Source: a virus. From it: 64,000 nucleotides of DNA. The stretch is taken from the IMG/VR virus record IMGVR_UViG_3300014204_007611; one strand, 5' to 3'. Shown piece after piece: positions 1 through 64,000 of the stretch (position 1 is the stretch's first letter; each line of letters starts with the position of its first letter). Below the pieces are notes generated by a model, which made no database searches, was not told the DNA's origin, and saw only the letters and a program-made list of their open reading frames with translations. A program made the translations under genes and the position numbers.

Positions 1-420
1 TGGTGTAGAAATTTGATCTTCAACACCCCAAGCTTTTATTCTGACAACCTCACCATCATAATCTCTGACTTGTAAATTTTTAATATTTCTAAATCGGCCT
101 CTATGTGTATAAGTTGCCGTATTATTAGTAATGTTTTCAATACTACACACCGCGTCCTTTGTCAAGATCTTTTGACCGGGCAAAAAACATCCTGCGATAT
201 ATTTTAAGTTTCGCTTCTTGAAAGCGAAGTACATATCAGGGAACGACGCCATATGGCCATGCTCTGTAGCGGCCATCGCCGGAAATCCAGACTTCAAACA
301 TGCGTCGGCGTATTGCTCTGCTGACGGAACACCGTCCAGAGAGCTAAATAAGGAGTGCAGATGTAGATGCACAAATTCCTTCGGACCGGTATATTGAGAT
401 GGTTCGACTTCTTCCGACAT
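1..420 (-). CDS. PHP-domain protein, DNA polymerase III alpha (DnaE)-like N-terminus; partial, ORF continues past window start
   Basis: Own translation of the minus strand from ATG at 418-420: MSEEVEPSQYTGPKEFVHLHLHSLFSSLDGVPS...FPAMAATEHGHMASF...KYIAGCF matches the PHP motifs of Pol III alpha (HxH, D, TxHG, GxE). The frame is open to position 1. Confidence 0.55.
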   Translation of the reverse strand, partial: MSEEVEPSQYTGPKEFVHLHLHSLFSSLDGVPSAEQYADACLKSGFPAMAATEHGHMASFPDMYFAFKKRNLKYIAGCFLPGQKILTKDAVCSIENITNNTATYTHRGRFRNIKNLQVRDYDGEVVRIKAWGVEDQISTP

Positions 421-429
421 AGCTCTTGC

Positions 430-1500
430 TCAAGAAGTTTCTGCGGCAATCAAGCAGCCCTCTGCCACAGCGAATAATGGATCTTTACAACGCTTTACCT
501 TGTTGATGGCGAATGGTGGTTTTTCTTCTTCAAACAACTGTGCCACCATCTCTTCAAATCCAGTTGGGCACGACGTTCCACCGGCCATAAATACGTCAAT
601 CGGTTTGTCGATACGTGCACTTGTTTCGTGATCAACAAAACCCTGCGTGATGCCACGAATGACGTTCTGAATCAAGATGCGATAATGCAAAATGATATCG
701 AGTTCAAGGCGGGACGTGTAATTCTGAGTAAGGTCAATCTTTTCCTTCATCCGGCAGATTGTCGTCGGTGTCTCAGATGATTTCTTACGCGGCGAATCTG
801 GGTCGTAACCGTGACGCTTGGCAACTTCAGAGTCAATCCAGTCGCCAGCACCGACCCAACTAAACGAATAAATCTCATTGCCCCAAAGGACGTAACTGAC
901 CGTCACAGTACCAGCACCCCATGATATGCCAATACCAGTCGCATCTGGCGTCTCTTTGAGTACAAGAGCATGCGATTCCTTGATGGACGTCGTTTTGATC
1001 GTCGATTTGGTCTCATATCCAGAGATAATCAAATTCACGACTTGTTGATGGTAGTCGATATTCATCGGGCGGTTCAACGCGGCGGCTGTCGTGCAATAGC
1101 ACAAATTGATCTCTGGATCAAACTCACCGGCGTCGTGTTCGCACATCGACAACAAACCTTGAACGATACTGGAAAGAACCATCAGTGCAGCCTCATCAGC
1201 AGCAACACCACCTTCAGCCATCGGGCGTAACAAGGTGTCGTTATGGGCATAGGCTAATTCTTCAGCATCCTTTCCCAAGACATAGATGCCGTCTTTCCCA
1301 TCGAGACGAACCCACTTCGCTGGCCGCTTGGTCCCATCGGATCGTAATTTGTTTGGGTCATCAAGCATATTCTCAACGAACTTGCTTGGACGCGGAATCA
1401 AATAATAGCCGTTGATCTCTCGCAGAAATACCAATTTTTTGTTGTTGCGGAACGAAACAACAATATTCTTCGTCCCAATATCAATACCTATCGCGTTCAT
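430..1500 (-). CDS. Actin-like ATPase (ASKHA superfamily, ParM/StbA/Hsp70-like fold)
   Basis: GIDIGTKN phosphate-1 motif directly after an internal ATG at 1500, which is preceded by AGGAGAG at a 6-nt spacing. A C-terminal AGGTS motif is present. The ORF track extends the frame to 1797 through a Pro-rich stretch without a better ribosome-binding site, so the start is ambiguous. Confidence 0.5.
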   Translation of the reverse strand: MNAIGIDIGTKNIVVSFRNNKKLVFLREINGYYLIPRPSKFVENMLDDPNKLRSDGTKRPAKWVRLDGKDGIYVLGKDAEELAYAHNDTLLRPMAEGGVAADEAALMVLSSIVQGLLSMCEHDAGEFDPEINLCYCTTAAALNRPMNIDYHQQVVNLIISGYETKSTIKTTSIKESHALVLKETPDATGIGISWGAGTVTVSYVLWGNEIYSFSWVGAGDWIDSEVAKRHGYDPDSPRKKSSETPTTICRMKEKIDLTQNYTSRLELDIILHYRILIQNVIRGITQGFVDHETSARIDKPIDVFMAGGTSCPTGFEEMVAQLFEEEKPPFAINKVKRCKDPLFAVAEGCLIAAETS

Positions 1501-1573
1501 TTCAGCTCTCCTGATTTCGCAATCATCACCCAATCCAAATACTAAAATCGATTCTTCTAATTCCTCATCGCTA

Positions 1574-1894
1574 TTATTTATCACGTTTTGTGACTTTTGT
1601 TCCAAATCCTCCCTTGGGGATTGGGGGACGTCCAATGGACGGCGCGAGGGCCTGGGGGGCAAGATTTGGCGCGTGGAGAATTGGAGCGGAAACGGACTGC
1701 TCGGAGGCATTAACAACTCTCGTCGTTGAGCCATGCTCTCCGGAATTCGTTCCGGTGGCATCTTTCTGAAGCGGTCTTTCCAGCTTGCTATTAACAAATG
1801 AATCCCTGTCTCGGAAAACTATTATTGCTAATGTCAGCGCGACTGATGCCACAACCAAAGCCAAAACCGCAATCAGTAGTGCCACAACATCCAT
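1574..1894 (-). CDS. Small membrane protein (N-terminal TM helix), hypothetical
   Basis: 106-aa ORF with a hydrophobic N-terminus (VVALLIAVLALVVASVALTLAIIVF). It fits between the upstream GT gene and the actin-like gene if the latter starts at 1500. It is in a different frame from the extended 430..1797 reading, so the two calls are mutually exclusive. Confidence 0.3.
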   Translation of the reverse strand: MDVVALLIAVLALVVASVALTLAIIVFRDRDSFVNSKLERPLQKDATGTNSGEHGSTTRVVNASEQSVSAPILHAPNLAPQALAPSIGRPPIPKGGFGTKVTKRDK

Positions 1895-1899
1895 ATTAA

Positions 1900-3402
1900 C
1901 TACTTCTTGGGTTCGGCTTGCTGGCTGCTCATCATATATTCATATCTTAATAAAGAAATATTCCATTTCTTCAATGCTGGAAGCAGCATGTCATATCCCC
2001 TATTGATGCGAGCTATGTAGTTCTCAGTATCTTTGTTGTCGGGCCAGTATTTCCCCTTATTATATTGCGGAACAAGAGTAGTATGGCTGCGACCATCTGG
2101 CGCAAGTCTCGCATCACACCCGAATAAAGTAATAGACTTCGCACCAAGGAACGCAGCGATGTGGATAGCAGTATGAACGGTTGAAGCGTGATGAAAGAAT
2201 GGCTGATCCTTATTATTCAAACAAGAATCGCTGTCTTGCGGACCCAAATCATAAGTAATGCAATCTGAAAACTTCTCTGGCGGTTCAATCGACGTTCTAC
2301 CAGCACCAGTTTTCAATTTCTTTGGGATAAGTAATTGATTTGGCAAATAACGCTTAGCGTCTATGACGGATTCTGCCGGTTTTAAGTCGTGGAATACAAC
2401 ATAATCGCAATCAAACACCAAAGCATTCCAATTAACACCTATCACCACATCAAAATCGTCGAGAATTCCCTTTGTAACGAGATCGAGAGATGGACCAGCA
2501 CCGAGGACAGCAATACGAGAATTAGCGTGACGATTCTTAAGCATCTCAATCCGCGAAAGATCTGGCAAAAAATTATCAAGAAACCATTGAAATGGTCTTT
2601 TTTGAATGCGATCTCGTATAGCTATGCGCTCAGACAAATCACCGAATTTGATATCTCCTGGTTTTTTACGTATAGCTTGGTAGAAGAATTTTTTGTAATC
2701 TCCGAACCACACTTCTGCTATTCGCGCTTTGTTCTGCTCTAATGTCGTAGTATCAAGATCATAATTGAACTTATTCTTGAACCAATGTGCAACTACAGAG
2801 TCACGAATGATTTCGACAGAGCCGCCAGCCATCCAAGTTCGCAATGAAAACTCGATATTTTCACAGCCCCACTTATACATCCCGGTGTCGAAGCCGCCGA
2901 TCTCTTCCCACCATTGTTTTGTAAAAGCGAAGCAATGACCAGCCAAACAGGGCGTCATATCACTACCATCATCGTTAATCCAGTTGAAGTCGAGATTCCA
3001 TCGCCAGCCGGTCTTGGCATAGGCCGCAGTCGTCTCCATCCAAGTCGGAGCATCAAGACCTCTAGTTAGCGGTACACCGACACAATTATATCTCTCTGTC
3101 AATCTGGTGACAATTGGTAATAGCCAATTGGGTGCAACTTTTACGTGTGCGTCTATCGACACAATAACTGGCGATTTGGCGGCAGCAGCAGCGAGGTTGC
3201 GTGATCTCTGTAGACCCTCACGCATTTGGTTCCGAATGATTCTCACATTCGGCCTGTCTATTGCAATTGGAATTTTACTGCAATCATCAACGACAATGAA
3301 TTCGTCGATCAAGCCAGGCATAGTGTTGGCTATGATTGTGTCGATTGTTTTTTCGGTGTATTCTTCATTTAACACCGACATTATAATTGTTGCAGTTGGC
3401 AT
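1900..3402 (-). CDS. Bifunctional glycosyltransferase: N-terminal GT2 (GT-A, DxD) domain plus C-terminal DUF115/Maf-like domain
   Basis: N-terminus SVLNEEY...EFIVVDDCS is GT2-like. The C-terminus IAVLGAGPSLD...VIGVNWN is a DUF115/MptE-like GxGPS motif. Confidence 0.6.
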   Translation of the reverse strand: MPTATIIMSVLNEEYTEKTIDTIIANTMPGLIDEFIVVDDCSKIPIAIDRPNVRIIRNQMREGLQRSRNLAAAAAKSPVIVSIDAHVKVAPNWLLPIVTRLTERYNCVGVPLTRGLDAPTWMETTAAYAKTGWRWNLDFNWINDDGSDMTPCLAGHCFAFTKQWWEEIGGFDTGMYKWGCENIEFSLRTWMAGGSVEIIRDSVVAHWFKNKFNYDLDTTTLEQNKARIAEVWFGDYKKFFYQAIRKKPGDIKFGDLSERIAIRDRIQKRPFQWFLDNFLPDLSRIEMLKNRHANSRIAVLGAGPSLDLVTKGILDDFDVVIGVNWNALVFDCDYVVFHDLKPAESVIDAKRYLPNQLLIPKKLKTGAGRTSIEPPEKFSDCITYDLGPQDSDSCLNNKDQPFFHHASTVHTAIHIAAFLGAKSITLFGCDARLAPDGRSHTTLVPQYNKGKYWPDNKDTENYIARINRGYDMLLPALKKWNISLLRYEYMMSSQQAEPKK

Positions 3403-3410
3403 ATTAGTCC

Positions 3411-4046
3411 TTATATATCAAGAGTGGTCTCACCGACGATTTGAAACTGAACTCCGCGTTTTCTGATTTCGCTAATTACGGCATTCATTACTGCTCGTTG
3501 GCTGGCAGAAATGCTACCGGGCCTAGGAGTATGATAAAAATAGTGCCTACCGACACTATTAAATCCGCAGCCGTACAATACTATCTTGGTTGCACCCATA
3601 AGATAAGCAAGCTGAACCGCACAACAACTGATAGTACCGCCAAACATCAAATAATTCATATCTGACTTTAGTCTATCGGATTTATACCATCGATACATAA
3701 ACGTCAGATGCGGCTCTACGGGTGGTGGTAGTTTTACACTGCTTTGCTTTGCAGTAATAACAGCCGTGCGTTTGATGTCTTGGAATAGGTCGATTGGATA
3801 TAAGATCTTATCAGGAGCGGCAGTCAATTTAGCAATAACTCTAACTCTAGAGCAGTCAATGTTGAACCAATCGAACGCCGACGACCTAGCATCACCACAC
3901 ATGAAATAATCAAATCTCTTACCAAGCTTGGCAGCACCATTCACACCTATAGAAAGGTGTTGATTTTTAAATTCGATCGCTGTTGGTCCTGAACCAACAA
4001 CAGCTATTGTCTCACCTTTATGGATACCATGTAGCGCTTTAATCAT
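3411..4046 (-). CDS. DUF115/Maf-like putative glycosyltransferase
   Basis: IAVVGSGPTAIEF...SIGVNGAA...FMCGDARS; paralogous to the C-terminal domain of the upstream gene. Confidence 0.45.
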   Translation of the reverse strand: MIKALHGIHKGETIAVVGSGPTAIEFKNQHLSIGVNGAAKLGKRFDYFMCGDARSSAFDWFNIDCSRVRVIAKLTAAPDKILYPIDLFQDIKRTAVITAKQSSVKLPPPVEPHLTFMYRWYKSDRLKSDMNYLMFGGTISCCAVQLAYLMGATKIVLYGCGFNSVGRHYFYHTPRPGSISASQRAVMNAVISEIRKRGVQFQIVGETTLDI

Positions 4047-5905
4047 TATTTTCGTTTTAAAGAAGAAAAAACTTCACTTGTCTCTGTATCCCATTCTCCA
4101 ATATTGCAGAACGATTCCGGCCATAGTACTTTGCCGTCTCTTTCGTCAGGACCTTCATCTAAAAAGCAACCACACACAGCACATCGATTAGCGGTACGTT
4201 GTGTGCATAAAGCACATTTATCTAATCTGGCTTCAATTGTCTCAATTCTGGCTGTTTTGGCTCCAGACAATTTGTGTTTCGCTAATGCCTTTGCATAATT
4301 CCAAATCATCCTAGGCATCGCCGGTAGCTTCTTTTTATCGGCTGGATCACGACTTAATAAAGTATAACCATAATCATCATTTTGATGTTCAACGACTGAC
4401 CATTCAGGATTCTCACGCATCCATTTGCGCATCGCAATAAATAAGCCAGGACCGGAAGGTTCGCCCACTTCGCCATATGCACCAGTTGAACGCAACAGAA
4501 TCCAACGACGTGCTCTCTTGCCGAATTTAGACAATTCAGCGTATAGCCTATCAGCCTGATGTATAGAATGGATGACCAATAAATCAGTTTCATCTATGTC
4601 GGCTAGCATCATCCAATCGACCGCATAATTCGAATAACTCGTACTGCCAGCAATTTCTAATAACTGCTGATGGACTGGCGACGGCTCTGATGTATAGACA
4701 CGCAGCACTTTGGGATGCCCGGCCAACAAAGTGACATCAAACTCTTTCTGTTTGACTAATGCCGTTACATGACTACACTTCGAAGCTAAATCGCGGAAAC
4801 GCGGCATATACTTGCCCATGTTATGTGGGTGCGATTCAGTCCAAGCGAACGCCTCCTCGATTGTATTGCCTATGCGTTGACATCCAGAGCATGGTGCAAA
4901 GATGTGTCCAATGGGGTCTTCAAGAAGATAGTTCCACGCTTTTACGTCGATAGGCTTATCGGTGCCGACAAAATGGTCTTTTATTCCATCTAACGGTAGC
5001 TGCAGCTCTTGATGCCCAATTACATAGTTTCTTATTCTATCCCAATAACTTAATGGATAAGATGCTCCTCTAGGCCGCAGAAATCTGTGTGTCCATCTAA
5101 GAAATGGCAAGTTCAAGCATTTCTTACCTGCTTGTCGATACTTAATGTGAATATAGCCTTCTTCACCACCAAATCCGCGAAACGTTGGATTGAATTTAAG
5201 CCACGCATCTTTTCGGCACGTGAAAAGCCCCATCCCATTTGCTGGTATTTCGAACGGTTGGTCGTAATCGCTAGAGCCAATCGTTTTACATCCAGCGTTA
5301 TAAAATTCTGTTTCGTGGCCGTAGTATGGAATCTTCGGATATTGCAACCCACAGTCCGGGCATCGCTGGTAGGTTTTGTCAAAATCCATTAAATCGTGTG
5401 CTGTGGTATCTTCAGCCGATATCGGTATCGAGAAGTGCCACCCACATTTACAGGACCACGCGCGGCTCCAAATACCCCACATAGCACCTCGCCATGTCAA
5501 ATCGAAATGAGTCGAAATATCATGCAGGTCGTTATAAACAAGCGGGCCAGTGAGCAAATCATTATTATCTGGATTATGCTCATACCAATTTATCAGGCGT
5601 TTGATGGCACCTGGGGCGAGCATGATATGACAATCCATGCAAAGAACGAGTTCAGTTTGTGCTTCGTCGAAAACACGGCCTTTCGCATTTGCAGCGCCAA
5701 CAACATCTTCGTAAGCGATATAGCGAGCTGGCGTTTCTGCAATAAAGGAAGCGACAGCTTTACCATCTGGAGTATTTGGTGAATTATCGACGACTAGAAG
5801 CTCGACATCGCTTAAATCGTGATACATCCTCAACGCTTGGATGGAGAAATAAACCCCATCAAAGTCATTGTAATGGGCCATCCCAATCGTTAGTCTCTTG
5901 ACCAT
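4046..5905 (-). CDS. Glycosyltransferase family 2-like protein with a C-terminal Cys-rich extension
   Basis: LTIGMAHYNDFDGVYFSIQALRMY...VELLVVDNSP is a GT-A fold with a DxD-like VVDNS motif. It overlaps 3411..4046 by an ATGA junction. Confidence 0.55.
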   Translation of the reverse strand: MVKRLTIGMAHYNDFDGVYFSIQALRMYHDLSDVELLVVDNSPNTPDGKAVASFIAETPARYIAYEDVVGAANAKGRVFDEAQTELVLCMDCHIMLAPGAIKRLINWYEHNPDNNDLLTGPLVYNDLHDISTHFDLTWRGAMWGIWSRAWSCKCGWHFSIPISAEDTTAHDLMDFDKTYQRCPDCGLQYPKIPYYGHETEFYNAGCKTIGSSDYDQPFEIPANGMGLFTCRKDAWLKFNPTFRGFGGEEGYIHIKYRQAGKKCLNLPFLRWTHRFLRPRGASYPLSYWDRIRNYVIGHQELQLPLDGIKDHFVGTDKPIDVKAWNYLLEDPIGHIFAPCSGCQRIGNTIEEAFAWTESHPHNMGKYMPRFRDLASKCSHVTALVKQKEFDVTLLAGHPKVLRVYTSEPSPVHQQLLEIAGSTSYSNYAVDWMMLADIDETDLLVIHSIHQADRLYAELSKFGKRARRWILLRSTGAYGEVGEPSGPGLFIAMRKWMRENPEWSVVEHQNDDYGYTLLSRDPADKKKLPAMPRMIWNYAKALAKHKLSGAKTARIETIEARLDKCALCTQRTANRCAVCGCFLDEGPDERDGKVLWPESFCNIGEWDTETSEVFSSLKRK

Positions 5906-5929
5906 GGCGTACCTGTAGTAAATGTATTA

Positions 5930-6667
5930 CTATGTACGCTTAGATACGATCGTAGTTGGGATGAACTCGACCTTCTCAGCAACTCTTAAACGGCGATCCT
6001 CAAAAAATGCCCCAATACGTTCTGTGTAAATAATCGTGTCGCCAAGAATTGTACACTTATAGGCCGGTAAATCATCACATATTACCAATAGCTGCTCGCC
6101 TGTGTCGATGTCGTATAAGAGTGCAAACAACTCTTCGTTATCGTATCGTTGCCCAGATACAATTAGCTTATTTGGCTGCTCAGCACAGTAAGATAAGCTA
6201 TAAACCATTACGTTTGGCATTTCTATAATATCGTCTTTAATAGCTGTTCTTATATGAATTACAGCAGGATTCTCCTTGCTAGGCTCAACAAACACAGTTC
6301 TATCTCTTTGAATAAATCCAGCCGGGGTATCTAATATCGCAACCGGAGCAGATAGGCTCGTAATGTCGGGGCCATCCATTCGGTATAATCTGTAACGAGT
6401 GAAATCGGCACCACCAGCGATGAATGATATATGTAAACCAAACTCGTCTTGCCAAGCACTCGGAGAGCATTCGAGCTTCTGAGTGAATCCAGTTTCCAGG
6501 CGAGTTGATTCTATCCCCTTAACATAATAGATATGCCACGGATCACATCTACAGAATAATAAGATCCTGTCGTCTACTACAGGTACCAAAAATGGCATAT
6601 GCGATCTACCATCAGGCACTCCATTAGGAACTATGACGGCCATACTATCGAACCTCCCTGGTCGCAA
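5930..6667 (-). CDS. Hypothetical protein
   Basis: 245-aa ORF, same strand, immediately downstream of the fibre paralogs. Confidence 0.4.
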   Translation of the reverse strand: MRPGRFDSMAVIVPNGVPDGRSHMPFLVPVVDDRILLFCRCDPWHIYYVKGIESTRLETGFTQKLECSPSAWQDEFGLHISFIAGGADFTRYRLYRMDGPDITSLSAPVAILDTPAGFIQRDRTVFVEPSKENPAVIHIRTAIKDDIIEMPNVMVYSLSYCAEQPNKLIVSGQRYDNEELFALLYDIDTGEQLLVICDDLPAYKCTILGDTIIYTERIGAFFEDRRLRVAEKVEFIPTTIVSKRT

Positions 6668-9222
6668 CCAATCTGCAATGACATAAACCCGTCATAGTTA
6701 TATATTGATGACTGGGTAAATGAATCTGGCAAACCAACCAAATAACCATTGGTAACAGCGCCGTTGCTATATTGTATGTGGTAAGCTGTCTCGATTATAC
6801 GCCAGTAGCCGGTTGCTGGTCCTATTTGTCCTTGATATGGCGTCAGATCCCATGTTCTGTGTGTGGGATTAACAACATAAGTTGCTACTACACGCGGTGT
6901 ACAAGTCGGAGAAGGCGTTGTAGTCGGTTGAGTTGTTGTTGGCGCGTGTGTTGTTGGTGGTGTTTGTGTCGTTGGTGGTGTTTGTGTTGTTGGAGCCGGT
7001 GTTGTACCCGGCTTGCATCTCGTGTAGGCGTAGGCCCCACCACCAGGTATTGGTTCCCTAGGAGTACTACTAGTAGGTTCGGAGCACGAACATCCTGGAG
7101 TGCAAGGATTGGTAACTCTAGACCAAGTGCCACCGCCTGGAGACATATACCATTTGCATTGCCCCGGACAAATAACAGGTGTCGGACCTTGAGTTGTAGG
7201 CCCTTGTGTCGTCGGCGGATGATGAGTTGTCGGTCGTGGTGTCGTCGGCGGATACCACGTTGTTGGTGGCCAGAACGTAGTTGTTGGCGCGGGCGTTGTT
7301 GTTGGAAATGGTGGAAGCGTTGTTGTCGTCGTCGGCTGTGGTCCGATGGTTGGTGCTACTGTTGTAGTCGGGGCAACTGTAGTTGTTGGTCGTGTAGAAG
7401 AGCCAATAGCGCAAGCTAATATTGAATACCCAAGACAACACACAACACCTTCGAGGTTAATATCAATCCCAAATTCAAGTGCTACGTTGCTTGGACCGGT
7501 ATATGTAAATGTTATCGGAGAGCCAATTGTCGAATATTGTTTTCCGCCAGTTATCGCAGAATTATTAGTGCATGCCGCTGACCAAGAAACTGGACATGTG
7601 GTGTCGTCTGGATAATTTGGGCAAGATTCGCTACTAATATATCTCGCTTCATCGCATATTGTGTTAAACTTACTACTAAACGTCATGTTAGCAGTAATAG
7701 AACCGCTATCTGTCCATGGTACATGGACAGTTACATCATAATGCTGTAGTGTGCCATCTATGACACAATCGAAGCCTTGACATGTCGGGTCGTCGGATGA
7801 GTTGGTGTTATAATTTACAGGTAGATTGATGTCTAAATATGTATCTAAATAACTCGGACAATCGCATGGGCAACATATTTCAACTGGTTCCGGCTTAATT
7901 GGTTCAACAACCAAAACAGGACAGCCGCCAGCAACATCATTAACATTAGAACAGAAAAAGAAGTCTTCTTGACAGCATCGCTGTCCAGGGAATTGCGGTT
8001 CAACAATTGCCCATGGATATCGTGAATCACGATTAGTTCCAGAATTTGCCTGTCGCCAAGCAACAATCGACGCCGGTGTAAAATCTTTCCACTTAAATTG
8101 ATTCGACTGGTGTTGTGTCCAGCAAGCCTCAATTGGCGTCCATTCAACAAATTGCAATGTTGGTATATCTATCTGTTTCTCTGCGAACTTGAATCGCGTT
8201 ATAGTCTTACAATCATCGATTGTTGATTTTACCGCTGCCAGTGATAAATCTGCGACAGTGTTCAACGGTGTTGTACTGGTAGTAGTGCAACTATGTAATA
8301 CTGCAAGCTTCGACACACAGTTGTTTGGGAATAGCTTGTCGGAAAAGAAATAGATGTCCGACATCAAGCTATTTGATCTCAACGAAATAACTGCAGTTGT
8401 TGCTTCTACAGTCTCATCTATAAAGCTATTTTCTACGACATCAATAAATCCGCCGCCATCCTTACCGTTTTGTCCCTTGTGGCCTATTTCATTCGCTTTG
8501 TAGTGCCAGGTGTTTCCAGCCCACGAATTTGATATTAATCTTCCAGATATATTAGAAGAAACGATATCGTAATTAAGAAACGAGCCGTCTTCAAGTTCTA
8601 CTTCTGAATAGATAATAGCATAAGGGTCGCCGTTTATCGGTTGCCAAATCGTCAATGAACTCTTATTAGAGCTGTTTTTGAATAGCCTTAAAGAAATAGG
8701 AGTGTCGATAGTCGACGCAGCGGTTGCATTGATTACAAGCGCCGTCCCGTCCAATGTCGCGGCGTGTTTTGTTTCTGATTTGCCGGGAGTACCATCAGGC
8801 CCAGTATTGCCACGTTCGCCAACAAGCCCATCTTTACCAGGGCATTTCAATTGTGATAGCAGTGCCAACAATCTAGAACGGTTGACCTCAATTCGCAAAT
8901 CGTTATTAGATTCCGGCGAAAACGAAACCGTGTGGTTTGACGATTGAAATAAATAATAATAACCAGTTAAATGTGGATAGATTTTCAGAAAGTTAAAACT
9001 CAAGCCATCTTTAGTGGCTTGAGATATCGCGTTAATGCGAGTAAAAATTGTAGGCGACACCAGGCCATCACTGGTTTCCGTTACGACAGAAGCGGCTGCA
9101 AACGTCCCAATACAAGACCAAGTGTTCAGCTTGCTGCTATATTGCCACCGGTCGCCGCTACTGTCAAGGACAATAGTGCCATCCGCTACGTTCGTTCCAT
9201 TACTCAACGCGTGGCAATTCAA
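6631..9222 (-). CDS. Fibre-like structural glycoprotein candidate, with a collagen-like G-X-Y segment and a Pro/Thr-rich mucin-like linker (paralog B)
   Basis: 863 aa. The N-terminal ~140 aa is about 70% identical to the adjacent paralog, with a short collagen-like run GLVGERGNTGPDGTPG and a conserved CCQEDFFFCSNVNDV block. The long TTPAPTT/PTTQGPTT repeat lies near the C-terminus. Confidence 0.6.
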   Translation of the reverse strand: MNCHALSNGTNVADGTIVLDSSGDRWQYSSKLNTWSCIGTFAAASVVTETSDGLVSPTIFTRINAISQATKDGLSFNFLKIYPHLTGYYYLFQSSNHTVSFSPESNNDLRIEVNRSRLLALLSQLKCPGKDGLVGERGNTGPDGTPGKSETKHAATLDGTALVINATAASTIDTPISLRLFKNSSNKSSLTIWQPINGDPYAIIYSEVELEDGSFLNYDIVSSNISGRLISNSWAGNTWHYKANEIGHKGQNGKDGGGFIDVVENSFIDETVEATTAVISLRSNSLMSDIYFFSDKLFPNNCVSKLAVLHSCTTTSTTPLNTVADLSLAAVKSTIDDCKTITRFKFAEKQIDIPTLQFVEWTPIEACWTQHQSNQFKWKDFTPASIVAWRQANSGTNRDSRYPWAIVEPQFPGQRCCQEDFFFCSNVNDVAGGCPVLVVEPIKPEPVEICCPCDCPSYLDTYLDINLPVNYNTNSSDDPTCQGFDCVIDGTLQHYDVTVHVPWTDSGSITANMTFSSKFNTICDEARYISSESCPNYPDDTTCPVSWSAACTNNSAITGGKQYSTIGSPITFTYTGPSNVALEFGIDINLEGVVCCLGYSILACAIGSSTRPTTTVAPTTTVAPTIGPQPTTTTTLPPFPTTTPAPTTTFWPPTTWYPPTTPRPTTHHPPTTQGPTTQGPTPVICPGQCKWYMSPGGGTWSRVTNPCTPGCSCSEPTSSTPREPIPGGGAYAYTRCKPGTTPAPTTQTPPTTQTPPTTHAPTTTQPTTTPSPTCTPRVVATYVVNPTHRTWDLTPYQGQIGPATGYWRIIETAYHIQYSNGAVTNGYLVGLPDSFTQSSIYNYDGFMSLQIGCDQGGSIVWPS
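6890..7400. repeat. Degenerate tandem repeats encoding the Pro/Thr linker of the second fibre paralog
   Basis: Repeated GTTGTTGG(T/C)G(G/C) units; they generate shadow ORFs on both strands. Confidence 0.55.
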
Positions 9223-9233
9223 CGCTCATCTCC

Positions 9234-11813
9234 TTAAAGATATTCATGAACCACCGGGTATCCGGCACCCGATTCTGGATAATATGTGCCTGGATTTGTT
9301 ATGCTGTATCCAGCAGTCGGTTGCTTCCATGCGCTAGATCCCAATGACGCACCAATGCTATAATATCCACTAGTGCTACACCAAATGGTATAAGAGCCAT
9401 CAGTTCTAACAGCATACACTCTGCCATTATAATCGCCAGCTGCTAGATAATCGCCAGTACAATCCGGCTGCACAGAGCTGCCTCCTGTAACATAATAATC
9501 CGGTGCAGTTGGCGATGGCGACAGTGAATGTGATGGCGACAGTGAATGTGATGGCGACAGTGAATGTGATGGCGAATGCGATGGTGACAGCAGCGATGGT
9601 GATGGCGATGGCGAATCTGACGGTGAAGCCGAAAGTGGCGACAAAGAAATCGATAACAATGACGGAGATATCGACAATGGCGATTGCGATGGCGTAGGAG
9701 ATATTGATGGTGATGGCGACGGCGAATTACTCAAACTCAACGATGCCGATGGCGACAATGATTCAGATGGAGACGGTGAAGGCGACAATGATTCAGATGG
9801 AGATGGTGATACCGATACCGATGGTGATGGTGACAATGAAACCGATGGCGACAAACTGATCGATGGCGACAATGAAGTCGAAGTTGATAATGATGGTGAT
9901 GGCGAAGGCGATACACTTAGCATGATTTCAGCGGCACTAGTCTCACCAGCAGCAGATACTGGGTCAAGTGCGCTAACTGATACTGTTATCCTGTATCCTA
10001 AACAGCAGTTCAATCTTAATGTATTGATCTCTGCATTAGTGACTATCGTCCCAGACGTACCACTAAAATAAAAAGTGATAATTCCAATATTTGTCAAAGG
10101 CTGACGGCTATCGCCAGATTGGCGTGATATCGTGGTCGTCGCAACCGTTTTATCAGTAACCGCCCATCCTATAGGACAACTTGACTGGCTTACCGCAACA
10201 CGCGGGTCGAATGTAAATCCAGGTATCGTACTTTCTTGAGATTGGTATATCTCTCGCGCATCGTCACATATCGAATCGTATTCCAATCTCCAAGTGACTT
10301 CCACCACTATTGGTGATGTTGTTGATATATTGACAGTTGCATTATATTCATGCAGTCCGCCATTTATACTACAAACAGCAACCTGTGAAGATGTATTGCC
10401 GATAGCCGTTAAATTGACATCCTCAAACTCATATCCACCCTCTAATAAAAATGATATCGGGCAGTCGCAGTTGCAACCATAAGTCGAGCCAGCTGGAGTC
10501 TGGATACTATCAACAATTCCAATCGGGCAAGCTCCGGTTACATCATTAACATTAGAACAGAAAAAGAAATCTTCTTGGCAGCATAGTTGGCCTGGGTCCG
10601 CCTCTTCAACTATCGACCATGGATAGCCTGGGTTAGATGCCATGCTCTCGTTGGCTTTTTGCCAAGGCATCATCCCAGAATCAACCTTTGTGTAATCTGG
10701 CCACATCAACCTAGAAGCAGCAAGATGTCTTTGTCGCAAACACGTGCCAGTAGGAGTCCAATCGCTAAACACCAATTTCGGAATTTCAGCTACAACAGGG
10801 TTTATATTGTACCTAGTTATGCTTTTACAACTATCGGTTGAAACCTGTAATGCGGCATATGTGTCGGTTATCGATGTCGTTGTAGTAGCACAAATATGGC
10901 TAACAGCCAGTTTTGATACACAATTTGTTTTGAATAGCTCTGACGATAAATAATTTATCGAATTCAAGCCGTCACCTTGACGCATCAAGATTATAGCTGC
11001 GTTCGACATTAAATTACTATCATTTACAGCATCTGACACGACACTTATGAAGCCGTGCCCGTCTTCACCAACAGGGCCTCTCTTACCCATTTGTAAAGCT
11101 TTATAGTGCCATGTCAGCGTACTCCATTGTTGGCTGGCTATCTGCCCAGATAAACGTCCATCAGCATATTCCAAAAATGTCGAGGCAGTATCAATTATTA
11201 TCGAAGACGACACTACCTCGAATTCAGATCCGACAATTTTTATTACGACTGAAGGAGTAGAAGAATAACTAGAAAACAATCTTAAAGATATTGGCGTGCC
11301 GAGTGAATCATCAACAGCTACATCAATCGACATTCTTGAATCGGATATAGAAGCTGGATACTTCTTTTCCGATTCACCAGGAGAGCCATGTGTCCCTGTA
11401 TCTCCTTGCTCACCGATAAGCCCCTGCTCGCCTGGACATCTAAGTTGTGATAGTAGTGCAAGTAATCGCGGCCTATTGACCTCAATCCTTAAATCATTGA
11501 TCGATTCTGGCTCAAATGTCAGAGTGTGATTTGAGGACTGGAATAAATAATAATAGCCAGATAAGTGAGGGTATATCTTTAGGAAATCGAATGTCAGACC
11601 GTTTTTAATCGCTGACGATATCGCATTTATACGAGTGAAGATGGACGGAGAAACCAATCCGTCTTTAGTGTCGGTAACGACTGGCGAGTCATCGATGGTT
11701 CCGATATTCATCCAGGAATTCAACTGGATGTTATATCTCCAAATTGATCCATAGACATCACAGACCTCCATACCATCTGTCGGCGTTTTCGGTAGGCGTG
11801 TGATGTTTGACAT
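9234..11813 (-). CDS. Fibre-like structural glycoprotein candidate, with a collagen-like segment and a Ser/Pro-rich linker (paralog A)
   Basis: 859 aa. The N-terminus and central Cys-rich blocks are shared with 6631..9222 (GEQGLIGEQGDTGTHGSPG; CCQEDFFFCSNVNDV). The linker is SPSPSxSLSPS repeats, encoded by the tandem DNA repeats around 9490-9960. Confidence 0.6.
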   Translation of the reverse strand: MSNITRLPKTPTDGMEVCDVYGSIWRYNIQLNSWMNIGTIDDSPVVTDTKDGLVSPSIFTRINAISSAIKNGLTFDFLKIYPHLSGYYYLFQSSNHTLTFEPESINDLRIEVNRPRLLALLSQLRCPGEQGLIGEQGDTGTHGSPGESEKKYPASISDSRMSIDVAVDDSLGTPISLRLFSSYSSTPSVVIKIVGSEFEVVSSSIIIDTASTFLEYADGRLSGQIASQQWSTLTWHYKALQMGKRGPVGEDGHGFISVVSDAVNDSNLMSNAAIILMRQGDGLNSINYLSSELFKTNCVSKLAVSHICATTTTSITDTYAALQVSTDSCKSITRYNINPVVAEIPKLVFSDWTPTGTCLRQRHLAASRLMWPDYTKVDSGMMPWQKANESMASNPGYPWSIVEEADPGQLCCQEDFFFCSNVNDVTGACPIGIVDSIQTPAGSTYGCNCDCPISFLLEGGYEFEDVNLTAIGNTSSQVAVCSINGGLHEYNATVNISTTSPIVVEVTWRLEYDSICDDAREIYQSQESTIPGFTFDPRVAVSQSSCPIGWAVTDKTVATTTISRQSGDSRQPLTNIGIITFYFSGTSGTIVTNAEINTLRLNCCLGYRITVSVSALDPVSAAGETSAAEIMLSVSPSPSPSLSTSTSLSPSISLSPSVSLSPSPSVSVSPSPSESLSPSPSPSESLSPSASLSLSNSPSPSPSISPTPSQSPLSISPSLLSISLSPLSASPSDSPSPSPSLLSPSHSPSHSLSPSHSLSPSHSLSPSPTAPDYYVTGGSSVQPDCTGDYLAAGDYNGRVYAVRTDGSYTIWCSTSGYYSIGASLGSSAWKQPTAGYSITNPGTYYPESGAGYPVVHEYL
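9490..9960. repeat. Tandem nucleotide repeats encoding the Ser/Pro linker of the fibre paralog
   Basis: GTGAATGTGATGGCGACA repeats three times, followed by multiple GATGGCGA(C/T)(A/G) variants. Confidence 0.6.
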
Positions 11814-11818
11814 ATTGA

Positions 11819-12064
11819 TTAATCATCCGACGATATCGCGTCCAATAACTCGCTAGGATCATAGTCGACCAGAGGGACTACTTTGTCGGTGCCTTCTTCA
11901 TGTTCGACCTCTGCGGCGCAATGAACACACAAGACCGTATCGGGAACGGCCTTCAATCGCTCCTTTGGTATTTTTCGCCCGCACTGTTCGCAGACCACAG
12001 CATCTTCAATCTTAGCCTTTCCAAGTTTGTTATTTTTCATACTACCTCCATGGTGTGAATACAT
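11819..12064 (-). CDS. DksA/TraR-family C4 zinc-finger protein
   Basis: CEQCGRKIPKERLKAVPDTVLCVHC is the classic DksA/TraR CxxC-x17-CxxC finger. Confidence 0.55.
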   Translation of the reverse strand: MYSHHGGSMKNNKLGKAKIEDAVVCEQCGRKIPKERLKAVPDTVLCVHCAAEVEHEEGTDKVVPLVDYDPSELLDAISSDD

Positions 12065-12093
12065 TACTTACGAAGTCATTCAAAACTAAATAC

Positions 12094-12717
12094 ATGGGTA
12101 CCTGCAATATCAAGTTTGAACAGAAATTATCATCCGCTCTATTACTATGTGAATCTATATCAGGTAGGGATATAATTTCTGCTATAAATAAACAACGCCA
12201 ATCCAAACGTCTGAATCCTGTCAACCACAATAGCAAGATAGATATCGCTGCCAAGATACAAGCCAAACAAATGGCTATGACAGGGCAATTCAAACACACC
12301 TTACATGGCGTTAAATATCCAAACCTTGATGATAGAATGCGGGCTTCTGGTTACGCCTATTACAAAGCAGGAGAGGTGCTATTCACAGGAAACGAAGGTC
12401 CAGATGCAATAGTTAATCTGTGGATGGGATCAAAGCCGCACAAAGAAGCGATATTGCATCCAGATGTCAAAGAAATAGGTATATCTATAGAATATTCTCC
12501 TAGCCGCGAGCCATATGTCTGCGCAGTATTATGTGCTCCGTTTGGAGAAAGCCAAGAGATGGCGGCAGAAATTGCTAATAAAATCGTCAGTATAGCTAAA
12601 GAGCAGGGTACTATCGCAGCAAAAAGAATACTCAACGATATAGCACAATCTAAGGCAATGCAATGGGTGATTAGATCACCACAAGTACAAAGAGTTATTG
12701 CTGCTCTGAGGCGATAA
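12094..12717 (+). CDS. CAP/SCP (YkwD-like) domain protein, likely secreted or lipoprotein
   Basis: NLWMGSKPHKEAILHPDVKEIGIS matches the CAP signature WMNSxGHRxNIL...IG, and GYAYYKAGE matches the YkwD GYSY..GEN block. ATG at 12094; the track's 12055 GTG start overlaps the upstream divergent gene. Confidence 0.5.
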   Translation: MGTCNIKFEQKLSSALLLCESISGRDIISAINKQRQSKRLNPVNHNSKIDIAAKIQAKQMAMTGQFKHTLHGVKYPNLDDRMRASGYAYYKAGEVLFTGNEGPDAIVNLWMGSKPHKEAILHPDVKEIGISIEYSPSREPYVCAVLCAPFGESQEMAAEIANKIVSIAKEQGTIAAKRILNDIAQSKAMQWVIRSPQVQRVIAALRR

Positions 12718-13555
12718 ATGGCAACTCTTTGCAAACGAAACCAGCAGCACCTTTATGTCCGCCGCCGCCAAACGATTTAGCAATCGTCGAAACATCTACT
12801 GTCTCTGAATACAAACTGACGGTAAATTGACGCCCGTCGTATATGAATGCTATGCAGACGGGGTATTCCTTAGCCTTCTCGCCGAAGCCCTGTGAACCGA
12901 AGCGATAAGCGTTGAGGGCATAGGCTTTTTGCCCACCTATCACGGTTTCGAACCCGAAAGACTTGCATATTTCGCCGCAATAATTATCACGGTAGAATAT
13001 GCACACTATTCCCTCATTTCTGATTTTGTCCCAGAGATTTTGTTCTTTGAGTAGTGTGTGCCATATTCCGCATTCTGGATCTTGGACACATAACTTCAGA
13101 CCCTCGTAGAACGCTAAGCATTCTTCCTTGCGTGTCATTCTCCAAGCATCATAATCGCCAAGAAGCGTCAACCAGTATGGCATAGGTTCCTTCGGGAAGA
13201 AGAATTTCCATGTCAGTTCTGCACCGCAAAGCCCCTTATCGGTGAAATCGCGAGCGCCAGCAATATCACAACCATAGTCGTATTCCTTTGCTGTTTTATG
13301 GTGATCGCACCAGATTACGCCCATTTTCGTCGCAGCCATAATCTTCTTCATCTCTTCCGGCTTAAACGAAAAATCAACAATGACCACAGTATCATTTGGG
13401 TCGATAAGTCCAAGCGGCGTTTCTGCCTTATAATCCATCTCAACTGCTTTGAAGCATGAGTGCTCCATTGGCGGCTGAGATACAGAATCATACCAACGCT
13501 TGACGATAGCAGCGGCACAACGCCCATCGGCGTCGTTGTGGTGGAAGACTATCAT
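12695..13555 (-). CDS. DHH/DHHA1 family phosphoesterase (NrnA/RecJ-like)
   Basis: VFHHNDADG (DHH motif I), WCDHHKT (DHH motif III) and a C-terminal GGGHKGAAGF (DHHA1). Confidence 0.7.
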   Translation of the reverse strand: MIVFHHNDADGRCAAAIVKRWYDSVSQPPMEHSCFKAVEMDYKAETPLGLIDPNDTVVIVDFSFKPEEMKKIMAATKMGVIWCDHHKTAKEYDYGCDIAGARDFTDKGLCGAELTWKFFFPKEPMPYWLTLLGDYDAWRMTRKEECLAFYEGLKLCVQDPECGIWHTLLKEQNLWDKIRNEGIVCIFYRDNYCGEICKSFGFETVIGGQKAYALNAYRFGSQGFGEKAKEYPVCIAFIYDGRQFTVSLYSETVDVSTIAKSFGGGGHKGAAGFVCKELPFIASEQQ

Positions 13556-13563
13556 ATTCTACC

Positions 13564-13938
13564 TTAATAAGATGAAATGGAGTCGCCAGCTTCAATAAAC
13601 TTGGCCATCTCCTCGGGCGTTGCGTGTTTAGTACAGAACCGGCGATGATTGAATATGCCAGGCTCATTTTTAGTGCACCCAGTCATCGTCGCCGGTTCAT
13701 TGCAACCTTCAGATTCGCATTTTTCCTTTGGCCACTCCTGCGTAATCGGAGTAAATTCGATGCCTTGGATTAGATACAACCGCCAATGCTCGCGAGCCTC
13801 TTGTTCCGTCGTATGGCCTGGGCAATCAGACGCGCATAGTCCAACAGGCCATATTCGATCATCATTTCGACACGTATAATGGAATAAGCCAGTAGGTTTG
13901 CCATCTTTGGTAAGCTCCCGTGGTTGGTAGTAATTCAT
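13564..13938 (-). CDS. Cys-rich hypothetical protein
   Basis: 124-aa ORF with multiple Cys/His residues, lying between the DHH and helicase genes. Confidence 0.4.
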   Translation of the reverse strand: MNYYQPRELTKDGKPTGLFHYTCRNDDRIWPVGLCASDCPGHTTEQEAREHWRLYLIQGIEFTPITQEWPKEKCESEGCNEPATMTGCTKNEPGIFNHRRFCTKHATPEEMAKFIEAGDSISSY

Positions 13939-13946
13939 ATCAGCAC

Positions 13947-15716
13947 CTAGAATGGAATATCATCATCCTCTGTAGGTTTGGATCGGATCGCTTGGATTTC
14001 CGATTTGAACTTCTCACCATAATCGACAGCATCTTTGAACCACGACGGAATCATACTGGCGGCTTCGATCATAAATCTGTGAAAAACTTCGTCGAGGACG
14101 TAAGTGTGTGCCCAATCAGTTTCGCTTCTGATGCTTCTGCCGCTCGACTGGATAAGCTTCAATGCCGTGAGCCATGTGTAATAACGTTGATCAATCTCCA
14201 TTCTGCGTTCAAGTTGTTTGTTATCCTTGAAATTAGGCCATGGCACTTTGCAAATCAACTGAATCCTACTCAAATCGCCACGTAAATCTAAACCCTCATG
14301 TAAAGCTGGTGCAATAATGATAGTATTTGCACTACTGTCGTGCTTTCGCAACATATCTTCTTTTGTTGCGAAACGTTTCTGATATAAAAACCTATGGCGA
14401 TGACGCGACTTTTCCATCAAGTAGTCGGCGATTGCGAAGTTGTGAGTATGGACGATACCACGGTCGTCCTCGTACCTATCAAGAATTTGGTCTACTTTCG
14501 CAACAAGCTTTGGTGCCCATTCTTTCATTTTGGCTGGGCCACCAACAATCTTAGCAGCACTATCAACGACTATTGGGCGATTCTCGACCGGGAATCTATT
14601 CTTCATCCGATAGGCAGCAACCTGGTTTCTGGGTATGCCTAAAGAGTAGCAGAAGATATCAACATCAAGTATCGTAGCACTCATCATTAACACATGAGAG
14701 CCGTTATTGAACATCAATTGATGCGATTTTGAGTGAACAAAGATAGGCTTCAATGTGACCGATCGATAAGCGTAGTGCTTCTGCCCTTGTCCTTGCTCTA
14801 CGACCTTGAATTCTGCAACCCAATCTTCATCTTCTTCGATACTGGCATAGAAGGCACTTAACTTGCGGACCAACCCTTCGTATTCATCGGCTGTTTCTGT
14901 GTCTTCTGCTTCTTCCGCCATCTCGGCAATAGCCTGCACCTTCGCAAGGATGTCGTTTTCCTTAAACGACATATAATATTCCTGCGGAAGCTCGTATTCT
15001 TCAAGTTTATAACCAAGCTTTTGAAGTCGCTTATCGTCGATGGTTATAGATATGAAATCAAGCAGCTGTGGCTCTGCTTGATGTGCTTCGTCGATGATCA
15101 AAAGATCGCGTGTTGAAAATCTTTGTGCAATCGCTCTTTGGTATAGGAAACTGCTGTAGTTCATGATCGCCACTTTAGCAGCCATCGTATTAGCGATCTG
15201 CTTGTAGTACGGACACGAACTATGATACATCGTGTTAAATGCCTTCTCGGCAGCCGATTCACCATCCGCTGGCACATACGGGAAGCACATTTTACAACGG
15301 CGGGCTTTGTCTTTCTTGCGACAATAACCTTTATCACAAGTTGGCGGTGCTGTCAGAAGTCTGTCCAAGTCCTTTTGGAACATGGCCTTCCTCTGTACAG
15401 CATTCCTACCAAAATTCTCATAAAAAGTGCAGTTATAGGCTGATCGCCCCTTGAGATCGACAACTTCACCGCTGCCGAAGTCATTCATAATCTGCGTCTG
15501 CAAAACCTTCTGTACAGTCAAGTAATAACTAGACTCGAAGAATTTCGCGATAGCCATTCCGATGGCTGATTTACCTGCACCTGTCGGTGCTTCAAGAACG
15601 ACGTACTTCTTGCCAGATGCAAATGCATTGAGTATGAACTCAATGCATTCACGCTGACCTTCTCTGAAGACATCGAATGGGAAATATTCCGGTATTTTGC
15701 TTAGATCGAATTCCAT
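13947..15716 (-). CDS. Rad3/XPD/DinG-like superfamily-2 DNA helicase with an Fe-S cluster domain
   Basis: Walker A LEAPTGAGKS, DEAH box IIDEAH, and a four-Cys insertion (NCTF...CRKK...CKMC...SCPYY) typical of XPD/DinG Fe-S helicases. Confidence 0.7.
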   Translation of the reverse strand: MEFDLSKIPEYFPFDVFREGQRECIEFILNAFASGKKYVVLEAPTGAGKSAIGMAIAKFFESSYYLTVQKVLQTQIMNDFGSGEVVDLKGRSAYNCTFYENFGRNAVQRKAMFQKDLDRLLTAPPTCDKGYCRKKDKARRCKMCFPYVPADGESAAEKAFNTMYHSSCPYYKQIANTMAAKVAIMNYSSFLYQRAIAQRFSTRDLLIIDEAHQAEPQLLDFISITIDDKRLQKLGYKLEEYELPQEYYMSFKENDILAKVQAIAEMAEEAEDTETADEYEGLVRKLSAFYASIEEDEDWVAEFKVVEQGQGQKHYAYRSVTLKPIFVHSKSHQLMFNNGSHVLMMSATILDVDIFCYSLGIPRNQVAAYRMKNRFPVENRPIVVDSAAKIVGGPAKMKEWAPKLVAKVDQILDRYEDDRGIVHTHNFAIADYLMEKSRHRHRFLYQKRFATKEDMLRKHDSSANTIIIAPALHEGLDLRGDLSRIQLICKVPWPNFKDNKQLERRMEIDQRYYTWLTALKLIQSSGRSIRSETDWAHTYVLDEVFHRFMIEAASMIPSWFKDAVDYGEKFKSEIQAIRSKPTEDDDIPF

Positions 15717-15719
15717 GTA

Positions 15720-15989
15720 TTATGAAATACTATCAGAATTACGCATATGATTGTCAGATTCTACAGCTTTAGTCCATTTCACCCACAAGTCCTTTATCGA
15801 TTCCAAGTATTTCAATGGCAGCTTAATTTCGCCATTTCTTTCTAACATCGAAAAAGTACCAAATTTAACTAATTCTGTGGTATCTATGTCATGAAAAGAA
15901 TGAGCCCAGTCACAGAATTGCAGCCAAGCCGACTTATCTGTGTTTGGGTCAACGGAATCAAGAGCACGCTGTAGATTCTCATTAAGCAT
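15720..15989 (-). CDS. Hypothetical protein
   Basis: 89-aa ORF directly downstream of the helicase on the same strand. Confidence 0.35.
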   Translation of the reverse strand: MLNENLQRALDSVDPNTDKSAWLQFCDWAHSFHDIDTTELVKFGTFSMLERNGEIKLPLKYLESIKDLWVKWTKAVESDNHMRNSDSIS

Positions 15990-16013
15990 AAATCACCTCT
16001 TAAGAAATTTGAC

Positions 16014-17117
16014 ATGACGAAGATAGCAATAGTCGCGGACGTTCATTTGGGATATTCTGGACGCAGCAATGATATCCTCTGGGCTTTGCGGACTGTCAGG
16101 AATTATTGCCAGAATAATGATATCGATACTGTGGTTGTTCTCGGCGACCTGTTTCATGACAGGCAGCACCTCTCTATAGAAATACTGTGTGGTGCTTATG
16201 ATTTTTTCAGAGAAACAAAATTCGGCTACAACCAACAGTGGATTGCATTCCCTGGTAATCACGATATGTTCTTGAAGCATAGCTGGAATATCAATAGTAT
16301 CAGGCCGCTTGGCGAGTTGCTGACAATCGTTGATACCGTTAAGGTACTTGAAATAGATGATAGAAGGTATTGGGTCTTACCGTTCGTCTATTCAGAGTCA
16401 GCATATATGCGGATATTGCAACGAATTGAAAAGCAGTCGAGCAAAGAAGATGTCTTACTCACGCATGTTGGCGTCAATAATGCAATCCAAAATATCTGTT
16501 TCTTACTGCAACGCTGGTCAATGGTGACGTTCATTCAAAGCAAGTTTGACCGTGTATATGCTGGGCATTTTCACCTATGCCAACAAGTTGGTGATAACTT
16601 GTGGTATCCAGGTAGCCTATTACCATACAAATTCGATGAGGGCGATCATGACCACGGTTTTTTCGTTTTCGACCAAGACAAAAACGAGCACGAGTTCATC
16701 AATATCCTAGAACAAGGACGATTATTACAACCAAACATCGAGCCACCTCCGCAATATTGCACCTTCACTGTCGATTTATTAGATCAGAAGACAGAAGCCC
16801 AAGTTCGCGGTAATGTGATTAGGATTGCAACCGACAGAGATTATACGCCGAATGAATATCAAGAGATACGTGATCGCTTTACTGAGATGGGTGCAAAGAA
16901 GATTACTTTCATCAACCTTTCAGAAGACGACACACCGCACGACCAGTTAGCCGAACTTGAACCAATTAAGATAGAAGATCTGTTCGCAAAATGGTTTGAC
17001 CAAGACCTGCGTGGCGCTAAAGACCTACGACGCAATCTTGCGATCAGATTAAATCGAGAAATCGTTGACGAAGGCAATGAAATATACGCCAAGAGAGCAG
17101 ATCCGGATGCTATATGA
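16014..17117 (+). CDS. Mre11/SbcD-like DNA repair exonuclease (calcineurin-like metallophosphoesterase; T4 gp47 analog)
   Basis: IAIVADVHLG, VVVLGDLFHD, GNHD, HVGV and GHFH are all five metallophosphoesterase motifs. Confidence 0.75.
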   Translation: MTKIAIVADVHLGYSGRSNDILWALRTVRNYCQNNDIDTVVVLGDLFHDRQHLSIEILCGAYDFFRETKFGYNQQWIAFPGNHDMFLKHSWNINSIRPLGELLTIVDTVKVLEIDDRRYWVLPFVYSESAYMRILQRIEKQSSKEDVLLTHVGVNNAIQNICFLLQRWSMVTFIQSKFDRVYAGHFHLCQQVGDNLWYPGSLLPYKFDEGDHDHGFFVFDQDKNEHEFINILEQGRLLQPNIEPPPQYCTFTVDLLDQKTEAQVRGNVIRIATDRDYTPNEYQEIRDRFTEMGAKKITFINLSEDDTPHDQLAELEPIKIEDLFAKWFDQDLRGAKDLRRNLAIRLNREIVDEGNEIYAKRADPDAI

Positions 17118-17350
17118 AATCATCAGGAAGCTTAAGATTTCAAACATCATATCTTGGAACAATTGAAATTCCACTATTAGTGGTGCGAGAGTATAAAATC
17201 AGCTATTGCGATTTTAATAGTCTGAGCCATGCCGAAAGAGACGAGCAGCGTGGTCGTGTGGAATTAAACGACGGGACTGTTTTATATTCTACTACTAATG
17301 AGATAGAAGTCAAACCAAAATGCCGCAAGAAGAATTGGCGACACTGTTAG
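17114..17350 (+). CDS. Hypothetical small protein
   Basis: 78-aa ORF joined to sbcD by an ATGA overlap. Confidence 0.3.
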   Translation: MKSSGSLRFQTSYLGTIEIPLLVVREYKISYCDFNSLSHAERDEQRGRVELNDGTVLYSTTNEIEVKPKCRKKNWRHC

Positions 17351-19077
17351 CTCTTCTTTTTGCTTGGTTTCTTAATAACAACACTCTCTTCCGCCACAAT
17401 TGGTGCATATTTGCGGAAGCATAGTAGATTGTTAATAAACCAGCCCATGTGCGGGCCTTGCAAACAATATTCTATGCACTTGGAATGCAAAGCATCATCA
17501 TAGACCATACCAAGTGCTTCGAACTTCTCACGCCAGTATTGCTTCGGTCGGCAGTTAATATGCCCGACACCACCCTGACCAGGACGTGCCGCTGTCCATA
17601 GCAAAATGCCCCCTGGTAAGATGCAATCATAGACTTGTTTTGTGACTTGATCAGAATACTGCGGATCGATGTGTTCTGCTACTTCTAAACAAATCGCGAG
17701 CTGCTTCTGGAGTTTACCGTCTAATTTCAAAAGGTCTTCAACAAATAAACCCTCTTCATCGGCGATACGTGGATCGATGTCGATACCTATGCACTTAATG
17801 CCTATATCTGTCATCGCATAGGTGTATGTCCCAGGTCCGCATCCGATGTCGATCACATCTTTCGGATCGATAGCTTCCTTGATCCAAGTAGCTAATCGTT
17901 TTGCAAATGGCTCTTCTTCTTTTGCTACTTGTGCATAATCGATCTTCTCTTCAACAGTTGGGTAGAACTTCTTGTTGAATCCTAATTCAGTGCGACCGGG
18001 CTTAGGCTCGTACCATCCCTTCTTGCCATAAATGTCGAGGATAGAGTCAAAAAACTCCTCGTACATCGCAGCAACCCGCTCCATCGAGAAGTTGTTGAGT
18101 GCCCAAGCACGACAAACATGTGGATCGATTTTGTCGAGGTTCTTCACAGCCCACACAAACTGCTCAAATGTGTGACAACGATATCCAGTAATCCCGTGCA
18201 GGTTGTTCTCAGTGAAAGCACCCCAATCGGAAGTAATAGTAGGTGTCCCAGAAAACAAGCATTCAACTTGAACGCCACCGAAAGGCTCGTTGTATTGGCT
18301 TGCAAGAATAAGACCTTTAGCGCGAGACATCAGCTTCTTACGTGTCTCAATATCAGCGTAACCAACAAATTCAACTGACGGGTCTTTTGATAGTTCATAA
18401 TCACCCATCTGACCGGCGACCTTGAGCTTTATGCCCGCAGCCTTTGCGACTTGCTCGGCGATGTGAATGCCCTTCCCAACATAAACTCGACCGCAAAAAA
18501 GCAGATAGTCGTCTTTCTCTGCCGAGAATTCGAATTCATCCGGATTGAAATAATTCGGTATGACGACATCATAATTATTTTGGATACATGAGCCAACAGA
18601 TTGAAGACCATAATAGGCATGATAAATCGCATATGATTCGAAAATCTTATACTTCGCCCAATGCCCTCCAGCATAACCAATGCCAGGTTCGACACAGATC
18701 AAGTCTGGGTGTGCATCACATATGACTCTATGCCCAGCACCCCAGAAAGGCAGGATGAAATCGTTCTTTTGTTTGCGTTTACTGATCTCCGCGATCGCAT
18801 TCGCATTGAATGTCGTATAGGCATGATCTCCGGTGTCGAACTTGAAGAAGTGTTTCCTCCAATCATGATCGCCATAAGCTTTCTTCCAGTCAGCGTCGGT
18901 GAGCACTGGCACATGCTCTGAACATTGCAAGTCTGAAGCTTCATGCCCGTAGTGAATGACAGTATGGCCACGATCTGTCATCATCTTAGCGAATTTGACG
19001 ACTTTCTGTGTATAAGCGCAGGCCACAAATTCTTTTGATGAAACTGTATGTTGAAGCCCCAATACATGAAATCGCAT
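17347..19077 (-). CDS. Bifunctional glycosyltransferase (GT4/GT-B) plus class I SAM-dependent methyltransferase
   Basis: The N-terminal half has EPFGGVQVECLFSGTPTITSDWGAF, a GT-B EX7E-type motif. The C-terminal half has VIDIGCGPGTYT (MTase motif I) and GIDID. Confidence 0.6.
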   Translation of the reverse strand: MRFHVLGLQHTVSSKEFVACAYTQKVVKFAKMMTDRGHTVIHYGHEASDLQCSEHVPVLTDADWKKAYGDHDWRKHFFKFDTGDHAYTTFNANAIAEISKRKQKNDFILPFWGAGHRVICDAHPDLICVEPGIGYAGGHWAKYKIFESYAIYHAYYGLQSVGSCIQNNYDVVIPNYFNPDEFEFSAEKDDYLLFCGRVYVGKGIHIAEQVAKAAGIKLKVAGQMGDYELSKDPSVEFVGYADIETRKKLMSRAKGLILASQYNEPFGGVQVECLFSGTPTITSDWGAFTENNLHGITGYRCHTFEQFVWAVKNLDKIDPHVCRAWALNNFSMERVAAMYEEFFDSILDIYGKKGWYEPKPGRTELGFNKKFYPTVEEKIDYAQVAKEEEPFAKRLATWIKEAIDPKDVIDIGCGPGTYTYAMTDIGIKCIGIDIDPRIADEEGLFVEDLLKLDGKLQKQLAICLEVAEHIDPQYSDQVTKQVYDCILPGGILLWTAARPGQGGVGHINCRPKQYWREKFEALGMVYDDALHSKCIEYCLQGPHMGWFINNLLCFRKYAPIVAEESVVIKKPSKKKS

Positions 19078-19113
19078 GGTTGTCTCCGGGTTTATTCCTT
19101 AAATACGTCTAAT

Positions 19114-20712
19114 TTAGCACTGTTTCAACGTATTCAGGTAATTCTTAATATCACCATTTGGCATTTCTACTCTATTGAACAGGTCTGGTTGGGTAACGCT
19201 CAATATCGTGTAAAATGCTTCTTCTGTTCCCATGTAGCCGTTTTCAACAGCCCAATTGACTTCGGTATAGAACAATGATGTCATCTGCTGGATTTGTTCT
19301 TTGGTTCCACCAAAGAGCGTGGCTCGGCACACATAATTAGGGTTTCTGGTACAACGACCAATCATGCCATTTATGTTGTAGCCGTGTATTTCTGCGTTTG
19401 TGTAATAAGCATAGGATGTAAGGAAGAATCGGTTCTTTGGTATTCTCGTAAAATAAAATTGATTCAAGTCACCATCGATATGATAACTACTGCAGATACC
19501 AGAGTCAACCCAATAGAAGTAACTGCTATTATTAGATCGCGAAGCTTCATCAAGCATGTGTTGCTTCGCCAGTGTGAGCGGAATATAATGACGCGAACCT
19601 ATTACGCTATCCTTCATCCAGGCTGACTGGTTGATCCACGAGTATGTAGATGTGACCTTCTGTACACCGTCAAAATAACCGGCACGTTCAATATCTGACA
19701 CATCAAACTTACGCAGATCCAATTCACCTCCTCCGCGAAGCTGCCGCATTTGGTCGAAATACTTCTCGTCGCAGAACAGCACCAATCGGTGTCTAGTGCT
19801 TAGGAGTTTCTTAACACCTTCGAGATAATGCGTTTCGAAGCTCCTATCGCTACGGTTGAGATCGACCATAGCAGACACTACCGTAATATCGTACGGGTGC
19901 CGATAGTCCTTATCTAAGAAACGATAGTTGAGTTGCGGGAATATTCTGTCATGTTTTAATTCATTCGGATAATAATCGTCTGGTGTCTTCGAATCGTCTG
20001 GTCTCTTACCAGCCATAGCACTACAATGATCGCCAAGATGGGCACAATACTGACCATCAAGGAAAACAGCCTTGAAACCTATCGCCAGAAATTTCCTATC
20101 AATATTCCATTCAGCGTGCCACTTTTCGACACGACCGAGTAAAATAAGATCATCACGGCGCTTGAGATTCGGGCTACCAACCCAACCATACCAAGCTAAA
20201 TGATAATCGGTTATACGCCATGGCTTCTTCCAGTAGAATGACACCTGCGAGCCGTCGTCTGTCTTGAATCTCACAATCTCTTTATCATAGCTGTCGATAC
20301 CTTGCCACTCGAATGTTCGCCACGAGATATCGACAACACCGACATTGCGATATTTCTGCAGAATTTTCTTTGAATCATTCAGATAACCAGTTCGAGAGAA
20401 TTCCCAGTCATCCTCAAGGTAGAAAATATATTCAGTGTCACAATATGACACCATGAAATCCATAGCCCACCATTGGCTGCGATTGTGCGGGAAACAGATG
20501 ACGTCACAATAGCTGCCGTATTCTTCCACCAATTTCTCAAAAACGCCATCTACGGCACTGTCGTCGACTATGACAGTCTTGGTCGTATAGTCCTTTGTAT
20601 CTGCAAAGGACTTCATAGTCTTCCTTAAAATATCTAATCTGTTGCAGCTTAATACGAATGTTGTGATATCTGATTCTGGCTGATCGACTGAATGGATTTT
20701 AACTTTACTCAT
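19114..20712 (-). CDS. Putative glycosyltransferase (GT-A-like N-terminus) with a large C-terminal domain
   Basis: TTFVLSCNRLDILRKTMKSF...TVIVDDSA at the N-terminus resembles a GT2 DxD region; the remainder is unknown. Confidence 0.45.
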   Translation of the reverse strand: MSKVKIHSVDQPESDITTFVLSCNRLDILRKTMKSFADTKDYTTKTVIVDDSAVDGVFEKLVEEYGSYCDVICFPHNRSQWWAMDFMVSYCDTEYIFYLEDDWEFSRTGYLNDSKKILQKYRNVGVVDISWRTFEWQGIDSYDKEIVRFKTDDGSQVSFYWKKPWRITDYHLAWYGWVGSPNLKRRDDLILLGRVEKWHAEWNIDRKFLAIGFKAVFLDGQYCAHLGDHCSAMAGKRPDDSKTPDDYYPNELKHDRIFPQLNYRFLDKDYRHPYDITVVSAMVDLNRSDRSFETHYLEGVKKLLSTRHRLVLFCDEKYFDQMRQLRGGGELDLRKFDVSDIERAGYFDGVQKVTSTYSWINQSAWMKDSVIGSRHYIPLTLAKQHMLDEASRSNNSSYFYWVDSGICSSYHIDGDLNQFYFTRIPKNRFFLTSYAYYTNAEIHGYNINGMIGRCTRNPNYVCRATLFGGTKEQIQQMTSLFYTEVNWAVENGYMGTEEAFYTILSVTQPDLFNRVEMPNGDIKNYLNTLKQC

Positions 20713-21046
20713 GCTTTTCCTTTGTAGTTTCTTCGTTCGGGATAATACTGAAACCCTTCAAACAAGCGTATTGTCCCTTGGGAGCTTGATCGAATACTGC
20801 TGCGATAGCTCCCCATCCTTTTTTGGGACCATCGTCATAATTTCCACACAAGCCATTGAGCAGCCCTAATAGACCTACATGGCAACCACCATGTTGTGCT
20901 GAAACCTGACATGTAGGATGGTCGGCAAGAGCTTCATTACATGGGATTCTATTCGCAATCAGAGCCCCAATACATGGTCTATCGAGTTCGGCTAATTCGT
21001 TTAGATAAGCAACAATACGGTTAGCCAATTCAAGATCGACAGCCAT
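20705..21046 (-). CDS. Hypothetical protein
   Basis: ATG at 21046 preceded by AGGAGA at a 6-nt spacing; the track start at 21079 lies inside an upstream palindrome. Confidence 0.4.
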   Translation of the reverse strand: MAVDLELANRIVAYLNELAELDRPCIGALIANRIPCNEALADHPTCQVSAQHGGCHVGLLGLLNGLCGNYDDGPKKGWGAIAAVFDQAPKGQYACLKGFSIIPNEETTKEKHE

Positions 21047-21111
21047 AATCATTCTCCTAGACCAGTATGTTATATACATACTGGCTATACCGAGAGAATA
21101 ATCAAAAGAAC

Positions 21112-21366
21112 CTAAGGCGTGGCCGACTCACCAAGAAAAGCTTGATAATGGTCTTTAGCCATATCAAAATAATGTAGCGGGATTGCCGTACCCTGTTCTA
21201 ACTGCTCGGCCATCTGTCTTAGGTAAGTGATGGTCGAGTTTAGGGCCTGCTGCTTCGTCATCTGCCCAAACCCTGGGACAGTGACAGGTGGTGATTCATT
21301 GACGTCCTCAGAAATCATCCTAGAAAGTTCGTCAATGTCGTCACTTGATAAACTCATCATTCCCAT
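21112..21366 (-). CDS. Hypothetical protein
   Basis: 84-aa ORF in the same-strand gene array. Confidence 0.35.
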   Translation of the reverse strand: MGMMSLSSDDIDELSRMISEDVNESPPVTVPGFGQMTKQQALNSTITYLRQMAEQLEQGTAIPLHYFDMAKDHYQAFLGESATP

Positions 21367-21477
21367 AATGCACCTATAACGTTGTTAATATATCTTTTAC
21401 AGCAATGCGATTGAGAGGAGTACGACGTGCTTATTATTCGATATCAGACGACCAATATGGTGTGATTGTCTTCACAT

Positions 21478-22029
21478 CTACGTTGACGGTTTTTGAACCG
21501 CCCAAGAAGGCCAATCCTTGGGATATTCTTGCGTTAAAAACAGCGTAAGATTTCTTTCCACAACAAACTTGTCAACATCTGGCTTGACGTTTGACCATTG
21601 GGTATAAGCATAGTCATGCCCACACAACCAACCACCATTCCTTATCTTCGGCCACCAAGCCGCTATATCTTCAGCAGCTTTTGTGTGGTCGGCGTCAATG
21701 TAGACTTTATCTAATGTCTCATCAGCAAATCGCTGGGCCGCGATAGTAGAAAACTCTTTAATGATATGTACGCGATCATCGCCAGCGAATCTATCAACTG
21801 CCAGCTTGTAATTTCTGTCATGGTCCGCCTTTGCAGACGAATCTTTTTGTTGCCAGACTGTCCCAGGTTGGTCTTGCCACGAATCAATAAGATAGAGTTT
21901 GTTGGGTCGATTACCAGCTAAAATAGTAAGCGAGAAATCGCCACGTAGAACACCAACCTCAACGAATACACCGCCACGGGGCAATGAGTAAACCAAACTG
22001 ACACGATTTCTTAGGTTGAGATTCATCAC
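21478..22029 (-). CDS. SAM-dependent O-methyltransferase, TylF/MycF (Methyltransf_24)-like
   Basis: VGVLRGDFS...LYLIDSW...VYIDADHT...NGGWLCGHDY is the macrocin-O-methyltransferase family pattern. Confidence 0.55.
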   Translation of the reverse strand: MMNLNLRNRVSLVYSLPRGGVFVEVGVLRGDFSLTILAGNRPNKLYLIDSWQDQPGTVWQQKDSSAKADHDRNYKLAVDRFAGDDRVHIIKEFSTIAAQRFADETLDKVYIDADHTKAAEDIAAWWPKIRNGGWLCGHDYAYTQWSNVKPDVDKFVVERNLTLFLTQEYPKDWPSWAVQKPST

Positions 22030-22074
22030 GATTACATCAAAGGGATGATAAAGTCGTCCGCGATTTTATGTACT

Positions 22075-22623
22075 TCATTGAGCATGAGAAGTAATAAACT
22101 CTTCGGATAGCATCCGACGCTTATGCTCGACAGACAAAACATTTGGGAAAGCACGAATTAGAAAAGGGTTGTGAACGGCCGCGATAACCTGATGTTGTGT
22201 CGCCTTCAATTTAGCGGCGATCTTACCGATTGACCTAATGCTCAAAGCCATGTCGGGCTCGTCTAAGATGAAGCACTTCCGTGTGTCATCCTGCTCGTCT
22301 AAAACATCAAATAAAGCAAGAACACAGTTACCATGTGATTGGTAACGCATATACACATCAGCCGCGAACTTGACGTATCCTCGTGTCCTTGGATTATCAC
22401 GTTCGAAGTCGAATAGCCGCAGTTCGACCGTGCCATCACACTTGATGTCAACTAACTTCTTGAAATCCGGCTCGTTGTATATTGATGTCCGGAACAACGA
22501 TAGAAGAGAGCTTTTCCCTGTCCCTTGGTCTCCGACCAACAGATTCACACCGGGTTCGAATTCGAATAAATCGCCTTCTTTGAAACACCGCCAATCTGTT
22601 TTGAATTGTATCGATTCAATCAT
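22075..22623 (-). CDS. Compact ABC/RecF-like P-loop ATPase
   Basis: Walker A GDQGTGKSS, Walker B/D-loop FILDEPDMALS, H-loop AAVHNP. ATG at 22623; the track's GTG start at 22665 lies inside a terminator hairpin. Confidence 0.5.
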   Translation of the reverse strand: MIESIQFKTDWRCFKEGDLFEFEPGVNLLVGDQGTGKSSLLSLFRTSIYNEPDFKKLVDIKCDGTVELRLFDFERDNPRTRGYVKFAADVYMRYQSHGNCVLALFDVLDEQDDTRKCFILDEPDMALSIRSIGKIAAKLKATQHQVIAAVHNPFLIRAFPNVLSVEHKRRMLSEEFITSHAQ

Positions 22624-22640
22624 AATATACCTAAAAAAGT

Positions 22641-22671
22641 GCCCCAGTGGACATATCCGGTCCACCGGGGC
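22641..22671 (-). terminator. Rho-independent terminator
   Basis: GCCCCAGTGGAC-atatccg-GTCCACCGGGGC hairpin (11 bp with one A.C mismatch), followed on the minus strand by a TTTTTT tract at 22634-22639 immediately before the ATG of the ATPase gene. Confidence 0.55.
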
Positions 22672-22906
22672 TGGGTAATTGTATTACTACAATTTGCACC
22701 GAATTACAGAGGCCAACTTTTCCGTTTAACCACGACCCTTGAGTTTTATACCCATGCGTAATGCGATTATACGACGACCGCAGTTAGTATTCTGCCCGCA
22801 AGAGCGGTCGGCCTGAGTTGCACAGGCATACATGGTTGGTTTTGGTCGAGGACTCGATTTGGTCTCCGGTGCGATGCTGAACTTGTAGCGGTAATCTGAA
22901 CCTGGG

Positions 22907-22997
22907 TGAGCTAAAACTTGCCTCTGCCACTGGGCTATCCCCGCGTGTTCTCTTCGCAAGTGCGGGGACCAGGACTCGAACCTGGGCTTTTGGGTTT
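22907..22997 (-). tRNA. tRNA-derived locus in non-canonical order: an intact T-arm plus acceptor 3' strand module lies upstream of an acceptor 5' strand, D-arm and anticodon-arm module. It is a possible permuted or split tRNA, a tRNA remnant, or an attachment-site relic.
   Basis: Minus strand reads AAACC-CAAAAGC-CCAGG-TTCGAGT-CCTGG-TCCCCGC-A, then CTTGCGAAGAGAACAC, then GCGGGGA-TA-GCC-CAGTGGCAGA-GGC-A-AGTTT-TAGCTCA, followed by a degenerate copy of the T-arm, CCCAGGTTCAGATTACCGC. The acceptor halves are perfectly complementary. I could not fold a canonical contiguous cloverleaf. Confidence 0.3.
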
Positions 22998-23060
22998 CGG
23001 CTCATGAACTTGAATCTGAGATTGAGACTACGCTACTTTAACAACCCGTGGCCAATCAGG

Positions 23061-23798
23061 TCAGGGTGTATCGAAAACGTAGCCAAGGAAATTCTTGGCC
23101 ACTGAAACGTCTTTCACTTCAACGCTGTTCGCTTCGCCCCTCGCAGTTCGAACTGCCTCTTGGAGCTTGACGATGCGAGCAAGCATTGCACGACGGTCGG
23201 CGTCGGGAATACCGCCAGAGTACTTGATCGTCGACCAATAACCAACCGGGACGTCTTCCATCCAGGTCTCGACTTGGGCGGGGTGCTTGTCGGTGGCGTC
23301 GTACTTCACGTTGTTGCGCGGCACCTTCTTGGTCCGAATCGATTCGGACGCTTCTGTCGCATAGTCGCCGCTGTCGCCGTTCTTCGACCACTTCTCAGCC
23401 GGATCGAGAACCGGGAACTTCGCGACGAAGGTGTGCAAGTCGGTGAGTTGCTTTTCGAGGAACAACAAGTGGGTCGCCGGGACTTGGTTGATGATAGTCT
23501 TGCCATCAACAATCACGTCGGCGAAGGCCGTTGTGTTCGCGACGTCCTGGGTGGCGACGATATCGATAACGTCGGTCAGAATGGTTCTGGCCCGTTCGAT
23601 CGATTCCGAAACGCGGATCTGAACCAGCTTCGCCTCCGAAGGTAGCTTCTCACCTTCGTCGTTGATTGGCCGGTAATTCCGTGCGATGCCGTTGAGCAGG
23701 TCGGTCTTCTGATGCAATTTGTGCAGTTCGGTTAAACCCGATACTGCTCGCGCCTTCTTGCCGTCAGCAAGCGCGATAATCTGGTGTAACTTGGGCAT
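23061..23798 (-). CDS. Hypothetical protein
   Basis: 245-aa ORF directly upstream of the tRNA-like locus in transcription order. Confidence 0.45.
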   Translation of the reverse strand: MPKLHQIIALADGKKARAVSGLTELHKLHQKTDLLNGIARNYRPINDEGEKLPSEAKLVQIRVSESIERARTILTDVIDIVATQDVANTTAFADVIVDGKTIINQVPATHLLFLEKQLTDLHTFVAKFPVLDPAEKWSKNGDSGDYATEASESIRTKKVPRNNVKYDATDKHPAQVETWMEDVPVGYWSTIKYSGGIPDADRRAMLARIVKLQEAVRTARGEANSVEVKDVSVAKNFLGYVFDTP

Positions 23799-23860
23799 TG
23801 ATTATCTCCAACAGTGAAACTGAAATTGATGGCACGTTATAGCACGAGGACCGCGATTGA

Positions 23861-24238
23861 TTAACTTCGGCGATAAGATGCTGAAGGAGCATCCGAGCGA
23901 GGACCGCCTGGACCTTCACTTTTAGATACGGCCACATCCTCCTGGTCGACCCATGGCTCTGCGATACCGATACCAACGACTTCAAGTTGGACAGTATCAA
24001 TCCAACATCCATCAACAAGCTTGCCGTCCTTGTCGACCGGTGGCTTGACTAGCCATTGGACGCACCCGTTGATATATTTCGTGTAGCCGGTAATAATTCC
24101 ACGCAGACCAGTAACCTTGTCCTTGACTTCTACGCCCAGTCTGATTTGTTCTTCGGCCATGATTTCCCTTCGTAGTTGCTCTGATATTGCTAGTGAACGG
24201 TTGTAATAGAAAGATGTTGGTGGTAGTCGTAGTTTCAT
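23861..24238 (-). CDS. Hypothetical protein
   Basis: ATG at 24238 with GAGGGA upstream; the track's longer version starts at a TTG inside the terminator stem. Confidence 0.4.
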   Translation of the reverse strand: MKLRLPPTSFYYNRSLAISEQLRREIMAEEQIRLGVEVKDKVTGLRGIITGYTKYINGCVQWLVKPPVDKDGKLVDGCWIDTVQLEVVGIGIAEPWVDQEDVAVSKSEGPGGPRSDAPSASYRRS

Positions 24239-24245
24239 AATAAAT

Positions 24246-24274
24246 CCCTCACCACCCAAATTGGGTGGTGAGGG
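24246..24274 (-). terminator. Rho-independent terminator for the CAP-domain gene
   Basis: Perfect 14-nt inverted repeat CCCTCACCACCCAA / TTGGGTGGTGAGGG, followed on the minus strand by ATTTATTAT. A second 7-bp palindrome, CGAGTAA-ttat-TTACTCG at 24279-24296, overlaps the stop codon. Confidence 0.55.
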
Positions 24275-24289
24275 CGAACGAGTAATTAT

Positions 24290-24766
24290 TTACTCGAATT
24301 GTTGGCACCAGAATGGTGCCCCACTCGGAGAGGCATATCCAGTAAACCCAGCCTTAGTATAGCCAGGATTGAGAATATTCGCTCGATGTCCAGAGCTGCT
24401 CATCCAAGCTGCTACAACGTCATCGACGTCGGCTTGGCCCATTGCAATATTCTCACAGCGATTTGCGCAATGAATCATCGAGTGTTGGTTTGCCATCCAA
24501 CCACAATGTTGTCTCGCTTTATGGAGGACCACGATGTCGAGAACCAAAGCTCGCAGGCCATACTTCTCACGGATAGCGTTGATGGCGTTGAGCAATTTGT
24601 GCTCATGCTCATATACTGGCGACTTATCAACAGGTGCGTTCAGTGAAGCAGTAGTACTACCGCTGCCTGAACCACCGCGATGGAAAAGACGACCACCACG
24701 AGCGAACGCTGTATTGGCAGACAATGCCACGATTACACAGATACACAGGACCCATTTCATAGTCAA
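24290..24766 (-). CDS. Secreted CAP/SCP/PR-1 (YkwD-like) domain protein with a signal peptide
   Basis: N-terminal MKWVLCICVIVALSANTAFA signal peptide. AWMSSSGHRANILNPGYTKAGFTGY and HCGWMANQH are CAP motifs, and GENIAMGQ matches the YkwD consensus. Confidence 0.6.
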   Translation of the reverse strand: MTMKWVLCICVIVALSANTAFARGGRLFHRGGSGSGSTTASLNAPVDKSPVYEHEHKLLNAINAIREKYGLRALVLDIVVLHKARQHCGWMANQHSMIHCANRCENIAMGQADVDDVVAAWMSSSGHRANILNPGYTKAGFTGYASPSGAPFWCQQFE

Positions 24767-24798
24767 CTCCTTTTTGATGGTAACAGAAAACGACTGGC

Positions 24799-25266
24799 TT
24801 AAATGCCGGTGACTCGTTGATATTGTGGCTCTACCGGACTATCAGTAGAACCGAATCCCTTACTACCACGCTCGGTCTCATCGAGGGTGCTTACTTCAAT
24901 GATGGATACTTCCGGAACTGGCAATACCAAACCTTGGATTATCTTGTCGCCCGGTTTAATAAATTGAGTGTCTTCGCTCAGATTGACAAGACAAACTAAC
25001 CATTCACCACGGTAGGTGCAGTCTATCACACCAGCGAGCCGGTGAATATTCTTCTTCGCACCCATTCCAGATCTGTCGAACAAAACAACACAGTACCCTT
25101 CTTCAATTGCTGCGGCCAATCCAGTATGAAAAATATGGCATTCACCCGGCGTAAGCTGAACGTAGTCGACTGTCGTGATATCGATACCAGCCTCTAGTGC
25201 TCCAGCCTTAGCAGGAATCTCGGCGTCAGATCGCAATTTCTGGAATTTTATCTGCATACTGGTCAA
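24799..25266 (-). CDS. dut: dUTP diphosphatase (dUTPase)
   Basis: GIDITT..., RSGMGAKK, GVIDCTYRGE and C-terminal KGFGSTD correspond to dUTPase motifs 1-5. Confidence 0.75.
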   Translation of the reverse strand: MTSMQIKFQKLRSDAEIPAKAGALEAGIDITTVDYVQLTPGECHIFHTGLAAAIEEGYCVVLFDRSGMGAKKNIHRLAGVIDCTYRGEWLVCLVNLSEDTQFIKPGDKIIQGLVLPVPEVSIIEVSTLDETERGSKGFGSTDSPVEPQYQRVTGI

Positions 25267-25332
25267 ATACGTCTGTGGTGATAGCCGAAATTGGAGCAGA
25301 ACGTAAAATTACAGTCAAGGTATTATAGAATT

Positions 25333-25515
25333 ATGACTACAAAATCCTGTGAAGATTGCGGCGAAATAATTCCGGTTGAACGTCTTGAAGTCCTACCGAA
25401 CACTAAATACTGCGTTAAGTGTGCAGCTAATCATCCTCTACCGACACCAGATCCCAACATCTTATGTGCTAAAGCAAGTCTTAGTTCTCAGAATGGGTTT
25501 AGCCCCAAAGACTAA
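25333..25515 (+). CDS. DksA/TraR-family C4 zinc-finger protein
   Basis: MTTKSCEDCGEIIPVERLEVLPNTKYCVKCAA. ATG at 25333; the track's 25291 start is a TTG. Confidence 0.5.
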   Translation: MTTKSCEDCGEIIPVERLEVLPNTKYCVKCAANHPLPTPDPNILCAKASLSSQNGFSPKD

Positions 25516-25819
25516 TCGCAGCAAATTTCGATGAGTAGATAGCCGTATTTGAGATATCGAGACACCGACACTTATGATCGCAGCCCTTTTTAGGGTTAGA
25601 TCGCCCAGTCACAATTCTCACATTCTCAACACATCACATAAAAGAACCACAAAAGACTAAAAGAACCACAAAAGACACTCACCTGACATAAAGAATAAAA
25701 GAACCAAAAAAGAAATTCTCATTGTCCTCTTGGGTCGCAGCCGCGTTAGACGTCTTCCTCTACGATCAGCCGGTTAGACCACTCTGACCTCATTCTTCAA
25801 TTGACACATCTGTCGCAGT

Positions 25820-25850
25820 CACTCCCCGGTGCGTTTAGTGCCGGGGAGTG
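25820..25850 (+). other. Perfect 10-bp stem-loop in an intergenic region
   Basis: CACTCCCCGG-tgcgtttagtg-CCGGGGAGTG, followed by ATAGACTTTCTC. Confidence 0.4.
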
Positions 25851-26111
25851 ATAGACTTTCTCAAGTGTATTCAGTGTCTACATAAGTGCGGCTCCCTGGA
25901 TGGAGCAACTAAAGAAGAATGATGTGCCCACTTTAGACGAGACGGCCTGAAAGCCGTAAAAAGGGCAATCTGCACCTGCTGGATTCGTCAACACCAGAGA
26001 CGGTTGTAGTGCCAGGATGGCAGCCAAACAGCCACAGCAGGCCAAGCGTGATGCAAGGATGGCCAGAGGTCCTCCAGGATTTTTCGTTCGGCCTGGAGGG
26101 AGAGGAGGCGA

Positions 26112-26134
26112 GGGAAGGGGGTTTGGGGGTTGGG
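26112..26134 (+). other. G-quadruplex-forming motif downstream of a 9-bp hairpin
   Basis: GGGaaGGGGGtttGGGGGttGGG gives four G3+ runs with loops of 2-3 nt. It is preceded by the TCCTCCAGG-13 nt-CCTGGAGGG hairpin at 26070-26100. Confidence 0.4.
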
Positions 26135-26465
26135 TGTGGAAGAGAAGGAAGCTTACCTTTCAGGCTAACATTCACTAACTTCTTTTATCATGATTATCTT
26201 CCAGATTTCTGATCATTGGAAGTCTCTTGATAAGCGAGCGGTTGTAGCGGCGCAGCCGCAAAAACCGCTCAGCAAATAAACGAGTAAGGGAATGCGCAGC
26301 ATTCCCGAACAAGTAAAATCTGCTGACAATAATCATACATCCAAATAAAAAAGAAAACTGTACAAAGCTAAAGTTGTACTTATACTTCTTTTCAAATATC
26401 TGCTATCAGTATATAACTAACAGAACTACCGTCAGGTACCTCTTGTTTACTACTGCTGGACTGTA

Positions 26466-27455
26466 ATGAAAATCGCAAAAGTTATCGACCAATATGGCTG
26501 GGCGTACTATTTTCTAGACAAAGAGCAGCAACGGTATTCAAAACACAACATTTCAATATTTAGACATAATGAAGTAGTTTTAGACGGTCTTGATGCAGTT
26601 TATATTCACGGACCTGATATCTCTCCAGAAGCTCTTGAACTCTGTCATAGAGCTAAAAGCAAGGGTGTGAAAGTTATCGGCGGTCATGCCGGTCCTGTTG
26701 TTAACTTACAACCATATCCATACCTTGATCTTGCAGTAGGGATTTCACCACAGACATTTAAGTTCTGCAAAGAACACTATAAGTGTCCTACTATATTCCT
26801 GCCTGAAGGAATAGATACTGAATTCTTTATACCGATGAAACGAGACCAGCCTATATCAACTTGGTCTAGGGGCAGATGGCGACCATCAAACGAGAAATTA
26901 CCAATTCCGTCACTAGTAAAACGCAGTGGCAGATATGTTAACAACTTAATAGTTGGTTGGGCTGGAAGACGTGATAACGTCAAGAGAATGCATTTATTAG
27001 AACGCCTTGATTTCAAAATAGAAATACAATCACAGCACGGAAGACAATTTTTTGTTGAGAGATCTCTTGACCACATGCTGCGGTTTTACAATGCTATCGA
27101 TGTACTAGTTATGACTAGCTTAAGTGAATGTATGCCGCGAGTTGTATTAGAGGCTTGTTCATGTGGTATCCCTGTCGTTTGCACTGATGTCGGGTCTATT
27201 CGTATGATTCTCGACCCTGATTGGATCGTACCTGTTAACCCAGAGAAGACAGTAGTAGAAGAGATGAATAAGCGCCTGCATTCACTAGAGAACAAAGACT
27301 TGAGAAGTAAAGTCGGTTTCGATAATAGACAGAGAATTGAAAAGACGTTGAGTTGGAAAGTTTTATGTCCTTATTGGGATGCCGCTATGATAGCGGCGGT
27401 CGAGGGGAACGTAAGTAGTATCAACACCATCAACCGTCATTTTGGAATGATATGA
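26466..27455 (+). CDS. Glycosyltransferase family 4/1 (GT-B)
   Basis: MTSLSECMPRVVLEACSCGIPVVCTDVGSIRMIL matches the EX7E-type GT4 C-terminal motif. Confidence 0.6.
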   Translation: MKIAKVIDQYGWAYYFLDKEQQRYSKHNISIFRHNEVVLDGLDAVYIHGPDISPEALELCHRAKSKGVKVIGGHAGPVVNLQPYPYLDLAVGISPQTFKFCKEHYKCPTIFLPEGIDTEFFIPMKRDQPISTWSRGRWRPSNEKLPIPSLVKRSGRYVNNLIVGWAGRRDNVKRMHLLERLDFKIEIQSQHGRQFFVERSLDHMLRFYNAIDVLVMTSLSECMPRVVLEACSCGIPVVCTDVGSIRMILDPDWIVPVNPEKTVVEEMNKRLHSLENKDLRSKVGFDNRQRIEKTLSWKVLCPYWDAAMIAAVEGNVSSINTINRHFGMI

Positions 27456-29095
27456 AAGACTTAACAAAACAGGTCACTGCATTCGTTATTAGTTCCGGGA
27501 CGAACCCTAACTTTCAGCTATGCTTGGATGCATTAAAGACACAGACTGTTAAGGTGACTGTCGATATTGTTAAAGATTATAGTCCAATGTCTGTCGCTTT
27601 TCAACAGATGCTAGTACGGTGCAAGACACCATACTATGTCGAAGTTGATGAAGACATGATACTAAACCCAGATTCCATCGAGAAGATGTACGATGCAATT
27701 AAATCAGAGCAAGATCCTAAGTGCTCGATGATTGCTTATAGATTGCTTGATGTTCATATCGACTTCGTGATTTACGGTATCAAGATATACAAGTTCGATA
27801 TATTCAAAAAATATCCGTACGATCTCAGCCATATGTCGTGTGAGGTAGAACAGCTTGAAAGAATGAAAGCTGATGGTTATACTTACAAACTCAACGAGGA
27901 TGTTGTAGGGAAACATTCACCGTTATGGAATAATGAACTCATATTTGAGAGATATTTGAACTTGATGGAGAAGTTCAAGGAGTTTGGTTATGTTTGGCTT
28001 GAGAGTCTACCAAAGAAATTATTCGAGATTTTCAAGAAGGAACCGACAGAAGTCAACTTGTTCGCATTACTCGGCGCTTACACTAGTGTTGTTAGCGACA
28101 CTAGACTGCAGCTTGGAGAAAAGAATTTCACCGCAAAACGCCCGGAATACCACAGAATGCAGAGTTTTTTGGAACAGCCGACATCGGCGACTCTCTACGT
28201 TACGAACAAATGCAATCTTAAATGTAACTTCTGTTGGCGGCAGCATAAAGAGTTAGAAGATTTCCCAGATATGACGGCTGGCGTTATTGATGACCTGTTA
28301 TTTAGGTTCCCATCTATCCAGTCATTATGTGTTTGCGGGTTTGGAGAGCCGTTTTTATGTGAAAATTTCATATCGATAATGCAGTATATCAAGGCACCAA
28401 CATCAACTTTCCATTCATATGGTAAGAATTTATTTGTTGGGTTAATTACAAATGGGACGCTTGCAGCTGAACGGCTACCCTGGCTACGAGATGCTGGATG
28501 TTTACCTGATTATTTATCTGTGAGTCTTAATGCGTCAAACGCCGCCGAATACAAACGGACCACTGGCTATGATCTTTTTGAGCAGGCGCTGGCTGGTGTT
28601 CGTACTAGTGTCAGTTTAGGTGTTCAGACTTATCTGTCGCGTGTATGCGATAAAAACAATTTGTCAGATATAGCAGAATTTCTCGCATTAGCTAAGTCAT
28701 TGGGTGTTCAAGGCGTTCATCTACATAATATACTTCCACACTTCGATGATAATGAGAACAAACAGTTCTGGGATCTCGTCTTAACAAAAAATGATCAAGT
28801 CTTAATCGATGCAATTAAGACTTTACCAGACGCCGATATTGTCCTGCGATATCCAGTACTTATAGCCAAAGATGAAGTTAGAAGAAATTGTTTGTTCCCG
28901 TGGAAGACGATCGGTATTAACGGGAACAGATCAATTACGATTTGCAACAGTGTGTCACCACCAAGGAAAGAAAACGGCACAATTACCGATAGCATCATCT
29001 GGCAAAGCGAATATTGTCAGAAGTTTCGTGAAATGAAAGCAGGCGAACAGTGCGAAGCCTGTAAAAAATGCTTCCGCAATTGGCAGTACGACTAA
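27452..29095 (+). CDS. Fusion protein: N-terminal glycosyltransferase-like domain plus C-terminal radical SAM domain with a SPASM-like Cys cluster
   Basis: YVTNKCNLKCNFCW is the CX3CX2C radical-SAM motif. The C-terminal CNSVSPP...CEACKKCF cluster is SPASM-like. Confidence 0.55.
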   Translation: MKDLTKQVTAFVISSGTNPNFQLCLDALKTQTVKVTVDIVKDYSPMSVAFQQMLVRCKTPYYVEVDEDMILNPDSIEKMYDAIKSEQDPKCSMIAYRLLDVHIDFVIYGIKIYKFDIFKKYPYDLSHMSCEVEQLERMKADGYTYKLNEDVVGKHSPLWNNELIFERYLNLMEKFKEFGYVWLESLPKKLFEIFKKEPTEVNLFALLGAYTSVVSDTRLQLGEKNFTAKRPEYHRMQSFLEQPTSATLYVTNKCNLKCNFCWRQHKELEDFPDMTAGVIDDLLFRFPSIQSLCVCGFGEPFLCENFISIMQYIKAPTSTFHSYGKNLFVGLITNGTLAAERLPWLRDAGCLPDYLSVSLNASNAAEYKRTTGYDLFEQALAGVRTSVSLGVQTYLSRVCDKNNLSDIAEFLALAKSLGVQGVHLHNILPHFDDNENKQFWDLVLTKNDQVLIDAIKTLPDADIVLRYPVLIAKDEVRRNCLFPWKTIGINGNRSITICNSVSPPRKENGTITDSIIWQSEYCQKFREMKAGEQCEACKKCFRNWQYD

Positions 29096-29098
29096 ATT

Positions 29099-29764
29099 AT
29101 GACAGAGAAGTTCCAACCATTGGTTATAGTTGACGGCAAACAAAAATGGGCTCACGTCTCAATTCCGAAATGTGCATGTAGCTCTATTAGACGTGCTCTG
29201 GAGAAGCATTTTAAGTTAAAACCAGTTGAAAAATATGAGATGGTCCATAGCCGGAAATGGCCGCATGTAGAATCGATGAATTGGATTTCTGAGCTTGATG
29301 ACGACTGGTATACATGGGCTATTGTCCGCAATCCTTTTGATCGGCTTGTATCAGTTTGGCAAGAAAAATGCTGTACATCGGCGGCGAGACCAAATCTTGG
29401 ACCACAGCTGCAACGTTTAGTTGGCCAGCCTTTTGATGTATTTTGCAGGACGGTGTGTGCTATTATACAAGAACCACCAGAAGCAGATATACATCTTGGT
29501 TGGTATGTCCGAGGGATTGATACACATATAGCACCGATGTCGCATTTTCTACTTCATGATGGAAAATGCGTAGCCAAAGTCATACGAGAGATGCATGAGG
29601 TAGACTCTTTTTGGTCAGGTCTACAAAAACGGTTTGGTTTTCCGGACTTAGGACATCTCAATATTAGCGTCCATAAACCGCCAGATTGTTATTATACACC
29701 AGAGCTACGACGCCTCGTTGAAGATGCTTACAGTGATGATTTACGCCTCTGGTGGAGTAAATGA
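29099..29764 (+). CDS. Sulfotransferase (Sulfotransfer_2/carbohydrate sulfotransferase-like)
   Basis: IPKCACSSIRRAL resembles the 5'-PSB loop PKxGxT, and IVRNPFDRLVS resembles the 3'-PB motif RDPxxR..S. Confidence 0.5.
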   Translation: MTEKFQPLVIVDGKQKWAHVSIPKCACSSIRRALEKHFKLKPVEKYEMVHSRKWPHVESMNWISELDDDWYTWAIVRNPFDRLVSVWQEKCCTSAARPNLGPQLQRLVGQPFDVFCRTVCAIIQEPPEADIHLGWYVRGIDTHIAPMSHFLLHDGKCVAKVIREMHEVDSFWSGLQKRFGFPDLGHLNISVHKPPDCYYTPELRRLVEDAYSDDLRLWWSK

Positions 29765-30792
29765 TGCAGTATAAAGTTGTCAATCTTGGAGACGATCCGT
29801 GGAGCAGAGACCTTAAATATGAGTTAGTTAATTTACCACATTACAAAACAGCCAAACAGTGGATGCGAAATATCGACATCCCAATGGTTGAAACAGAATA
29901 TTTTCAATGGCTAGAATCACAATTAGTGGAAAACGGCAGCGTATGGAATGGACTATTAAGTAATAGAAAAGACATCATCAGACAATATCACAATTTTAAA
30001 CATCTATTCGAAATAGCTCCAAATTTCGTAGAAGAACAGCCAACAACACAAAAAATCGATGGTGTGTCTTACTATTATGGTCCAATTTGCGTGAAGATCA
30101 GAGGCAGTGGAGAAATCAGGATTTGGGATGGTATGCACAGGACATCGATCTTGCTTGCCACCAACCATCCAATTCGATTTACTATTTGTGAGCGTGAAGA
30201 TGGATGGCTTAACTTATTGAATAGCTTGAAAACATTATATCCAACGATGATGTATCAAGCTATCCCACATCCAGACTTCGCAGATTGGGCGTGCTGCGAT
30301 TATAGTATAAAAGAGCAGCAAATATCTAATGTCGTAATGGATAACGGCATCAAATCAATACTTGACCTTGGAAGCTGCCACGGTCATGTGCTTTATAGTT
30401 TAAGGGGTATCCTGCAGTCAGCCACAGGTGTCGAATACGATCCAGTTAGATATCGCGTCTTGAAGTTGTTATTCGACAAGCTAGGGTTTGAATCATATAA
30501 CGCTAACATTTTTGATGTCGTAAACAAAACAACTAAGCACTTCGACTGTGTTTTCGCGTTGGCGGTGTTCCATCATTTTACTAGAGAAAACACTATCGAA
30601 AAATTCAATACCCTATTAGATCGAATCAGCAGCATATCAGATATGCTGCTCTACGAATTACCGGAACCGGGCGAAGAGCAGCATGCGTGGATGTACCACG
30701 ACATAGATATGCATGCGATCATTCAGTCAAGATATAGAAACAGCACAGTCATACCGATACAAAATAGGAAGATGTTGTTGCTGCAGAATTAA
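29761..30792 (+). CDS. Class I SAM-dependent methyltransferase
   Basis: ILDLGSCHGHVLYSL is MTase motif I; VFALAVFHH is a motif II-like block. Confidence 0.5.
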   Translation: MMQYKVVNLGDDPWSRDLKYELVNLPHYKTAKQWMRNIDIPMVETEYFQWLESQLVENGSVWNGLLSNRKDIIRQYHNFKHLFEIAPNFVEEQPTTQKIDGVSYYYGPICVKIRGSGEIRIWDGMHRTSILLATNHPIRFTICEREDGWLNLLNSLKTLYPTMMYQAIPHPDFADWACCDYSIKEQQISNVVMDNGIKSILDLGSCHGHVLYSLRGILQSATGVEYDPVRYRVLKLLFDKLGFESYNANIFDVVNKTTKHFDCVFALAVFHHFTRENTIEKFNTLLDRISSISDMLLYELPEPGEEQHAWMYHDIDMHAIIQSRYRNSTVIPIQNRKMLLLQN

Positions 30793-30794
30793 CC

Positions 30795-31700
30795 ATGCCT
30801 AAACCATATAGTCTTTGCATTTTGAGTTTGAAGAACCCTAATAGTCTCAATGAGTCTAGAAGCTCAGTGCATATGGTGACATGGGCATTATGGAACGAAT
30901 TCTCCAAGATGCAGCATGTCACGCTAGAATTCCAAAGTATTTATGAGCCTTTGGTTGAAATATCGCCCGATTTTGTTTTATTCCATGCCTGCTTTGGCGA
31001 ACTTGAATTTGGTAGATTGGCGGAACTACGAAAACGCGCGAAATATAAAACAATGTCATTTATGGAGCTGCCACTATCAAAAGAGTACGTCGATTATTGC
31101 TTCATATATCTGCCGCAAACGACTTTTCAACATTGCGAGGAAATATCACTACCATGCCTGTCATCAGCACTAAATGAACATATCTCAACTAAAGTGCCCG
31201 GTAGTATCCTATTAGACCACATGTGGCCTCCATATCATAGGACACAAAAAGAGTGGAGTCAATATTTATATGAGTGGCTGTCTTCTTATCGAAAACATGC
31301 AAAATGCTCGATATCACAGTTACGTAGAGGTGGGTGCGAATCGATAGAGAAATTTCCGCCTTGGGTCACCCCGATACCAGAAAAACCATATACTGAATAT
31401 TTAGATGCCACTGCGCATTTTGAGACTTACATCTTAACACATCCAGGCAGTTACGAACACAGCGTTATTGATATGGCATATCGAGGCACACGTGTGCTTG
31501 TGCCTGTAATGCACGGACAGCCATTTATTCCGAAGTCAACAATAGAGCGATTAAATCTACAAACTTTTACTAGTAGATTAGATCTGTTGGCTTTATTAAG
31601 AGCACCAACTCAAGTTAAGCATAATCGTCAGTCATTTACTGATGCTGCTGAGATTGCATTGCGAATCGACAATTACTGTCAGAAAACCTTGGAGGCTTAA
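30795..31700 (+). CDS. Hypothetical protein within the glycan-tailoring operon
   Basis: 301-aa ORF, same strand, tightly packed between two methyltransferase genes. Confidence 0.4.
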   Translation: MPKPYSLCILSLKNPNSLNESRSSVHMVTWALWNEFSKMQHVTLEFQSIYEPLVEISPDFVLFHACFGELEFGRLAELRKRAKYKTMSFMELPLSKEYVDYCFIYLPQTTFQHCEEISLPCLSSALNEHISTKVPGSILLDHMWPPYHRTQKEWSQYLYEWLSSYRKHAKCSISQLRRGGCESIEKFPPWVTPIPEKPYTEYLDATAHFETYILTHPGSYEHSVIDMAYRGTRVLVPVMHGQPFIPKSTIERLNLQTFTSRLDLLALLRAPTQVKHNRQSFTDAAEIALRIDNYCQKTLEA

Positions 31701-31701
31701 C

Positions 31702-32328
31702 ATGGATATTGCTGCCGACATCACAAAATTTAGTGATATGACCGATATTGAAAATTTCGGATCTGAATATCTAGGATATCCAGCACAACAAACCCATTTA
31801 GCTTATCAGGTATTTGCCGATTTTCTCGAAGCAATCAAACCAAGTAGGATACTTGAAATCGGTACAGGTGGTGGCGGCTTCACCAACTTCCTATTCACCG
31901 TGACAACTGAACTTGGTTTAGGCTGTCAGCTTATATCATATGACATCTGCGAACGACCGTCATATTCCGATCTCAGGGTCAAAGGAGTCGACATACAAAT
32001 ACAAAATGTTTTTGATGTCGACGATTGCAAACAACATATCAAAGACTTCATCAAACAAGACGGCACTACTCTTGTTCTGTGCGATGGTGGAAACAAAAAG
32101 AATGAATTCGTAATATTGTCCGCTGTAATCAAGCCAGGGGATTATATTATGGCACACGATTACTGCGAAAATTCAGATAAGTTCTATTGTGATATGTTCA
32201 AAAAGAGATGGAATTGGTATGAAATCTGCGACAAGGATATAGAGCAAGCATGCAACGATAATCATCTAATCCCTCACAATAAAGACGCTTTTGATAACGT
32301 AGCATGGGTCTGTAGGACCCGTGTTTGA
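31702..32328 (+). CDS. CmcI/rhamnosyl-O-methyltransferase-like SAM methyltransferase
   Basis: ILEIGTGGGGFTNFL...LCDGGNKKNEF. ATG at 31702 directly after the previous stop. Confidence 0.5.
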   Translation: MDIAADITKFSDMTDIENFGSEYLGYPAQQTHLAYQVFADFLEAIKPSRILEIGTGGGGFTNFLFTVTTELGLGCQLISYDICERPSYSDLRVKGVDIQIQNVFDVDDCKQHIKDFIKQDGTTLVLCDGGNKKNEFVILSAVIKPGDYIMAHDYCENSDKFYCDMFKKRWNWYEICDKDIEQACNDNHLIPHNKDAFDNVAWVCRTRV

Positions 32329-32353
32329 TAGATGGGTTTCCTCAGTTTTTTCG

Positions 32354-32369
32354 TACGGTCGCGACCGTA
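32354..32369 (+). promoter_or_regulatory. Perfect 16-nt palindrome, a candidate operator or weak terminator
   Basis: TACGGTCGCGACCGTA, preceded by a T6 tract, lying between the methyltransferase gene and the sbcC-like gene. Confidence 0.3.
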
Positions 32370-32406
32370 TTAATAAAATGAGACATCGAAACCCAGGTAT
32401 AAGAAA

Positions 32407-34590
32407 ATGATCGACCTAGAATCAGTCAATATCGAGAACTTCATCAGTTGGGGTCCGTATAATTCGACGCTCAAATTGGCTGGTATGGAGCAGTGCTTCA
32501 TAGTTGGCAATGTTCTAGATAGGGACGACGCATACGGTAAATCGAACGGCTCCGGTAAAAGTTCCATGATGCAGGCTATATTATGGTGCCTGTCTGGAAA
32601 AACGGTCTATAATCAAAATCCGGGCGATAAGATTCTTAATTGGTTTTCTTCCGGTAATGCCAAGGTCGGCCTAAGATTCAAAAATGGCGATGAATTAACT
32701 CGTATTAGAACTCGCCAAGGTGATACTGAGCTCCTATTTAGACGCGGCACACAAGAAATAATCAACTGCACCCTCTCAACCACTGGGAACCAACAAAGAT
32801 TACTAGATAAAGAATTAAAATTCGATTACAGCCTATTCTGTGGATCTGTTTTCTTTTCTCAATATCGACAGCCGTGGCTTGCTATGCAAGACCAGGCAAG
32901 ACGACAAGCTTTTGAACGCATCATGGGCATAGACCGTTTATCAATCTATGCCGAAGTTGCGAAAGACAAATACGACAGAGCATTAGCCGAGCAAGAGAAG
33001 AGAAAAACAAAAATAGCCGGTTTCCAATCAACCATAACCACACTTATGCAGCAGTTTGAGACTGCCCAAAGCTCGTCATCAACATTCGAATCAAGTCGCA
33101 ATGAACGGCGTGCCGCCAAAATAAAGCTGGCAAAAGAATATGAAGAAAAAGCAGCTAAATGTGTCTTGATTGATACTATTGCATTAGCAAAAAAATGGAC
33201 CATAGTCGATAAGATTAACGCTAAGATATCGGAAATTCAGTCACAGATCACAGCCGCAGATACTGGCATAACTAGTGCAGAGACTACGAGGCTAAATACT
33301 ATCATGCGTCTGCGTCAAGAAGCGCAGACAGCAAAAGATGTGGCGTCACAATCGTCGGACACTGAGGAAGAATCAATCCAAGATACGTGTGACGCCGCCA
33401 CCAAGGTCAAACAGAGTGAAATCGATGCTCTGAATAAACAGATATTGGCTATTCAGAGTAAAAAAGCCATACAAGATGGAGTGATAAGCTCGCAAAATGC
33501 AATCATCAAGAGGTGGGAAGATAAAGCGGGCAAGATATGCGTTGAATGCGAACGAGAGCTTCCGCAAGATTATGCAAACAGCAAAATCGATGGTCCTAAG
33601 TCTGTAAAAGCTACCGCAGAACATGAGATTCTAAAACTGCAAAAAGACATAGGTGCCCTCGAAGCCAAAATAGCTAAAATCAACAAACAAATCGAAAAAC
33701 TCGAATCACAGGCAGAAGCCGATATAGCGGCGGCTTCTGCAAAATCGGTGGCCGCAATAGCTGCCATCGACAAACAACTAGAAACATCAATAAGTGATGC
33801 TAATACACTCGCAGCTTCTGCGAAAGCTGATCTACAAGTCAAAAAGAAACAACTTGAACATCTGACCGTAGCAACTAAGAAGAAACTTGAAATAACAAAA
33901 CCAGAGATAACTGTCAATGAAGCGAATGCTACAAATTCGCAACGAGATACACTATTAGGGTCGATGCGTCAAGCTCTGAAGGATGCCGAGGATATCACCG
34001 CCGAAAAGAACACCCATACCAAATCGATTATTGAACTTGGGCAAGAAATCAAGAAGAATGAGGATCAAGTCAAGGCTGAGCAGAAAGACCTGGCCACATA
34101 TGATATCATTCTTACACATCTGTTGTATATACAAAAGGCTTATAGCGATCGTCGAAAGATTAAGAGCTATTTGATCAGCCGTCATCAACCATACTTCAAT
34201 TCAAGATTACATCATTACCTTGATCTATTTAGCCTAGATATCAAAGTGTCGTTGACTGATTCGTTGGGAATCGAGAGCAACCTTTGGGGCTATGACTTTC
34301 AGAGTGGCGGGGAACGTGGCAGAACCGATCTAGCTTTTATGTTCGCCGTATTCGACCTGCATCAAGGTATCCATGGTCCGCAGTGTAATATTTTGGTGCT
34401 AGACGAACCGGAAAAAGCTCTTGATGAATCTGGCCGCCAGATGCTCATAAGCGTAATCAAAGATGATTTGGCAACTAGATTCGAATCCATTTTTATCATC
34501 TCGCATAGCGATTGCTTCCACGACGTCTTTCCACACCAGATTACTGTTGAAAGAACCGATAGGTTCTCGCACATCACCGACATCAGATAA
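32407..34590 (+). CDS. SbcC/Rad50-like SMC-family ATPase (T4 gp46 analog)
   Basis: Walker A GKSNGSGKSS at the N-terminus, a long coiled-coil middle, a QSGGERG signature and a LVLDEPEKALD Walker B/D-loop at the C-terminus. Confidence 0.7.
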   Translation: MIDLESVNIENFISWGPYNSTLKLAGMEQCFIVGNVLDRDDAYGKSNGSGKSSMMQAILWCLSGKTVYNQNPGDKILNWFSSGNAKVGLRFKNGDELTRIRTRQGDTELLFRRGTQEIINCTLSTTGNQQRLLDKELKFDYSLFCGSVFFSQYRQPWLAMQDQARRQAFERIMGIDRLSIYAEVAKDKYDRALAEQEKRKTKIAGFQSTITTLMQQFETAQSSSSTFESSRNERRAAKIKLAKEYEEKAAKCVLIDTIALAKKWTIVDKINAKISEIQSQITAADTGITSAETTRLNTIMRLRQEAQTAKDVASQSSDTEEESIQDTCDAATKVKQSEIDALNKQILAIQSKKAIQDGVISSQNAIIKRWEDKAGKICVECERELPQDYANSKIDGPKSVKATAEHEILKLQKDIGALEAKIAKINKQIEKLESQAEADIAAASAKSVAAIAAIDKQLETSISDANTLAASAKADLQVKKKQLEHLTVATKKKLEITKPEITVNEANATNSQRDTLLGSMRQALKDAEDITAEKNTHTKSIIELGQEIKKNEDQVKAEQKDLATYDIILTHLLYIQKAYSDRRKIKSYLISRHQPYFNSRLHHYLDLFSLDIKVSLTDSLGIESNLWGYDFQSGGERGRTDLAFMFAVFDLHQGIHGPQCNILVLDEPEKALDESGRQMLISVIKDDLATRFESIFIISHSDCFHDVFPHQITVERTDRFSHITDIR

Positions 34591-34606
34591 TAGGAGCGTT
34601 TGAATA

Positions 34607-35791
34607 ATGGATAGCTCAGATGGCCAATCGGCGTTGGTCGCCGAGCCGCCGAGTTCTAAAACACAAAATTTTCGCGAGCGTTATTTTCCAGATATAACCG
34701 ACGAGGATTGGGACGACTGGCGATGGCAGTTAAATAACAGGTATACGACTAAAGAACAGCTAGAATCCGTCATCGACCTCAGCAGCAAAGAGAGCATGGC
34801 AATGGTGAAACTCCATTGCCTCGGAAGATTAGCAATCAACATAACGCCATATTACCTCAGTCTAATCTCACCGACCGATCCGAACCATCCACTTCGACGA
34901 ACTGTTATCCCGACTTTAGACGAATTCTATACGTCAGTCGAAGAGGCAACCGACCCTCTAGCTGAAGACAAAGACACCCCAGTTCCGAAGCTTGTGCACC
35001 GATATAAGGATAGAGCACTCCTTTTAGTAGCTGGACAATGTGCTAGCTACTGCCGATATTGTACGAGATCAAGACTAGTTTGCGTCCAAAACGCAAAACC
35101 GGCTACGCAGCCGCAACTAAATGCCGCAATTGCGTATATCAGACAAAATACCAATATCAGAGATGTCATTGTATCTGGCGGCGACCCGCTATTGTTTGCA
35201 GATGGAGACTCAATTAGAGGCGGCAAACTCGATTCGATTTTATATGAATTGCGGCATATCAAACATGTAGAAATCATCAGAATCGGCACCAAAGTACCGG
35301 TAGTGTTGCCACAACGAATCACACTGAAGTTATGTAAGACACTGAAGAAATATCACCCATTATTTATGAGCGTCCATTTTACACACCCAGATGAACTGAC
35401 ACCGGAATGTGTAAAAGCTTGTACGATGTTGGCTGATGCAGGAATTCCGTTGGGATCACAGACGGTATTACTATCTGGCATTAATGATAATATCGAAACG
35501 ATGAAATCATTAATGCATAAACTGTTGATGGCGCGTGTCAGACCATATTACCTCTACCAGTGCGACCCGGTTGTAGGAACCGCCCACTTCAGAACTCCTA
35601 TCTCAAAAGGTATAGAAATTATCGAAGGTCTGCGAGGACATACCTCGGGATACGCAATTCCAACATTTGTAGTCGACGGACCGGGCGGTCGCGGAAAGAT
35701 ACCATTGCAACCAAATTATGTGATAGGCCAAGATGAGAATGGCACTACTCTCCGCAACTTCTGCGGAGAGATCTGTCATTATCCTGGATAA
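34607..35791 (+). CDS. KamA-family radical SAM aminomutase (lysine 2,3-aminomutase/EpmB-like)
   Basis: CASYCRYCTRS is the KamA CxxxCxxC motif, in the KamA-family context ITPYYLSLISP. The gene has a TAGGAG ribosome-binding site. Confidence 0.7.
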   Translation: MDSSDGQSALVAEPPSSKTQNFRERYFPDITDEDWDDWRWQLNNRYTTKEQLESVIDLSSKESMAMVKLHCLGRLAINITPYYLSLISPTDPNHPLRRTVIPTLDEFYTSVEEATDPLAEDKDTPVPKLVHRYKDRALLLVAGQCASYCRYCTRSRLVCVQNAKPATQPQLNAAIAYIRQNTNIRDVIVSGGDPLLFADGDSIRGGKLDSILYELRHIKHVEIIRIGTKVPVVLPQRITLKLCKTLKKYHPLFMSVHFTHPDELTPECVKACTMLADAGIPLGSQTVLLSGINDNIETMKSLMHKLLMARVRPYYLYQCDPVVGTAHFRTPISKGIEIIEGLRGHTSGYAIPTFVVDGPGGRGKIPLQPNYVIGQDENGTTLRNFCGEICHYPG

Positions 35792-35801
35792 AATATAAAT
35801 T

Positions 35802-36332
35802 ATGGATCGCTTTGCAGACAAACTACGCACTGCCCTGAATAACGATGTTGCCGAAAGGCTTCTAGTTCGTTATTTCGCTAGCAAGGGATTTGATAAGACA
35901 AAGCTCGATCAACAACTCTACCCACCACTCATCCAAGATATGCAGTTTGCAATATCTGAGATGTCTGATAAAATAGAAGTTGTCCCGCATGTCAGGAATA
36001 TCGATCCTCTCGGCGACACAGCAAGATTAGGGTGGAATTTGTTCGTCCTCGGCAATCAGCGATGCTATCTTGGCGAGACATTTCATATGGGGTTGAAGCG
36101 ACTTACTCTTCAACTTCAGCACGGACAGATCTTAGCTGAAGATCAGTCTGCTACACGGCAGACAACGCCGCGACGAATAATCAAGTTTATAGCACGAGTT
36201 TTCGAGCAGCATGAGGAGGGTTATATCAACCTTACTCCTCGAATCATCCCGTTGCCCTATCAGCATCCGAGAGCTTCTGGTCTTGGAATGGCTCAACAGT
36301 TCTGGAGTAAGCCTGGCGGGCCGAAGTGGTAA
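35802..36332 (+). CDS. Hypothetical protein, co-directional with the KamA-like gene
   Basis: 176-aa ORF starting 11 nt after the KamA stop. Confidence 0.4.
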   Translation: MDRFADKLRTALNNDVAERLLVRYFASKGFDKTKLDQQLYPPLIQDMQFAISEMSDKIEVVPHVRNIDPLGDTARLGWNLFVLGNQRCYLGETFHMGLKRLTLQLQHGQILAEDQSATRQTTPRRIIKFIARVFEQHEEGYINLTPRIIPLPYQHPRASGLGMAQQFWSKPGGPKW

Positions 36333-37679
36333 TCAATCGGTCCCGACAGCCACACCATGTGCGATCAGCTGTAACCCTATAGTCTGCTGATATTGTTTGA
36401 TGTCCTTGGATGTGCATCCAAGGAATTTCGCCATCCGATTGTTGTGCGGAATTCCTTGATTCACTTTTGGCGTATCTGGGTACTGCTTGACGAAATCTTG
36501 GTAGATTGGTCCAGTACCAGATAGCAATTGAAAGACTGCTTGGCAATGTCCATCTGGTAAGCAGTCTTGCACGTGAGCAATGATCTCACGTACTTCAACG
36601 GCGGCTGTGCTGTCTTCGAGCATGTGTTGATCCTCTAGTTGTGATATAACATCTATCGAATCACCATCATCATCTCGGTGCCCGACAACATTATTCACAA
36701 TTTGAACTTCTGAATTGACAGATGCGGAAAATTCGGTATACGGTGCCTGTCCCTGCATGTCACGAATGACGATATAATTGGGACTGATGACAACCTCTCC
36801 ACCGAGAGATACAAGGCGTTCCCTGATTTCCCAGAACCGTGGGTAGAAGTCAGTTGGTGATAATAGCATCGGATCGCATGCGATAGCATAGCAAGCGTCG
36901 TCAATTGGAAAGGATGGATTACGTTCTGGGACTCCATGATAGACGTGAAAGGCTTTGAGATCAGCCAGTAATAGATTAATAGCGTCAGCAGCAGTTTTGT
37001 CGGTCGGGCCAAATAGACCTACCGTTCGCTTCTGATGTTTGGTTATCGGATTTTCAAGCAGAATCTGCCTGAAATAATTCCAAATGAAAGACCCGAAGAA
37101 CTTTTTCAGTTGCTCCGGGTCATTGAGGATTCGCTCTGGATCTTCGACCTTTGGTGCTCCGTGGGTCGCGACAATTGGGCTCTTTATTATCGGCGGGCGT
37201 TTATTCTCACGTTCCATCCGATCCACTAAGAACAGATATTCGTCTTGCGACAGCGAGGCACCTTCTTGGAAAACGCTGTCGCCTGGGTCAGATATCAGGC
37301 AAGAGCCGCAGGAAGGACAGAAATCAAAGCGGCGGTTGAATGGAGTAATTCGATTGCTCTGGCTAACAAATGAAGTATTATGACACAAAGAGCATTCGAA
37401 ACTATAATCGGTATGATAGAGGAGGTGGACAAGGCCGCGCCAGACTGCTATTCTGAATTCTTCCTGTGCCGCATTGATGTTGTCGTGGTAATCGGCAGCT
37501 ATTGTTGATCCAAGCTGATAAATAAATTCTTGCCGGTGTCCAGCGAGCACTTCATGCTCTCCGACAGTAACCATTAACTCCTCAATTCTGGCTTGCTGCT
37601 CCTCGGTCAGGCCCCGCATCGTCACGTTGGCGAGCGAGCCGCGTAAGAAGACTTCCGATAATTGTCTTACTTTGGACAT
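36333..37679 (-). CDS. Hypothetical protein with Cys clusters
   Basis: 448-aa ORF, divergent from the gp55-like gene; FECSLCHN...CPSCGSC cysteine motifs. Confidence 0.45.
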   Translation of the reverse strand: MSKVRQLSEVFLRGSLANVTMRGLTEEQQARIEELMVTVGEHEVLAGHRQEFIYQLGSTIAADYHDNINAAQEEFRIAVWRGLVHLLYHTDYSFECSLCHNTSFVSQSNRITPFNRRFDFCPSCGSCLISDPGDSVFQEGASLSQDEYLFLVDRMERENKRPPIIKSPIVATHGAPKVEDPERILNDPEQLKKFFGSFIWNYFRQILLENPITKHQKRTVGLFGPTDKTAADAINLLLADLKAFHVYHGVPERNPSFPIDDACYAIACDPMLLSPTDFYPRFWEIRERLVSLGGEVVISPNYIVIRDMQGQAPYTEFSASVNSEVQIVNNVVGHRDDDGDSIDVISQLEDQHMLEDSTAAVEVREIIAHVQDCLPDGHCQAVFQLLSGTGPIYQDFVKQYPDTPKVNQGIPHNNRMAKFLGCTSKDIKQYQQTIGLQLIAHGVAVGTD

Positions 37680-37726
37680 ACAAACATTCCTTCGCGTGTA
37701 TTAGAAAAATAGAAAGGGACTTCTTG

Positions 37727-38371
37727 ATGGCGAAATACTGCGACACACAAATACTAGAACGAAATTGGTTCGAATGGCTCGTTTCTAGTAATACCCCAAG
37801 CATTGAACAACTGCGCGTCAAAGGTGTGCTTTGGACTCTCATAATAGGTATGCTACCGGATAGTGAAATACAGGACCCTTGTTGTGAAACGCGACTGCAT
37901 TATATCATTCCTGGGAACATCCATTTTTGTACTATGGGCGATAAGATTACTTGGATGTTGCCAAGTAATCTTACCATAGAGCAAGCAAAAGAACAAGGAT
38001 ATTATTGCGAACAGTCGACGACCGCAAGTTGGCAAGCCATGCTGCAGGACATCGCGAAGATGTGCCAAGGCGTAGCTAGCAAATTCAACCAGCAATCTGC
38101 AGAAGAGACAAACAACCTTGCCAGCGATGCACTCGTTCAAGTCATTAGCAAAATTGCTCGTGGCAAGCTCAAGTACACTCCGGGAAGGGCTCCCGTTTTC
38201 AATCTGTTGACTACAACAATCCATCGTTGTATCTATAGTATTCTCAGTAAGGACACTAGGCAGAGAAAGAATTTCACTGCCTTTGCCGATAACCTCGTGA
38301 TTGAAGATACCGGCGCGGTGCGAGCCTATAGTAGAACACGCCTTGGCTCTCGTGTCAAGATCGATCGCTAA
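37727..38371 (+). CDS. Late-transcription sigma factor, T4 gp55-like
   Basis: The central block ALVQVISKIARGKLKYTPGRAPVFNLLTTTIHRCIYSILSKDTRQRKN aligns by pattern with the T4 gp55 core ([37 protein letters not shown]); this similarity is from memory and was not searched. Confidence 0.45.
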   Translation: MAKYCDTQILERNWFEWLVSSNTPSIEQLRVKGVLWTLIIGMLPDSEIQDPCCETRLHYIIPGNIHFCTMGDKITWMLPSNLTIEQAKEQGYYCEQSTTASWQAMLQDIAKMCQGVASKFNQQSAEETNNLASDALVQVISKIARGKLKYTPGRAPVFNLLTTTIHRCIYSILSKDTRQRKNFTAFADNLVIEDTGAVRAYSRTRLGSRVKIDR

Positions 38372-38406
38372 AATTCTTTTCGGTCGTTGTCGGAAAATAT
38401 TATCTT

Positions 38407-39354
38407 ATGATTTTAAATTTAAGAGTCCGACCGATTAGCAATAACGTCAAGCGTGAAATTGTGCTTCCCAAGGCCGCTAGGCCAGTCATGCGACCGCAGC
38501 AATCTGTGACGAAGGCATTGCGGGCTGTTATGAGGCCGCAGCCAATTGCAGTAGCACAGCCAATTCAACAGCCAAATCGACGGCCGCCTGTAATGCCTAA
38601 GAGGGGTGTGGCAGCAAAACAAGCGCCAGGGAAAGTCAATAAGCCGACAACTAAGGTCATCACACGTGACCCGCCTGAGGCGAGCACCAGAAAATTACGC
38701 GAGCTACACAATTCATGCATAGGACGAGTGCTGGCGATTATCGCCAATGGTCCTAGTGTGCTAGAAGTCGACACAACAAGATTGCTCCTAAATCCACGTG
38801 TTGATATTATGTCGATAAACAAGCCAGACACACGCATCTGGCCAACCAAGTATTGGCTATTCTGTGATATTTCGCAATTAAAGCGACATAATGATTTATG
38901 GTCGAGATATAATGGACTCATATTCAACTCGACGATGATTCAAGAGGTACGACCAGGCACAATATTTATCAAGAATATTCCTGGCTTTGGATTTAGCACC
39001 GATTTGGCGAGCGGTTTTCACATTGGGAGATCGAGTGTTTATGCAGCTATGCAGGTAGCGTTATGGCTTGGATATGATAAGATATATATTTTCGGTATTG
39101 ATATGGGGGCGGTGACAGTCGATGGTAAGGAGATGTTGCATTTCTATGGAGTCAACCAAGATTGCACACCTGACAGCCGAAAAAAGAGATTCACTGAAGA
39201 AGCGAAATATTATGATGATGCGAGTAGATCACTACCGCCAGAAACAAGAAAGAAATTCTACTTCTGTAGCTCATATAACAAATTCGATTTCGTAAACAGA
39301 TTCAACAAATTAGACCATCACGAAGCCATAGATATAGTTTGCAATGATGTGTAG
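38407..39354 (+). CDS. DUF115/Maf-like putative glycosyltransferase with a Pro-rich repeated N-terminus
   Basis: LAIIANGPSVLEV...IMSINKPD...IFGIDMG. The N-terminus has RPVMRPQ / RAVMRPQ repeats. Confidence 0.5.
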   Translation: MILNLRVRPISNNVKREIVLPKAARPVMRPQQSVTKALRAVMRPQPIAVAQPIQQPNRRPPVMPKRGVAAKQAPGKVNKPTTKVITRDPPEASTRKLRELHNSCIGRVLAIIANGPSVLEVDTTRLLLNPRVDIMSINKPDTRIWPTKYWLFCDISQLKRHNDLWSRYNGLIFNSTMIQEVRPGTIFIKNIPGFGFSTDLASGFHIGRSSVYAAMQVALWLGYDKIYIFGIDMGAVTVDGKEMLHFYGVNQDCTPDSRKKRFTEEAKYYDDASRSLPPETRKKFYFCSSYNKFDFVNRFNKLDHHEAIDIVCNDV

Positions 39355-39361
39355 ATAACTT

Positions 39362-39991
39362 ATGCTAACCCAAGCAATCACATGCCCGTACTGCAGTTCA
39401 GAGTTTTCAGCAGCTGTATGGGTTGACGGCAAATGCGAGAAATGCGGTGGGAATTATTATTGGTCGATGGAATCCAATACCAGTCTCACCGATAGCTGGC
39501 ATGTTATCTCTTGGGATAGAGATAGATCGATCTATGTTGCCACAACGTTGGCAAATTGGAAACGGGCCAGAGCATTTATTGACTTCTTCAAGAGTCTAAA
39601 AATCCCGATAGCGTTCGATTGGACGATATGGGGAGAAGAAATCGCTGCTGGTAAAACGCCGAGAGATATCGACCCCGATTCATTGCAACAGAAGGCGTTG
39701 CGTGAATATGATGGTGTATCGACAGCATCATATGTCCTCGTAATAGTACCTACTGGTCGCGGCACGAATTTCGAATACGGCGTTGCCTTCCAACGACTTA
39801 ATGACGTCAATCCACCAGCTATTACGATTTTGGACGAAACAGAACCAATAGAACCTGTAAGTTTTCATTATTTGCCTGGTGTCAATAGAGTGAAACACGT
39901 TAGGAATGCTATAAAAGATATTCTGAAACACTTTGATATCGACATCAAAGATACAAATGTCGATTTAATCGCCTGCGGTTTAGGGAGATAA
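39362..39991 (+). CDS. Zinc-ribbon plus nucleoside 2-deoxyribosyltransferase-like (PF05014-type Rossmann) protein
   Basis: N-terminal CPYC...CEKC. VLVIVPTGRGTNFEYGVAF resembles the GT.fE.GyA motif of the deoxyribosyltransferase/DNPH1 family. Confidence 0.35.
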   Translation: MLTQAITCPYCSSEFSAAVWVDGKCEKCGGNYYWSMESNTSLTDSWHVISWDRDRSIYVATTLANWKRARAFIDFFKSLKIPIAFDWTIWGEEIAAGKTPRDIDPDSLQQKALREYDGVSTASYVLVIVPTGRGTNFEYGVAFQRLNDVNPPAITILDETEPIEPVSFHYLPGVNRVKHVRNAIKDILKHFDIDIKDTNVDLIACGLGR

Positions 39992-39993
39992 CA

Positions 39994-40185
39994 ATGCTTG
40001 ACCAGAACAAAATGCCATCGAAGCCGGTAGTGCCGGAAGGTACGAAGCAGCAGAAGACATTTGCTGGTCCTCATGGTGGCGGTACCGCTTACAACCAATT
40101 GGCGGTTGGCACTAACTTCGCTGTCCATAATCCAATTCCGGGACATACCCAGAAGCAGAACGTTGAAATCAAGAAGCCGAAGTGA
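39994..40185 (+). CDS. Hypothetical small protein
   Basis: 63-aa ORF in a tightly coupled array. Confidence 0.3.
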   Translation: MLDQNKMPSKPVVPEGTKQQKTFAGPHGGGTAYNQLAVGTNFAVHNPIPGHTQKQNVEIKKPK

Positions 40186-40367
40186 TGCCAGATGAGCTCT
40201 ATTTTGTGACGTGGTGCGATCCGGCCAAGTATAATATCGGACCGGAGCAGGAATATAAATGGTTCTCTGAATTAACTAATGCGGAAGCTTTCGCATACCG
40301 CAAAGAGAAAACAGACCATTGTGAACATGTTTTGGTAATCCACTACCAAAGAGTGCAGAGCAAATGA
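40182..40367 (+). CDS. Hypothetical small protein
   Basis: ATGA overlap with the upstream ORF. Confidence 0.3.
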   Translation: MMPDELYFVTWCDPAKYNIGPEQEYKWFSELTNAEAFAYRKEKTDHCEHVLVIHYQRVQSK

Positions 40368-40368
40368 T

Positions 40369-40722
40369 ATGGCGCTTGTCGATGAACTATTCGCTGTTCG
40401 CGATCAAATAGCAGCATCGGCGCAGGCAGTCTATGACGAATGGACCCAAGATGAAGAAGGGTTAGACGAGCAATATGGTGGTGGCGGTATTTGCGATGAA
40501 GTGCAGAGAGCCATGGCAGACGTGATATCAAATATTGAGTGCGAGCTAGAAGATGGTGGTTGGGAAGGCGACGATCACGCCAATCTAATCGTATCAAGAG
40601 ATAACGAACGATATCTTGTCGACATACCTGCACAGACTTACGAGTCTGGTGGCGGGATGAATTGGAGAAAGATACCCGATGTCGTTATTACTCCGAATGA
40701 CGTAATTATTGTTGCTATTTAA
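40369..40722 (+). CDS. Acidic hypothetical protein
   Basis: 117 aa, Asp/Glu-rich. Confidence 0.35.
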   Translation: MALVDELFAVRDQIAASAQAVYDEWTQDEEGLDEQYGGGGICDEVQRAMADVISNIECELEDGGWEGDDHANLIVSRDNERYLVDIPAQTYESGGGMNWRKIPDVVITPNDVIIVAI

Positions 40723-40736
40723 TATTTCTTATATCT

Positions 40737-41501
40737 GTGTTAGTACTGTTTTCTAGTAGTTGTTATGTATTTGAAAATAACAACATTCTAAAAACCGGAC
40801 ACAGAAAAATGCTATATTACATAAGCCAAAAACTCGAACTGGATATAATGCAGGCAAGTGAGCTGGGCGAGGCTATGGAACTTGCTCACGTTTACAAAAT
40901 GGGTGCGATAGTCGTTCACCCAGATCTTGTTGCCGACGCATCAATGCAGCGTGTCAAAAGGCAGGCATCATATAAAATCCTGACCACAGTCGACTGGCCA
41001 AAAGGCGACAAAACTGGGGTCAGCAAATTCCACACGATGTCAATTCATTCTTTGTCATGTGACGGTTTCGAGATTGCACTTGGAACTAAATCGCCTGGCG
41101 AGACAAAAGCAGAGACGCTGGCGATTACTGCGTTTATCAGACAGCATCTCCCGCGAGTACAGGAGATCAGATTTGTTCTTGGTTGCCTATCTAGAGAACA
41201 ATCCGATATCAACAATCTATGTATGGCGATCAAAGAGATACCGGCTCCGAATTTATTGCGCACTGATATCAATCTGCGATGTGCTCAAGCAAAGGCCAAT
41301 ATATCTGCACATAATGTATCTTTAGCAGCAATACAAGCGTGTATCAACAGGCCAATTAAGCTGTGCGGTAACATCAACTCCGCAAAAATTATAGCCTCAT
41401 GTAAGGCACATAGATATGGTGTCAGTCTCAAGCAAGCCCAAACAATCATTAAGGAGCTTCGAGACAACCCTTTAAAGATCGAAAAGATCTTTAAGAGTTA
41501 G
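40737..41501 (+). CDS. Hypothetical protein (possible TIM-barrel enzyme)
   Basis: 254-aa ORF; an alternative ATG lies at 40809. The weak resemblance to a DeoC-type aldolase is not convincing. Confidence 0.35.
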   Translation: MLVLFSSSCYVFENNNILKTGHRKMLYYISQKLELDIMQASELGEAMELAHVYKMGAIVVHPDLVADASMQRVKRQASYKILTTVDWPKGDKTGVSKFHTMSIHSLSCDGFEIALGTKSPGETKAETLAITAFIRQHLPRVQEIRFVLGCLSREQSDINNLCMAIKEIPAPNLLRTDINLRCAQAKANISAHNVSLAAIQACINRPIKLCGNINSAKIIASCKAHRYGVSLKQAQTIIKELRDNPLKIEKIFKS

Positions 41502-41513
41502 AAAGGTCATCAA

Positions 41514-41717
41514 ATGACCGCTAGCGCCATCAAAATTGGGATGTTGGTGCGCATTTATAACCAAGAGCATATCTGGCACAATGAAATAGGAATTGTTCGC
41601 GTGGTTGGGCCTATATTTAGCAGGATCGAGCTACTAGGAAAACTAACACATATACCCAATCATTGGTTAGTGGAGGTTGATGAAGGGCAACCAAACGTCA
41701 AGGGGAACATAAAATGA
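41514..41717 (+). CDS. Hypothetical small protein
   Basis: 67-aa ORF with an ATGA junction to the next gene. Confidence 0.3.
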   Translation: MTASAIKIGMLVRIYNQEHIWHNEIGIVRVVGPIFSRIELLGKLTHIPNHWLVEVDEGQPNVKGNIK

Positions 41718-42055
41718 TAGAATTCGACATCATTGATGAGCTTGGAGACAACGCCGAATTGCTGACAAAATCTGATCGATGGCTTGCGGTGCTGGAGGCT
41801 AAGCTTGGTCAGAGTCTGACAATTCTTTTACATGATCTCGAACAAGTCCAAACAGCGATCAGAATTAAGCAACGTCTGCAGCAGAATAATCGGGTAGCAG
41901 TTAAGCGATCTATAAATCGCGGTGGAATCTCAGATGAGGTAATCGAAATTTTGCCACTTCCTAGAGCAGTCAAGGTTGCTAATAAAACCAATCATAGCGA
42001 TCAGATAAATGTTTGGGCTGCTGATGGATATGACGTCCAAGCAGTACTGGTCTGA
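41714..42055 (+). CDS. Hypothetical protein
   Basis: 113-aa ORF. Confidence 0.3.
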   Translation: MIEFDIIDELGDNAELLTKSDRWLAVLEAKLGQSLTILLHDLEQVQTAIRIKQRLQQNNRVAVKRSINRGGISDEVIEILPLPRAVKVANKTNHSDQINVWAADGYDVQAVLV

Positions 42056-42096
42056 TCTATCGCATTCGCGCTGCTGCGTATGTATGTAAAGGTTGG

Positions 42097-43380
42097 ATGC
42101 CTTTCGACAAAATCAACGCAGAGGAATATATGTCAGCCAATTATCCAAATCGCAGAACTACCAAAACATATCCATTCACACCAGGCAAAAGTGGCGAGAT
42201 GGTGGTCGTGACGACCGACGGTGGCGCTGGATCATCAGGCAAGGGATCTCTTAATTCTTGGTTAGCTGACAAATACGATTTCCATCTAGCGACCAACAAT
42301 TGGATGACGAACGCTGGCCATTATACGGAACTTGACGACGGCACACGGATACTGGTCCAGCACATTCCGTCAGCATTCATCAACAAGAACACGCGACTCT
42401 ACATCAACGCCGGTGCTGCGATCGATCTGAAAACGTTGTTCAGCGAAGTAGCAAACCTCGAATCGCTCGGCTTCCAGATTCGCGAAAGATTGATCATCCA
42501 TCCGCTAGCCAACGTAATAACTGAAGAGAACAAGCAATATGAGCGTGAAACCATCAAGACTGGTAGCACGTTCAAGGGATGTGGTGCGGCTATCGCAGCA
42601 AAGGCTATGCGACTACCACAGCAAAAACTGGCGAGAGACTACGAGGAACTCCGCGAGTTCTGCACAATCGCCGATTTAACGATGGAGTTGAATCACGGCA
42701 TAGCCAAATATGGCATGCGAGTTCTTGTTGAAGGTTCGCAAGGCGTCGATCTTGACCTCAACTTCGCCGAATACCCATATTGCACCTCGCGGCAAACGCA
42801 CCCGACACAACTTGTAGCAGATGCTGGTCTTCCTGGTAGAGCAATCACAAATGTCGTCATCAATTTACGCACCAATCCGATACGCATTAGCAACGAGTCG
42901 GCTGCAACCGGTGAGCAATGCTACACCGGCAATTACTGGGAAGCAAGAGAAATCGGGTGGGAAGCTGTAGCGAAGCAGGCCGGATATGATAACTTCGATG
43001 AGTTCGTCGAAGAATACAGATATGCAATGATGACGTCCGTCACCAAGAAGGTCAGACGCATCTTCGAATTCCCGACCGAAAGGGCGAAATATGTGAACGC
43101 TCTGGCTGGCGGTCTGCTCAGAGACGGCCGCGTTCTCTATAGCCTCAACTTCATCAATTTCGTTGACAGAACCGTCAAAGGCAAGACGACATACGAAGAA
43201 GTCTTCACGCCAAAGGTTGTTAATTGGTTGCGGATGCATTTGCAGCCGGTGCTCGAAAATAATGGCACGTATGTTGCCAGTGTGAACGAAAGCTGCGATG
43301 ACTTGTCTGATATGTCGCAATTCTTCGGATTGCATTGGGTCAGAACTGGACCGAAGCACAGCCAAATAGTCGAGTTATGA
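42097..43380 (+). CDS. Adenylosuccinate synthetase (PurA) family enzyme; a divergent phage homolog that could be PurZ-like
   Basis: The protein is colinear with E. coli PurA: a GAGSSGKGS P-loop where PurA has GDEGKGK (the catalytic Asp is replaced by Ser), TNAGHY for GHNAGH, TIKTGSTFKGCGAAIA for IGTTGRGIGPAYE, VEGSQGVDLDLNFAEYPYCTS for [21 protein letters not shown], and KKVRRIFEF for GRRRRTGWLD. Confidence 0.65.
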   Translation: MPFDKINAEEYMSANYPNRRTTKTYPFTPGKSGEMVVVTTDGGAGSSGKGSLNSWLADKYDFHLATNNWMTNAGHYTELDDGTRILVQHIPSAFINKNTRLYINAGAAIDLKTLFSEVANLESLGFQIRERLIIHPLANVITEENKQYERETIKTGSTFKGCGAAIAAKAMRLPQQKLARDYEELREFCTIADLTMELNHGIAKYGMRVLVEGSQGVDLDLNFAEYPYCTSRQTHPTQLVADAGLPGRAITNVVINLRTNPIRISNESAATGEQCYTGNYWEAREIGWEAVAKQAGYDNFDEFVEEYRYAMMTSVTKKVRRIFEFPTERAKYVNALAGGLLRDGRVLYSLNFINFVDRTVKGKTTYEEVFTPKVVNWLRMHLQPVLENNGTYVASVNESCDDLSDMSQFFGLHWVRTGPKHSQIVEL

Positions 43381-44186
43381 ACGTAAAGCTGGCAGTTTAT
43401 ACTGATGAAGTATTCGACGACCCTGATAAGGCTTGTGAGCTATTAGCCACAAAGAAGATCACTGGTGTTTGCTTACGCCGTGGCTGGTGTCGAGAAATCT
43501 ACAATATGCCAGATAATGCCATCAGTATTCTAGGTGGCATACTGTCGAAGCACGGCTTATTGCCAGTTCTTTTGCATACTGAAATCGGTTGTGTCAATCC
43601 GAGTCAATTGGCTGCAGAAGAACCAAAACTTGTTAGAGCGATGCAGATATGCAAATACTTGAAATGTAAAGCCGTTCGAATTGGCATCGGAACGATGTCG
43701 GCGAAGGATGATAGCGAATCGATCCAGAAGTGGTTAACTACTATTTCTGGGCTCAGTATATCGTACGATGTTCAGTTGTTATTCGAGCCAGAGACAAATT
43801 CTTATTATAATCAAGCAGCGGCAATAGCTATATTACTGAACAAGTTTAGACGTTTAAATCTGCTATTCGACCCGGCGATGTTAGTGATGCGTACCAAAAA
43901 CAACCCTTTTGTAAAGTTTTGGTCGCTGTTGAAATCGCGAATCACGTTCGTCGACATCCACGATTTCAAAACCGGCGATGCAGCTAAACCAGCTGGGTTT
44001 GGCGATGCGCAGTTAGATGTTTTGGTAGCTGACGCTTTAGCATCAAACTTCTCTGGTTGGTTTTGTTTAGAGCCGGGCCTTGGAAGGCGATATGGTGATG
44101 CGACAACCAAAGATCAAACATTCTTACGTGCTTTCGACGCATTCGAGGCATTACTTCAAAGAATACAATTACCAAAAATACTTTGA
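43377..44186 (+). CDS. Xylose-isomerase-like TIM-barrel (sugar phosphate isomerase/epimerase family) protein
   Basis: 270 aa. ATGA overlap with the PurA-like stop. The fold assignment is by pattern only. Confidence 0.4.
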   Translation: MNVKLAVYTDEVFDDPDKACELLATKKITGVCLRRGWCREIYNMPDNAISILGGILSKHGLLPVLLHTEIGCVNPSQLAAEEPKLVRAMQICKYLKCKAVRIGIGTMSAKDDSESIQKWLTTISGLSISYDVQLLFEPETNSYYNQAAAIAILLNKFRRLNLLFDPAMLVMRTKNNPFVKFWSLLKSRITFVDIHDFKTGDAAKPAGFGDAQLDVLVADALASNFSGWFCLEPGLGRRYGDATTKDQTFLRAFDAFEALLQRIQLPKIL

Positions 44187-44205
44187 AGCTGGGAGAAATA
44201 AAACA

Positions 44206-44421
44206 ATGGCCATCAACATTTCAGAAGCTCTCGTTCAGATGCGTAAAGCCGGTCCAAAGGGTATCAGGACGATGCCTATGCCTGGGCAGGATATCAATTC
44301 AGGTGCATACAAAATCGAAATTTCACGCGGCGGGATGTGGGAATGCATACTTGAAGGATTGCCGAGAGCAACAGCCGAAAGCTTGATTAGTCAGGCAACG
44401 AGCAGGGTGATAATGGAGTAG
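44206..44421 (+). CDS. Hypothetical small protein
   Basis: ATG at 44206 preceded by GGAGA; the track's longer ORF starts inside the previous gene. Confidence 0.35.
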   Translation: MAINISEALVQMRKAGPKGIRTMPMPGQDINSGAYKIEISRGGMWECILEGLPRATAESLISQATSRVIME

Positions 44422-44436
44422 CGGCGTGTTTTTACT

Positions 44437-44811
44437 ATGACCAGCTTATTAGATACGAGATTGGTTTGGCTACGCGAAAAGCTGGCCAAGAATACGAATA
44501 TTCCAAACTGCGTAGCTGAACTAATTGGCGTCTACGACCCAATATCTAGAGTTATAACGATATCACTAGTTTTAACTATCGATGGTACCGAGTATAGAGT
44601 TATCAGGTGCCATAAGCCTGTCGTACTGCGGCAGACAAACGATGAGATAACAGAGCTGCGCAATCTACATCGTAATATGATTGCTCATATGGCAAAGACA
44701 TATGGCGATGTTGAATGGCCAGTCATAGTTAATAAATTCTTGAAGTGGTCTACGAACCCGACACATCGGGCTGTGATGCGACGGTGGGTTCCTGAGGCGT
44801 GTCGATCATAA
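44437..44811 (+). CDS. Hypothetical protein
   Basis: 124-aa ORF. Confidence 0.35.
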   Translation: MTSLLDTRLVWLREKLAKNTNIPNCVAELIGVYDPISRVITISLVLTIDGTEYRVIRCHKPVVLRQTNDEITELRNLHRNMIAHMAKTYGDVEWPVIVNKFLKWSTNPTHRAVMRRWVPEACRS

Positions 44812-45451
44812 TTCCGAAGAACTTGTGACCATCATCGCCTCTATTGTAGCTGCAATGATAGACCTCTCCAAATTTGGCACCAGTCTCCACAGCTTTATGT
44901 CTGGTGGGTGCTTTTATCCCTAACCACAACCTGCAGGTAACAAGCCCTAACGGGTCGAGTTTGCCATCTTCTAGGTTGATGCTCACATTCGATTTTAGTT
45001 CGACGCTTACCTCGAAGAAGCCATGCTCTTTGCATTTCCGATACCAGAATAGACTACCTGCGTCTTCGTAGCCATCTTTTTCGAACTCGCTCGCCCGCCC
45101 TTTTTTGGCGACATATTTCGAACCGCACTGACTGCACCATACGTTCTGGTGTGTCATATACGATTTACACCTATCGCAAATGTAGTAGGTGTATATTTCT
45201 TCGTTTCTCGAATTGGGACGATAGAACGCCACCGCCACTAACTGTTTTTTCCTTTCTTGCGACAATCCTCGCTCTTCGCCAGAGTCATATGCACTGGCGA
45301 CACGCCCGTATTTTGAACAAAGATCTGTCGCCTCTTCTTTGGACGTCGCTGTCACAGCCAGCTCGACCATAAAAGTGCCTCTCAAACCCAACGACTCTAT
45401 ATTAGCGTCCTTCAGACGAACGACGACAGTATATTCAGTATATTGAGACAT
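44750..45451 (-). CDS. Hypothetical protein with a zinc-ribbon
   Basis: 233-aa ORF; CDRCKSY...CSQCGSKY Cys pairs. Confidence 0.4.
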   Translation of the reverse strand: MSQYTEYTVVVRLKDANIESLGLRGTFMVELAVTATSKEEATDLCSKYGRVASAYDSGEERGLSQERKKQLVAVAFYRPNSRNEEIYTYYICDRCKSYMTHQNVWCSQCGSKYVAKKGRASEFEKDGYEDAGSLFWYRKCKEHGFFEVSVELKSNVSINLEDGKLDPLGLVTCRLWLGIKAPTRHKAVETGAKFGEVYHCSYNRGDDGHKFFGIMIDTPQEPTVASQPDVSGS

Positions 45452-45534
45452 AGTTGCTCCTGTATTCTCTGTAGTTATAGCACGACAGACAGCTACAGTT
45501 AACTAGAATACAGGGCTTGGCTCAGTAGAGCATG

Positions 45535-45798
45535 TTACCACTTCTGAGCGTTCTTAGCAAAGACCGCTTGCTTCTTTGTCGCCTTTGAGGCTTTGCCACC
45601 CGGCTTCAAGACCTGATTGGCGTAGCCAGCGACACTCTTCCCAGCCTTATCTGCTTTAGCCGTGAATTTGCCCCTATTGGCCTTCTTGATAGTGCCAGTC
45701 TTCTTTTCTGACACTACTGGCACTTGATTAATGGTTATCTTCGGCTGTGCAGCAGCTCCGATAAATCCAGAGCCAAGTAAAACTGTTGGATGATTCAT
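45535..45798 (-). CDS. Lys-rich basic small protein, possibly DNA-binding
   Basis: 87 aa, rich in K and A (KATKKQAVFAKNAQKW). Confidence 0.35.
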   Translation of the reverse strand: MNHPTVLLGSGFIGAAAQPKITINQVPVVSEKKTGTIKKANRGKFTAKADKAGKSVAGYANQVLKPGGKASKATKKQAVFAKNAQKW

Positions 45799-45800
45799 AA

Positions 45801-46739
45801 TTAGACCTTCTGACCGGGTTTCAAAACAGGTTTGCCATACTGCCGCTTAAATTCGTCGAAGTCTGTTGGGTACGGTCTCGATGGCATTTTGTTGAATTGG
45901 ATTTTGAGCCCCATCCGCTTAGCCTTATTGCGTATTTTCTGGACCCAATATCCTGGGGTTTTATCTTTGTTCGCCAGTTTACTAGCGTCACGCATGCACT
46001 TATTGATGAACATAGCTATTTCATATTTCTGCGTGAGCGGTGTAGATGGTATTGGTGGTTGTTTGTTAGAATCTCTTAGCTTACGATCAACACTAATCGT
46101 ATCAATTTGTTGCGACAAGATTGAAATGGCAATTGTAGCAATCCTAGCATTATTGTTAGCGCGAATCATCTGTGCGCCTCTCATAACACGTTTCTTCGGG
46201 TCGAGCATATCAAGCCCAACCGAGATCTTGTCGAATATATCCTCAGAATATGCGTGCGTACGTCGTCTTTTCTTTGGCTTTGGTGCTTCGCTACCGAAAA
46301 GAATATTAAATAGCCTTTCGACTTTTTGATTATCTTGGCCAGTCCGCTGTGCATAATAAGCGGCAAGCCTGTCCTCTAAATCCTCCGTATCCCTATTAAT
46401 CATCGGCGTAACCTTCGCTTTGATTTTAGCGACGATTGCGGCACGCTCTCTAGGAGTTGTCTTGTTGCCGTGCTTCTTATCAACGGCAGCCGCCGCAGAT
46501 TGCCACCACTCATCTGCTTCTGGGGAGTCGTCGAGTAGGGATACTTCCAAGTCTCTGGCTGCGTTGATATAATTTTTCAAACCTAGTTGTTGCACCACTT
46601 TATCACGTGCAGCGATGTAGGTCTGGATTTTGGAGACGCTGGTAGCTATTAGGTCAGATAACAACCCCTCTATGATGAGGTACTGACGATCAAGTTCCAA
46701 TGATTCGTCGAGGCGGTTAATATTTTCCAATTTCATCAA
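45801..46739 (-). CDS. Hypothetical protein
   Basis: 312-aa ORF, same strand as the basic protein. Confidence 0.4.
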   Translation of the reverse strand: MMKLENINRLDESLELDRQYLIIEGLLSDLIATSVSKIQTYIAARDKVVQQLGLKNYINAARDLEVSLLDDSPEADEWWQSAAAAVDKKHGNKTTPRERAAIVAKIKAKVTPMINRDTEDLEDRLAAYYAQRTGQDNQKVERLFNILFGSEAPKPKKRRRTHAYSEDIFDKISVGLDMLDPKKRVMRGAQMIRANNNARIATIAISILSQQIDTISVDRKLRDSNKQPPIPSTPLTQKYEIAMFINKCMRDASKLANKDKTPGYWVQKIRNKAKRMGLKIQFNKMPSRPYPTDFDEFKRQYGKPVLKPGQKV

Positions 46740-47156
46740 ACACCTACCACTATATTAGGGAATGCTGCCATATACAAAGGTAATGGGTTGTCGCACAACC
46801 GTTTCTGTGATAAAATTTGGCAACGACGTATTTCATAATTATGGCATCGAGATTGCTCAAAGTTCCGTTCTTCGTTATTGCATACAGCGCGAAAAAGCTG
46901 TTTGCTATTGATGATTCTAAAGGCAGTAGTACGCTTCCGATTTTCACAGAGGCCGAAGCTGCAGAATTATACAGGAGGTATTTTGCAAGGAAGTTCAAGC
47001 TGAAGTTGCAAGTATTCGTTGTTGATAAGACGGAAAATGCCCTAAATCTGATCGAATGTGCAAGCCTAGCTTGCCCTTCCTTACAGAACGCGACCATCAA
47101 TCCATTCTTACCATCACCAAATATTACGCAACCGCCGTTAAGACCGATACAAAAGA

Positions 47157-47309
47157 TTATTGCGTCTCTTCGAAGTCAGTGTCGAAAGGGGCGTAGTCAT
47201 CAGAGTCCTCATAAGAAATAGGAATCCTCGGCACAGGATGTGACTGGTCGAGAGGTCCGTCATCGAGCGGAACCTCTTCCTCCTCCACGTTGTTGGGATT
47301 AGAATCCAT
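47157..47309 (-). CDS. Small acidic protein (50 aa), not in the ORF track because it is shorter than 60 aa
   Basis: Own translation: MDSNPNNVEEEEVPLDDGPLDQSHPVPRIPISYEDSDDYAPFDTDFEETQ. The ATG at 47307-47309 is preceded by TAAGGAG at an 8-nt spacing. Confidence 0.4.
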   Translation of the reverse strand: MDSNPNNVEEEEVPLDDGPLDQSHPVPRIPISYEDSDDYAPFDTDFEETQ

Positions 47310-47592
47310 GTCAGGTACTCCTTATCCGCCGTATCCGCCGAATATTCCGGTGGTCAATAATGTCGGTGGGTTTAGGCGAACATGCCTGGTCATAGATTTA
47401 TGTACTGCCGAGCCACTGACACCAGTAGAAGTTGCACAAATTGAAGACCAGATTGGGCTTGTACTTGCGAAGATCAAAGTCATACACCGTTCTGATATAG
47501 CAAATTCCAGCAGGTTCACAAAGCCACTGAGGGTCGCCTTACAATTGGAATAATCCTATAGTATTTTAACACAGTTGCACGGAAAGGATAAC

Positions 47593-48273
47593 ATGCAAGT
47601 ACGATTAATGACGTCAGAGGGAGGAGTTTCGAGCGAGCTTTACGAGATTGTCGGACCCGCAGATAGGAAGAATTGCATTTATGTATCTGATAAAGATGGA
47701 AAGCAATTGCGAGTCCACAAAGAAAGGTTGCTCCCAGCAGATGCACTTGGCAAATTGGTTGCCGTCGACCATGGTGGCAAACTCAAAGTTTCCTGCCCGG
47801 TCTGCTCAAGGATAATAGTAGCCGAGAAGGGCTTCGCCGAATGTCCCGTACATGGTAAACTACAAATAACAAGTCATGAACACCTAAACAATCCGGGCGA
47901 TGACACGTCCGCAACACAACAGGAAAAACACATGTCCAAAACAGATGCAACCACAATGGTCGATTTCGCGGTTGTCGCGACATACGGTGTTGAACTCTGG
48001 ACCAAGCAACAGCTCAAGTTCAGCGATCCGCGCACGGACGTGCAATCGCACGTTCTACTCGCCGACAATCCCGCTCGCAAACTGTGCTTCAATACCTACA
48101 ATGGAGCGCTCGGCAAGAAGAAATCGAACACCGAGGAAACCTTCCTTTCCCAACTGCAAGCCTTCAAGGATGGTGTTGCAGTGGCACCATCCGGCACATC
48201 GGTCTACCCGTTGAAGGGTACTCTGGACGATGCTCGCAAGCGTCTAGAAAAGACCGGCTATACGAAGAAGTAA
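47593..48273 (+). CDS. Hypothetical protein
   Basis: ATG at 47593 preceded by GGAAAGGA; the track's TTG start is at 47575. Confidence 0.4.
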   Translation: MQVRLMTSEGGVSSELYEIVGPADRKNCIYVSDKDGKQLRVHKERLLPADALGKLVAVDHGGKLKVSCPVCSRIIVAEKGFAECPVHGKLQITSHEHLNNPGDDTSATQQEKHMSKTDATTMVDFAVVATYGVELWTKQQLKFSDPRTDVQSHVLLADNPARKLCFNTYNGALGKKKSNTEETFLSQLQAFKDGVAVAPSGTSVYPLKGTLDDARKRLEKTGYTKK

Positions 48274-48326
48274 GCAGTATTACGCTGCTTAGCTATAGTC
48301 AGTAACGTAACAAAGGATTGTTCGCT

Positions 48327-48503
48327 ATGTTAGTATTATCTCGCAAGAAGAACGAGAGCATCGTTATCAACGACGACATCACCATTGTTGTTGTTGAAAT
48401 CCGTGGAGACAAGGTGCGTCTTGGAGTCGAGGCTCCAAAGGAAGTGCCAGTGCATCGCAGAGAAGTTTTTGATGCGATTCATCGGAATAACTCAGCGACA
48501 TGA
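48327..48503 (+). CDS. csrA: CsrA/RsmA-family carbon storage regulator homolog
   Basis: MLVLSRKKNESIVINDDITIVVVEIRGDKVRLGVEAPKEVPVHRREVF is colinear with E. coli CsrA ([48 protein letters not shown]). ATG at 48327 with an AAAGGA ribosome-binding site. Confidence 0.75.
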   Translation: MLVLSRKKNESIVINDDITIVVVEIRGDKVRLGVEAPKEVPVHRREVFDAIHRNNSAT

Positions 48504-48877
48504 TAGACGAAAACGTCATAAAACGTCGTATCGCTGCGCGTGGAAAAGCACGCACCATCATCCCGCTCATTACCGAAGAAGCTGCTGCTATCGATTCGGA
48601 TGTGCTTGAAGCATTCTGGGACGAATTGAGGAAATCTATACCTCAACAGGCACCAATCATCTCAGATCAACCCATGACTGATGAACAGGCTCGGGTATTT
48701 GGGTTCACTGAGATGCCATACGGTGAATTCAAAGGACAGCCTGTGAATAGTGTGCCCTTTAACAGGCTTGAATGGTACGCCGATTCGAAATTTCAAAAGC
48801 TTCTTGTTCGATATCTCAATAGCCCAAACATTCAACGCGAAAGAGATACAGGCGAAGGTATCATGCCATGGGAATGA
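48500..48877 (+). CDS. Hypothetical protein
   Basis: ATGA overlap with csrA. Confidence 0.35.
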   Translation: MIDENVIKRRIAARGKARTIIPLITEEAAAIDSDVLEAFWDELRKSIPQQAPIISDQPMTDEQARVFGFTEMPYGEFKGQPVNSVPFNRLEWYADSKFQKLLVRYLNSPNIQRERDTGEGIMPWE

Positions 48878-49071
48878 TAATGCCCGATTCTCCAGCGCGG
48901 CCACCAGACGTAAATGATGAGCAATGGCAAAAATTTATGAGCGAGTACCATATCACAGTATTGGTGCCGCTTGAAGTACACCTTCGCGAACGCGCTAGAT
49001 TGGTGAAAATTATTCTTGTAATGTTAATTCCGTCAGCCGCCATCATTATAGCAGCGTGGTGCGGATTATAA
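48868..49071 (+). CDS. Hypothetical small membrane protein
   Basis: 67 aa with a hydrophobic C-terminus. Confidence 0.3.
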   Translation: MGMIMPDSPARPPDVNDEQWQKFMSEYHITVLVPLEVHLRERARLVKIILVMLIPSAAIIIAAWCGL

Positions 49072-49659
49072 CGCTCTTCGCCAATTCTCCCATACAAACT
49101 CATAATCATAAGTCAAATAGTGAGTTTGACTCAAGCGATCTCTAATCGCTTGCCGCCTTGCTTCTGCATGTGGCGTAAACTGATGAAATTGTACTTGTAA
49201 ATCTCTGACTATATTGATACTACCAGTATTGATCATATGATCTAATAAGTCATATTCAGCGCCTTCGATATTCATTTTCACTAGCCGTATCTGTGGCAGT
49301 GCTTGTTCACGAATTACATCATCAATCGAAATAATTCGTATCTTCTCCTGCTGCCCGCTTTGTGACAGAATACTCGAAGCATCACCATTCACCGTGATAT
49401 TGCAAACTGTCGTTACTGGGCCGATGCCAGCACGATAAACATATGCACCAGTACCAGCTAAAGCCTTAGTTGTCATGGCGTAATATTCTGCGACTGGTTC
49501 GAACGCTATGATTCTGCAATGGTAACGATCATATATCTGGCGGCTCCAAACACCATGATATGCGCCGCAGTCGAAAACAACATCACTAATATTGATGCGA
49601 TAATCTAATCTCAAAGTCTCATCGCCATGATCAGCAAACCAACGGTCAAAATCAGGCAT
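49066..49659 (-). CDS. FkbM-family SAM methyltransferase
   Basis: VFDCGAYHGVWS...IIAFEP is the Methyltransf_21 pattern. Confidence 0.55.
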   Translation of the reverse strand: MPDFDRWFADHGDETLRLDYRINISDVVFDCGAYHGVWSRQIYDRYHCRIIAFEPVAEYYAMTTKALAGTGAYVYRAGIGPVTTVCNITVNGDASSILSQSGQQEKIRIISIDDVIREQALPQIRLVKMNIEGAEYDLLDHMINTGSINIVRDLQVQFHQFTPHAEARRQAIRDRLSQTHYLTYDYEFVWENWRRAL

Positions 49660-49660
49660 T

Positions 49661-50395
49661 TTAGTCCCTCAGTCGTAAGTCTGTGATATTCATTCCACAG
49701 TTGCGTGCATCTACCATTCTTGGCCAGTTGCCTTCAATAAATTCGACATCATGCATGCCTGTGCGATCCTCGACGAGTGGGCTTAATATACGTCCATTGC
49801 TTAAAGTAGCAGCCCACCAGCTAAACGACGAATTCGCACGCAATATTACATTAGCGTTCATCAATGACACAAAATCGTCAATAAATGGCATGCCCATATC
49901 TATCAAATCCTGAGCTTGTTGGCGGCTTCCTTCTTGAATCCATGTAATATCAGTAGGATTCAAATCGAATTTCTTACAAGCTTCAACATATGAATTTTCG
50001 CTAATTAGACAATAAATATTGCTGAGCCCAACATAATCGCCTCTACGTATATGTGCGGCTATCAGATAACGAGTCGTAAATCTGCGTTGCCATTCGTCTT
50101 TAAGACGAAACCAAGCTTTTAATCTCGACCGCGACATGAGATTTATAGCGGCTTGCGATTGAAAATACCCGCTCAAAATAATGTTAGTTCTTCCAGTCGG
50201 GATCTCATCGAATCCCGTGTGCGGTAAGTCGTAGTCAAGTGGAGGGTCTGAGATTTCGAAAATCCGCTGGCCTATCCATCCAGGAGTCAATAGCATAGCA
50301 TTCTGTGATTCGGCATAAGCACGAGCAAATGCATATTGAAAAAGTTGATTGCCAAAGCCACCAACAAACGACACGCCGACGACTTTTCGAGTCAT
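49661..50395 (-). CDS. Glycosyltransferase family 11 (alpha-1,2-fucosyltransferase-like)
   Basis: GGFGNQLFQYAFARA (GT11 motif), AAHIRRGDY (HxRRxD motif I) and SSFSWWAA (motif IV). Confidence 0.7.
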   Translation of the reverse strand: MTRKVVGVSFVGGFGNQLFQYAFARAYAESQNAMLLTPGWIGQRIFEISDPPLDYDLPHTGFDEIPTGRTNIILSGYFQSQAAINLMSRSRLKAWFRLKDEWQRRFTTRYLIAAHIRRGDYVGLSNIYCLISENSYVEACKKFDLNPTDITWIQEGSRQQAQDLIDMGMPFIDDFVSLMNANVILRANSSFSWWAATLSNGRILSPLVEDRTGMHDVEFIEGNWPRMVDARNCGMNITDLRLRD

Positions 50396-51084
50396 TATCG
50401 CCTACCAGCAAGTACCTGGTCGATATTTTGTCTCAACGGAAAGTTGCTTGGACATCCAAGTATATCTGACATACCAGCTGCCTGGTTGAACAGCATAGGA
50501 TATATACCGTATGCTTTTATCTTATTAAAATATCTAGCATATACTACGTCGACCGGGATGCCAGCACCAACATGTGACTCAACGTGTGCAATCAAACCAT
50601 CCAGACATTTTCTATTCACTGCATAGGCATGTGTTGTTAATGCGTCGTTCAATAGTAACATGTTGGACGCCACAAATTGTGGTGGTTCAGTGACAGCAGC
50701 GGGGTCAAGATTGTATCCTAAATATAGCATATCCCAATCTGGACGAATTTGTCTTTTGCCGATTCGCCAGCTGAATTGCCAATCGGAATAAAGTTCAGCA
50801 TCATCTTCAAGAATGAGAATATTACTAACATCGGCATCGCGTGCGCTCCGAAGCATAGCTAAGTGCGATTCATAGCACCCTATCCATCCAGGTTGTTTAT
50901 AAATCGCTGGGAATCGCGTAGCCTTTGTTACGCCAGCTAGATGAAGCTGTTTTTGAATACTGGCCCATCTATCTGGGCGTTTATCCAAATTTAGGATGTA
51001 GATATGGTCGAAAAAGTTCTGCATACTTTCAACCGATTCCTGATGCCATGATCGACACACTTTCTGCCAAGCCAAAATTTCCAT
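50395..51084 (-). CDS. Glycosyltransferase family 25-like (LPS/LOS beta-1,4-galactosyltransferase family)
   Basis: FDHIYILNLDKRPDRW is the GT25 N-terminal signature. Confidence 0.6.
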   Translation of the reverse strand: MEILAWQKVCRSWHQESVESMQNFFDHIYILNLDKRPDRWASIQKQLHLAGVTKATRFPAIYKQPGWIGCYESHLAMLRSARDADVSNILILEDDAELYSDWQFSWRIGKRQIRPDWDMLYLGYNLDPAAVTEPPQFVASNMLLLNDALTTHAYAVNRKCLDGLIAHVESHVGAGIPVDVVYARYFNKIKAYGIYPMLFNQAAGMSDILGCPSNFPLRQNIDQVLAGRR

Positions 51085-51650
51085 TAATAGTTACCGCCTA
51101 CACCATATCAAGCCACCTGGGTGATTATTATAAACGGTGTGTGGCAAGATTGGTACGTAGCTGTATTAAATTCGATCTGCCACATCTAGTCGTACCATTA
51201 GAGCAGCAAGGTGGCTGGGATGCTGGGTGTGCCACGAAAATTGTGGTACTTCAGCAACTATTAAAACAACTAAACCGACCATTATTGTGGCTCGACGCAG
51301 ATGCTGAGATATTTGCCTATCCGAGCATATTTGAAACAATCAACTGCGAAATGGCGTTGGCGTCTGTTTGTGGCCATTGGCTAACCGGAACGCTATATTT
51401 TCGACCTAGTGCTCTGCCATTTATTGAAAACTGGAAGCAGCGAACTGGAGTAGATGTTGACGAGGTAGCATTAGTAAAATTATATACTTCGTCGCCGAGT
51501 AATTATCGCCCGAAGATGGTGATGCTACCAGATGCTTATAATGTCGCAATCCATACCGCGTCAGATCTTAGTAATGTTGTAATCGGACACCATATGCGAC
51601 CAGATGTAGCGCCGAGTCGTGGTGTTCAAGCTAATCCTATACCAGACTAA
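51048..51650 (+). CDS. Nucleotide-diphospho-sugar transferase-like protein
   Basis: LLWLDADAEIF is a DxD-containing GT-A pattern. The start is uncertain: ATG at 51048 overlaps the divergent GT25 start by 37 nt. Confidence 0.4.
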   Translation: MIDTLSAKPKFPLIVTAYTISSHLGDYYKRCVARLVRSCIKFDLPHLVVPLEQQGGWDAGCATKIVVLQQLLKQLNRPLLWLDADAEIFAYPSIFETINCEMALASVCGHWLTGTLYFRPSALPFIENWKQRTGVDVDEVALVKLYTSSPSNYRPKMVMLPDAYNVAIHTASDLSNVVIGHHMRPDVAPSRGVQANPIPD

Positions 51651-51973
51651 TTGCTTATCTGTTTCCAATACGCCACTGGAATAGGAGTGGTCTCAACGAC
51701 CACCTTTCGCATAAGCAGGTTAGAAGCGGTATTGTAATAGTACGAATTCCGATATGTAGCGGCATCTGGCTCAAAAGGAGTCATTTCTACTACGTGCCCG
51801 CCAGCCATCTCAATACCAAGACGATTTGGATTTCCAGCGACAGTTATACTACCGCGACGGGCCATAATGTCTTCTAAAAACGCGTTCACAGTATTAAGTG
51901 GTTCTAAGCTACCACTAGAAGCTAGCAATGTGGCGGTTGGAACGATTGACGGTGATGGTGAGGGCGATGCCAT
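51647..51973 (-). CDS. Hypothetical protein
   Basis: 108-aa ORF. Confidence 0.3.
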   Translation of the reverse strand: MASPSPSPSIVPTATLLASSGSLEPLNTVNAFLEDIMARRGSITVAGNPNRLGIEMAGGHVVEMTPFEPDAATYRNSYYYNTASNLLMRKVVVETTPIPVAYWKQISN

Positions 51974-52026
51974 ATTATCTCCAATTCATCATTTTATCTT
52001 TTGTTAAAATATATCATATAGGAGAC

Positions 52027-52755
52027 ATGACCTTGAATAATCCGAAATCGATTGCATCTCTGATTTCTAACTCAGCTGACGTGTCTCCAGAGCAGCTGCT
52101 TCGTGAGTTTATATCTCACAATGAAAATATCTACTACGAATCATTTCGTGCTTTTTGTAGCAGGAATGGTATAACTATCAACCACAATGAATTTATCGAC
52201 TTATTAGCTGCAGACCGGTCATATACTTTTCACGAATACTCCGATGAAACTGGTCGATATTGGACCCCCACCATATCTGAAGGATATGTATCTAATGTCC
52301 TACCTGGCGACTGGGACGATTTCGGTGATGATCAAATCGAGGGCATAACAAAGCCAGCCTTTGGCGATAGTGCACAACAGCAGCCAATGGATTTTGAGCC
52401 GTTGTGCAACGATCAAATCGATTTAGATGAACCAATACAAGACGCTGAAGATAGCGAAATAATTGAGCCAGAAGAGGAACCAGATCCTCCCGACTTCGAC
52501 GTCCGTCAACGTCACCGTCCTAGCAGAGATGTAAAAGAACTTGAAGGCGGTGTCGGGCTATATGAAGCTAACAACTGCGGCCCGTTAATGCCGAGACTAT
52601 ACGGCCTAGTTGATTCATGGCAGAATGGTGCGATAGATCATCCAACATTCGAACAAGAGTTGCGTAATATATCAGCAGAGCCGACACTTAAGAATAGCAA
52701 CATCGATCCGTGGGCGATGGTCCAAAAAATTTTAGCGATAAGAAGTGCTTCGTGA
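52027..52755 (+). CDS. Acidic hypothetical protein
   Basis: ATG at 52027 preceded by AGGAGA; an Asp/Glu-rich central region. Confidence 0.45.
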   Translation: MTLNNPKSIASLISNSADVSPEQLLREFISHNENIYYESFRAFCSRNGITINHNEFIDLLAADRSYTFHEYSDETGRYWTPTISEGYVSNVLPGDWDDFGDDQIEGITKPAFGDSAQQQPMDFEPLCNDQIDLDEPIQDAEDSEIIEPEEEPDPPDFDVRQRHRPSRDVKELEGGVGLYEANNCGPLMPRLYGLVDSWQNGAIDHPTFEQELRNISAEPTLKNSNIDPWAMVQKILAIRSAS

Positions 52756-53562
52756 TTATTTCTTATTGATATCTTTAATATCTTGTCGGTGTCGCTCTTC
52801 AGCACGCTCAAGCCGACCTTCTAAGGCATGTAGTTCTTCAGTTATCATTTCTTGCTTCGCTGTTAAACGAGCGTCAACCTCGGCACCCTTTGTTGCGTGT
52901 TCCAATCTCCAAGCGCGAAAATCCTTAAGGATCTCTTGAACTTTGCTGATGTAATCATCAGCATTTTTACTAGTTGCTGCTATTTTGGAGTCGGTCGTTT
53001 GTTGCATCAACGCCATTTCTCGCTGTAGCGTCGTATCAAGCTTAGTCAAATGGCCGCTGGTTTCCGTTGCAAATGCGTCCTGCTTTCCCTTTTCATATTG
53101 AGCGGAAAACATCCGCTCGGTAATAACGGCTGTGTCGTTCTGCAAGCGGTTCACGTTGGCTGCCTGACCACTAAACAGCATACCGACAACAGCACCGGCC
53201 ATACCTAAAACTGTGAGGCCCATAGCAACAAAGGCGAAAATGCTCTGCCATTGCGGCTTCGCAGATGTAGTCAGTCGATCAGTAACAGACTCAATTTGGG
53301 CGGAAAACCCCTCTCTCATTCTAGTGAGAGTTTCGCCAATCATCTCCCTGAAGCTTCCCATTTCCTTTCCCATCATATTGATGTTCTGGGAAACTTCTTG
53401 GATATCTCTAGTCAGAGATTCAACAACGCCCTCTAATCGTCCAACACGTGTGTCCATTCTATGATCAGGCTCTGGCGATGGTGCGTGTTTCTCCGGGAAA
53501 ACAATATCCTTGAATGGACAATCGTCGTGCTTGCTCGAAGGTGCCATGTATATACCCCACAT
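52756..53562 (-). CDS. Coiled-coil membrane protein
   Basis: Central TM helix IFAFVAMGLTVLGMAGAVVGMLF flanked by heptad-like coiled coils. Confidence 0.45.
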   Translation of the reverse strand: MWGIYMAPSSKHDDCPFKDIVFPEKHAPSPEPDHRMDTRVGRLEGVVESLTRDIQEVSQNINMMGKEMGSFREMIGETLTRMREGFSAQIESVTDRLTTSAKPQWQSIFAFVAMGLTVLGMAGAVVGMLFSGQAANVNRLQNDTAVITERMFSAQYEKGKQDAFATETSGHLTKLDTTLQREMALMQQTTDSKIAATSKNADDYISKVQEILKDFRAWRLEHATKGAEVDARLTAKQEMITEELHALEGRLERAEERHRQDIKDINKK

Positions 53563-53628
53563 CCTGAAGATTTAACGTTTTGTGCGTCTGTGGATTACCA
53601 CATATAAAGTTTAATTTTGAGGTATATG

Positions 53629-53652
53629 GAATGATTCAGAATAGAATCATTT
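53629..53652 (-). promoter_or_regulatory. 9-bp inverted repeat overlapping the stop codon of 53647..53910
   Basis: GAATGATTC-agaata-GAATCATTC. Confidence 0.3.
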
Positions 53653-53910
53653 CAGCATACTGCTAATTTCTTCGAACCGGAATGGTTCAGACGACCGGAA
53701 TCGGTCATTAGAGATGGAGGCAACTACTTTCGCATTGTGTAATAATGCATCCTTAGAAGATATTGGTCGCTCTATTTGAATTTCGCAGTACAAACTCCAA
53801 TGCCTGAACCCATCGGATGTATCGTATAGGTTATCAGGTACAATTATCCCAGCAGCCCTTGCGTAATCAACCAAACTCTCTCGGTGTTGAATCGATGGTT
53901 GCTCTCTCAT
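53647..53910 (-). CDS. Hypothetical protein
   Basis: 87-aa ORF. Confidence 0.35.
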   Translation of the reverse strand: MREQPSIQHRESLVDYARAAGIIVPDNLYDTSDGFRHWSLYCEIQIERPISSKDALLHNAKVVASISNDRFRSSEPFRFEEISSMLK

Positions 53911-53914
53911 TTTA

Positions 53915-54364
53915 CTACCCGCTCAGTAAGTCGATTGCCACCAATAACTGTTCTGGCCCCTGGATATACCATTCATTTTCAACAATCAAAATCGCCAAGT
54001 CTTCTATGTCACGCGAAGTGGCGATCACAAAGCCTGTCTTCGATTTCAGAGTCCAATCGATATTTTCTTTGAACGTTCCGAAGATACCAGATAACTCATT
54101 GCAAGTGCAAACTTCAACTTCGCTTCCTGGCGGAACACGGCCAAGATTTCGTTTGATCACCCAAAACTTCGTATTGGAGCGAACGAGGATTCTATCTGCT
54201 GGTTTGCGATGTAATTCGCATTTCCAACATAACATAGAACCATCTGGCAACTTGCGTAGCTTGCTACTGCAACGCGGGCAAAGTGTTACCTCTGGTTTGC
54301 CGCAATTGACTTCGAAACTTAATGAGGTCGTTTCCACAGCCGCACCTGCTATACATATTGACAT
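53915..54364 (-). CDS. Hypothetical zinc-ribbon protein
   Basis: CPRC-x13-CWKC. ATG at 54364 with AAAGGG upstream; the track extends it to 54430. It overlaps the next ORF in another frame. Confidence 0.35.
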   Translation of the reverse strand: MSICIAGAAVETTSLSFEVNCGKPEVTLCPRCSSKLRKLPDGSMLCWKCELHRKPADRILVRSNTKFWVIKRNLGRVPPGSEVEVCTCNELSGIFGTFKENIDWTLKSKTGFVIATSRDIEDLAILIVENEWYIQGPEQLLVAIDLLSG

Positions 54365-54533
54365 ATAAGTACCCTTTACATTGCGGGCACTGATCCATAT
54401 AACGACCTTTATAGTCGTAAATATGCACACCGTTAATCACTCGGAAAAACACATGCCCGCATTCAGAACATGTCGCCCTGCCGGTTGGCATCGAGTAATC
54501 GCAATTAGGACATATCTTGTATCCCGCTGGCAT
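54264..54533 (-). CDS. Double zinc-ribbon small protein
   Basis: CPNC-x10-CSEC and CPQC-x10-CGC; overlaps 53915..54364 by about 100 nt. Confidence 0.35.
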   Translation of the reverse strand: MPAGYKICPNCDYSMPTGRATCSECGHVFFRVINGVHIYDYKGRYMDQCPQCKGYLYVNMYSRCGCGNDLIKFRSQLRQTRGNTLPALQ

Positions 54534-54819
54534 TCTCTGATTCGCTTTCTTTGATTTCCAATTCGCTCTTCTTCGGTCCTCTCTCGACCATGTAGGCGAA
54601 TGGAGCCTCTCCCTTAACTGGTGGCGTATAGACCTTGACTTGTTCTGGCGGTCGGCGTTTTTTCGCCAGAATCTCGCCCCTCTTCTTGCACCGGTCCAAA
54701 TACGCCTGCTTCTCTGGCGTAACAGGCTGCTCGGTTTTCGATGCCTTCAAAACCTTATATGCCAAGGCTTCATCCTTCGTCTGTGCTTTTTTGTTTTGCC
54801 GTGATTTCTTGCTGCTCAT
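54505..54819 (-). CDS. Lys-rich basic protein
   Basis: 104 aa, highly basic N-terminus (MSSKKSRQNKKAQTK). Confidence 0.35.
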   Translation of the reverse strand: MSSKKSRQNKKAQTKDEALAYKVLKASKTEQPVTPEKQAYLDRCKKRGEILAKKRRPPEQVKVYTPPVKGEAPFAYMVERGPKKSELEIKESESENASGIQDMS

Positions 54820-55729
54820 CGTAATCCTGAATTGTTGAAACTTTTGATACTAACTCCCGATGAACGATACATCCTTTCCTGTGTCGAATGATCGGTATCG
54901 TTCTACCTTTACCAGTCCAATACAGAGCGAATGGGCTATCTCCACGAATGTGAGGAATTACTTCGATTTTTCTACCGATATTCCAACCACGTTTACCACG
55001 CCTGATTGCTCTATCGATTACCGCTTGCGTTGGATTTGCTTCGTATTTCGCCTTATCCTTGTCGAGTACGTCTGGCTCAATGATCGTCGGATCGTTCTCA
55101 AGAAGGCAGATAGTGCAAACTAGACGAATAATGCCAGTGTGAATGCTTTCTGGCATTATCACACCTAGCTTCGAAGATGGGTCATGCTGAAGCATGTCGC
55201 TTGCCGCTTCAACAGTCAGCCCATTCTTAACTGGCACATTGATGTAGGAGGCGATTGTGAGGTCTTTGATAGTCGGATCGGATGATGGATCGCTTATCCC
55301 GTACGTCTCACCAAAATCGACCCAGATAGATATCCCATCGTAGAATTCGCCCTTAGTAGTGAGAGTCACTGGGCCACACAAGACGGAACGAACGTTATAA
55401 TGCCTGTCGCCGTAGTCAAACGACAGCTTGTGGTCGACTTTCGGAAAATGAATAGCAAATACTCGCAATCCGGTTGGAATCCGAATCAAGCCGGTGTCAA
55501 CCTCTAGATTCAGCTTCAACAACATCGGGATTATCGACGGATAGACGCGATAATAAGGGCACTTGTCTGTTTCCCAAGCCCTCTCTATGATCTGTTGCCG
55601 GTATGTCGCCTTATCGGCGGACATAATGGACGAACGCATCGTCTCGGTATAGAATTCCTTCATATCCCTTTTGACGGGCGTTATCGAATTCACTAGTAGT
55701 CTGCTTGTTCGATATTGCCAGAAGTCCAT
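54770..55729 (-). CDS. Hypothetical protein
   Basis: 319-aa ORF; first gene of a minus-strand array leaving a divergent intergenic region. Confidence 0.45.
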   Translation of the reverse strand: MDFWQYRTSRLLVNSITPVKRDMKEFYTETMRSSIMSADKATYRQQIIERAWETDKCPYYRVYPSIIPMLLKLNLEVDTGLIRIPTGLRVFAIHFPKVDHKLSFDYGDRHYNVRSVLCGPVTLTTKGEFYDGISIWVDFGETYGISDPSSDPTIKDLTIASYINVPVKNGLTVEAASDMLQHDPSSKLGVIMPESIHTGIIRLVCTICLLENDPTIIEPDVLDKDKAKYEANPTQAVIDRAIRRGKRGWNIGRKIEVIPHIRGDSPFALYWTGKGRTIPIIRHRKGCIVHRELVSKVSTIQDYDEQQEITAKQKSTDEG

Positions 55730-55780
55730 AGTTTTCTCCTTCTAATTATAGCACAAATTAAAGAATCAATTAATTCGGAC

Positions 55781-55788
55781 TATAAATA
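55781..55788 (+). promoter_or_regulatory. Candidate T4-type late promoter element
   Basis: Exact TATAAATA in the divergent intergenic region 55730-55895, upstream of the plus-strand gene array that begins at 55896. Confidence 0.3.
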
Positions 55789-55895
55789 GCCAACAATGAT
55801 GTATTTAAGCCTTCGGAGACGCGCCGACCTATTTTCCTTGCTTTCCTTCGCACGATTTGCTACAGAGAGGCGTCGGAAGCCGGAGGCGCAAGGAA

Positions 55896-56183
55896 ATGCA
55901 GAAAAACGTGGAGAGAAGCATGCAATCATTCAGTAATTCGGAATTCATGAAATGGGCGAACGATAAGAAATTGATCTTCGTCTCACAGATCTGCTGGCCA
56001 GACGCCACAAAACTATTACCCCCTGACGAGGTGGCTGTTAAGATTCCGGCCAATACAACTTCGCACGTCAATCTTTACACGAATGCGAAGAAGGAAATAT
56101 TCTTGTCCGTCTGTATCGTTCCAGACGACAGAACGACCGATCCCCTCATCTTGGTGTTCAAGCAGCTACCTAGTCTTAAATAA
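55896..56183 (+). CDS. Hypothetical protein
   Basis: ATG at 55896 with an AAGGAA ribosome-binding site. Confidence 0.35.
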   Translation: MQKNVERSMQSFSNSEFMKWANDKKLIFVSQICWPDATKLLPPDEVAVKIPANTTSHVNLYTNAKKEIFLSVCIVPDDRTTDPLILVFKQLPSLK

Positions 56184-56202
56184 TCACACAAAGGAATGTG
56201 CT

Positions 56203-56385
56203 ATGGCCGATGCCGAAAAGTATCGCGAAACAGCCGACAAAATCATGGCCGAATTGGAGTATATCACCAAATGCCATGGCCTTCTCGATAGCATTAATCT
56301 GCCGCCTGGAGCCGGGGCGACAAGGGCAGAACAACTCTACCACAGAATATCCGACTACATTGATCTACGGCGAGATATAACCTGA
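56203..56385 (+). CDS. Hypothetical small protein
   Basis: ATG at 56203 with AAGGAA upstream. Confidence 0.35.
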   Translation: MADAEKYRETADKIMAELEYITKCHGLLDSINLPPGAGATRAEQLYHRISDYIDLRRDIT

Positions 56386-56573
56386 TGTGGTTGGTTGCCG
56401 AGAAAACATTATCGTATCGCAAAGAGGAGATTCGTCGAAAATGGGCGAGATCCAATAAAGTGAGTGATATGAGCATATTCGAGTTCGGTCAGTTTCTTAT
56501 CGCGCTTGACAAAGTGCAGACCAAAAAAGAACTCGAAGAATTAAAAGCCAGATGGAACACCACTGGAAAATAA
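56385..56573 (+). CDS. Hypothetical small protein
   Basis: 62-aa ORF. Confidence 0.3.
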   Translation: MWLVAEKTLSYRKEEIRRKWARSNKVSDMSIFEFGQFLIALDKVQTKKELEELKARWNTTGK

Positions 56574-56737
56574 GAGTATTTCAACAGAAATACTGGCCTC
56601 CATTTTTGCCCTTTTGTGCGATAGCAGAACGCACCGAGCCGGGTAAGAGATGGATTGTCAACGCCGAAGGCAAGACACCTGAAGAAGCCGAGAATAATCT
56701 ACGTGCTCGCTTGAGGGATATTGATTGCCGCAAGTAG
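56552..56737 (+). CDS. Hypothetical small protein
   Basis: 61-aa ORF. Confidence 0.3.
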   Translation: MEHHWKIRVFQQKYWPPFLPFCAIAERTEPGKRWIVNAEGKTPEEAENNLRARLRDIDCRK

Positions 56738-56789
56738 CTGTGTTTCAATGAAACTTTAGTCAGTAACCATTTATTTCGGAGGGTTTACC

Positions 56790-57029
56790 ATGTTAATGAA
56801 ATTGCTGCCAAAAGTGACTGACGAACTCGACGACGACATCGATATCGACGACGATGAGTGTGAAGACGAAGATGACGACTACGATGATGACGACGAGTGC
56901 GACGACGACGAGTGCGACGACGAAGACGAAGATGACGAAGATTGGGACGACGACGATGAAGACGACTGGGATGAAGATGACGATGACGACTGGATGGATG
57001 ACGACGACCTCGATGAGGAGGATGAGTAA
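56790..57029 (+). CDS. Extremely acidic Asp/Glu-rich protein, a candidate DNA mimic
   Basis: 79 aa, more than 70% D/E, with Cys and Trp interspersed (DDDECDDDECDDEDEDDEDWDDDDEDDWDEDDDDDW). Confidence 0.5.
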   Translation: MLMKLLPKVTDELDDDIDIDDDECEDEDDDYDDDDECDDDECDDEDEDDEDWDDDDEDDWDEDDDDDWMDDDDLDEEDE

Positions 57030-57038
57030 GTCAACACG

Positions 57039-57305
57039 ATGACTTATCATCAATGCGAATTAGAACATCGTAGCGACGGTCGCAGAGAGGTCGCGTGGAT
57101 TCCGTCTAAGTTCGCCGAAGTTGGTCTCGTCATTCGTCTTAAAAAGGCAGACGGCAGTTGGGATGATGGGTGGCTCGTTAGAGCCACCCATTCAGAGAAA
57201 ACAGTTTCTGAGGTTGGCGAAATGTATAACCTCGTAAAACGTCATCGCAGATTCTCCGATCTACCGCAAGGAACGTTCAAGATCGAACCAGGAGCCCAAA
57301 AATGA
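57039..57305 (+). CDS. Hypothetical protein
   Basis: 88-aa ORF. Confidence 0.35.
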   Translation: MTYHQCELEHRSDGRREVAWIPSKFAEVGLVIRLKKADGSWDDGWLVRATHSEKTVSEVGEMYNLVKRHRRFSDLPQGTFKIEPGAQK

Positions 57306-57550
57306 AGCGATGGCAAGAAGAACGCCACATAATGCAACGCCAAGCGAAAGTCTGGGTTGCATCTCTCCATAGAACTGACGAGTTCAGTGGAGAGTTTCTT
57401 AAACCGCTTGGTAAATTTCGAAAGAGGCGACCGTGTGCATGTGGGCACACGAAATGTCGTATGTGCCATCCTGATAAGGTCGATGGACGTAAACCTTATA
57501 AGGTGGTCGTCAATGATATTAGTGTGAAAGAGCAGATCGCCGAATTATGA
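57302..57550 (+). CDS. Hypothetical protein
   Basis: ATGA overlap with the upstream ORF. Confidence 0.35.
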   Translation: MKRWQEERHIMQRQAKVWVASLHRTDEFSGEFLKPLGKFRKRRPCACGHTKCRMCHPDKVDGRKPYKVVVNDISVKEQIAEL

Positions 57551-57669
57551 GAAAATTGTGGCGTATCTGGGCAAAAGCACTGGGCGAGAAGGCTGGTACG
57601 ACCGACTTTGAAGCTGACGTAATCGCGGCGGTTAGAACAACAATCGTGATGCTCTACATTATCACGAAT

Positions 57670-57918
57670 CTATGCATAGTGGCTGGCATTCTTCGGCACT
57701 GGAATGACTGTCCCTGACCCTTTAGACGGTGACGGTCTCAACCTATCCATTTCCGCTTTATCTGGCCATCCCGGTGGTTTTGAGAACCCATCACCACCAC
57801 AATCTGGACAGGTGATCGTCCGCCAGAAAGCCCACCATGGAGCATTTGGGTCTCTTACACGCCCGGCTCCAGGTTTATGAAATGTATAGCCGCAAGTTCT
57901 ACAGTAATTGTATCCCAT
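57670..57918 (-). CDS. Small zinc-finger protein
   Basis: CRTCGY...CPDCGGDG. Confidence 0.4.
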   Translation of the reverse strand: MGYNYCRTCGYTFHKPGAGRVRDPNAPWWAFWRTITCPDCGGDGFSKPPGWPDKAEMDRLRPSPSKGSGTVIPVPKNASHYA

Positions 57919-57938
57919 GGAGCTTCAAATACTGAAGC

Positions 57939-58682
57939 TTATCGTCTGCTGGCGAGATATTCTGAAATCTGCTTCGCCAATTGCTTTTGATAAGTCTCGG
58001 CTGTGAATGCACCCTTTGGAGTGCTCTGCCGAACTGAGCGATTCAGCGGTTTCAGCTTACCTTCACAAATGTGGAGAATTGCACCGGTAACAGACGGTTC
58101 AGCGACTGCATCCCAAGTAACAAAACGATAGCCCTCGGTGACATAGTATGTCTCTTGACCACCTTGATCGCGAACGTCCATGTCGCCAATGCCGCGTGAA
58201 GAAATCCCAATGCGACCACGCTTGAGAAGCGTCTTCAACTGCTGGCCGTATGGGAGTTCGTCGATAATCTCGGCTTCACCATAAACGTTCTTGCCTTCCA
58301 TCCATATCTTGGTCAGAAGGTGAGAAATTCGTTCAAGGTGTATCTTGGCATCGGCTGGATGATCAAATTCACCCCAAACAGATCGGTTGGCCAAGTCTTC
58401 TTGAATCGCTTCGACAGCTTCCCTTACTACTGGTCGCGGATAGATGCGGCCATTAGCATTCAAGTCGTCTGCGACCTGGAAAATGCCGGTAACACGGGTG
58501 ATCGGTGCGCCACCAAGGACGCCTTCACCAATTACTTGTTTGGTGTCGAGAACCTTCAGCGGCCAGACATCCTGGAGCAATTGGGTGCCCTCAGGAAGAA
58601 ATCCGGTTTGTGCTGTAAGACCACGGTTAAAACTGACTTTCGGATTATACCGACCGGATTGCTGCGTTCTTGTCATCAACAT
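57939..58682 (-). CDS. Prohead core protease (T4 gp21/peptidase U9-like)
   Basis: RIYPRPVVREAV, WGEFDHPADAKIHL, RGRIGISSRGIGD and EGYRFVTWDAV are colinear with recalled T4 gp21 blocks (RLYPKRVLEKAV, LGELNHPPRANVD, GVSSRGLGS, EGYRIVNEGFKLTVGVDAV). Confidence 0.55.
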   Translation of the reverse strand: MLMTRTQQSGRYNPKVSFNRGLTAQTGFLPEGTQLLQDVWPLKVLDTKQVIGEGVLGGAPITRVTGIFQVADDLNANGRIYPRPVVREAVEAIQEDLANRSVWGEFDHPADAKIHLERISHLLTKIWMEGKNVYGEAEIIDELPYGQQLKTLLKRGRIGISSRGIGDMDVRDQGGQETYYVTEGYRFVTWDAVAEPSVTGAILHICEGKLKPLNRSVRQSTPKGAFTAETYQKQLAKQISEYLASRR

Positions 58683-58823
58683 ATAGATACTCCCTGTTAC
58701 AACCTATCTTTGCTGGGAATATCTACGCAAACGGGCGGTCCTGACAACAAGACCGCCCGTTCGGAGGTTTCGGAAGAACCTGACAACTACTCTCGCAATT
58801 ATTCGCAGTCTCTTTGGTTTTTG

Positions 58824-60110
58824 CTACTGAGGAGCCGGGGTGGGTGCTGGCATCTTTGTAGCTTTAGGAGTCATATCGAGTGATAAATCTCTGGCAGCCT
58901 TAGCTGTGAGCAGGCTAATCAGGTCGATTGCGCCACCACCAGCTTGGCCATTATTACCACCCATTACGACTGATGGCACCCAAGCACCCTGATGCTGGGC
59001 AATGGCATCAGCAAAGTACTTGTTGACTGTGGTGTAAGCTTCGAGCTTCTTTTCCAATGCACCGTCAGCTTCCATCACAAGCTTGCGACGGGCGGCTTCA
59101 CCTTCACCACGGAGAGTTTCAGCAAGCTTGAATTGGGCGGCAGCTTTCGCGTCCAATTCGGCAACAGCGAGCTTTTGTGCCCCTAAAGTTTCGGCGACTT
59201 TCTTCTCTTGTTCCGCCTTTGTCACTTCCTTGGCCATAATGGTTTTCTGTTCCCATTCAGCCTTGGCGGCGTCAGCTTCACCTTGCTTAACCGTAGTTAA
59301 AGCTCTCTGCTCAGCTTCCTTAGAATTAGCCATGGCAATCTGGACTTGCATCGTGGCCTTCTGTTGTTGACTGATCTGCTCTTCAACTTGTGGGTCGTAC
59401 TTGACTTCGTTAATCGAGAGATTGAAAGCTTTCACACCGAATTCAGACAGAGGAGATGTTTCGGCACGTTTTGGCTTGCCGTCTTTATCAACCACGAGAG
59501 AAACCAGCGCGACTGTCTTTTCAGCACCGGTAATCGGGTCTTTGGTTTTCTCTTGGGTAGTCTTTGTCAGACAGATGCCATTCTGAATCTGATCTTCGAT
59601 CAAATAGAGAAGCTCGTTACGTCTTGAGGCGTAAGACTCTTGGCTACTCATGAGCGGACCGCTCATGTAAATCGACTTCTCGATAATAGTTCTGACTAGC
59701 TGCTGCTCAAGAGCGAGCTGGCTACCAAACTTCGTATGAATATCAGTCAACTTGTCGTCGGCGAGCGGGATTTCCCAAGAAATCCCGCCGGATATTGTTG
59801 CGTGCCCACCGTCATTAAATCGAATCTTAATTGATTCATCAGCGGTCTTGCCTTGATCGGTTTTTGCACTGAACCAAAGTTGGCTACGTTTTTGGTACTT
59901 CGTGACCTTACCAAATCCTTGCCATTTCACACCTGGCTGAGTATACCACGCCAGATTTCCGCTAACCGGGCTTTGGATCACCATAACCGACCCAGCATCG
60001 AGGTTCTCAAACAAACTACCAATCGATGTCAGCATCGCTACTAACACGATACCAGCTAACACTAACGCAACAATTTGTTTGTTAGTCATCACTCTCGTCC
60101 TCACTTTCAA
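58824..60110 (-). CDS. SPFH/band-7 (prohibitin/HflK-like) membrane protein with a C-terminal coiled coil
   Basis: N-terminal TM helix, SPFH core, and Ala/Glu/Lys-rich coiled coil (AEQRALTTVKQGEADAAKAEWEQK...). Confidence 0.55.
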   Translation of the reverse strand: MKVRTRVMTNKQIVALVLAGIVLVAMLTSIGSLFENLDAGSVMVIQSPVSGNLAWYTQPGVKWQGFGKVTKYQKRSQLWFSAKTDQGKTADESIKIRFNDGGHATISGGISWEIPLADDKLTDIHTKFGSQLALEQQLVRTIIEKSIYMSGPLMSSQESYASRRNELLYLIEDQIQNGICLTKTTQEKTKDPITGAEKTVALVSLVVDKDGKPKRAETSPLSEFGVKAFNLSINEVKYDPQVEEQISQQQKATMQVQIAMANSKEAEQRALTTVKQGEADAAKAEWEQKTIMAKEVTKAEQEKKVAETLGAQKLAVAELDAKAAAQFKLAETLRGEGEAARRKLVMEADGALEKKLEAYTTVNKYFADAIAQHQGAWVPSVVMGGNNGQAGGGAIDLISLLTAKAARDLSLDMTPKATKMPAPTPAPQ

Positions 60111-60330
60111 TTTTTTGAACGGTTTTCTTCAGCTTCTTGAGTTTACGCTTGGTCGTCGCCATGCCGACTTCTTCTTTGGCTTCGGCAACCTCTTCATTGA
60201 GCCTATTCAGCTTCTTTCGAAATATCGGGAATAGTTTCTCTCCTTTCCATAGAGGGATAAATATTTGAGTTGCGAACACCAACAATATCAGAGCAGATAT
60301 AAGCAGCTCTGCTATCTCAAGGAAGACCAT
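60082..60330 (-). CDS. Small membrane protein
   Basis: 82 aa with an N-terminal TM helix. Confidence 0.3.
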   Translation of the reverse strand: MVFLEIAELLISALILLVFATQIFIPLWKGEKLFPIFRKKLNRLNEEVAEAKEEVGMATTKRKLKKLKKTVQKIESEDESDD

Positions 60331-60608
60331 AGTAATTCTCCATCATCTTGTTTTTGTTTCTGTGGCAGACTAGTTATAAATACTACGTCTTCTTTAGCTT
60401 GCATTTCTGCTAAGGCTTTGGCCTTTTTAACATCAGAAGCGGCAGTATTATAACTCTCCGGCCATTCATTGACGATTTTGACAGTACATCGCTTAGTGTT
60501 ATCCGTTAAAGCAGCACATATCTTCCTGGCTTGCTCGTCGAGTTCATACCCGCTTAGATAGCAGGTCATTATTTCGTCTATGCCGGTGAGGAGCAGAATA
60601 TTTGACAT
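60312..60608 (-). CDS. Hypothetical protein
   Basis: 98-aa ORF. Confidence 0.3.
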   Translation of the reverse strand: MSNILLLTGIDEIMTCYLSGYELDEQARKICAALTDNTKRCTVKIVNEWPESYNTAASDVKKAKALAEMQAKEDVVFITSLPQKQKQDDGELLWSSLR

Positions 60609-60656
60609 AAATTATATGATTCAAATACATGCTATGCGGGTATTTGATAGGAAACC

Positions 60657-60854
60657 ATGAGCAACACTACCAATACTTGGACGCCAGAATTCGAGAAAAT
60701 GTGGCGATGTAGGCTAATCGAGATAGATAATGAGAAGCAGCCTTTTAGAGAATTTATCTGCCTAATTGTAGAAACAGAGATCCTAGAAGCATTTAAAATG
60801 GCTCTTGCCGAGATTGATAGGCTACGACAAGATATTCCACTTACCGGTAAATAA
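60657..60854 (+). CDS. Hypothetical small protein
   Basis: 65-aa ORF upstream of the radical SAM gene. Confidence 0.3.
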   Translation: MSNTTNTWTPEFEKMWRCRLIEIDNEKQPFREFICLIVETEILEAFKMALAEIDRLRQDIPLTGK

Positions 60855-60856
60855 TC

Positions 60857-61090
60857 TTATGTCTTCGTTGTGGTCGTTGTCGTTGATGTCGGAGTGAATC
60901 GAGCAATCAAATCCTTGATAAATGTTACAAGGATAGGTATAATCGACACAACCCAGGCGGCTGACAGACCAAAAGCCTTGAGTGCATTCCTAATTGGTTG
61001 ATTCGGATTCGACGCTTTCGATGTCGCATAAAAAGGGCACGCGGAAGAAATCCACCCGCCAACATACATCGCAATTAGAATCTTCAACAT
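60857..61090 (-). CDS. Small membrane protein
   Basis: 77 aa with two hydrophobic segments. Confidence 0.3.
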   Translation of the reverse strand: MLKILIAMYVGGWISSACPFYATSKASNPNQPIRNALKAFGLSAAWVVSIIPILVTFIKDLIARFTPTSTTTTTTKT

Positions 61091-61132
61091 GATGGTGTCT
61101 CCTTTTCCTTTTTATTTTTCATCGGCGAAAGT

Positions 61133-61957
61133 ATGTATGCTGGTAATATTATGGCTAAATTTCCACCAGTTGTACGAATCGAAACCACTAACGCGTGCAA
61201 TGCTCATTGCACCATGTGCCCGCATAATAGTATGCAACGCCCCATACATATTATGCCAAACGATCTATTCGAGAAGATAATCGACGAATGCTCTCGAAAT
61301 AAATTATCAGAGATACATCTGCATAACTTTGGCGAGCCTCTGCTTGATGCCAATTTAGAAGACAGGATCAGATTGGTAAAACAAAAGTGCCGAGTTTATA
61401 CGAAAATTTTCACCAACGGGTCCCTGCTCACTTCAGATAGAGCACAAAGGCTATTAGATAGCGGAATAGACGAAATCAAGATAAGCGTAGATGGTTCGAC
61501 ACCAGAACAGTTTGAAGCAACAAGACGGCCTCTTAAATGGTTAGAGGTTGAAGAGAATATCAAAGGTCTAATAAAAACACGCGATTCTTTAAAATCGAGA
61601 ACACGCATTTACGTAACATGCTGCACTAACCACAGCGCCACCTCACTTATACATTTCCCTGTTGAATTTGCACTTGGGCCAAAACACAACTGGGGTGGGC
61701 AGCATGGAAATAAAACTGACGGTAAATTCATAAAATGCAATCGCCTATGGCGAACATTTACGATATTAGTAGATGGTAGAGTCGCCCAGTGTCATGCGGA
61801 CGTCCACGGCGAGCATTGCCTTGGTAACGTTTATCAGCAGACAATCGAAGAGGTCTGGAATAGCATAGAATACAATGCCGTCAGAAACTGCCATATTAAA
61901 TCGCAGCAATCGAAGCTTGGGTTGTGTGCTAGCTGCTCGCAGTGTAGAAAGCATTAG
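61133..61957 (+). CDS. Radical SAM enzyme with a SPASM/twitch-like C-terminal Cys cluster
   Basis: ETTNACNAHCTMCP is the CX3CX2C motif; the C-terminal CNRLW...CHADVHGEHCLGN...CASCSQC cluster is SPASM-like. Confidence 0.55.
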   Translation: MYAGNIMAKFPPVVRIETTNACNAHCTMCPHNSMQRPIHIMPNDLFEKIIDECSRNKLSEIHLHNFGEPLLDANLEDRIRLVKQKCRVYTKIFTNGSLLTSDRAQRLLDSGIDEIKISVDGSTPEQFEATRRPLKWLEVEENIKGLIKTRDSLKSRTRIYVTCCTNHSATSLIHFPVEFALGPKHNWGGQHGNKTDGKFIKCNRLWRTFTILVDGRVAQCHADVHGEHCLGNVYQQTIEEVWNSIEYNAVRNCHIKSQQSKLGLCASCSQCRKH

Positions 61958-62856
61958 AGATATTTAGTCATAACAACCGATCGACCATCCCAATTCTGAT
62001 TAAGACCTTCGAATCCGAACTTACTATCTAATATACGTGCTAATCGCGAGTTAATAACAAACGCTGTGACAACCTGGCAATCTGACTCTGCAGCAAATCG
62101 TATTACACTCTCTATCAACCGCAAACCAACACGTTGATATCCTTGCCATTGCGGGTCGACAGCAACATCAAAATCTAGTGTCTGGTAAAATTCACCATCA
62201 TACTCATCCTCATAGGTCGCGGTAAAGACGCCACCAATAACCGTATCTCCGACACGCGCAATAAGATGCACGTCTTTGTTTCGATTCGGCCTTATGCCAG
62301 TCTTCTTTGCTATTTGAAAAACATCTTCTGCCGCTTCCCAGTCTTCTTCTGGGTCTATATAACCGATTTGTAATTCATCGTTGGCAGTAATCTTCCTGCC
62401 AGCAACCGCCTCTATTCGCAATCTATCTGCAGAGAGTCTGAAATTGTCCTGCTTAAATTCCGGATGCTTCTCTCTCATTCCGCTCTGTCGATCAGCAGCA
62501 AAATGTTTAATGCTATTATGCCGTTTGGCGATTTGAGCAAGTAATTGTCTCAAATTGGCATAACCTGGTATTCGTTCTTCATTGTTATGCCTGTTCGGGC
62601 CTTTTCCAATCCAATCAATCCAAGCGATGCCAGACCTATCGTTGATAATCAGTTCGACCTTGACCGTGAGCCCGATCTTAAAGCCGCGTTCATTGGTCGA
62701 TTCTAAAAAAGCGAGATAAGTAACGAATTCGATCCTGTCGCCCTTCTTGGCCCCAATTTCGCTATTTAGATATGTATTATTGGGCGATATCTCCTCATAC
62801 GAGTCGATAACGTCAAGGTCCCAGTTAGCAGATTCAGAGAGTAATTGGAGACGCAT
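61954..62856 (-). CDS. Hypothetical protein with a C-terminal GNAT-like acetyltransferase region
   Basis: QGYQRVGLRLIESVIRF resembles GNAT motif A; this is a weak assignment. Confidence 0.35.
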   Translation of the reverse strand: MRLQLLSESANWDLDVIDSYEEISPNNTYLNSEIGAKKGDRIEFVTYLAFLESTNERGFKIGLTVKVELIINDRSGIAWIDWIGKGPNRHNNEERIPGYANLRQLLAQIAKRHNSIKHFAADRQSGMREKHPEFKQDNFRLSADRLRIEAVAGRKITANDELQIGYIDPEEDWEAAEDVFQIAKKTGIRPNRNKDVHLIARVGDTVIGGVFTATYEDEYDGEFYQTLDFDVAVDPQWQGYQRVGLRLIESVIRFAAESDCQVVTAFVINSRLARILDSKFGFEGLNQNWDGRSVVMTKYL

Positions 62857-62859
62857 GCA

Positions 62860-63129
62860 CTATATTTGAGGAGTGTGCATTTCTTCCCAGAGTTTTATAA
62901 TAACGTCACCATGGCACGGCTTGGGATAGCACCAGCAACCGAGAACGGTGTCCTCTGGAAGGTCTCTGATGAGTTCTAGAAGGCTAGGGTTGTTCCTAGC
63001 GTACGCCTCATATTTCTCAATAACTTCTTCTCTGGTCCCGTCAGCGCCGATAGCGAAAGGATTACCAAAGGATGACGGCCTGCCGATGTACTCTGTATAG
63101 CTCGTCTTCTTACAATGGACTACTCGCAT
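62860..63129 (-). CDS. Hypothetical protein
   Basis: 89-aa ORF. Confidence 0.3.
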   Translation of the reverse strand: MRVVHCKKTSYTEYIGRPSSFGNPFAIGADGTREEVIEKYEAYARNNPSLLELIRDLPEDTVLGCWCYPKPCHGDVIIKLWEEMHTPQI

Positions 63130-63557
63130 AATGCCGGTTTCAGCAACTCTTCTAATTCTTTTCCTCGCACAAAAACCGACTCAGCCCAACTACACCCGCG
63201 TGTGCTTTGTCGTCTGGCTGATATTTTTGGTAGGTCTTTATCTTGTAGCCTTTTATATAACCAATATAGACCTTTCATACCATCAATAGTATAGATGTTT
63301 CGACCAACATATGTCACACTAGTGCGATAAGCGACCGGCAGAGTAGCCACTCGCTCTCTATCAGTCTTTCTTTTTTCGGCAGCTATACCTCTCAATTTTT
63401 CAATTTCCCTTGCTGCATCAAACATCAGCCCATACAATACGCACGATTCGCAAACATATCCAACAGATAGATCACACTTGCATTCGCATCCGGATTGAAA
63501 ATGCCGTGCGAACGACCGTAAATCTTCAGGAAGCTCCTCTGTTTTGCTACCGATCAT
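63120..63557 (-). CDS. Hypothetical protein
   Basis: 145-aa ORF. Confidence 0.3.
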   Translation of the reverse strand: MIGSKTEELPEDLRSFARHFQSGCECKCDLSVGYVCESCVLYGLMFDAAREIEKLRGIAAEKRKTDRERVATLPVAYRTSVTYVGRNIYTIDGMKGLYWLYKRLQDKDLPKISARRQSTRGCSWAESVFVRGKELEELLKPALCE

Positions 63558-63969
63558 GAGGCGGAACGAATGGTTTGAGCTGTCCTACTGCTATTCTTGA
63601 CATAGCAAATCCGTTTGCCAACGCTTTCAAAACTTCTTCGGCATCGCCGTCAGTCAATGTCCAATTCTTCAAAGACAATTCAGAACGAGACGGTTCAACT
63701 GATTCCGGATCAAGCGCTATTGGGTTTTTAGCTCTGCATCCAGGGCACACTATACGTGCCGGTTTCTTTGTAATACCATCAGCTTCAACGATACCACCTT
63801 CAAGCAGAAGCTGATCACATCCGTCACATTTAGGGCATGCTCTCTCGGCAAAACCAAGAAGCATTTCAAATGCGACAACTGTTTCATCGATGAATCGTGA
63901 TTCTTCGGTAGGTGCCCAATGCTGGCCCTCTTCGTGCCCCCATCGACAATCACAAGCTGGTTCAAGCAT
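63547..63969 (-). CDS. Hypothetical Cys-rich protein
   Basis: 140-aa ORF with CPKCDGCD and CPGC pairs. Confidence 0.3.
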   Translation of the reverse strand: MLEPACDCRWGHEEGQHWAPTEESRFIDETVVAFEMLLGFAERACPKCDGCDQLLLEGGIVEADGITKKPARIVCPGCRAKNPIALDPESVEPSRSELSLKNWTLTDGDAEEVLKALANGFAMSRIAVGQLKPFVPPHDR

Positions 63970-64000
63970 ACCGCATTGTGTGCACGTATGCTTTGCATCA

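Follow-up and report, generated by a model that had tools for sequence, protein, structure and literature searches.

Glycosylation of virions has been shown experimentally in a few phages and giant viruses, where it is carried out by enzyme families other than those considered here. Close comparisons are the O-glycans on the capsid and tail tube of mycobacteriophages (Freeman et al. 2023, PMC10527164) and the fibril glycans of the Megavirinae (PMC10117803). As in the huge phage described below, the virus's own glycosyltransferases are proposed to decorate its own structural proteins, and several glycosyltransferases, methyltransferases and similar enzymes are encoded alongside. They differ in the enzyme families and in the acceptors, which in our uncultivated lineage would be long mucin-like repeats in fibre-like proteins. 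No GT27 or MptE-like enzyme is reported in the phage and giant-virus virion-glycosylation papers that we searched.

Two enzyme groups are relevant to this phage. The GT27 polypeptide GalNAc-transferases carry a C-terminal ricin-type lectin domain (PMC4202792). Maf proteins are about 600 amino acids long and consist of an N-terminal Rossmann-like domain, a central Maf_flag10 domain and a C-terminal helical bundle (PMC11339370). The central domain (structure 5MU5) belongs to PF01973, which is named after MptE (8SD5), a 6-hydroxymethyl-7,8-dihydropterin pyrophosphokinase. The same fold class includes the GT42 enzymes CstI and CstII and the Kdo III transferase WaaZ, which depend on CMP-ulosonic acids and act on LOS or LPS, not on proteins.

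Here we analysed a 64,000-nucleotide stretch of DNA (IMG/VR record IMGVR_UViG_3300014204_007611; the window) from an uncultivated huge phage with relatives of up to 388 kb. The original prediction had placed three DUF115/MptE-fold domains in one region of this phage and interpreted them as Maf-type transferases acting on fibre linkers.

Three copies of the MptE-like fold

The three open reading frames, here called A, B and C, are present as predicted (Table 1), and HMM scans across all open reading frames of the window find precisely these three copies of the domain. PF01973 (MptE-like, DUF115 or Maf_flag10) has a gathering score of 34.6 bits, which none of the proteins reaches on its own: A scores 26.8 bits (E 5e-6), its C-terminal domain taken separately 28.5 bits, B 25.9 bits (E 1e-5) and C 16.0 bits (E 0.011). 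Over these matches the E-values, from 1.5e-6 to 0.011, are nonetheless significant or marginal. Apart from GT2, PF01973 is the sole Pfam family matched by A, B or C, with no rival family. At the level of families, 15 of 19 C-terminal domains of the A family match PF01973 and nothing else relevant, as do 34 of the 38 members of the C family, and the B-family profile pulls in proteins that score 45–56 bits on PF01973, above the cut-off. In hhalign comparisons the C-terminus of A pairs with B at 97% (E 6e-11) and with C at 95% (E 5e-8); between B and C the value is 68% (E 5e-5). By transitivity and at the family level, the three are therefore homologous within the PF01973 superfamily.

The two AF2 models, which cover A and C (pLDDT 92.6 and 83.7), predict a three-dimensional fold in common with Maf 5MU5 and MptE 8SD5. 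The link to solved structures rests on this fold, because PDB sequence-profile searches were uninformative, giving spurious ankyrin matches for the C-terminus of A and a single non-significant match, to MptE, for B (E 0.85). The GxGPS...VN signature attributed to all three domains is exact only in A (GAGPS...GVN), with the variants GSGPT...GVN in B and NGPS...SIN in C. The fold and its three copies are thus confirmed; their placement in a single region is not, since only A and B are neighbours, and 35 kb separate them from C, which belongs to another conserved gene block.

Table 1. Positions of the genes, domains and repeats discussed in the text
Feature	Coordinates	Strand	Basis
106-aa protein between A and the actin-like gene	1574..1894	-	translation, called gene
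A, whole reading frame	1900..3402	-	
A, C-terminal domain (aa 283-490), MptE-like/Maf fold at the ricin-lectin position	1933..2556	-	invariant G301, H414, C429, H440, Y447
A, N-terminal domain (aa 1-282), GT27-type polypeptide GalNAc-transferase catalytic domain (predicted)	2557..3402	-	D84-x-H86, W178GxENxE184, AHWFK His
B, stand-alone MptE-like/DUF115, 211 aa	3411..4046	-	GSGPT, GVNGAA, CAVQLAYLMG..LYGC, HYFY; PF01973
GT2_619, 619 aa, N-terminal GT2 domain, Cys-rich C-terminus	4046..5905	-	PF00535 E 1.4e-9
237-aa operon protein, no matched family	5930..6643	-	called gene in L001
fibT, fibre-like fibS paralogue, 863 aa	6631..9222	-	translation, repeat analysis, TRF
fibT, Thr/Pro-rich mucin-like PTTT repeats, aa 603-677 and 733-791	7192..7416 and 6850..7026	-	
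fibS, fibre-like, 859 aa	9234..11813	-	conserved N-terminal half, Gly-X-Y triplets, many Cys
fibS, C-terminal Ser-rich SPSxS/SLSPS repeats, aa 617-782	9468..9965	-	
18-bp tandem repeat coding HSLSPS	9514..9587	-	TRF, 3.4 perfect copies
C, whole reading frame	38407..39354	+	
C, N-terminal ~89 aa, disordered, Pro-rich, strongly basic (19 K+R, 2 D+E)	38407..38673	+	AF2 pLDDT ~50; composition
C, MptE-like/Maf-fold domain	38674..39354	+	NGPS, SINKPD, GRSS, FGxDM, HFYG

A GT27 domain fused to an MptE-like domain

Protein A had been described as a DUF115 domain fused behind a GT2 domain. The fusion to a GT-A domain stands; by sequence, the partner is the catalytic domain of a GT27 polypeptide GalNAc-transferase, a more specific assignment than GT2. 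It is similar to such catalytic domains in both sequence and fold, and aligns with human GalNAc-T2 with an E-value of 7e-46. The motifs D84-A-H86, AH206WFK (third His ligand) and W178GCENIE184, corresponding to the DxH Mn2+ motif, the third ligand and the Gal/GalNAc-T motif (WGGENxE) of GT27 enzymes, are kept in 11 loci and lost in four distant homologues. In contrast to the GT27 enzymes of animals and protists, which initiate mucin-type glycosylation, A is encoded by a phage, lacks a signal anchor or Golgi context and has the MptE-like domain in place of the ricin-type lectin domain. Two distant homologues of A (P0059 and P0060) do contain a lectin domain (PF00652).

Within the MptE-like domain of A, invariant His, Cys, Asp and Tyr residues are kept in both subgroups of homologues, even where the GT27 site has decayed, which argues for the predicted catalysis by this domain. 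Homology and the adjoining mucin-like genes suggest UDP-GalNAc as the putative donor and peptide Ser/Thr as the putative acceptor of the GT27 domain.

In the full-text literature searched, no phage is described as having a DUF115/Maf or GT27 enzyme, in line with the original prediction, although absence there is no proof and uncharacterised proteins of the fold are already present in phage databases (PHROG 2111, PHROG 4603 and 14 BFVD matches). Against 50,697 GenBank phages, megablast of both regions gave no match; tblastn returned only a weak GT2 match for A and nothing for B or C. No relative in culture is thus available as a source of annotation. An exact 50-mer taken from the end of the window had no match in IMG/VR.

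An operon with mucin-like, fibre-like genes

A and B lie directly downstream of fibS and fibT in one operon of overlapping or closely spaced genes; the stop codon of GT2_619 overlaps the start of B. The products of fibS and fibT are the only mucin-like proteins encoded in the window, and the combined Ser and Thr content of fibS, up to 0.57 per 30 amino acids, is the window maximum. Searches of Pfam, PHROG, NCBIfam and the PDB with fibS and fibT yielded no informative match, only low-complexity noise; the Gly-X-Y triplets, size and synteny suggest that these proteins are fibres. Beyond its N-terminal domain, GT2_619 likewise has no informative match in these four databases, and its gene is found in some relatives only (synteny table). 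The 106-amino acid protein downstream of A has a hydrophobic N-terminal stretch that probably spans the membrane.

About 14 related huge-phage loci share the order fibS-fibT-(GT2)-B-A-Volactin, and a fibS family HMM finds a match upstream of A in 14 of 15 distinct loci, the exception being L019. In the related loci the repeats of the fibre-like proteins reach a Ser plus Thr content of 0.44–0.70 per 50 amino acids, compared with a background median of 0.20 and maximum of 0.46. An intact GT27 site, B and mucin-like repeats occur together, and a distant subgroup lacks all three; as this co-variation involves two clades only, it could go back to one event in evolution. In the distant subgroup the retained MptE-like domain adjoins a fibre gene without mucin-like repeats, so its acceptor may differ. 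For A and B, the shared operon and conserved synteny make Ser/Thr-rich fibre targets likely, as had been predicted.

A proposed fibre O-glycosylation module

We propose that fibS, fibT, the GT2 protein, B and A form a fibre O-glycosylation module and that C is a transferase of the same fold with another acceptor, a reading to which we give a probability of about 45%. On the evidence of its genes, the phage probably covers the fibres it makes with sugars, in what is probably a novel form of virion glycosylation. If the large proteins are virion fibres and act as acceptors, the first step would fall to the GT27 domain of A, whose Gal/GalNAc-T motif and three Mn2+ ligands are all intact: it would use a UDP-sugar to place a HexNAc, probably GalNAc, on Ser/Thr residues in the repeats. 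The MptE-like domain of A, together with B, would then add a further, probably acidic, sugar of the Kdo or nonulosonic type, with the HexNAc or Ser/Thr itself as the point of attachment. Donor sugars are assumed to come from the host, because the examined phage DNA encodes no donor pathway. The GT27 identity of A suggests that HexNAc is attached first and extended by the MptE-like domains; transfer straight to Ser/Thr, as originally predicted, is kept as the alternative.

A more specific scheme, which we put forward tentatively as a minority possibility, is a self-contained mucin-type O-glycosylation in which A, as a bifunctional enzyme of an animal-type GalNAc-transferase domain and a sialyltransferase-fold domain, builds with B an acid-capped, sialyl-Tn-like glycan (ulosonic acid-HexNAc-Ser/Thr) on the fibre repeats. 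Further elaboration might come from other genes of the window, which encode GT11, GT25-like, sulfotransferase and methyltransferase enzymes. If so, the virion would have a 'mucin' coat made by enzymes thought typical of eukaryotes.

The third paralogue

C, a core gene across the clade, stands apart from the fibre module. It sits in a DNA-metabolism block beside SbcC-like, PurZ-like, AP-endonuclease and helicase genes, which counts against the idea of all three domains acting on fibre linkers. Its only named NCBIfam match is WaaZ (E 3.7e-5, 23 bits against a cut-off of 200, about 56 columns), and hhalign against E. coli WaaZ gives 78% and E 1.8e-5. Together with a weak profile match to CstII (E 1e-3), these weak matches (E 2e-5 to 4e-5 for WaaZ) lie in the GNGPS loop and the core helix-strand, extend over 20–56 columns and score far below family cut-offs. 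B matches WaaZ weakly as well (E 1.6e-3), and the two have the motif forms GPT...VNG(A/S)A in common. Most likely C is also a CMP-sugar transferase, acting on an acceptor other than that of A and B. DNA glycosylation was considered as a role for C and rejected, since it has the gene neighbourhood alone in its favour and the DNA-glycosylation literature searched makes no mention of the fold.

The WaaZ similarity raises the question of whether the transferases, and C above all, remodel host envelope glycans (LPS inner core, LOS or capsule), with a WaaZ-like C adding a Kdo-type sugar, for example for superinfection exclusion or to keep progeny off cell debris. Genes of kinds typically seen in LPS/LOS loci (HtrL/YibB-like, GT25-like and GT11) occur in the window, and the basic N-terminus of C could bind membranes. 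Capsule modification has been proposed for jumbo-phage glycosyltransferase clusters (PMC7824862). However, the WaaZ match is short and far below its cut-off, and the neighbours of C are not envelope genes; the tight linkage of A and B to mucin-like proteins and to a protein-type GalNAc-transferase is a further argument against this reading. We regard envelope remodelling as unlikely.

Donor sugars and the comparison with Maf

The named relatives of the fold, CstII, WaaZ and Maf, are all CMP-ulosonate transferases, and CbMaf accepts both CMP-Kdo and CMP-Neu5Ac as donors (PMC11339370). A search for pse, leg and neu genes had been suggested for the complete genome; run on the window and on contig positions 2979-83107 (about 80 kb out of a source contig of 105 kb), it found none annotated, nor any Kdo-pathway or CMP-sugar synthetase gene. 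An IMG/VR scan seeded with KdsB, which finds close relatives only, returned 35 phage contigs, none of this clade. As no such pathway or synthetase gene is annotated in these 80 kb, a nonulosonic-acid donor is unproven, and CMP-Kdo supplied by the host is no less plausible.

We consider it quite improbable that all three proteins are Maf-type enzymes placing pseudaminic, legionaminic or other nonulosonic acids directly on Ser/Thr of the fibre linkers. The three-domain architecture of Maf is absent: the phage domains are about 210 amino acids long without Rossmann-like or helical flanks, only 203–206 of 632 Maf residues align, and the partner of the domain is GT27 in A, nothing in B and a disordered basic N-terminus in C. 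Neither the scans of the window nor the Pfam annotation of the contig (positions 2979-83107) showed a flagellin gene. The lack of nonulosonic-acid biosynthesis and CMP-activation genes in these 80 kb and the separation of C from the fibre genes also count against this reading, and the intact GalNAc-transferase domain fused in A already supplies an enzyme for direct attachment to Ser/Thr. We reject orthology with Maf on the grounds of architecture and gene context; the fold and superfamily given in the original prediction stand.

MptE and the TPK pyrophosphokinases have the same fold, which counts against the proposed reading, and the three domains could be nucleotide-binding or pyrophosphokinase modules, in A perhaps a non-catalytic lectin substitute that positions GT27 and in C a part of the metabolism of nucleotides or DNA (modification of DNA included), as the non-significant MptE match of B, the conserved neighbours of C and the known hypermodification of DNA by phage glycosyltransferases would allow; this seems to us improbable, as there are no pterin/folate pathway genes in the window or its flanks (contig positions 2979-83107) and no thiamine pathway context, the neighbours here are glycosyltransferase and glycoprotein-like genes, the fusion partners here and elsewhere are GT2 (a recurrent fusion) or GT27, the strict residue conservation in A fits catalysis better than a scaffold, and other phages link the domain to a CMP-sugar synthetase gene. 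The last point comes from two unrelated phage contigs, in which a small MptE-like open reading frame has as neighbours a GT2 gene and a gene for a fused HMGL-like/CTP_transf_3 cytidylyltransferase.

Implications

If the fibre module is confirmed, GT27 and Maf/sialyltransferase-fold enzymes would join the phage repertoire in a previously undescribed fused architecture, encoded beside their probable substrate, the mucin-like fibre, as a compact and clonable system. This would bear on the origin of the mucin-type O-glycosylation enzymes and on the shielding or targeting of fibres in huge phages (proteases, mucus or biofilm adhesion, receptor mimicry). A soluble GalNAc-transferase of bacterial context fused to a second transferase could also serve glyco-engineering. 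C, for its part, is a core gene conserved across a large clade of uncultivated phages. Within fibS, the 18-bp tandem repeat has one copy more in the window than in an otherwise identical ENA contig, a single 18-bp indel.

An operon of fibre-like and glycosyltransferase genes

The window is identical to part of the ENA contig ERZ27247350:k141_1430509 (104,990 bp), save for one extra 18-bp repeat unit. It is phage DNA, since a T4-type head maturation protease (PF03420; phrog_207, E 1e-43) is encoded there, the related IMG/VR contigs are viral and up to 388 kb long, among them the complete IMGVR_UViG_3300029288_000054 (388 kb) and 3300037067_012889 (364 kb), and Pfam annotation of the stretches examined shows no ribosomal or other cellular housekeeping genes. 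A tightly packed minus-strand operon carries, in order, the genes for two large fibre-like paralogues (fibS and fibT), a 237-aa ORF, a GT2 protein, the MptE-like proteins B and A, a 106-aa protein whose N-terminus is hydrophobic, and an actin-fold protein of the Volactin family. The stop codon of the GT2 protein gene overlaps the start of B.

The Volactin protein, which also has a weak MamK match, may be a phage cytoskeletal element, and its gene is syntenic with those of A and a DnaE-type Pol III alpha in all relatives examined. The DnaE gene is split in two in the source contig, upstream of the window, with a faint LAGLIDADG match in one part; the same split is found in two related loci, L007 and L008.

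Features of the window and of the contigs compared with it (window positions unless a contig is named)
Feature	Position	Strand	Details
Volactin gene	430..1584 (ORF reaching 1797)	-	PF25216, E 5e-42
A	1900..3402	-	500 aa; PF01973 26.8 bits, E 5e-6
B	3411..4046	-	211 aa; PF01973 25.9 bits, E 1e-5
GT2 protein	4046..5905	-	619 aa
fibT	6631..9222	-	second operon gene
fibS	9234..11813	-	first operon gene
Perfect 18-bp tandem repeat	9514..9587		within fibS; encodes HSLSPS
CAP-domain protein	12055..12717	+	cysteine-rich secretory protein family
Glycan-type genes	17347..22029	-	GT1 + Methyltransf_23 fusion (576 aa), GT2/HtrL_YibB-like (532 aa), Methyltransf_24
CAP-domain protein	24290..24766	-	cysteine-rich secretory protein family
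Second glycan-type cluster	26466..30792	+	GT1 (329 aa), radical SAM (547 aa), Sulfotransfer_2 sulfotransferase, Methyltransf_11
Lysine-2,3-aminomutase-like enzyme	34607..35791	+	radical SAM
C	38407..39354	+	315 aa; PF01973 16.0 bits, E 0.011
PurZ-like adenylosuccinate synthetase	42097..43380	+	phrog_1211, E 1e-46; NCBIfam PurZ 177 bits, below cut-off 300
AP_endonuc_2 protein	43335..44186	+	follows PurZ-like gene
CsrA homologue	48318..48503	+	
Three glycan-type genes	49066..51084	-	FkbM-type methyltransferase, GT11 (fucosyltransferase family), weak GT25 match
Split DnaE genes	L001 (source contig) 13627..19957		
Gmd/Fcl-like genes	L007 12993..14902		epimerase/dehydratase
L038 cassette	IMG/VR 3300025138_011172, 2038..5863		MptE-like ORF, PF01973 40.8 bits
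L039 cassette	IMG/VR 3300031974_002523, 1340..3717		MptE-like ORF, PF01973 23.7 bits

Three MptE-like domains

The three ORFs originally predicted to share a DUF115/Maf-type domain are all present exactly where they had been placed, and scanning all ORFs of the window with HMMs reveals no further copies. The GxGPS...VN signature attributed to all three is exact in A (GAGPS...GVN), but is relaxed to GSGPT...GVN in B and NGPS...SIN in C. PF01973 (MptE-like) is the only Pfam family matched by B and C, and the only one matched by A beyond its N-terminal half. All three scores fall below the gathering score of 34.6 bits, so that direct matching to the family falls short, while family-level, profile-profile and transitive links support the assignment. 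Using alignments built from metagenomic homologues, hhalign matches the C-terminal half of A to B (97%, E 6e-11) and to C (95%, E 5e-8); for B against C it gives 68% (E 5e-5). PF01973 alone is matched by 15 of 19 isolated family-A C-terminal domains, and 34 of 38 family-C members match it, one of which also matches an unrelated transposase family. A family-B profile retrieved 350 proteins from 1.84 billion representatives, whose multi-domain members exceed the PF01973 cut-off at 45-56 bits, some of them being fusions to GT2 or methyltransferase domains. These lines of evidence agree, and the assignment of A, B and C is more than chance.

A GT27 domain paired with mucin-like repeats

The fusion described for A is real, but its GT2 label can be refined. 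In its N-terminal half, where Pfam sees a GT2/Glyco_transf_7C domain, lies a GT27 polypeptide GalNAc-transferase domain, complete with DxH (D84-A-H86), the Gal/GalNAc-T motif (W178GCENIE184) and, downstream, the His of AHWFK. In animal GT27 enzymes the catalytic domain is followed by a ricin-type lectin domain (PMC4202792), whereas in A the MptE-like domain stands in that place; two distant homologues of A retain the ricin domain.

The products of fibS and fibT, which we infer to be fibre proteins, have conserved, Cys-rich N-terminal halves with Gly-X-Y triplets, and no other protein of the window is mucin-like. The C-terminal part of fibS consists of extreme low-complexity SPSxS/SLSPS repeats over approximately 165 residues, while that of fibT has Thr/Pro repeats of the PTTT type in two blocks. 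The Ser-rich array of fibS varies in copy number, as the two assemblies differ by one 18-bp unit.

Searched with an HMM of the fibre N-terminal half, 14 of 15 distinct related loci show one or two fibre-like genes immediately upstream of their A homologue, and the gene order CAP, zf-DksA, fibS, fibT, (GT2), B, A, Volactin, DnaE is seen throughout. In subgroup 1 (11 loci, A at least 54% identical) the GT27 metal ligands are intact, B is present and the fibre repeats reach a maximum Ser+Thr fraction per 50 aa of 0.38-0.70, except for L007 (0.26) and L019, where the fibre gene was not found. In subgroup 2 (4 loci, A approximately 30% identical) DxH and the third His are lost, B is absent and the fraction is 0.34 or less. 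This pattern ties the predicted GT27 activity and B to mucin-like repeats, although with two clades it may reflect a single evolutionary event. The MptE-like motifs (GxGPS loop, H414, C429-D430, S439-H440 and Y447) are kept in both subgroups, with single substitutions in individual distant loci, so this domain of A appears to be under its own strong constraint. In subgroup 2 (L008, L020, L021 and L022) the A homologue still lies between the fibre gene and the Volactin gene, where it may serve as a pseudo-GT27 scaffold whose second domain is active.

From sequence and predicted structure we propose, with a probability of roughly 45%, that the module O-glycosylates the fibS and fibT repeats. The GT27 domain of A would start by placing a HexNAc from a UDP-sugar on Ser/Thr of the repeats; the fused MptE-like domain and B would then attach a CMP-activated acidic sugar to this HexNAc or straight to Ser/Thr, and the GT2 protein may lengthen the glycan further.

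The third paralogue

It had been suggested that all three paralogues act on Ser/Thr-rich proteins such as the fibre linkers, but C lies outside the fibre module in a conserved block of its own. The block, the same in the window and in distant relatives, comprises an SbcC-like ATPase, a 440-aa gene on the opposite strand, a gene of approximately 215-260 aa, C, small ORFs, a PurZ-like adenylosuccinate synthetase and AP endonuclease 2. The C family is much the largest: clustered at 90% identity it forms at least 275 groups, where A forms 64 and B 27. Residues 1-89 of C form a disordered, Pro-rich stretch that is strongly basic (19 K+R, 2 D+E). C may act on a protein, on host LPS or on something associated with DNA. 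A rival explanation, that the host's LPS, LOS or capsule is remodelled, by C especially, we consider unlikely.

The PurZ-like and AP_endonuc_2 genes stay paired beside family C in distant relatives, and the phage genome may therefore contain 2-aminoadenine (Z).

The donor sugar

Of the characterised enzymes nearest this fold, most take a CMP-activated ulosonic acid as donor. Maf transfers Pse and Leg, while the donor sugars of CstII and WaaZ are sialic acid and Kdo respectively. CbMaf also takes CMP-Neu5Ac and CMP-Kdo (PMC11339370). The C profile matches CstII (E 1e-3) and C matches WaaZ (NCBIfam E 3.7e-5; hhalign against E. coli WaaZ 78%), with a weak WaaZ match for B. In two unrelated IMG/VR phage contigs (L038 and L039) a small MptE-like ORF adjoins a GT2 gene and a fused HMGL-like/CTP_transf_3 cytidylyltransferase gene, a linkage that independently supports a CMP-sugar donor. 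Each resembles a compact cassette for the synthesis and transfer of a CMP-sugar; that of L038 also holds GT2 and PIG-L deacetylase genes.

A phage source of nonulosonic acid is not borne out: no NeuB, CTP_transf_3, Epimerase_2, DegT or KdsA-type gene is annotated at contig positions 2979-83107 of 104,990 or in window-wide scans, out of a genome that may measure about 388 kb, and a KdsB-seeded scan of IMG/VR returned no contig of this phage clade. The donor would therefore have to be host-supplied. CMP-Kdo is universal in diderm bacteria and is the most economical guess. Gmd/Fcl-like genes adjoining the A homologue of L007 hint at fucose.

We regard direct, Maf-like nonulosonylation of Ser/Thr, as originally predicted, as improbable. 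That the MptE-like domains are not glycosyltransferases, but pyrophosphokinases, scaffolds or enzymes related to DNA, would fit the neighbours of C, yet sits poorly with the cytidylyltransferase linkage and seems equally doubtful.

Relation to known systems

Phage-encoded glycosyltransferases are established as glycosylating virions in mycobacteriophages (PMC10527164), as is likewise known for giant-virus fibrils (PMC10117803), although by enzyme families other than the GT27 and MptE-like ones of this phage. Phage databases hold uncharacterised proteins of the fold, such as PHROG 2111 and PHROG 4603 (annotated 'alpha-2,3-sialyltransferase'), and BFVD has 14 models of it at E below 1e-3, one named MptE-like. 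The statement that Maf-like transferases are undescribed in phages stands, as a full-text literature search found no paper on DUF115/Maf-type enzymes in phages, nor any published description of phage GT27 enzymes. Searching 50,697 GenBank phages with tblastn gave no homologue of B or C, and none of the A fusion. The fold, and virion glycosylation as a concept, are already known. What is probably new is the joining of GT27 and MptE-like domains, along with its phage setting and the mucin-like fibre genes paired with it.

Other glycan genes and cargo

Three further groups of glycan-type genes lie in the window (see table), of which the cluster with a sulfotransferase suggests, by its predicted enzymes, sulfated and methylated sugars. 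Unusual phage cargo includes the CsrA homologue, the two CAP-domain proteins and the lysine-2,3-aminomutase-like enzyme.

Follow-up and report, generated by a model that had tools for sequence, protein, structure and literature searches.

Mucin-type O-glycosylation that is started by enzymes of the glycosyltransferase (GT) family GT27 is regarded as a eukaryotic trait. Bacteria have to be engineered for it, and a GalNAc-transferase (GalNAc-T) is functional in their cytoplasm when human GalNAc-T2 is expressed there (PMC13345888). Maf proteins O-link nonulosonic acids to Ser/Thr residues of a surface filament protein (bioRxiv 10.1101/2020.06.03.131540), and in the Bacillus exosporium protein BclA collagen-like Thr residues are O-glycosylated through GalNAc (PMC6222408). 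For phages, the account given in PMC12619734, which cites Freeman 2023, is that C-terminal tails of capsid and tail-tube proteins of mycobacteriophages are O-glycosylated by phage-encoded GTs. Here, two paralogous proteins, FibA and FibB, are described whose mucin-like spacers are encoded beside a GT27 homolog, so that the phage itself may produce mucin-like glycoproteins. We give an even chance to the reading that both are modular surface fibres or adhesins with mucin-like spacers O-glycosylated by the enzymes encoded just downstream.

The window, i.e., the whole stretch of 64,000 nt that was analyzed, stems from an uncultured jumbo phage from landfill leachate. Its phage origin is borne out by a T4-type prohead protease encoded in the window and by the relatives, all of which are IMG/VR viral contigs (of at most 388 kb); no match was obtained in cellular genomes. 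An earlier note, made from the letters alone, had placed two ORFs of about 860 aa in tandem at 6631-11813, and both exist exactly as given, at 6631-9222 and 9234-11813 (Table 1), with 863 and 859 aa. They are indeed paralogs, with 43% identity over about 610-615 aa (BLASTP, E 5e-151), and the similarity ends at the CCLGY motif near aa 600. Also the Cys-rich core described as shared was recovered, with CCQEDFFFCSNVNDV in both proteins and, in a core alignment of nine sequences, 17 invariant Cys residues that include CC and CxCxC motifs. These Cys residues could be intracellular metal ligands rather than extracellular disulfides.

Table 1. Features of the fibre locus and of the adjoining glycosyltransferase genes (window positions)
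Feature	Position	Strand	Remarks
FibB, 859 aa, upstream paralog	9234..11813	-	Ser/Pro-linker type; ORF list
FibB conserved core, aa 1-615	9969..11813	-	ends in CCLGY
FibB invariant Cys126-Pro127, then 7 Gly-X-Y triplets	11370..11438	-	
FibB second Gly-X-Y run, 4 triplets	11052..11087	-	
FibB CCQEDFFFCSNVNDVTGAC motif	10527..10583	-	most conserved stretch of the family (alignments)
FibB Ser/Pro/Leu-rich linker, aa 630-772	9498..9926	-	S 45-47%, P 22%; for aa 633-769 S 47%, P 22%, L 13%
FibB C-terminal domain, ~90 aa	9237..9506	-	
FibA, 863 aa, downstream paralog	6631..9222	-	TTG start; Thr/Pro-linker type; ORF list
FibA conserved core, aa 1-607	7402..9222	-	Gly-X-Y runs at 8776-8844 and 8449-8484
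FibA Thr/Pro-rich linker 1, aa 608-684	7171..7401	-	T 38%, P 27%; contains TTPAPTT
FibA 6-Cys mini-domain (CPGQCKWY...TRCK), between both linkers	7012..7170	-	kept in A-type orthologs
FibA Thr/Pro-rich linker 2, aa 738-773	6904..7011	-	T 47%, P 30%
FibA C-terminal domain, 90 aa	6634..6903	-	
ORF of unknown function, 245 aa, between FibA and GT genes	5930..6667	-	
GT2-family glycosyltransferase, 619 aa	4046..5905	-	long Cys-rich C-terminal extension; Pfam Glycos_transf_2, E 1.4e-9
DUF115/MptE-like (Maf-like) protein, 211 aa	3411..4046	-	Pfam PF01973, E 9.7e-6, below curated cutoff
GT27 polypeptide GalNAc-transferase-like catalytic domain, aa 1-285 of 500-aa protein	2548..3402	-	
MptE-like/DUF115 domain fused to the GT27-like domain, aa 290-500	1903..2535	-	PF01973, E 5e-6, sub-threshold

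The core of FibB is composed of an N-domain, Cys-Pro-(GXY)7, an Ig-like beta-sandwich, (GXY)4, the Cys-rich region and a second beta-rich block, and the site of the CCQEDFFFCSNVNDVTGAC motif is an intein insertion point in some relatives. FibB orthologs in nine related genomes show 64-82% identity, and FibA orthologs were found in P0005-P0008 and in loci L001-L010. The distal parts are less uniform. The C-terminal domain of FibB has no family match and is replaced by another domain or by none in relatives, and the 6-Cys mini-domain of FibA has no Pfam match. Genomes other than that of the window carry different distal domains in place of the 90-aa domain of FibA, and a sequence resembling it by eye is inserted in the core of P0004.

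The proteins had initially been called collagen-like fibres. Short Gly-X-Y runs of seven and four triplets are present, but the term is overstated, since neither FibA nor FibB matches Pfam Collagen (PF01391). Both runs are fixed in position throughout the members examined, the seven-triplet run following the invariant Cys-Pro, and in alignments of 9, 36 and 62 sequences Gly is invariant at a period of three with variable X and Y. Gly at every third position thus appears to be under selection, consistent with a triple helix, and the two segments would most likely zip three chains into a trimer. The N-terminal module, with the Ig-like sandwich between the Gly-X-Y segments and the Cys-rich region after them, would anchor the protein, and the extended spacer would hold out an exchangeable distal binding domain.

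Judged from sequence comparisons, FibA and FibB belong to an unannotated, previously undescribed and phage-restricted family. It comprises 226 cluster representatives, all metagenomic or viral and located on contigs of 107-395 kb, no member was found in 185,579 cellular species genomes, and it seems to belong to the core genes of a broad group of jumbo phages. Across the family the N-terminus is conserved and the C-terminus variable, i.e., the tail-fibre hallmark of a conserved proximal part with exchangeable distal domains is present. The C-terminal modules of the relatives, which include Laminin_G_3, Big_1/Invasin_D3, VWA, NHL, cadherin-like and peptidase M8, are of the extracellular binding type (adhesin/lectin). 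Distal domains are exchanged between genomes, and in L002 gene conversion between the two paralogs was observed. Neither PHROG nor Pfam nor PDB searches related FibA or FibB to known tail or head fibre proteins, a weak tail-fibre PHROG match was obtained for only 2 of 62 family members, and fold searches returned generic Ig-like matches, none of them confident to a known fibre family.

The family could instead represent an intracellular, non-virion protein, e.g., a scaffold or tether acting with the flanking replication and cytoskeletal genes, with the Cys residues as metal ligands. In nearly every lineage the locus is adjoined by helicase, Mre11/SbcC, DnaE and an actin-like Volactin-family gene (helicase/Mre11/DksA on one flank, Volactin/DnaE on the other), and in all lineages examined it is found outside the structural module with replication genes as neighbours. 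Likewise in line with an intracellular role, neither FibA nor FibB has a signal peptide or similarity to known structural proteins, the 17 invariant Cys residues include CC and CxCxC, and some members carry inteins, which are common in replication proteins, in the CCQEDFF motif. However, adhesion- and lectin-type modules such as those of the relatives are typically extracellular, fast exchange of distal domains together with repeat-expanding mucin-like spacers is a hallmark of host-contact proteins, and in two huge phages that encode a Volactin homolog, no gene of the fibre family lies within 20 kb of it. Moreover, structural genes of jumbo phages are often dispersed. An intracellular role is considered improbable. 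Because the locus sits among replication genes, we only infer that the fibres are located on the virion.

The linkers of FibA and FibB are mucin-like (PTS), being long Pro/Thr/Ser-dominated segments of tandem repeats, and on the DNA level tandem repeats were detected by TRF, e.g., 18 nt in 3.4 copies with 100% identity at 9514-9575. The distinction of Pro/Thr from Ser/Pro linkers, drawn in the earlier note, is true for FibA and FibB themselves but is not paralog-specific across 10 related genomes: A-type linkers are TP, SP, poly-Pro or (GAT)n, and B-type linkers are SP, poly-Thr, (GAS/GAT)n or absent (L001_B, L004_B, L008_B). In L004_A and L008_A, linker 1 consists largely of poly-Pro. Repeats of the type (GAT)n or (GAS)n, which retain Ser/Thr at each third residue and reach at least 20 GAT triplets in some orthologs, occupy linker positions in L009_A, L004_A, L008_A and L010_B. 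Fibres of L014-L016 have poly-Ser tails, and no GT27-like gene was found within 10 kb of them or on their incomplete IMG/VR contigs. The linker-less, poly-Pro and GT27-less cases suggest that the primary role of the segment is that of an extended spacer.

Several orthologs (L003_B, L006_B, L009_B, L010_B, L014) lack a distal domain and terminate in a bare Ser/Pro tail. Such tails would also suit late proteins that are glycosylated and freed at lysis as soluble or matrix-binding glycoproteins, e.g., decoys or biofilm-binding factors, as would the lack of a recognisable virion-attachment domain and the position outside the structural module. A strongly constrained N-terminal module of ~430 aa combined with variable distal ends is, by contrast, the usual layout of particle-anchored fibres, and literature searches gave no precedent for a released phage glycoprotein of this kind; we regard release as highly improbable.

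Downstream of the fibre genes, GT2, DUF115 and GT4 genes had been reported. The GT2 gene (4046-5905) and the DUF115 gene (3411-4046) are present, followed by a fusion of a GT2-type with an MptE-like domain (1900-3402), whereas no GT4 gene is encoded in 1900-5905; the GT4 genes of the window lie at 17347-19077 and 26466-27455. The 245-aa ORF separating FibA from these genes has no homolog at the same position in any related locus. For the 619-aa GT2, which has been kept in the close clade as well as in L015 and L048, no PDB sequence match was obtained. The 211-aa DUF115 protein shows a weak PHROG sialyltransferase match, and homologs of it lie between fibre and GT27 genes in L038-L040 and L048. 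Both MptE-like domains score below the PF01973 cutoff (25.9 and 26.8 bits vs 34.6), and most homologs of the fusion carry a precomputed PF01973 annotation.

The fusion protein is matched above cutoff by Pfam Glycos_transf_2 and Glyco_transf_7C. Searched against the PDB with phmmer, its residues 2-282 align with residues 93-394 of human GalNAc-T2 (E 7e-46), and 16 GT27 structures were matched, including T1, T4, T7, T9, T10 and T12. The catalytic motifs VVDD37, DAH84 (the metal-binding DxH), WGCENIEFSLR178 (the Gal/GalNAc-T motif, WGGENxE) and AHWF~205 (the third His ligand) do not vary in A7, an alignment of seven sequences; the last three are kept in all 10 genomes of the close clade, and DxH and WGxENxE are retained in 41 of 43 wider homologs. 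By homology and motifs, the N-terminal half of the product is an intact GT27 catalytic domain. A search of 50,697 deposited phage genomes revealed no comparable enzyme.

The order fibre, DUF115, GT27-MptE is kept in the close clade (10 genomes). In L037-L040 the fibre gene precedes GT27-MptE, and in L038-L040 a DUF115 homolog can be recognised between the two; overall, about five lineages have retained the order fibre, DUF115, GT27. Genes of the CMP-sugar synthetase or UDP-GlcNAc 2-epimerase families are found nearby in L037, L040 and L038, those of the CMP-sugar synthetase family in L037 and L040. Wherever the GT27 fusion is intact and the region upstream of it is readable (14 of 14 genomes), S/T/P-rich linkers are present in the adjacent fibre. 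In the three genomes with a degenerate GT27 (L030, L032, L033), which has lost the motifs, the fibre has poly-Pro or Pro-rich linkers or a poly-Thr patch of nine residues. This co-variation rests on few independent lineages. Inherited gene order could by itself explain the conserved adjacency of fibre and GT27 genes. The interpretation given in the earlier note is partly supported, and its proposal that the neighbouring GTs act on FibA and FibB gains real support from the genome comparison. The intact GT27 domain, the conserved order and the co-variation of motifs and linkers make O-glycosylation of the linkers a well motivated but unproven proposal.

Alternatively, the S/T/P segments would be unglycosylated spacers, either polyproline-II-like rods or flexible tethers, and the GTs would act elsewhere, e.g., on a capsid or tail protein, on the host envelope or on phage DNA, with adjacency reflecting inherited order. 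Linker positions are also held by Ser/Thr-poor poly-Pro (linker 1 of L004_A and L008_A; L032), by (GAT)n or by nothing; the poly-Ser-tailed fibres of L014-L016 have no GT27-like gene nearby, and in L050 a standalone GT27-like gene occurs without a fibre gene. DNA modification and changes of host serotype are established roles of phage GTs (PMC12619734). At least seven GT-type genes together with sulfo- and methyltransferases are scattered over 50 kb of the window, which makes a larger glycan programme with other targets plausible. Against mere spacers, GT27 enzymes are polypeptide transferases, of which the whole catalytic domain and motifs are conserved here, and the fibre gene lies directly upstream of the intact fusion with S/T/P linkers in 14/14 cases, the degenerate-GT27 genomes being devoid of them. 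Furthermore, mucin-like segments occur in no other sizeable protein of the window: among its 88 ORFs, segments with at least 70% S/T/P are found only in FibA, FibB and one ORF of 80 aa. Unmodified spacers are considered unlikely.

For glycosylated surface fibres, we propose that the linkers would be modified in the cytoplasm of the infected cell, before lysis. The GT27-like domain would put the first HexNAc, GalNAc by analogy, on Ser/Thr, and glycan extension would be the task of its fused Maf-like domain, of the standalone DUF115 protein and of the GT2. A stiff, protease-resistant glycan brush would result. A more far-reaching version, which we consider unlikely, is a self-contained, eukaryote-style mucin O-glycosylation in an uncultured jumbo phage lineage. 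Here, the cytoplasmic GT27 would initiate glycans on the phage's own fibre spacers, an acidic sugar would be transferred from its CMP-activated form by the Maf-like domains, both fused and neighbouring, and the glycan would be completed by GT11 (fucosyl-), sulfo- and methyltransferases encoded in other parts of the genome. In this way the phage would display a 'mucin' whose glycan and distal domain diversify independently.

Compared with phage tail fibres and spikes, FibA and FibB share the conserved N-terminus, hypervariable tip, short Gly-X-Y runs and domain swapping, and differ in lacking sequence or confident fold similarity and in being encoded among replication genes; with 226 cluster representatives, they define a sizeable unannotated protein family. 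Unlike in the mycobacteriophages, as far as these are summarized in PMC12619734, the enzymes are GT27-like and Maf-like, the candidate substrates form an unrelated fibre-like family rather than capsid or tail tube, and the phage is a jumbo phage from landfill leachate; in analogy to that summary, phage GT genes adjoin genes for Ser/Thr-rich low-complexity segments and several orthologs end in an S/P tail. If true, phage virion glycosylation would be widened beyond mycobacteriophages to new enzyme and protein families. BclA differs in that FibA and FibB have only 7+4 triplets and mucin-like linkers, with no sequence homology seen, and is resembled by the four orthologs with (GAT)n/(GAS)n at linker positions. 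In contrast to Maf systems, PF01973 matches are sub-threshold and no nonulosonic-acid synthase was found within the window; in common with Maf flagellin glycosyltransferases, the DUF115/MptE-like domain occurs twice in the module and CMP-sugar synthetase genes lie near (L037, L040). Animal GalNAc-Ts possess a membrane anchor, stem and ricin lectin domain, whereas the phage protein lacks these, including a type II anchor and a ricin-type lectin domain, carries a Maf/DUF115-like domain instead and would have to act in the bacterial cytoplasm. A natural, compact, anchor-less phage GT27 homolog would be of note as it adjoins its probable mucin-like substrate; it would be a candidate for an enzyme that folds and works in bacteria, of use in glycoengineering, and together with the fibre linkers the GT27-MptE protein forms a directly testable enzyme/substrate pair. 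Animal GalNAc-Ts act on mucin PTS domains, and the candidate acceptors of the phage enzyme are Pro/Thr/Ser-rich tandem-repeat segments, of which the TTPAPTT of FibA also occurs in EA2, a standard GalNAc-T test peptide. The phage domain aligns end to end with animal GalNAc-Ts such as human GalNAc-T2 and shares their DD, DxH, WGxENxE and His motifs.

The two paralogous reading frames recognised in the earlier note, FibA and FibB, were borne out: they share 43% identity over 615 aa (E 5e-151); at a CCLGY motif close to residue 600 the resemblance breaks off abruptly. An alignment of the core from nine sequences contains 17 invariant cysteines and two sets of glycines with a period of three, the first comprising seven Gly-X-Y triplets immediately after an invariant Cys-Pro and the second four triplets approximately 100 residues downstream. 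The description as collagen-like has just these seven plus four triplets as its basis, and neither protein has a sequence match in Pfam (including its Collagen model), PHROGs or PDB. Beyond the core, FibA continues with a Thr/Pro linker (T38% P27%), a mini-domain with six cysteines, another Thr/Pro linker (T47% P30%) and a terminal domain of 90 aa. In FibB the core is followed by a Ser/Pro/Leu linker of 137 aa (S47% P22%) and by a terminal domain that is also 90 aa long but differs from that of FibA. The linkers contain peptides such as TTPAPTTQTPPTT and SPSPSESLSPS, and their DNA harbors tandem repeats, among them an 18-nt unit present 3.4 times at 100% identity. Of the window's 88 ORFs, only FibA, FibB and one tiny ORF have mucin-like segments. 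Searches of Pfam, PHROGs and PDB sequences with the isolated C-terminal modules were empty, a first AF2 model built from nine sequences was poor (pLDDT 46.5) and gave Foldseek matches that were noise, and a promoter and terminator scan returned sites no commoner than chance, none of them in intergenic gaps. The mini-domain sits between both linkers in every A-type paralog (FibA ortholog) except that of L002, and has no Pfam match.

Features of the fibre locus and of the remaining window discussed in the text
Feature	Position	Strand	Assignment
Volactin-family actin-like protein	430-1797	-	Pfam PF25216, E 5e-42
106-aa ORF	1574-1894	-	strongly hydrophobic N-terminal helix
GT27-MptE fusion	1900-3402	-	GT27-like and MptE-like/DUF115 domains
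DUF115 protein	3411-4046
GT2	4046-5905
245-aa ORF	5930-6667	-	37-nt overlap with FibA 3' end
FibA, 863 aa	6631-9222	-	ORF
6-Cys mini-domain	7012-7170	-	CPGxCxW...GGGxW...NPCTxGCxC...GGGxxAYTRC[KR]P
FibB, 859 aa	9234-11813	-	ORF
CAP superfamily (cysteine-rich secretory protein) gene	12055-12717	+
Sugar-tailoring genes	17347-20712, 21478-22029, 26466-32328, 49066-50395		matches to GT, sulfo-, methyltransferase, radical SAM families
245-aa protein	23061-23798	-	end-to-end Pfam DUF7873 match, E 1e-95
CAP superfamily gene	24290-24766	-
427-aa protein	42097-43380	+	phrog_1211 ('2-aminooxy adenylosuccinate synthetase', PurZ-like), E 1e-46; Pfam Adenylsucc_synt

The size of the fibre family was under-reported by a word-indexed homolog search (8 and 7 matches) and was revealed by an exhaustive HMMER search, in which the profile HMM retrieved 226 cluster representatives of 124-2280 aa, 159 of them with E <= 1e-30; many members match profile positions 1 to ~430 only. 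All members looked up are metagenomic, and the family was found neither in 185,579 species-representative cellular genomes nor in 50,697 deposited phage genomes (megablast of the locus; tblastn of the N-module, the conserved N-terminal part). Tested for membership, it could be placed in none of the known fibre families; it is an undescribed protein family. In alignments of 36 and of 62 diverse members, both Gly-X-Y runs always occupy the same position, which points to a conserved segment that would be triple-helical and hence trimeric. Long members carry additional Laminin_G_3, Big_1/Invasin_D3, VWA, NHL, cadherin-like and peptidase M8 domains, and phage fibres and receptor-binding proteins are built in this way, with a conserved proximal part and adhesin-type distal domains that can be exchanged. 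Inteins are present in five members and in at least two of them the insertion site is the motif CCQEDFF, which singles out this motif as the site under the strongest functional constraint in the family. In P0030 and P0035, the intein (Hint and LAGLIDADG) splits exactly the invariant CC of this motif.

The tandem pair is present in ten distinct genomes of the close clade, and in a tree of the N-module the A- and B-types form sister clades with mirrored topology, indicating a single old duplication, while distant lineages carry a single gene. The proposal that Thr/Pro and Ser/Pro linkers distinguish the two paralogs failed, as linker chemistry varies within both types across genomes: A-types carry TP, SP, poly-Pro or long collagen-like (GAT)n repeats (L004, L008, L009), and B-types carry SP, poly-Thr (L002), (GAS/GAT)n plus SP (L010) or no linker (L001, L004, L008). 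The distal domains likewise differ from genome to genome, several B-types terminating in a bare S/P tail, and in L002 gene conversion has given the B paralog an A-type C-terminal half (61-73% identity to the A paralog of L002, 21-43% to the B-type of the window), showing that modules are exchanged. From this variation, the linker segment appears to behave first of all as an extended spacer.

Downstream of FibA, glycosyltransferase (GT) genes follow as the earlier note described, although a 245-aa ORF intervenes and the GT4 gene postulated within 1900-5905 is absent there. No homolog of this ORF was found in Pfam, PHROGs or the related loci, and the closest relatives lack it at that position, so it is probably a recent insertion. 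A GT2 and a standalone second DUF115 protein separate the fibre genes from the GT27-MptE gene, the product of which covers with its residues 2-282 the entire catalytic domain of animal GT27 polypeptide GalNAc-transferases; human GalNAc-T2 is matched at E 7e-46, and T1, T4, T7, T9, T10 and T12 are matched as well. The UDP/Mn signature is fully retained, with VVDD37, DAH84, WGCENIEFSLR178 and the histidine of AHWF, and an MptE-like/DUF115 half takes the place of the C-terminal ricin lectin domain. No comparable domain was found in any deposited phage genome at E <= 1e-8, and GT27 is an enzyme family new to phages. The homologs of the fusion form forty-three clusters, which all derive from metagenomes and lie on contigs reaching 370 kb, and one GT27-like homolog carries the JGI name "polypeptide N-acetylgalactosaminyltransferase". 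Another, P0165 (80% identity), lies on a 6-kb contig of a 'Candidatus Cloacimonetes bacterium' MAG and either represents a phage fragment binned by mistake or gives a faint indication of the host. With the GT27 result, the idea that the fibres are substrates of the phage's own glycosylation machinery is partly supported and has become sharper.

In 10/10 close genomes the order fibre, (GT2), DUF115, GT27-MptE, small membrane protein and Volactin is kept. Four more lineages (L037-L040), identified via GT27 homologs at 50-57% identity, all show a fibre (834-952 aa; N-module E 1e-107 to 1e-142) with an S/P-rich linker directly after the core, followed by a ~190-220-aa protein, recognisable as DUF115 homolog in L038-L040, and by GT27-MptE with intact motifs. 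Taken together, wherever the fusion is intact and the region upstream of it can be read (14/14 genomes), its upstream neighbour is a fibre with an S/T/P linker. In L030, L032 and L033 a fusion homolog also follows the fibre gene but has lost the DxH, WGxENxE and His motifs, and the fibre linkers are poly-Pro, Pro-rich or just a 9-residue poly-Thr patch. In distant loci, the co-occurrence of a nearby GT27 gene with an S/T/P linker had seemed negative, which was resolved by inspecting the catalytic motifs. This co-variation of motifs and linkers is suggestive but comes from a small number of independent lineages, and inheritance alone may account for part of the synteny. Exceptions are L014-L016, with poly-Ser fibre tails and no GT27-like gene within 10 kb or on the incomplete contigs, and L050, with a standalone GT27-like gene without fibre gene; in eight distant loci, moreover, the 25 neighbour families listed (of 34) include no GT family. 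These exceptions and the spacer-like variation of the linkers would fit unglycosylated spacers with GTs acting on other targets, which we consider rather unlikely in view of the 14/14 association.

DNA glycosylation by the GT27-like enzyme was rejected on family homology alone; it is possible for other GTs of the window. These belong to a sugar-tailoring set comprising GT4 plus methyltransferase, GT2 plus HtrL, GT4, GT11 (fucosyltransferase family), a sulfotransferase and radical SAM enzymes, with methyltransferases of the TylF, CmcI and FkbM types, and suggest a complex glycan that is possibly sulfated and methylated.

The window further encodes a helicase, Mre11/SbcC-like nucleases, a DHH phosphoesterase, DksA, a dUTPase, a PurZ-like synthetase, a T4-type prohead protease, the Volactin-family protein and many sugar-handling enzymes. 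With the PurZ-like protein, the phage may replace adenine with 2-aminoadenine (Z-genome). The DUF7873 protein has homologs with 42-47% identity in large Arthrobacter, Gordonia, Rhodococcus, Vibrio and Rhizobium phages. Judged by the helicase, the nearest cultured phage is Tunturiibacter phage Tunturi_5 (308 kb), with just 29% identity, which indicates a jumbo phage that is uncultured and branches deeply. A paper on a 'moraphage' was weighed as a possible description of this lineage and set aside, since it shows no link to it; it serves here for what it states on phage GTs. The close relatives, viral contigs from IMG/VR with lengths up to 388 kb, among them IMGVR_UViG_3300037067_012889 and IMGVR_UViG_3300029288_000054 (364-388 kb), originate from leachate wells of a Southern Ontario landfill (bioRxiv 10.1101/2024.05.30.596742). 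The former (363,885 bp) holds L010, L025 and L047. From the landfill virome a '364 kbp jumbophage', predicted to be complete and with a 55-spacer CRISPR array, was reported (bioRxiv 10.1101/2024.05.30.596742); if both are the same, for which size and sample match only, the lineage has a genome of ~364-388 kb and encodes a CRISPR array.

The fibre locus always lies among replication genes and no known structural family matches the fibre family, which makes virion location the main weakness of the preferred model. In nearly all related lineages, the Volactin gene has the fibre/GT module and a split DnaE as its neighbours (seen in L001-L004, L014-L016, L018, L030-L033, L037, L040 and L048). The family might hence work inside the cell as a partner of the replication and actin-like genes always flanking it; given its adhesin-type architecture, this is quite improbable. 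Only two deposited phages, uncultured huge phages of 595 and 485 kb, have a Volactin homolog, and they have no fibre-family gene within 20 kb. The Volactin ORF of the window (TTG-extended) is probably too long, since its relatives have 358-395 aa. The 106-aa ORF lies between the GT27-like and Volactin genes, and a gene for 105-109 aa occupies this position in L001-L004 and L037. The first CAP gene is conserved in related loci, where it closely precedes DksA and the fibre genes and is encoded on the other strand.

The model that we prefer, to which we give an even chance, is that FibA/FibB-type proteins form trimeric modular fibres or adhesins, the mucin-like spacers of which would be O-glycosylated within the host cytoplasm by phage enzymes. 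The GT27-like domain would start the glycan with a HexNAc, and the Maf-like domains and GT2 would lengthen it. The anatomy, the homology, the synteny and the co-variation of motifs with linkers are demonstrated by the sequences, and trimerisation, virion location, glycosylation and the nature of the sugars are inferences from them. That the proteins are free glycoproteins released at lysis would accommodate the same enzymes and the position outside structural genes, and is highly improbable beside a receptor-binding architecture. For the proposed glycosylation, several known systems offer parallels. In BclA, glycans are attached to collagen-like Thr residues through a GalNAc anchor (PMC6222408), which fits the (GAT)n variants of the fibre orthologs. 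Maf enzymes O-link nonulosonic acids to Ser/Thr of flagellin (bioRxiv 10.1101/2020.06.03.131540), and CMP-sugar synthetase family genes are found near the locus in L037 and L040. GalNAc-T2 works in the cytoplasm of engineered E. coli (PMC13345888), and mycobacteriophage capsid and tail-tube tails are, by the account cited in PMC12619734, glycosylated by phage GTs. Phage-encoded glycosylation of own surface proteins is known already; new are the enzyme family in phages and the undescribed protein family.

What the first reader, a model, noticed from the sequence alone, without database searches (positions are those of the whole stretch)
22872..23000. tRNA-derived locus in permuted order: the 3' half precedes the 5' half
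On the minus strand, an intact T-arm plus acceptor 3' strand (CCAGG-TTCGAGT-CCTGG-TCCCCGC-A) is followed after 16 nt by the matching acceptor 5' strand, a D-arm and an anticodon-like arm (GCGGGGA-TA-GCC-CAGTGGCAGA-GGC-A-AGTTT-TAGCTCA). A degenerate second copy of the T-arm follows. The sequence AAACC at the start of the 3' module can pair 4/5 with AGTTT, and the TGAGC immediately upstream of AAACC is perfectly complementary to GCTCA at the end of the 5' module. That is the arrangement expected for a circularly permuted tRNA precursor. Alternatively it is a remnant of tandem tRNA genes, or a tRNA 3'-end duplication of the kind found at integration sites. No contiguous canonical cloverleaf can be drawn. 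The locus sits in a 380-nt non-coding gap that ends with a strong terminator.
Basis: seen in the sequence. Interest (0 to 1): 0.6.

Follow-up and report, generated by a model that had tools for sequence, protein, structure and literature searches.

The report
Double tRNA-mimic RNA beside DUF7873
The "scrambled tRNA" is real, but it is one of two tRNA-shaped domains in a ~400-nt non-coding RNA that sits next to one uncharacterised protein gene (DUF7873) in jumbo phages and hundreds of bacterial species, and I found no prior description of it.

Summary
In detail: on the minus strand, a T-arm and acceptor 3' strand precede the matching acceptor 5' strand and D-arm, and a helix closes the unit.

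It is not a tRNA precursor, a decayed tRNA tandem or an attP relic. It is module 1 of a ~400-nt structured RNA (window ~22633-23040, minus strand). A second permuted tRNA-like module lies at 22752-22835, long enclosing helices surround both, and the RNA ends in a terminator.

The RNA follows the DUF7873 gene (23061-23798) in seven jumbo-phage contigs, in cultured Arthrobacter phage Mimi (unannotated there), and in 75 of 80 sampled bacterial genomes. At least 571 species encode DUF7873.

Across 141 distinct modules, 97.6% of pair cells are paired and 18 of 20 pairs show compensatory changes. D-loop position 18 co-varies with T-loop position 55, so the tRNA elbow is under selection. Ordinary tandem-tRNA junctions lack both acceptor complementarity and DUF7873.

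The closest known relatives are YrlA-type bacterial Y RNAs, but it fails YrlA's membership tests: Rfam score, Ro60 neighbour, 5' motif and size. ARAGORN and Rfam miss it, and no paper mentions DUF7873.

The likely mechanism is a tRNA-mimicking RNA that forms a complex with DUF7873 and may be cut by RNase P and given a CCA tail. That part is inferred, not shown.

The parts
22633..23040 (-). Whole non-coding RNA gene (approximate). The 5' end is set at the start of the conserved block and the 3' end at the terminator T-run.
   Evidence: Conserved block in 7 phage loci. 76 consensus pairs, 97.6% of cells paired, 15 pairs with double changes against 6.4 in shuffles. Fold z = -3.15 for the whole gap.
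23061..23798 (-). DUF7873 (PF25283) protein gene, the constant upstream neighbour of the RNA.
   Evidence: Pfam E = 1.4e-95. 4869 protein clusters. The RNA follows it in 75 of 80 genome loci.
23031..23036 (-). Outer helix H1, 5' strand GTAGCG. It pairs with 22885-22890.
   Evidence: RNAalifold pairs 88-93/238-243 with CG->UA and GC->AU double changes.
22994..23004 (-). Module 1 closing helix (anticodon-stem position), first strand TGAGC-CG-AAAC. It pairs with 22907-22918.
   Evidence: Compensatory changes in relatives: GCTCA:TGAGC -> AGTCC:GGACT, GTTTCACTC:GAGTTGAAAT, AGCCA:TGGCT. All 5 pairs co-vary across the family and 91.6% of cells are paired.
22986..22993 (-). Module 1 variable-region equivalent (CCAAAAGC).
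   Evidence: Position between the closing helix and the T-arm. The family consensus is NNCAGT.
22969..22985 (-). Module 1 T-arm CCAGG-TTCGAGT-CCTGG.
   Evidence: 4 of 5 pairs co-vary across the family. The T-loop is canonical, TTCGANT.
22962..22968 (-). Module 1 acceptor 3' strand TCCCCGC.
   Evidence: 7-bp helix with 22938-22944. All 7 pairs co-vary and 99.6% of cells are paired.
22945..22961 (-). Module 1 acceptor-closing loop ACTTGCGAAGAGAACAC. It starts with a discriminator-like A, then C and T.
   Evidence: Loop length across the family is 4-62 nt, but the first bases are A (73 of 78), C (62 of 78), then C/T.
22938..22944 (-). Module 1 acceptor 5' strand GCGGGGA.
22919..22937 (-). Module 1 positions 8-26: TA + D-arm GCC-CAGTGGCAGA-GGC + A.
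   Evidence: TRGCCCA...AGAGGC is invariant in 49 sequences from several phyla. D-loop position 18 co-varies with T-loop position 55.
22907..22918 (-). Module 1 closing helix, second strand AGTTT-TA-GCTCA.
   Evidence: See 22994-23004.
22891..22906 (-). Conserved CAGAYT-type motif and 3' strand of helix H2.
   Evidence: Aligned with ...CTCAGATTATY... in bacterial copies. RNAalifold pairs it with 23005-23025.
22885..22890 (-). Outer helix H1, 3' strand CGCTAC.
22859..22872 (-). Long helix H3, 5' strand GCACCGGAGACCAA, which encloses module 2.
   Evidence: 14 pairs with 22696-22716, six of them with double changes among 7 phages.
22752..22835 (-). Module 2, the second permuted tRNA-like domain. 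Closing helix CCATG (22831-22835) / CATGG (22752-22756); T-arm GCCTG-TGCAACT-CAGGC (22811-22827); acceptor CGACCGC (22804-22810) / GCGGTCG (22775-22781); closing loop of 22 nt (22782-22803); D-arm region (22757-22774).
   Evidence: Scanner hit. RNAalifold recovers it with compensatory changes, e.g. CGACCCAT/ATGGGTCG and CCACG/CGTGG in L007. R1 with filters off scores 16.2 bits, E = 6e-6, with all 20 pairs standard. Bacterial copies have a module at the same position, about 150 nt after module 1.
22696..22716 (-). Long helix H3, 3' strand TTGGCCT..TTCGGTGC.
22677..22694 (-). Small hairpin AATTGTA-GTAA-TACAATT before the terminator.
   Evidence: Seen in the fold. Its sequence varies between phages.
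22633..22671 (-). Intrinsic terminator: 12-bp G+C-rich hairpin plus a T-run.
   Evidence: The hairpin sequence is nearly invariant in 7 phages.

Best explanation
The flagged locus is the first of two circularly permuted tRNA-like domains in a ~400-nt structured non-coding RNA (window ~22633-23040, minus strand), encoded directly downstream of the DUF7873 gene.

Each domain is a complete four-way junction in the order: closing-helix strand, variable region, T-arm, acceptor 3' strand, loop, acceptor 5' strand, D-arm, closing-helix strand. Each therefore folds like an L-shaped tRNA whose acceptor stem is capped by a loop and whose anticodon stem is replaced by a helix leading into the rest of the RNA. 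There is no anticodon, so it does not decode.

DUF7873 plus this RNA form a self-contained two-part cassette that occurs in jumbo phages and in hundreds of bacterial species.

Shown: the structure, its covariation including the tertiary 18:55 contact, its distribution, and its linkage to DUF7873.

Inferred: (a) the RNA and DUF7873 form a ribonucleoprotein. (b) The two tRNA-shaped domains are recognised by tRNA-handling enzymes. By analogy with the 7-bp closed acceptor of M. smegmatis YrlA, they are cut by RNase P at the 5' side of the acceptor 5' strand, and the upstream piece is trimmed and completed to CCA, leaving pieces held together by base pairing. (c) The tRNA mimicry serves stability or docking to a tRNA-binding partner.

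I put the identity claim at about 0.9 and the processing/RNP mechanism at about 0.4.
For: Anatomy in the window.

Second module and enclosing helices.

Conservation in 7 jumbo-phage contigs whose flanking protein falls to 65% identity and whose downstream gene differs.

Bacterial copies: gaps after DUF7873 in three unrelated contexts contain the same RNA. In 80 genome loci my scanner finds modules downstream in 69, against 0 of 80 in upstream flanks, 0 of 80 in shuffles and 1 of 80 on the reverse strand. Model R1 finds at least 1 module in 75 of 80 and at least 2 in 60 of 80.

Covariation: on a MAFFT alignment, 16 of 20 pairs have double changes, with a score of 0.539 against 0.160 for shuffles and at most 0.145 for slid registers. 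The closing helix, which the scanner did not require, is 75.5% paired. On the model-fitted alignment of 141 distinct modules, 97.6% of cells are paired, 18 of 20 pairs have double changes, and the score is 0.761 against 0.190.

Tertiary covariation: G55 goes with A18 in 14 of 14 modules; U55 goes with G18 in 93 and never with A18.

Independent, non-training hits: phage Mimi 69.1 and 32.5 bits in an unannotated 409-nt gap after its DUF7873 gene 144; L217 73.4 bits; L150 71.7 bits.

Reverse test: among junctions selected by DNA pattern alone, 14 of 17 with complementary acceptor strands have DUF7873 adjacent, against 0 of 76 with non-complementary strands.

Fixed geometry: module 1 starts a median of 78 nt after the gene end, and module 2 a median of 150 nt after module 1. 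No third conserved gene.

Processing analogy: every acceptor is 7 bp. The loops vary from 4 to 72 nt yet begin N-C-C/T, and 40 of 148 encode NCCA. M. smegmatis YrlA with a 7-bp closed acceptor is cut at the RNase P site in vivo and gains CA to complete CCA (PMC4201824).
Against: No expression data: there is no direct evidence that the RNA accumulates, is cleaved, or binds DUF7873.

DUF7873 is near-neutral (pI ~6.6) and has no recognisable RNA-binding or catalytic fold.

The linkage is not absolute. Five of 80 genome loci have no detectable RNA within 1.5 kb. Three viral contigs have the RNA without an adjacent DUF7873, two of them inside tRNA arrays. One locus has the RNA on the opposite strand.

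Acceptor loops as short as 4-6 nt in actinobacteria may be poor RNase P substrates.

The T-arm and acceptor pairings in alignments A3 and A4 were partly selected for, by the scanner and the model. R1 scores up to ~53 bits on some true tandem-tRNA junctions.

No sigma-70 promoter was found in the window.
Confidence: 0.85

Rival explanations
1. It is a YrlA-type Y RNA in the strict sense: a Ro60/Rsr-binding RNA whose Ro60 gene lies elsewhere in the genome. DUF7873 would then be only a syntenic neighbour.
For: The element order is the same as YrlA: V, T, closed acceptor, D, on a stem formed by the flanks (PMC4201824). Rfam YrlA (RF02553) hits module 2 of bacterial copies at 40.5 bits (E = 1e-7 in a local search), 26.1 and 23.6 bits, and aligns the outer helices too. 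M. smegmatis also has two Y RNAs made from one precursor.
Against: All hits are far below Rfam's gathering score of 69, and the window gives no YrlA hit at E <= 10. No TROVE domain was found in any window ORF scanned or within 6 kb in three bacterial contexts. The GNCGAAN0-1G motif is not conserved: the window has GCCGAAAC, L002 GGACTAAAAC, L005 GAACAGAAAC. The RNA tracks DUF7873 with fixed spacing across phyla. Permuted tRNA-likeness alone can produce such sub-threshold scores; Chen et al. warn about tandem tRNAs.
Confidence: 0.07
2. It is a cis-acting 3'-UTR element of the DUF7873 mRNA, for example a tRNA-like processing or stability signal, and not an independent trans-acting RNA.
For: It lies on the same strand at a fixed ~78-nt offset from the DUF7873 stop codon. 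No sigma-70 promoter was detected in the gap. tRNA-like structures are known RNase P-dependent 3'-end processing signals (MALAT1/mascRNA, established knowledge).
Against: A structure of about 400 nt with two elaborate domains and about 76 conserved pairs is far more than a processing signal needs. In L098 it is on the opposite strand, in L031 it is ~900 nt away, and in L150, L172 and L206 it occurs without an adjacent DUF7873. Several phage loci have a terminator-like hairpin between the gene and the RNA.
Confidence: 0.06
3. It is a circularly permuted two-piece tmRNA-like gene that works in trans-translation.
For: The gene order matches permuted ssrA genes of alpha-proteobacteria: helix strand, T-arm, acceptor 3' strand, intervening segment, acceptor 5' strand, then about 280 nt and a terminator (established knowledge). 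The total length is about the size of a tmRNA.
Against: ARAGORN, which models permuted tmRNAs, finds nothing. No Rfam tmRNA family matches at E <= 10. Position 3:70 is G:C in the window and G:U in only 10 of 141 modules. A full D-stem is present. There are two tRNA-like domains. Candidate reading frames are broken by indels between close relatives, e.g. ACTAAC-TGCGG against ACTAACCTGCGG.
Confidence: 0.02
4. It is a genuine circularly permuted tRNA gene, matured by cleavage and ligation into a decoding tRNA.
For: The order is permuted, the acceptor strands are complementary, and the ends pair.
Against: No 7-nt anticodon loop can form. The closing helix has no bulge-helix-bulge motif, and its sequence and internal loop vary freely. 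It continues into conserved outer helices. Permuted tRNAs are known only where a tRNA-splicing endonuclease exists, in algae and archaea (established knowledge). No RtcB or ligase was seen among the ORFs scanned.
Confidence: 0.02
5. It is a decayed remnant of tandem tRNA genes, or an attP-type duplication of a tRNA 3' end.
For: The RNA often lies beside or inside phage tRNA arrays. Tandem-tRNA junctions give weak R1 and YrlA-type hits.
Against: Acceptor strands are perfectly complementary and co-vary, whereas 97 real tandem junctions are non-complementary. The whole element is conserved across phyla and 0 of 80 upstream control flanks contain it. No integrase was found.
Confidence: 0.01

Closest known systems
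YrlA-type bacterial Y RNAs (Rfam RF02553; Chen et al. 2014, PMC4201824)
   Same: Both have a permuted tRNA-like domain in the order V, T-arm, loop-closed acceptor stem, D-arm, sitting on a helix formed by the flanking sequence. Both have a canonical T-loop and a D-loop GG. Both are found in bacteria and phages. The 7-bp closed acceptor matches M. smegmatis YrlA, which is cut by RNase P and CCA-tailed. The Rfam model gives sub-threshold matches to bacterial copies.
   Different: This RNA has two tRNA-like domains in one ~350-400-nt RNA, where YrlA has one in ~100-150 nt. Its neighbour is DUF7873, not Ro60/TROVE. It has no conserved GNCGAAN0-1G motif. It scores 18-40 bits against the gathering score of 69, and the window copy is not detected at all. 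It has additional conserved helices and motifs (CTCAGAYT, AAATCGA, TTAAACGGA).
Circularly permuted two-piece tmRNA (alpha-proteobacteria, some cyanobacteria and beta-proteobacteria)
   Same: The gene order of the tRNA-like domain is permuted, with an intervening segment between the acceptor 3' and 5' strands. The overall length is similar. A dedicated small protein partner (SmpB) is the analogy for DUF7873.
   Different: This RNA has no G3:U70, no tag reading frame, a real D-stem and two tRNA-like domains. ARAGORN and the Rfam tmRNA models do not detect it.
Circularly permuted tRNA genes of Cyanidioschyzon merolae, other algae and Thermofilum pendens
   Same: The 3' half is encoded upstream of the 5' half, and the acceptor strands are joined by a linker that RNase P and tRNase Z would remove.
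   Different: Those genes yield decoding tRNAs through a bulge-helix-bulge motif and the splicing endonuclease. Here there is no anticodon loop and no BHB motif, and the context is bacterial or phage.
MALAT1 mascRNA and viral 3' tRNA-like structures
   Same: These are tRNA mimics embedded in longer RNAs and recognised by RNase P and the CCA-adding enzyme.
   Different: Those are not permuted, occur singly at a 3' end, and belong to eukaryotes or plant viruses.

Membership tests
YrlA / bacterial Y RNA (RF02553) | Permuted tRNA-like domain: V region, T stem-loop, loop-closed acceptor stem, D stem-loop | tested here: met
YrlA / bacterial Y RNA (RF02553) | Reaches Rfam's curated gathering score (69 bits) | tested here: not met
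   Window: no hit at E <= 10. Bacterial relatives: 40.5, 26.1, 23.6 and 18.1 bits.
YrlA / bacterial Y RNA (RF02553) | Encoded within ~4 kb of a Ro60/Rsr (TROVE) gene on the same strand | tested here: not met
   Neighbours within 4 kb are DUF7873, an ABC/SMC-like ATPase, methyltransferases, dUTPase and a YkwD-like protein. No TROVE domain in any window ORF scanned or in L018-L021. The rest of the ~390-kb phage genome was not seen.
YrlA / bacterial Y RNA (RF02553) | GNCGAAN0-1G motif near the 5' end (the presumed Ro60 contact) | tested here: not met
   The window has GCCGAAAC, where the last base is C and not G, and the motif is not conserved in L002, L004 or L005. In L019 the motif position aligns to GCACGGACG.
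YrlA / bacterial Y RNA (RF02553) | Bound by Ro60 in vivo | not testable with these tools
   Needs immunoprecipitation.
Circularly permuted tRNA gene | 3' half upstream of 5' half, with complementary acceptor strands | tested here: met
Circularly permuted tRNA gene | The ends form a bulge-helix-bulge motif, and joining them creates a 7-nt anticodon loop | tested here: not met
   The closing helix has a 2x2 internal loop in the window and 3x3 in L002, it continues into outer helices, and there is no conserved loop or anticodon.
Two-piece (permuted) tmRNA | Detected by ARAGORN or by the Rfam tmRNA models | tested here: not met
Two-piece (permuted) tmRNA | G3:U70 alanine identity pair | tested here: not met
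   G3:C70 in the window. G:U in 10 of 141 modules.
Two-piece (permuted) tmRNA | Conserved tag reading frame with a resume codon and a stop codon | tested here: inconclusive
   By inspection no frame is conserved, and 1-nt and larger indels separate close relatives. No formal ORF-conservation test was run.
attP / tRNA 3'-end duplication | Integrase present, and the duplicated segment identical to a host tRNA 3' end | tested here: not met
   No integrase among the ORFs scanned. The host is unknown, so identity to a host tRNA could not be tested. Covariation across phyla contradicts a relic.
DUF7873-linked double tRNA-like RNA (family proposed here) | Two permuted tRNA-like modules ~150 nt apart, on the same strand, starting ~80 nt after a DUF7873 gene | tested here: met
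   Window. Family.

The most novel reading that the evidence does not exclude
Both acceptor loops are excised by RNase P and 3' trimming, and both upstream pieces are CCA-tailed and then aminoacylated. A73 is nearly invariant in module 1 and the D-arm is invariant, which are the kinds of features read by synthetases that ignore the anticodon. The DUF7873 particle would then carry two charged tRNA-like arms joined through their 'anticodon' helices. Such a particle could occupy two neighbouring tRNA sites on the ribosome, as a new kind of ribosome-directed regulator or rescue factor. Alternatively it could feed an aminoacyl-tRNA-dependent reaction catalysed by DUF7873. Jumbo phages would carry their own copy to manipulate translation.
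Probability: 0.08. Interest if true: 0.95.

Novelty: new variant of a known kind. Interest (0 to 1): 0.78.

Why it matters
If this holds, a large and apparently undescribed structured RNA family with a dedicated, highly conserved protein partner sits unannotated in Streptomyces, Nocardia, Micromonospora, Ktedonobacteria, Planctomycetota, Polyangiales and other bacteria, and in jumbo phages. The protein is about 50% identical between phages and actinobacteria.

It extends tRNA mimicry by bacterial non-coding RNAs beyond the Ro60/Y-RNA system: a second protein partner, a dual-domain design, and a phage-borne version.

It gives DUF7873 its first functional lead.

It warns annotators that standard tRNA and Rfam tools miss the RNA, and that spurious ORFs are called across it in high-GC genomes.

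It offers culturable systems in which to test whether closed-acceptor tRNA mimics are generally cut by RNase P and CCA-tailed: Arthrobacter phage Mimi on A. globiformis, and many Streptomyces strains.

Tried and rejected
- ARAGORN on the window and on 8 loci found nothing at the element.
- Rfam at gathering scores found nothing. Permissive scans gave only sub-threshold YrlA hits in bacterial copies.
- The single-sequence fold of the 131-nt piece was not significant (z = -0.85), so thermodynamics alone would have dismissed the finding.
- Exact-pattern searches for the junction and for the 3' domain in viral contigs mostly returned chance hits (L009, L012, L014, L016). L017 was useful only in showing that GCCTG-TGCAAYT-CAGG is a T-arm.
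- The tmRNA tag-ORF idea was dropped after indels were seen between close relatives.
- An apparent conserved downstream protein in 38 loci proved to be spurious translation of the RNA itself.
- The five genome loci without the RNA stayed empty with the filters off.
- Seven full-text literature searches found no description of this RNA or of DUF7873. The library lacks most subscription journals, so prior description cannot be excluded.
- The metagenome scan and the large HMMER representative search were not used.
Full report
**1. What is in the sequence**

It has a canonical T-arm (CCAGG-TTCGAGT-CCTGG) and a 7-nt acceptor 3' strand (TCCCCGC). Next come an A and 16 further bases, then the exactly complementary acceptor 5' strand (GCGGGGA). 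After that come TA, a D-arm (GCC-CAGTGGCAGA-GGC) and A. Finally AGTTT-TA-GCTCA pairs back to TGAGC-CG-AAAC upstream of the T-arm.

The minimum-free-energy fold is a four-way junction with this topology, but its energy is not unusual (z = -0.85). ARAGORN finds no tRNA or tmRNA in the whole window. Rfam finds nothing at gathering thresholds and no tRNA, tmRNA or Y-RNA match at E <= 10 around the locus.

The locus lies in a gap between a DUF7873 gene (23061-23798, Pfam E = 1.4e-95) and a small ABC/SMC-like ATPase ORF. The gap ends in a strong terminator at 22641-22671. The window is from a large phage-like genome, with glycosyltransferases, a dUTPase, a helicase and SbcCD-like genes.

**2. It is part of a larger conserved RNA with a second module**

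DUF7873 relatives in IMG/VR gave six jumbo-size contigs whose proteins are 65-97% identical to the window's. In all of them the ~400 nt after the gene are conserved, although the next gene differs.

- window: GCTCA:TGAGC
- L002: AGTCC:GGACT
- L004: GTTTCACTC:GAGTTGAAAT
- L006: AGCCG:CGGTT
- L007: AGCCA:TGGCT

A chance pattern hit (L017) showed that the conserved motif GCCTG-TGCAAYT-CAGG further downstream is a T-arm. This revealed a second permuted module in the window at 22752-22835: CCATG / GCCTG-TGCAACT-CAGGC / CGACCGC / 22-nt loop / GCGGTCG / TC-GTA...TAC-G / CATGG.

RNAalifold on the seven phage sequences independently recovers both modules. It also recovers an outer helix around module 1 and a 14-bp helix around module 2. 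On that alignment there are 76 pairs and 97.6% of cells are paired. Fifteen pairs show double changes, against 6.4 in shuffles (0 of 500 reach 15) and at most 4 in slid registers. The whole gap folds better than shuffles (z = -3.15).

My structural scanner fires in the 64-kb window only at these two adjacent sites, plus one isolated hit at +1424. Shuffles average 0.13 hits, and none reaches 2.

**3. The RNA is widespread in bacteria and tied to DUF7873**

DUF7873 has 4869 protein clusters and occurs in at least 571 species' genomes. In three unrelated bacterial contexts the only shared feature is a 450-600-nt unannotated gap after the gene. Each gap contains the same two-module RNA.

In 80 genome loci the scanner finds two modules downstream in 51 and one in 18. 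The controls gave 0 of 80 in upstream flanks, 0 of 80 in shuffles and 1 of 80 on the reverse strand. These loci span Streptomyces, Nocardia, Micromonospora, Kitasatospora, Ktedonobacteria, Chloroflexia, Anaerolineae, Planctomycetota, Polyangiales, Blastocatellia, Armatimonadota and Deinococcales.

A covariance model of module 1 (R1) finds at least one module in 75 of 80 loci and at least two in 60. The geometry is tight: module 1 starts a median of 78 nt after the gene end, and module 2 a median of 150 nt later. No third gene is conserved. An apparent one was spurious translation of the RNA.

The reverse test used DNA only. I scanned viral contigs for the junction pattern (GGTTCGANTCC, 21-51 nt, TAGCCCAANNGGNAGAGGC):
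- 97 matches had non-complementary acceptor strands, so they are ordinary tandem tRNA genes. None of the 76 with enough flanking sequence had DUF7873 nearby.
- 17 matches with fully complementary strands had room to judge, and 14 of them had DUF7873 adjacent.
- Of the three exceptions, two are real modules embedded in large phage tRNA arrays.

Cultured Arthrobacter phage Mimi has the RNA (69.1 and 32.5 bits) in an unannotated 409-nt gap after its DUF7873 gene 144, beside its tRNA array.

**4. Strength of the structural evidence**

On a MAFFT alignment of 49 module-1 segments (long loops trimmed), 16 of 20 pairs have double changes. The covariation score is 0.539, against 0.160 for shuffles and at most 0.145 for slid registers. 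The closing helix, which the scanner did not require, is paired in 75.5% of cells with 4-5 pair types per position.

On the model-fitted alignment of 141 distinct modules, 97.6% of cells are paired and 18 of 20 pairs have double changes. The score is 0.761 against 0.190, and the closing helix is 91.6% paired.

Two caveats apply. The T-arm and acceptor pairings were partly selected for by the scanner and by the model. R1 also scores up to ~53 bits on some true tandem-tRNA junctions.

There is independent tertiary evidence. All 14 modules with G at T-loop position 55 have A-G at D-loop positions 18-19. Among modules with U55, 93 have G-G and none has A-G (Fisher p ~7e-8, not corrected for phylogeny). 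The G55 modules occur in both module positions and in several phyla. So the D-loop/T-loop elbow, and hence an L-shaped fold, is under selection.

**5. How it probably works**

*Shown.* It is a structured RNA with two permuted tRNA-shaped domains, each with a 7-bp acceptor stem capped by a loop, and it is linked to DUF7873.

*Inferred.*
- The acceptor loops vary from 4 to 72 nt in length and freely in sequence. Even so, they begin with a discriminator-like base, then C, then C or T. Module 1 has A in 73 of 78 and C in 62 of 78, and 40 of 148 loops encode NCCA.
- In M. smegmatis, YrlA also has a 7-bp loop-closed acceptor. It is cleaved in vivo at the RNase P site, and the upstream half gains CA to complete CCA (PMC4201824).
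- By analogy, I propose that RNase P and the CCA-adding enzyme process one or both modules, leaving base-paired pieces. I also propose that DUF7873 binds the RNA to form a particle that displays two tRNA mimics.

What the particle does is unknown. The protein model is confident (pLDDT 89) but matches no known fold or family. The protein is also near-neutral (pI ~6.6). Its ~50% identity between phage and actinobacterial copies suggests that it acts on conserved cellular machinery and is not an arms-race target.

**6. Comparison with known systems**

The closest known family is YrlA-type bacterial Y RNAs. It has the same element order and a closed acceptor stem, and the Rfam model gives sub-threshold hits to bacterial copies.

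Membership fails on four defining features that I tested:
- Rfam score: 18-40 bits in bacterial copies against the gathering score of 69, and no hit at all in the window.
- Ro60/TROVE neighbour: absent.
- 5' GNCGAAN0-1G motif: not conserved.
- Size and architecture: ~400 nt with two domains, not ~100-150 nt with one.

Other candidates also fail:
- Two-piece tmRNA shares the permuted order, but G3:U70, a tag frame and detection by ARAGORN or Rfam are all missing.
- True permuted tRNA genes need a bulge-helix-bulge motif and an anticodon loop, and neither is present.
- The relic and attP readings are contradicted.

**7. Novelty and verdict**

Rfam 15 has no family for this RNA. No paper in the searchable library mentions DUF7873 or such an RNA. 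Subscription journals are largely outside that library, so an earlier description cannot be ruled out.

I classify it as a new variant of a known kind (tRNA-mimicking, Y-RNA-like non-coding RNAs). It has a different protein partner and a dual-domain design, and phages carry copies of it.

Its preferred identity, a permuted tRNA precursor, and both of its alternatives are not supported.

Noticed in passing
window 42097-43380 (+): An adenylosuccinate-synthetase-like gene whose best NCBIfam match is PurZ, the succino-amino-deoxyadenylate synthase (176.9 bits, below the 300-bit cutoff but above all PurA models). The phage might make 2-aminoadenine (Z) DNA.
   Followed up: partly
window 430-1797 (-): An actin-like protein matching Pfam Volactin (E = 5e-42), with a weak MamK match. 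This looks like a cytoskeletal-type gene in a jumbo phage.
   Followed up: no
window 34607-35791 (+) and neighbours 26466-32328: A KamA-family lysine/glutamate 2,3-aminomutase-like radical SAM enzyme (E = 5e-140) sits among a second radical SAM gene and many glycosyltransferases and methyltransferases. This may be a modification or glycan cluster.
   Followed up: no
window 22075-22665 (-): The ORF just after the RNA is a short ABC/SMC-type ATPase with weak matches to defence ATPases (PtuA, GajA, AriA, mad3). It is not conserved next to the RNA in other phages.
   Followed up: partly
L017 (IMGVR_UViG_3300042563_004760) ~2440-2560: Right after a tRNA-Asn lies a tRNA-like gene with acceptor, D-arm, an odd T-loop (TGCAATT), an encoded CCA and a ~40-nt insertion in the anticodon/variable region. 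ARAGORN does not call it.
   Followed up: no
L172 8350-8560; L206 9665-9753; L102 (phage Mimi) 2026-2287 beside tRNAs at 3578-5012; L019 5574-5646: The RNA tends to lie among tRNA genes. It is inside large phage tRNA arrays without an adjacent DUF7873 in L172 and L206, beside the tRNA array in Mimi, and immediately followed by a genuine tRNA-Leu(tag) in Allorhizocola.
   Followed up: partly
L098 2368-2613 (-); L031 3116-3720: Two layout exceptions. In a Ktedonobacter genome the RNA is on the strand opposite to DUF7873. In another Ktedonobacterales genome it lies ~900 nt downstream and is followed by a partial third module at the locus end.
   Followed up: no
L038, L039, L043 (Herpetosiphon), L058, L072 (Nocardia): DUF7873 genes with no detectable RNA within 1.5 kb, even with the model's filters off. 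The RNA may be lost, divergent or located elsewhere.
   Followed up: partly
L034-L101, about 2230-2560 in each: In high-GC genomes, long Arg/Pro-rich ORFs in several frames and on both strands run across the RNA and cluster as if they were conserved proteins. This is a likely source of mis-annotation.
   Followed up: yes
window 22641-22671 (-) and the same position in L002-L007: The terminator hairpin GCCCCGGTGGA...TCCACTGGGGC is almost invariant in seven phages whose flanking protein drops to 65% identity, which is more conserved than a simple terminator needs to be. The motif occurs nowhere else in the window.
   Followed up: partly
window +1424: A single scanner hit (T-arm-like plus complementary 7-mers, loop of 10) inside the volactin-like ORF. 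This is consistent with the chance rate of about 0.13 per window.
   Followed up: yes
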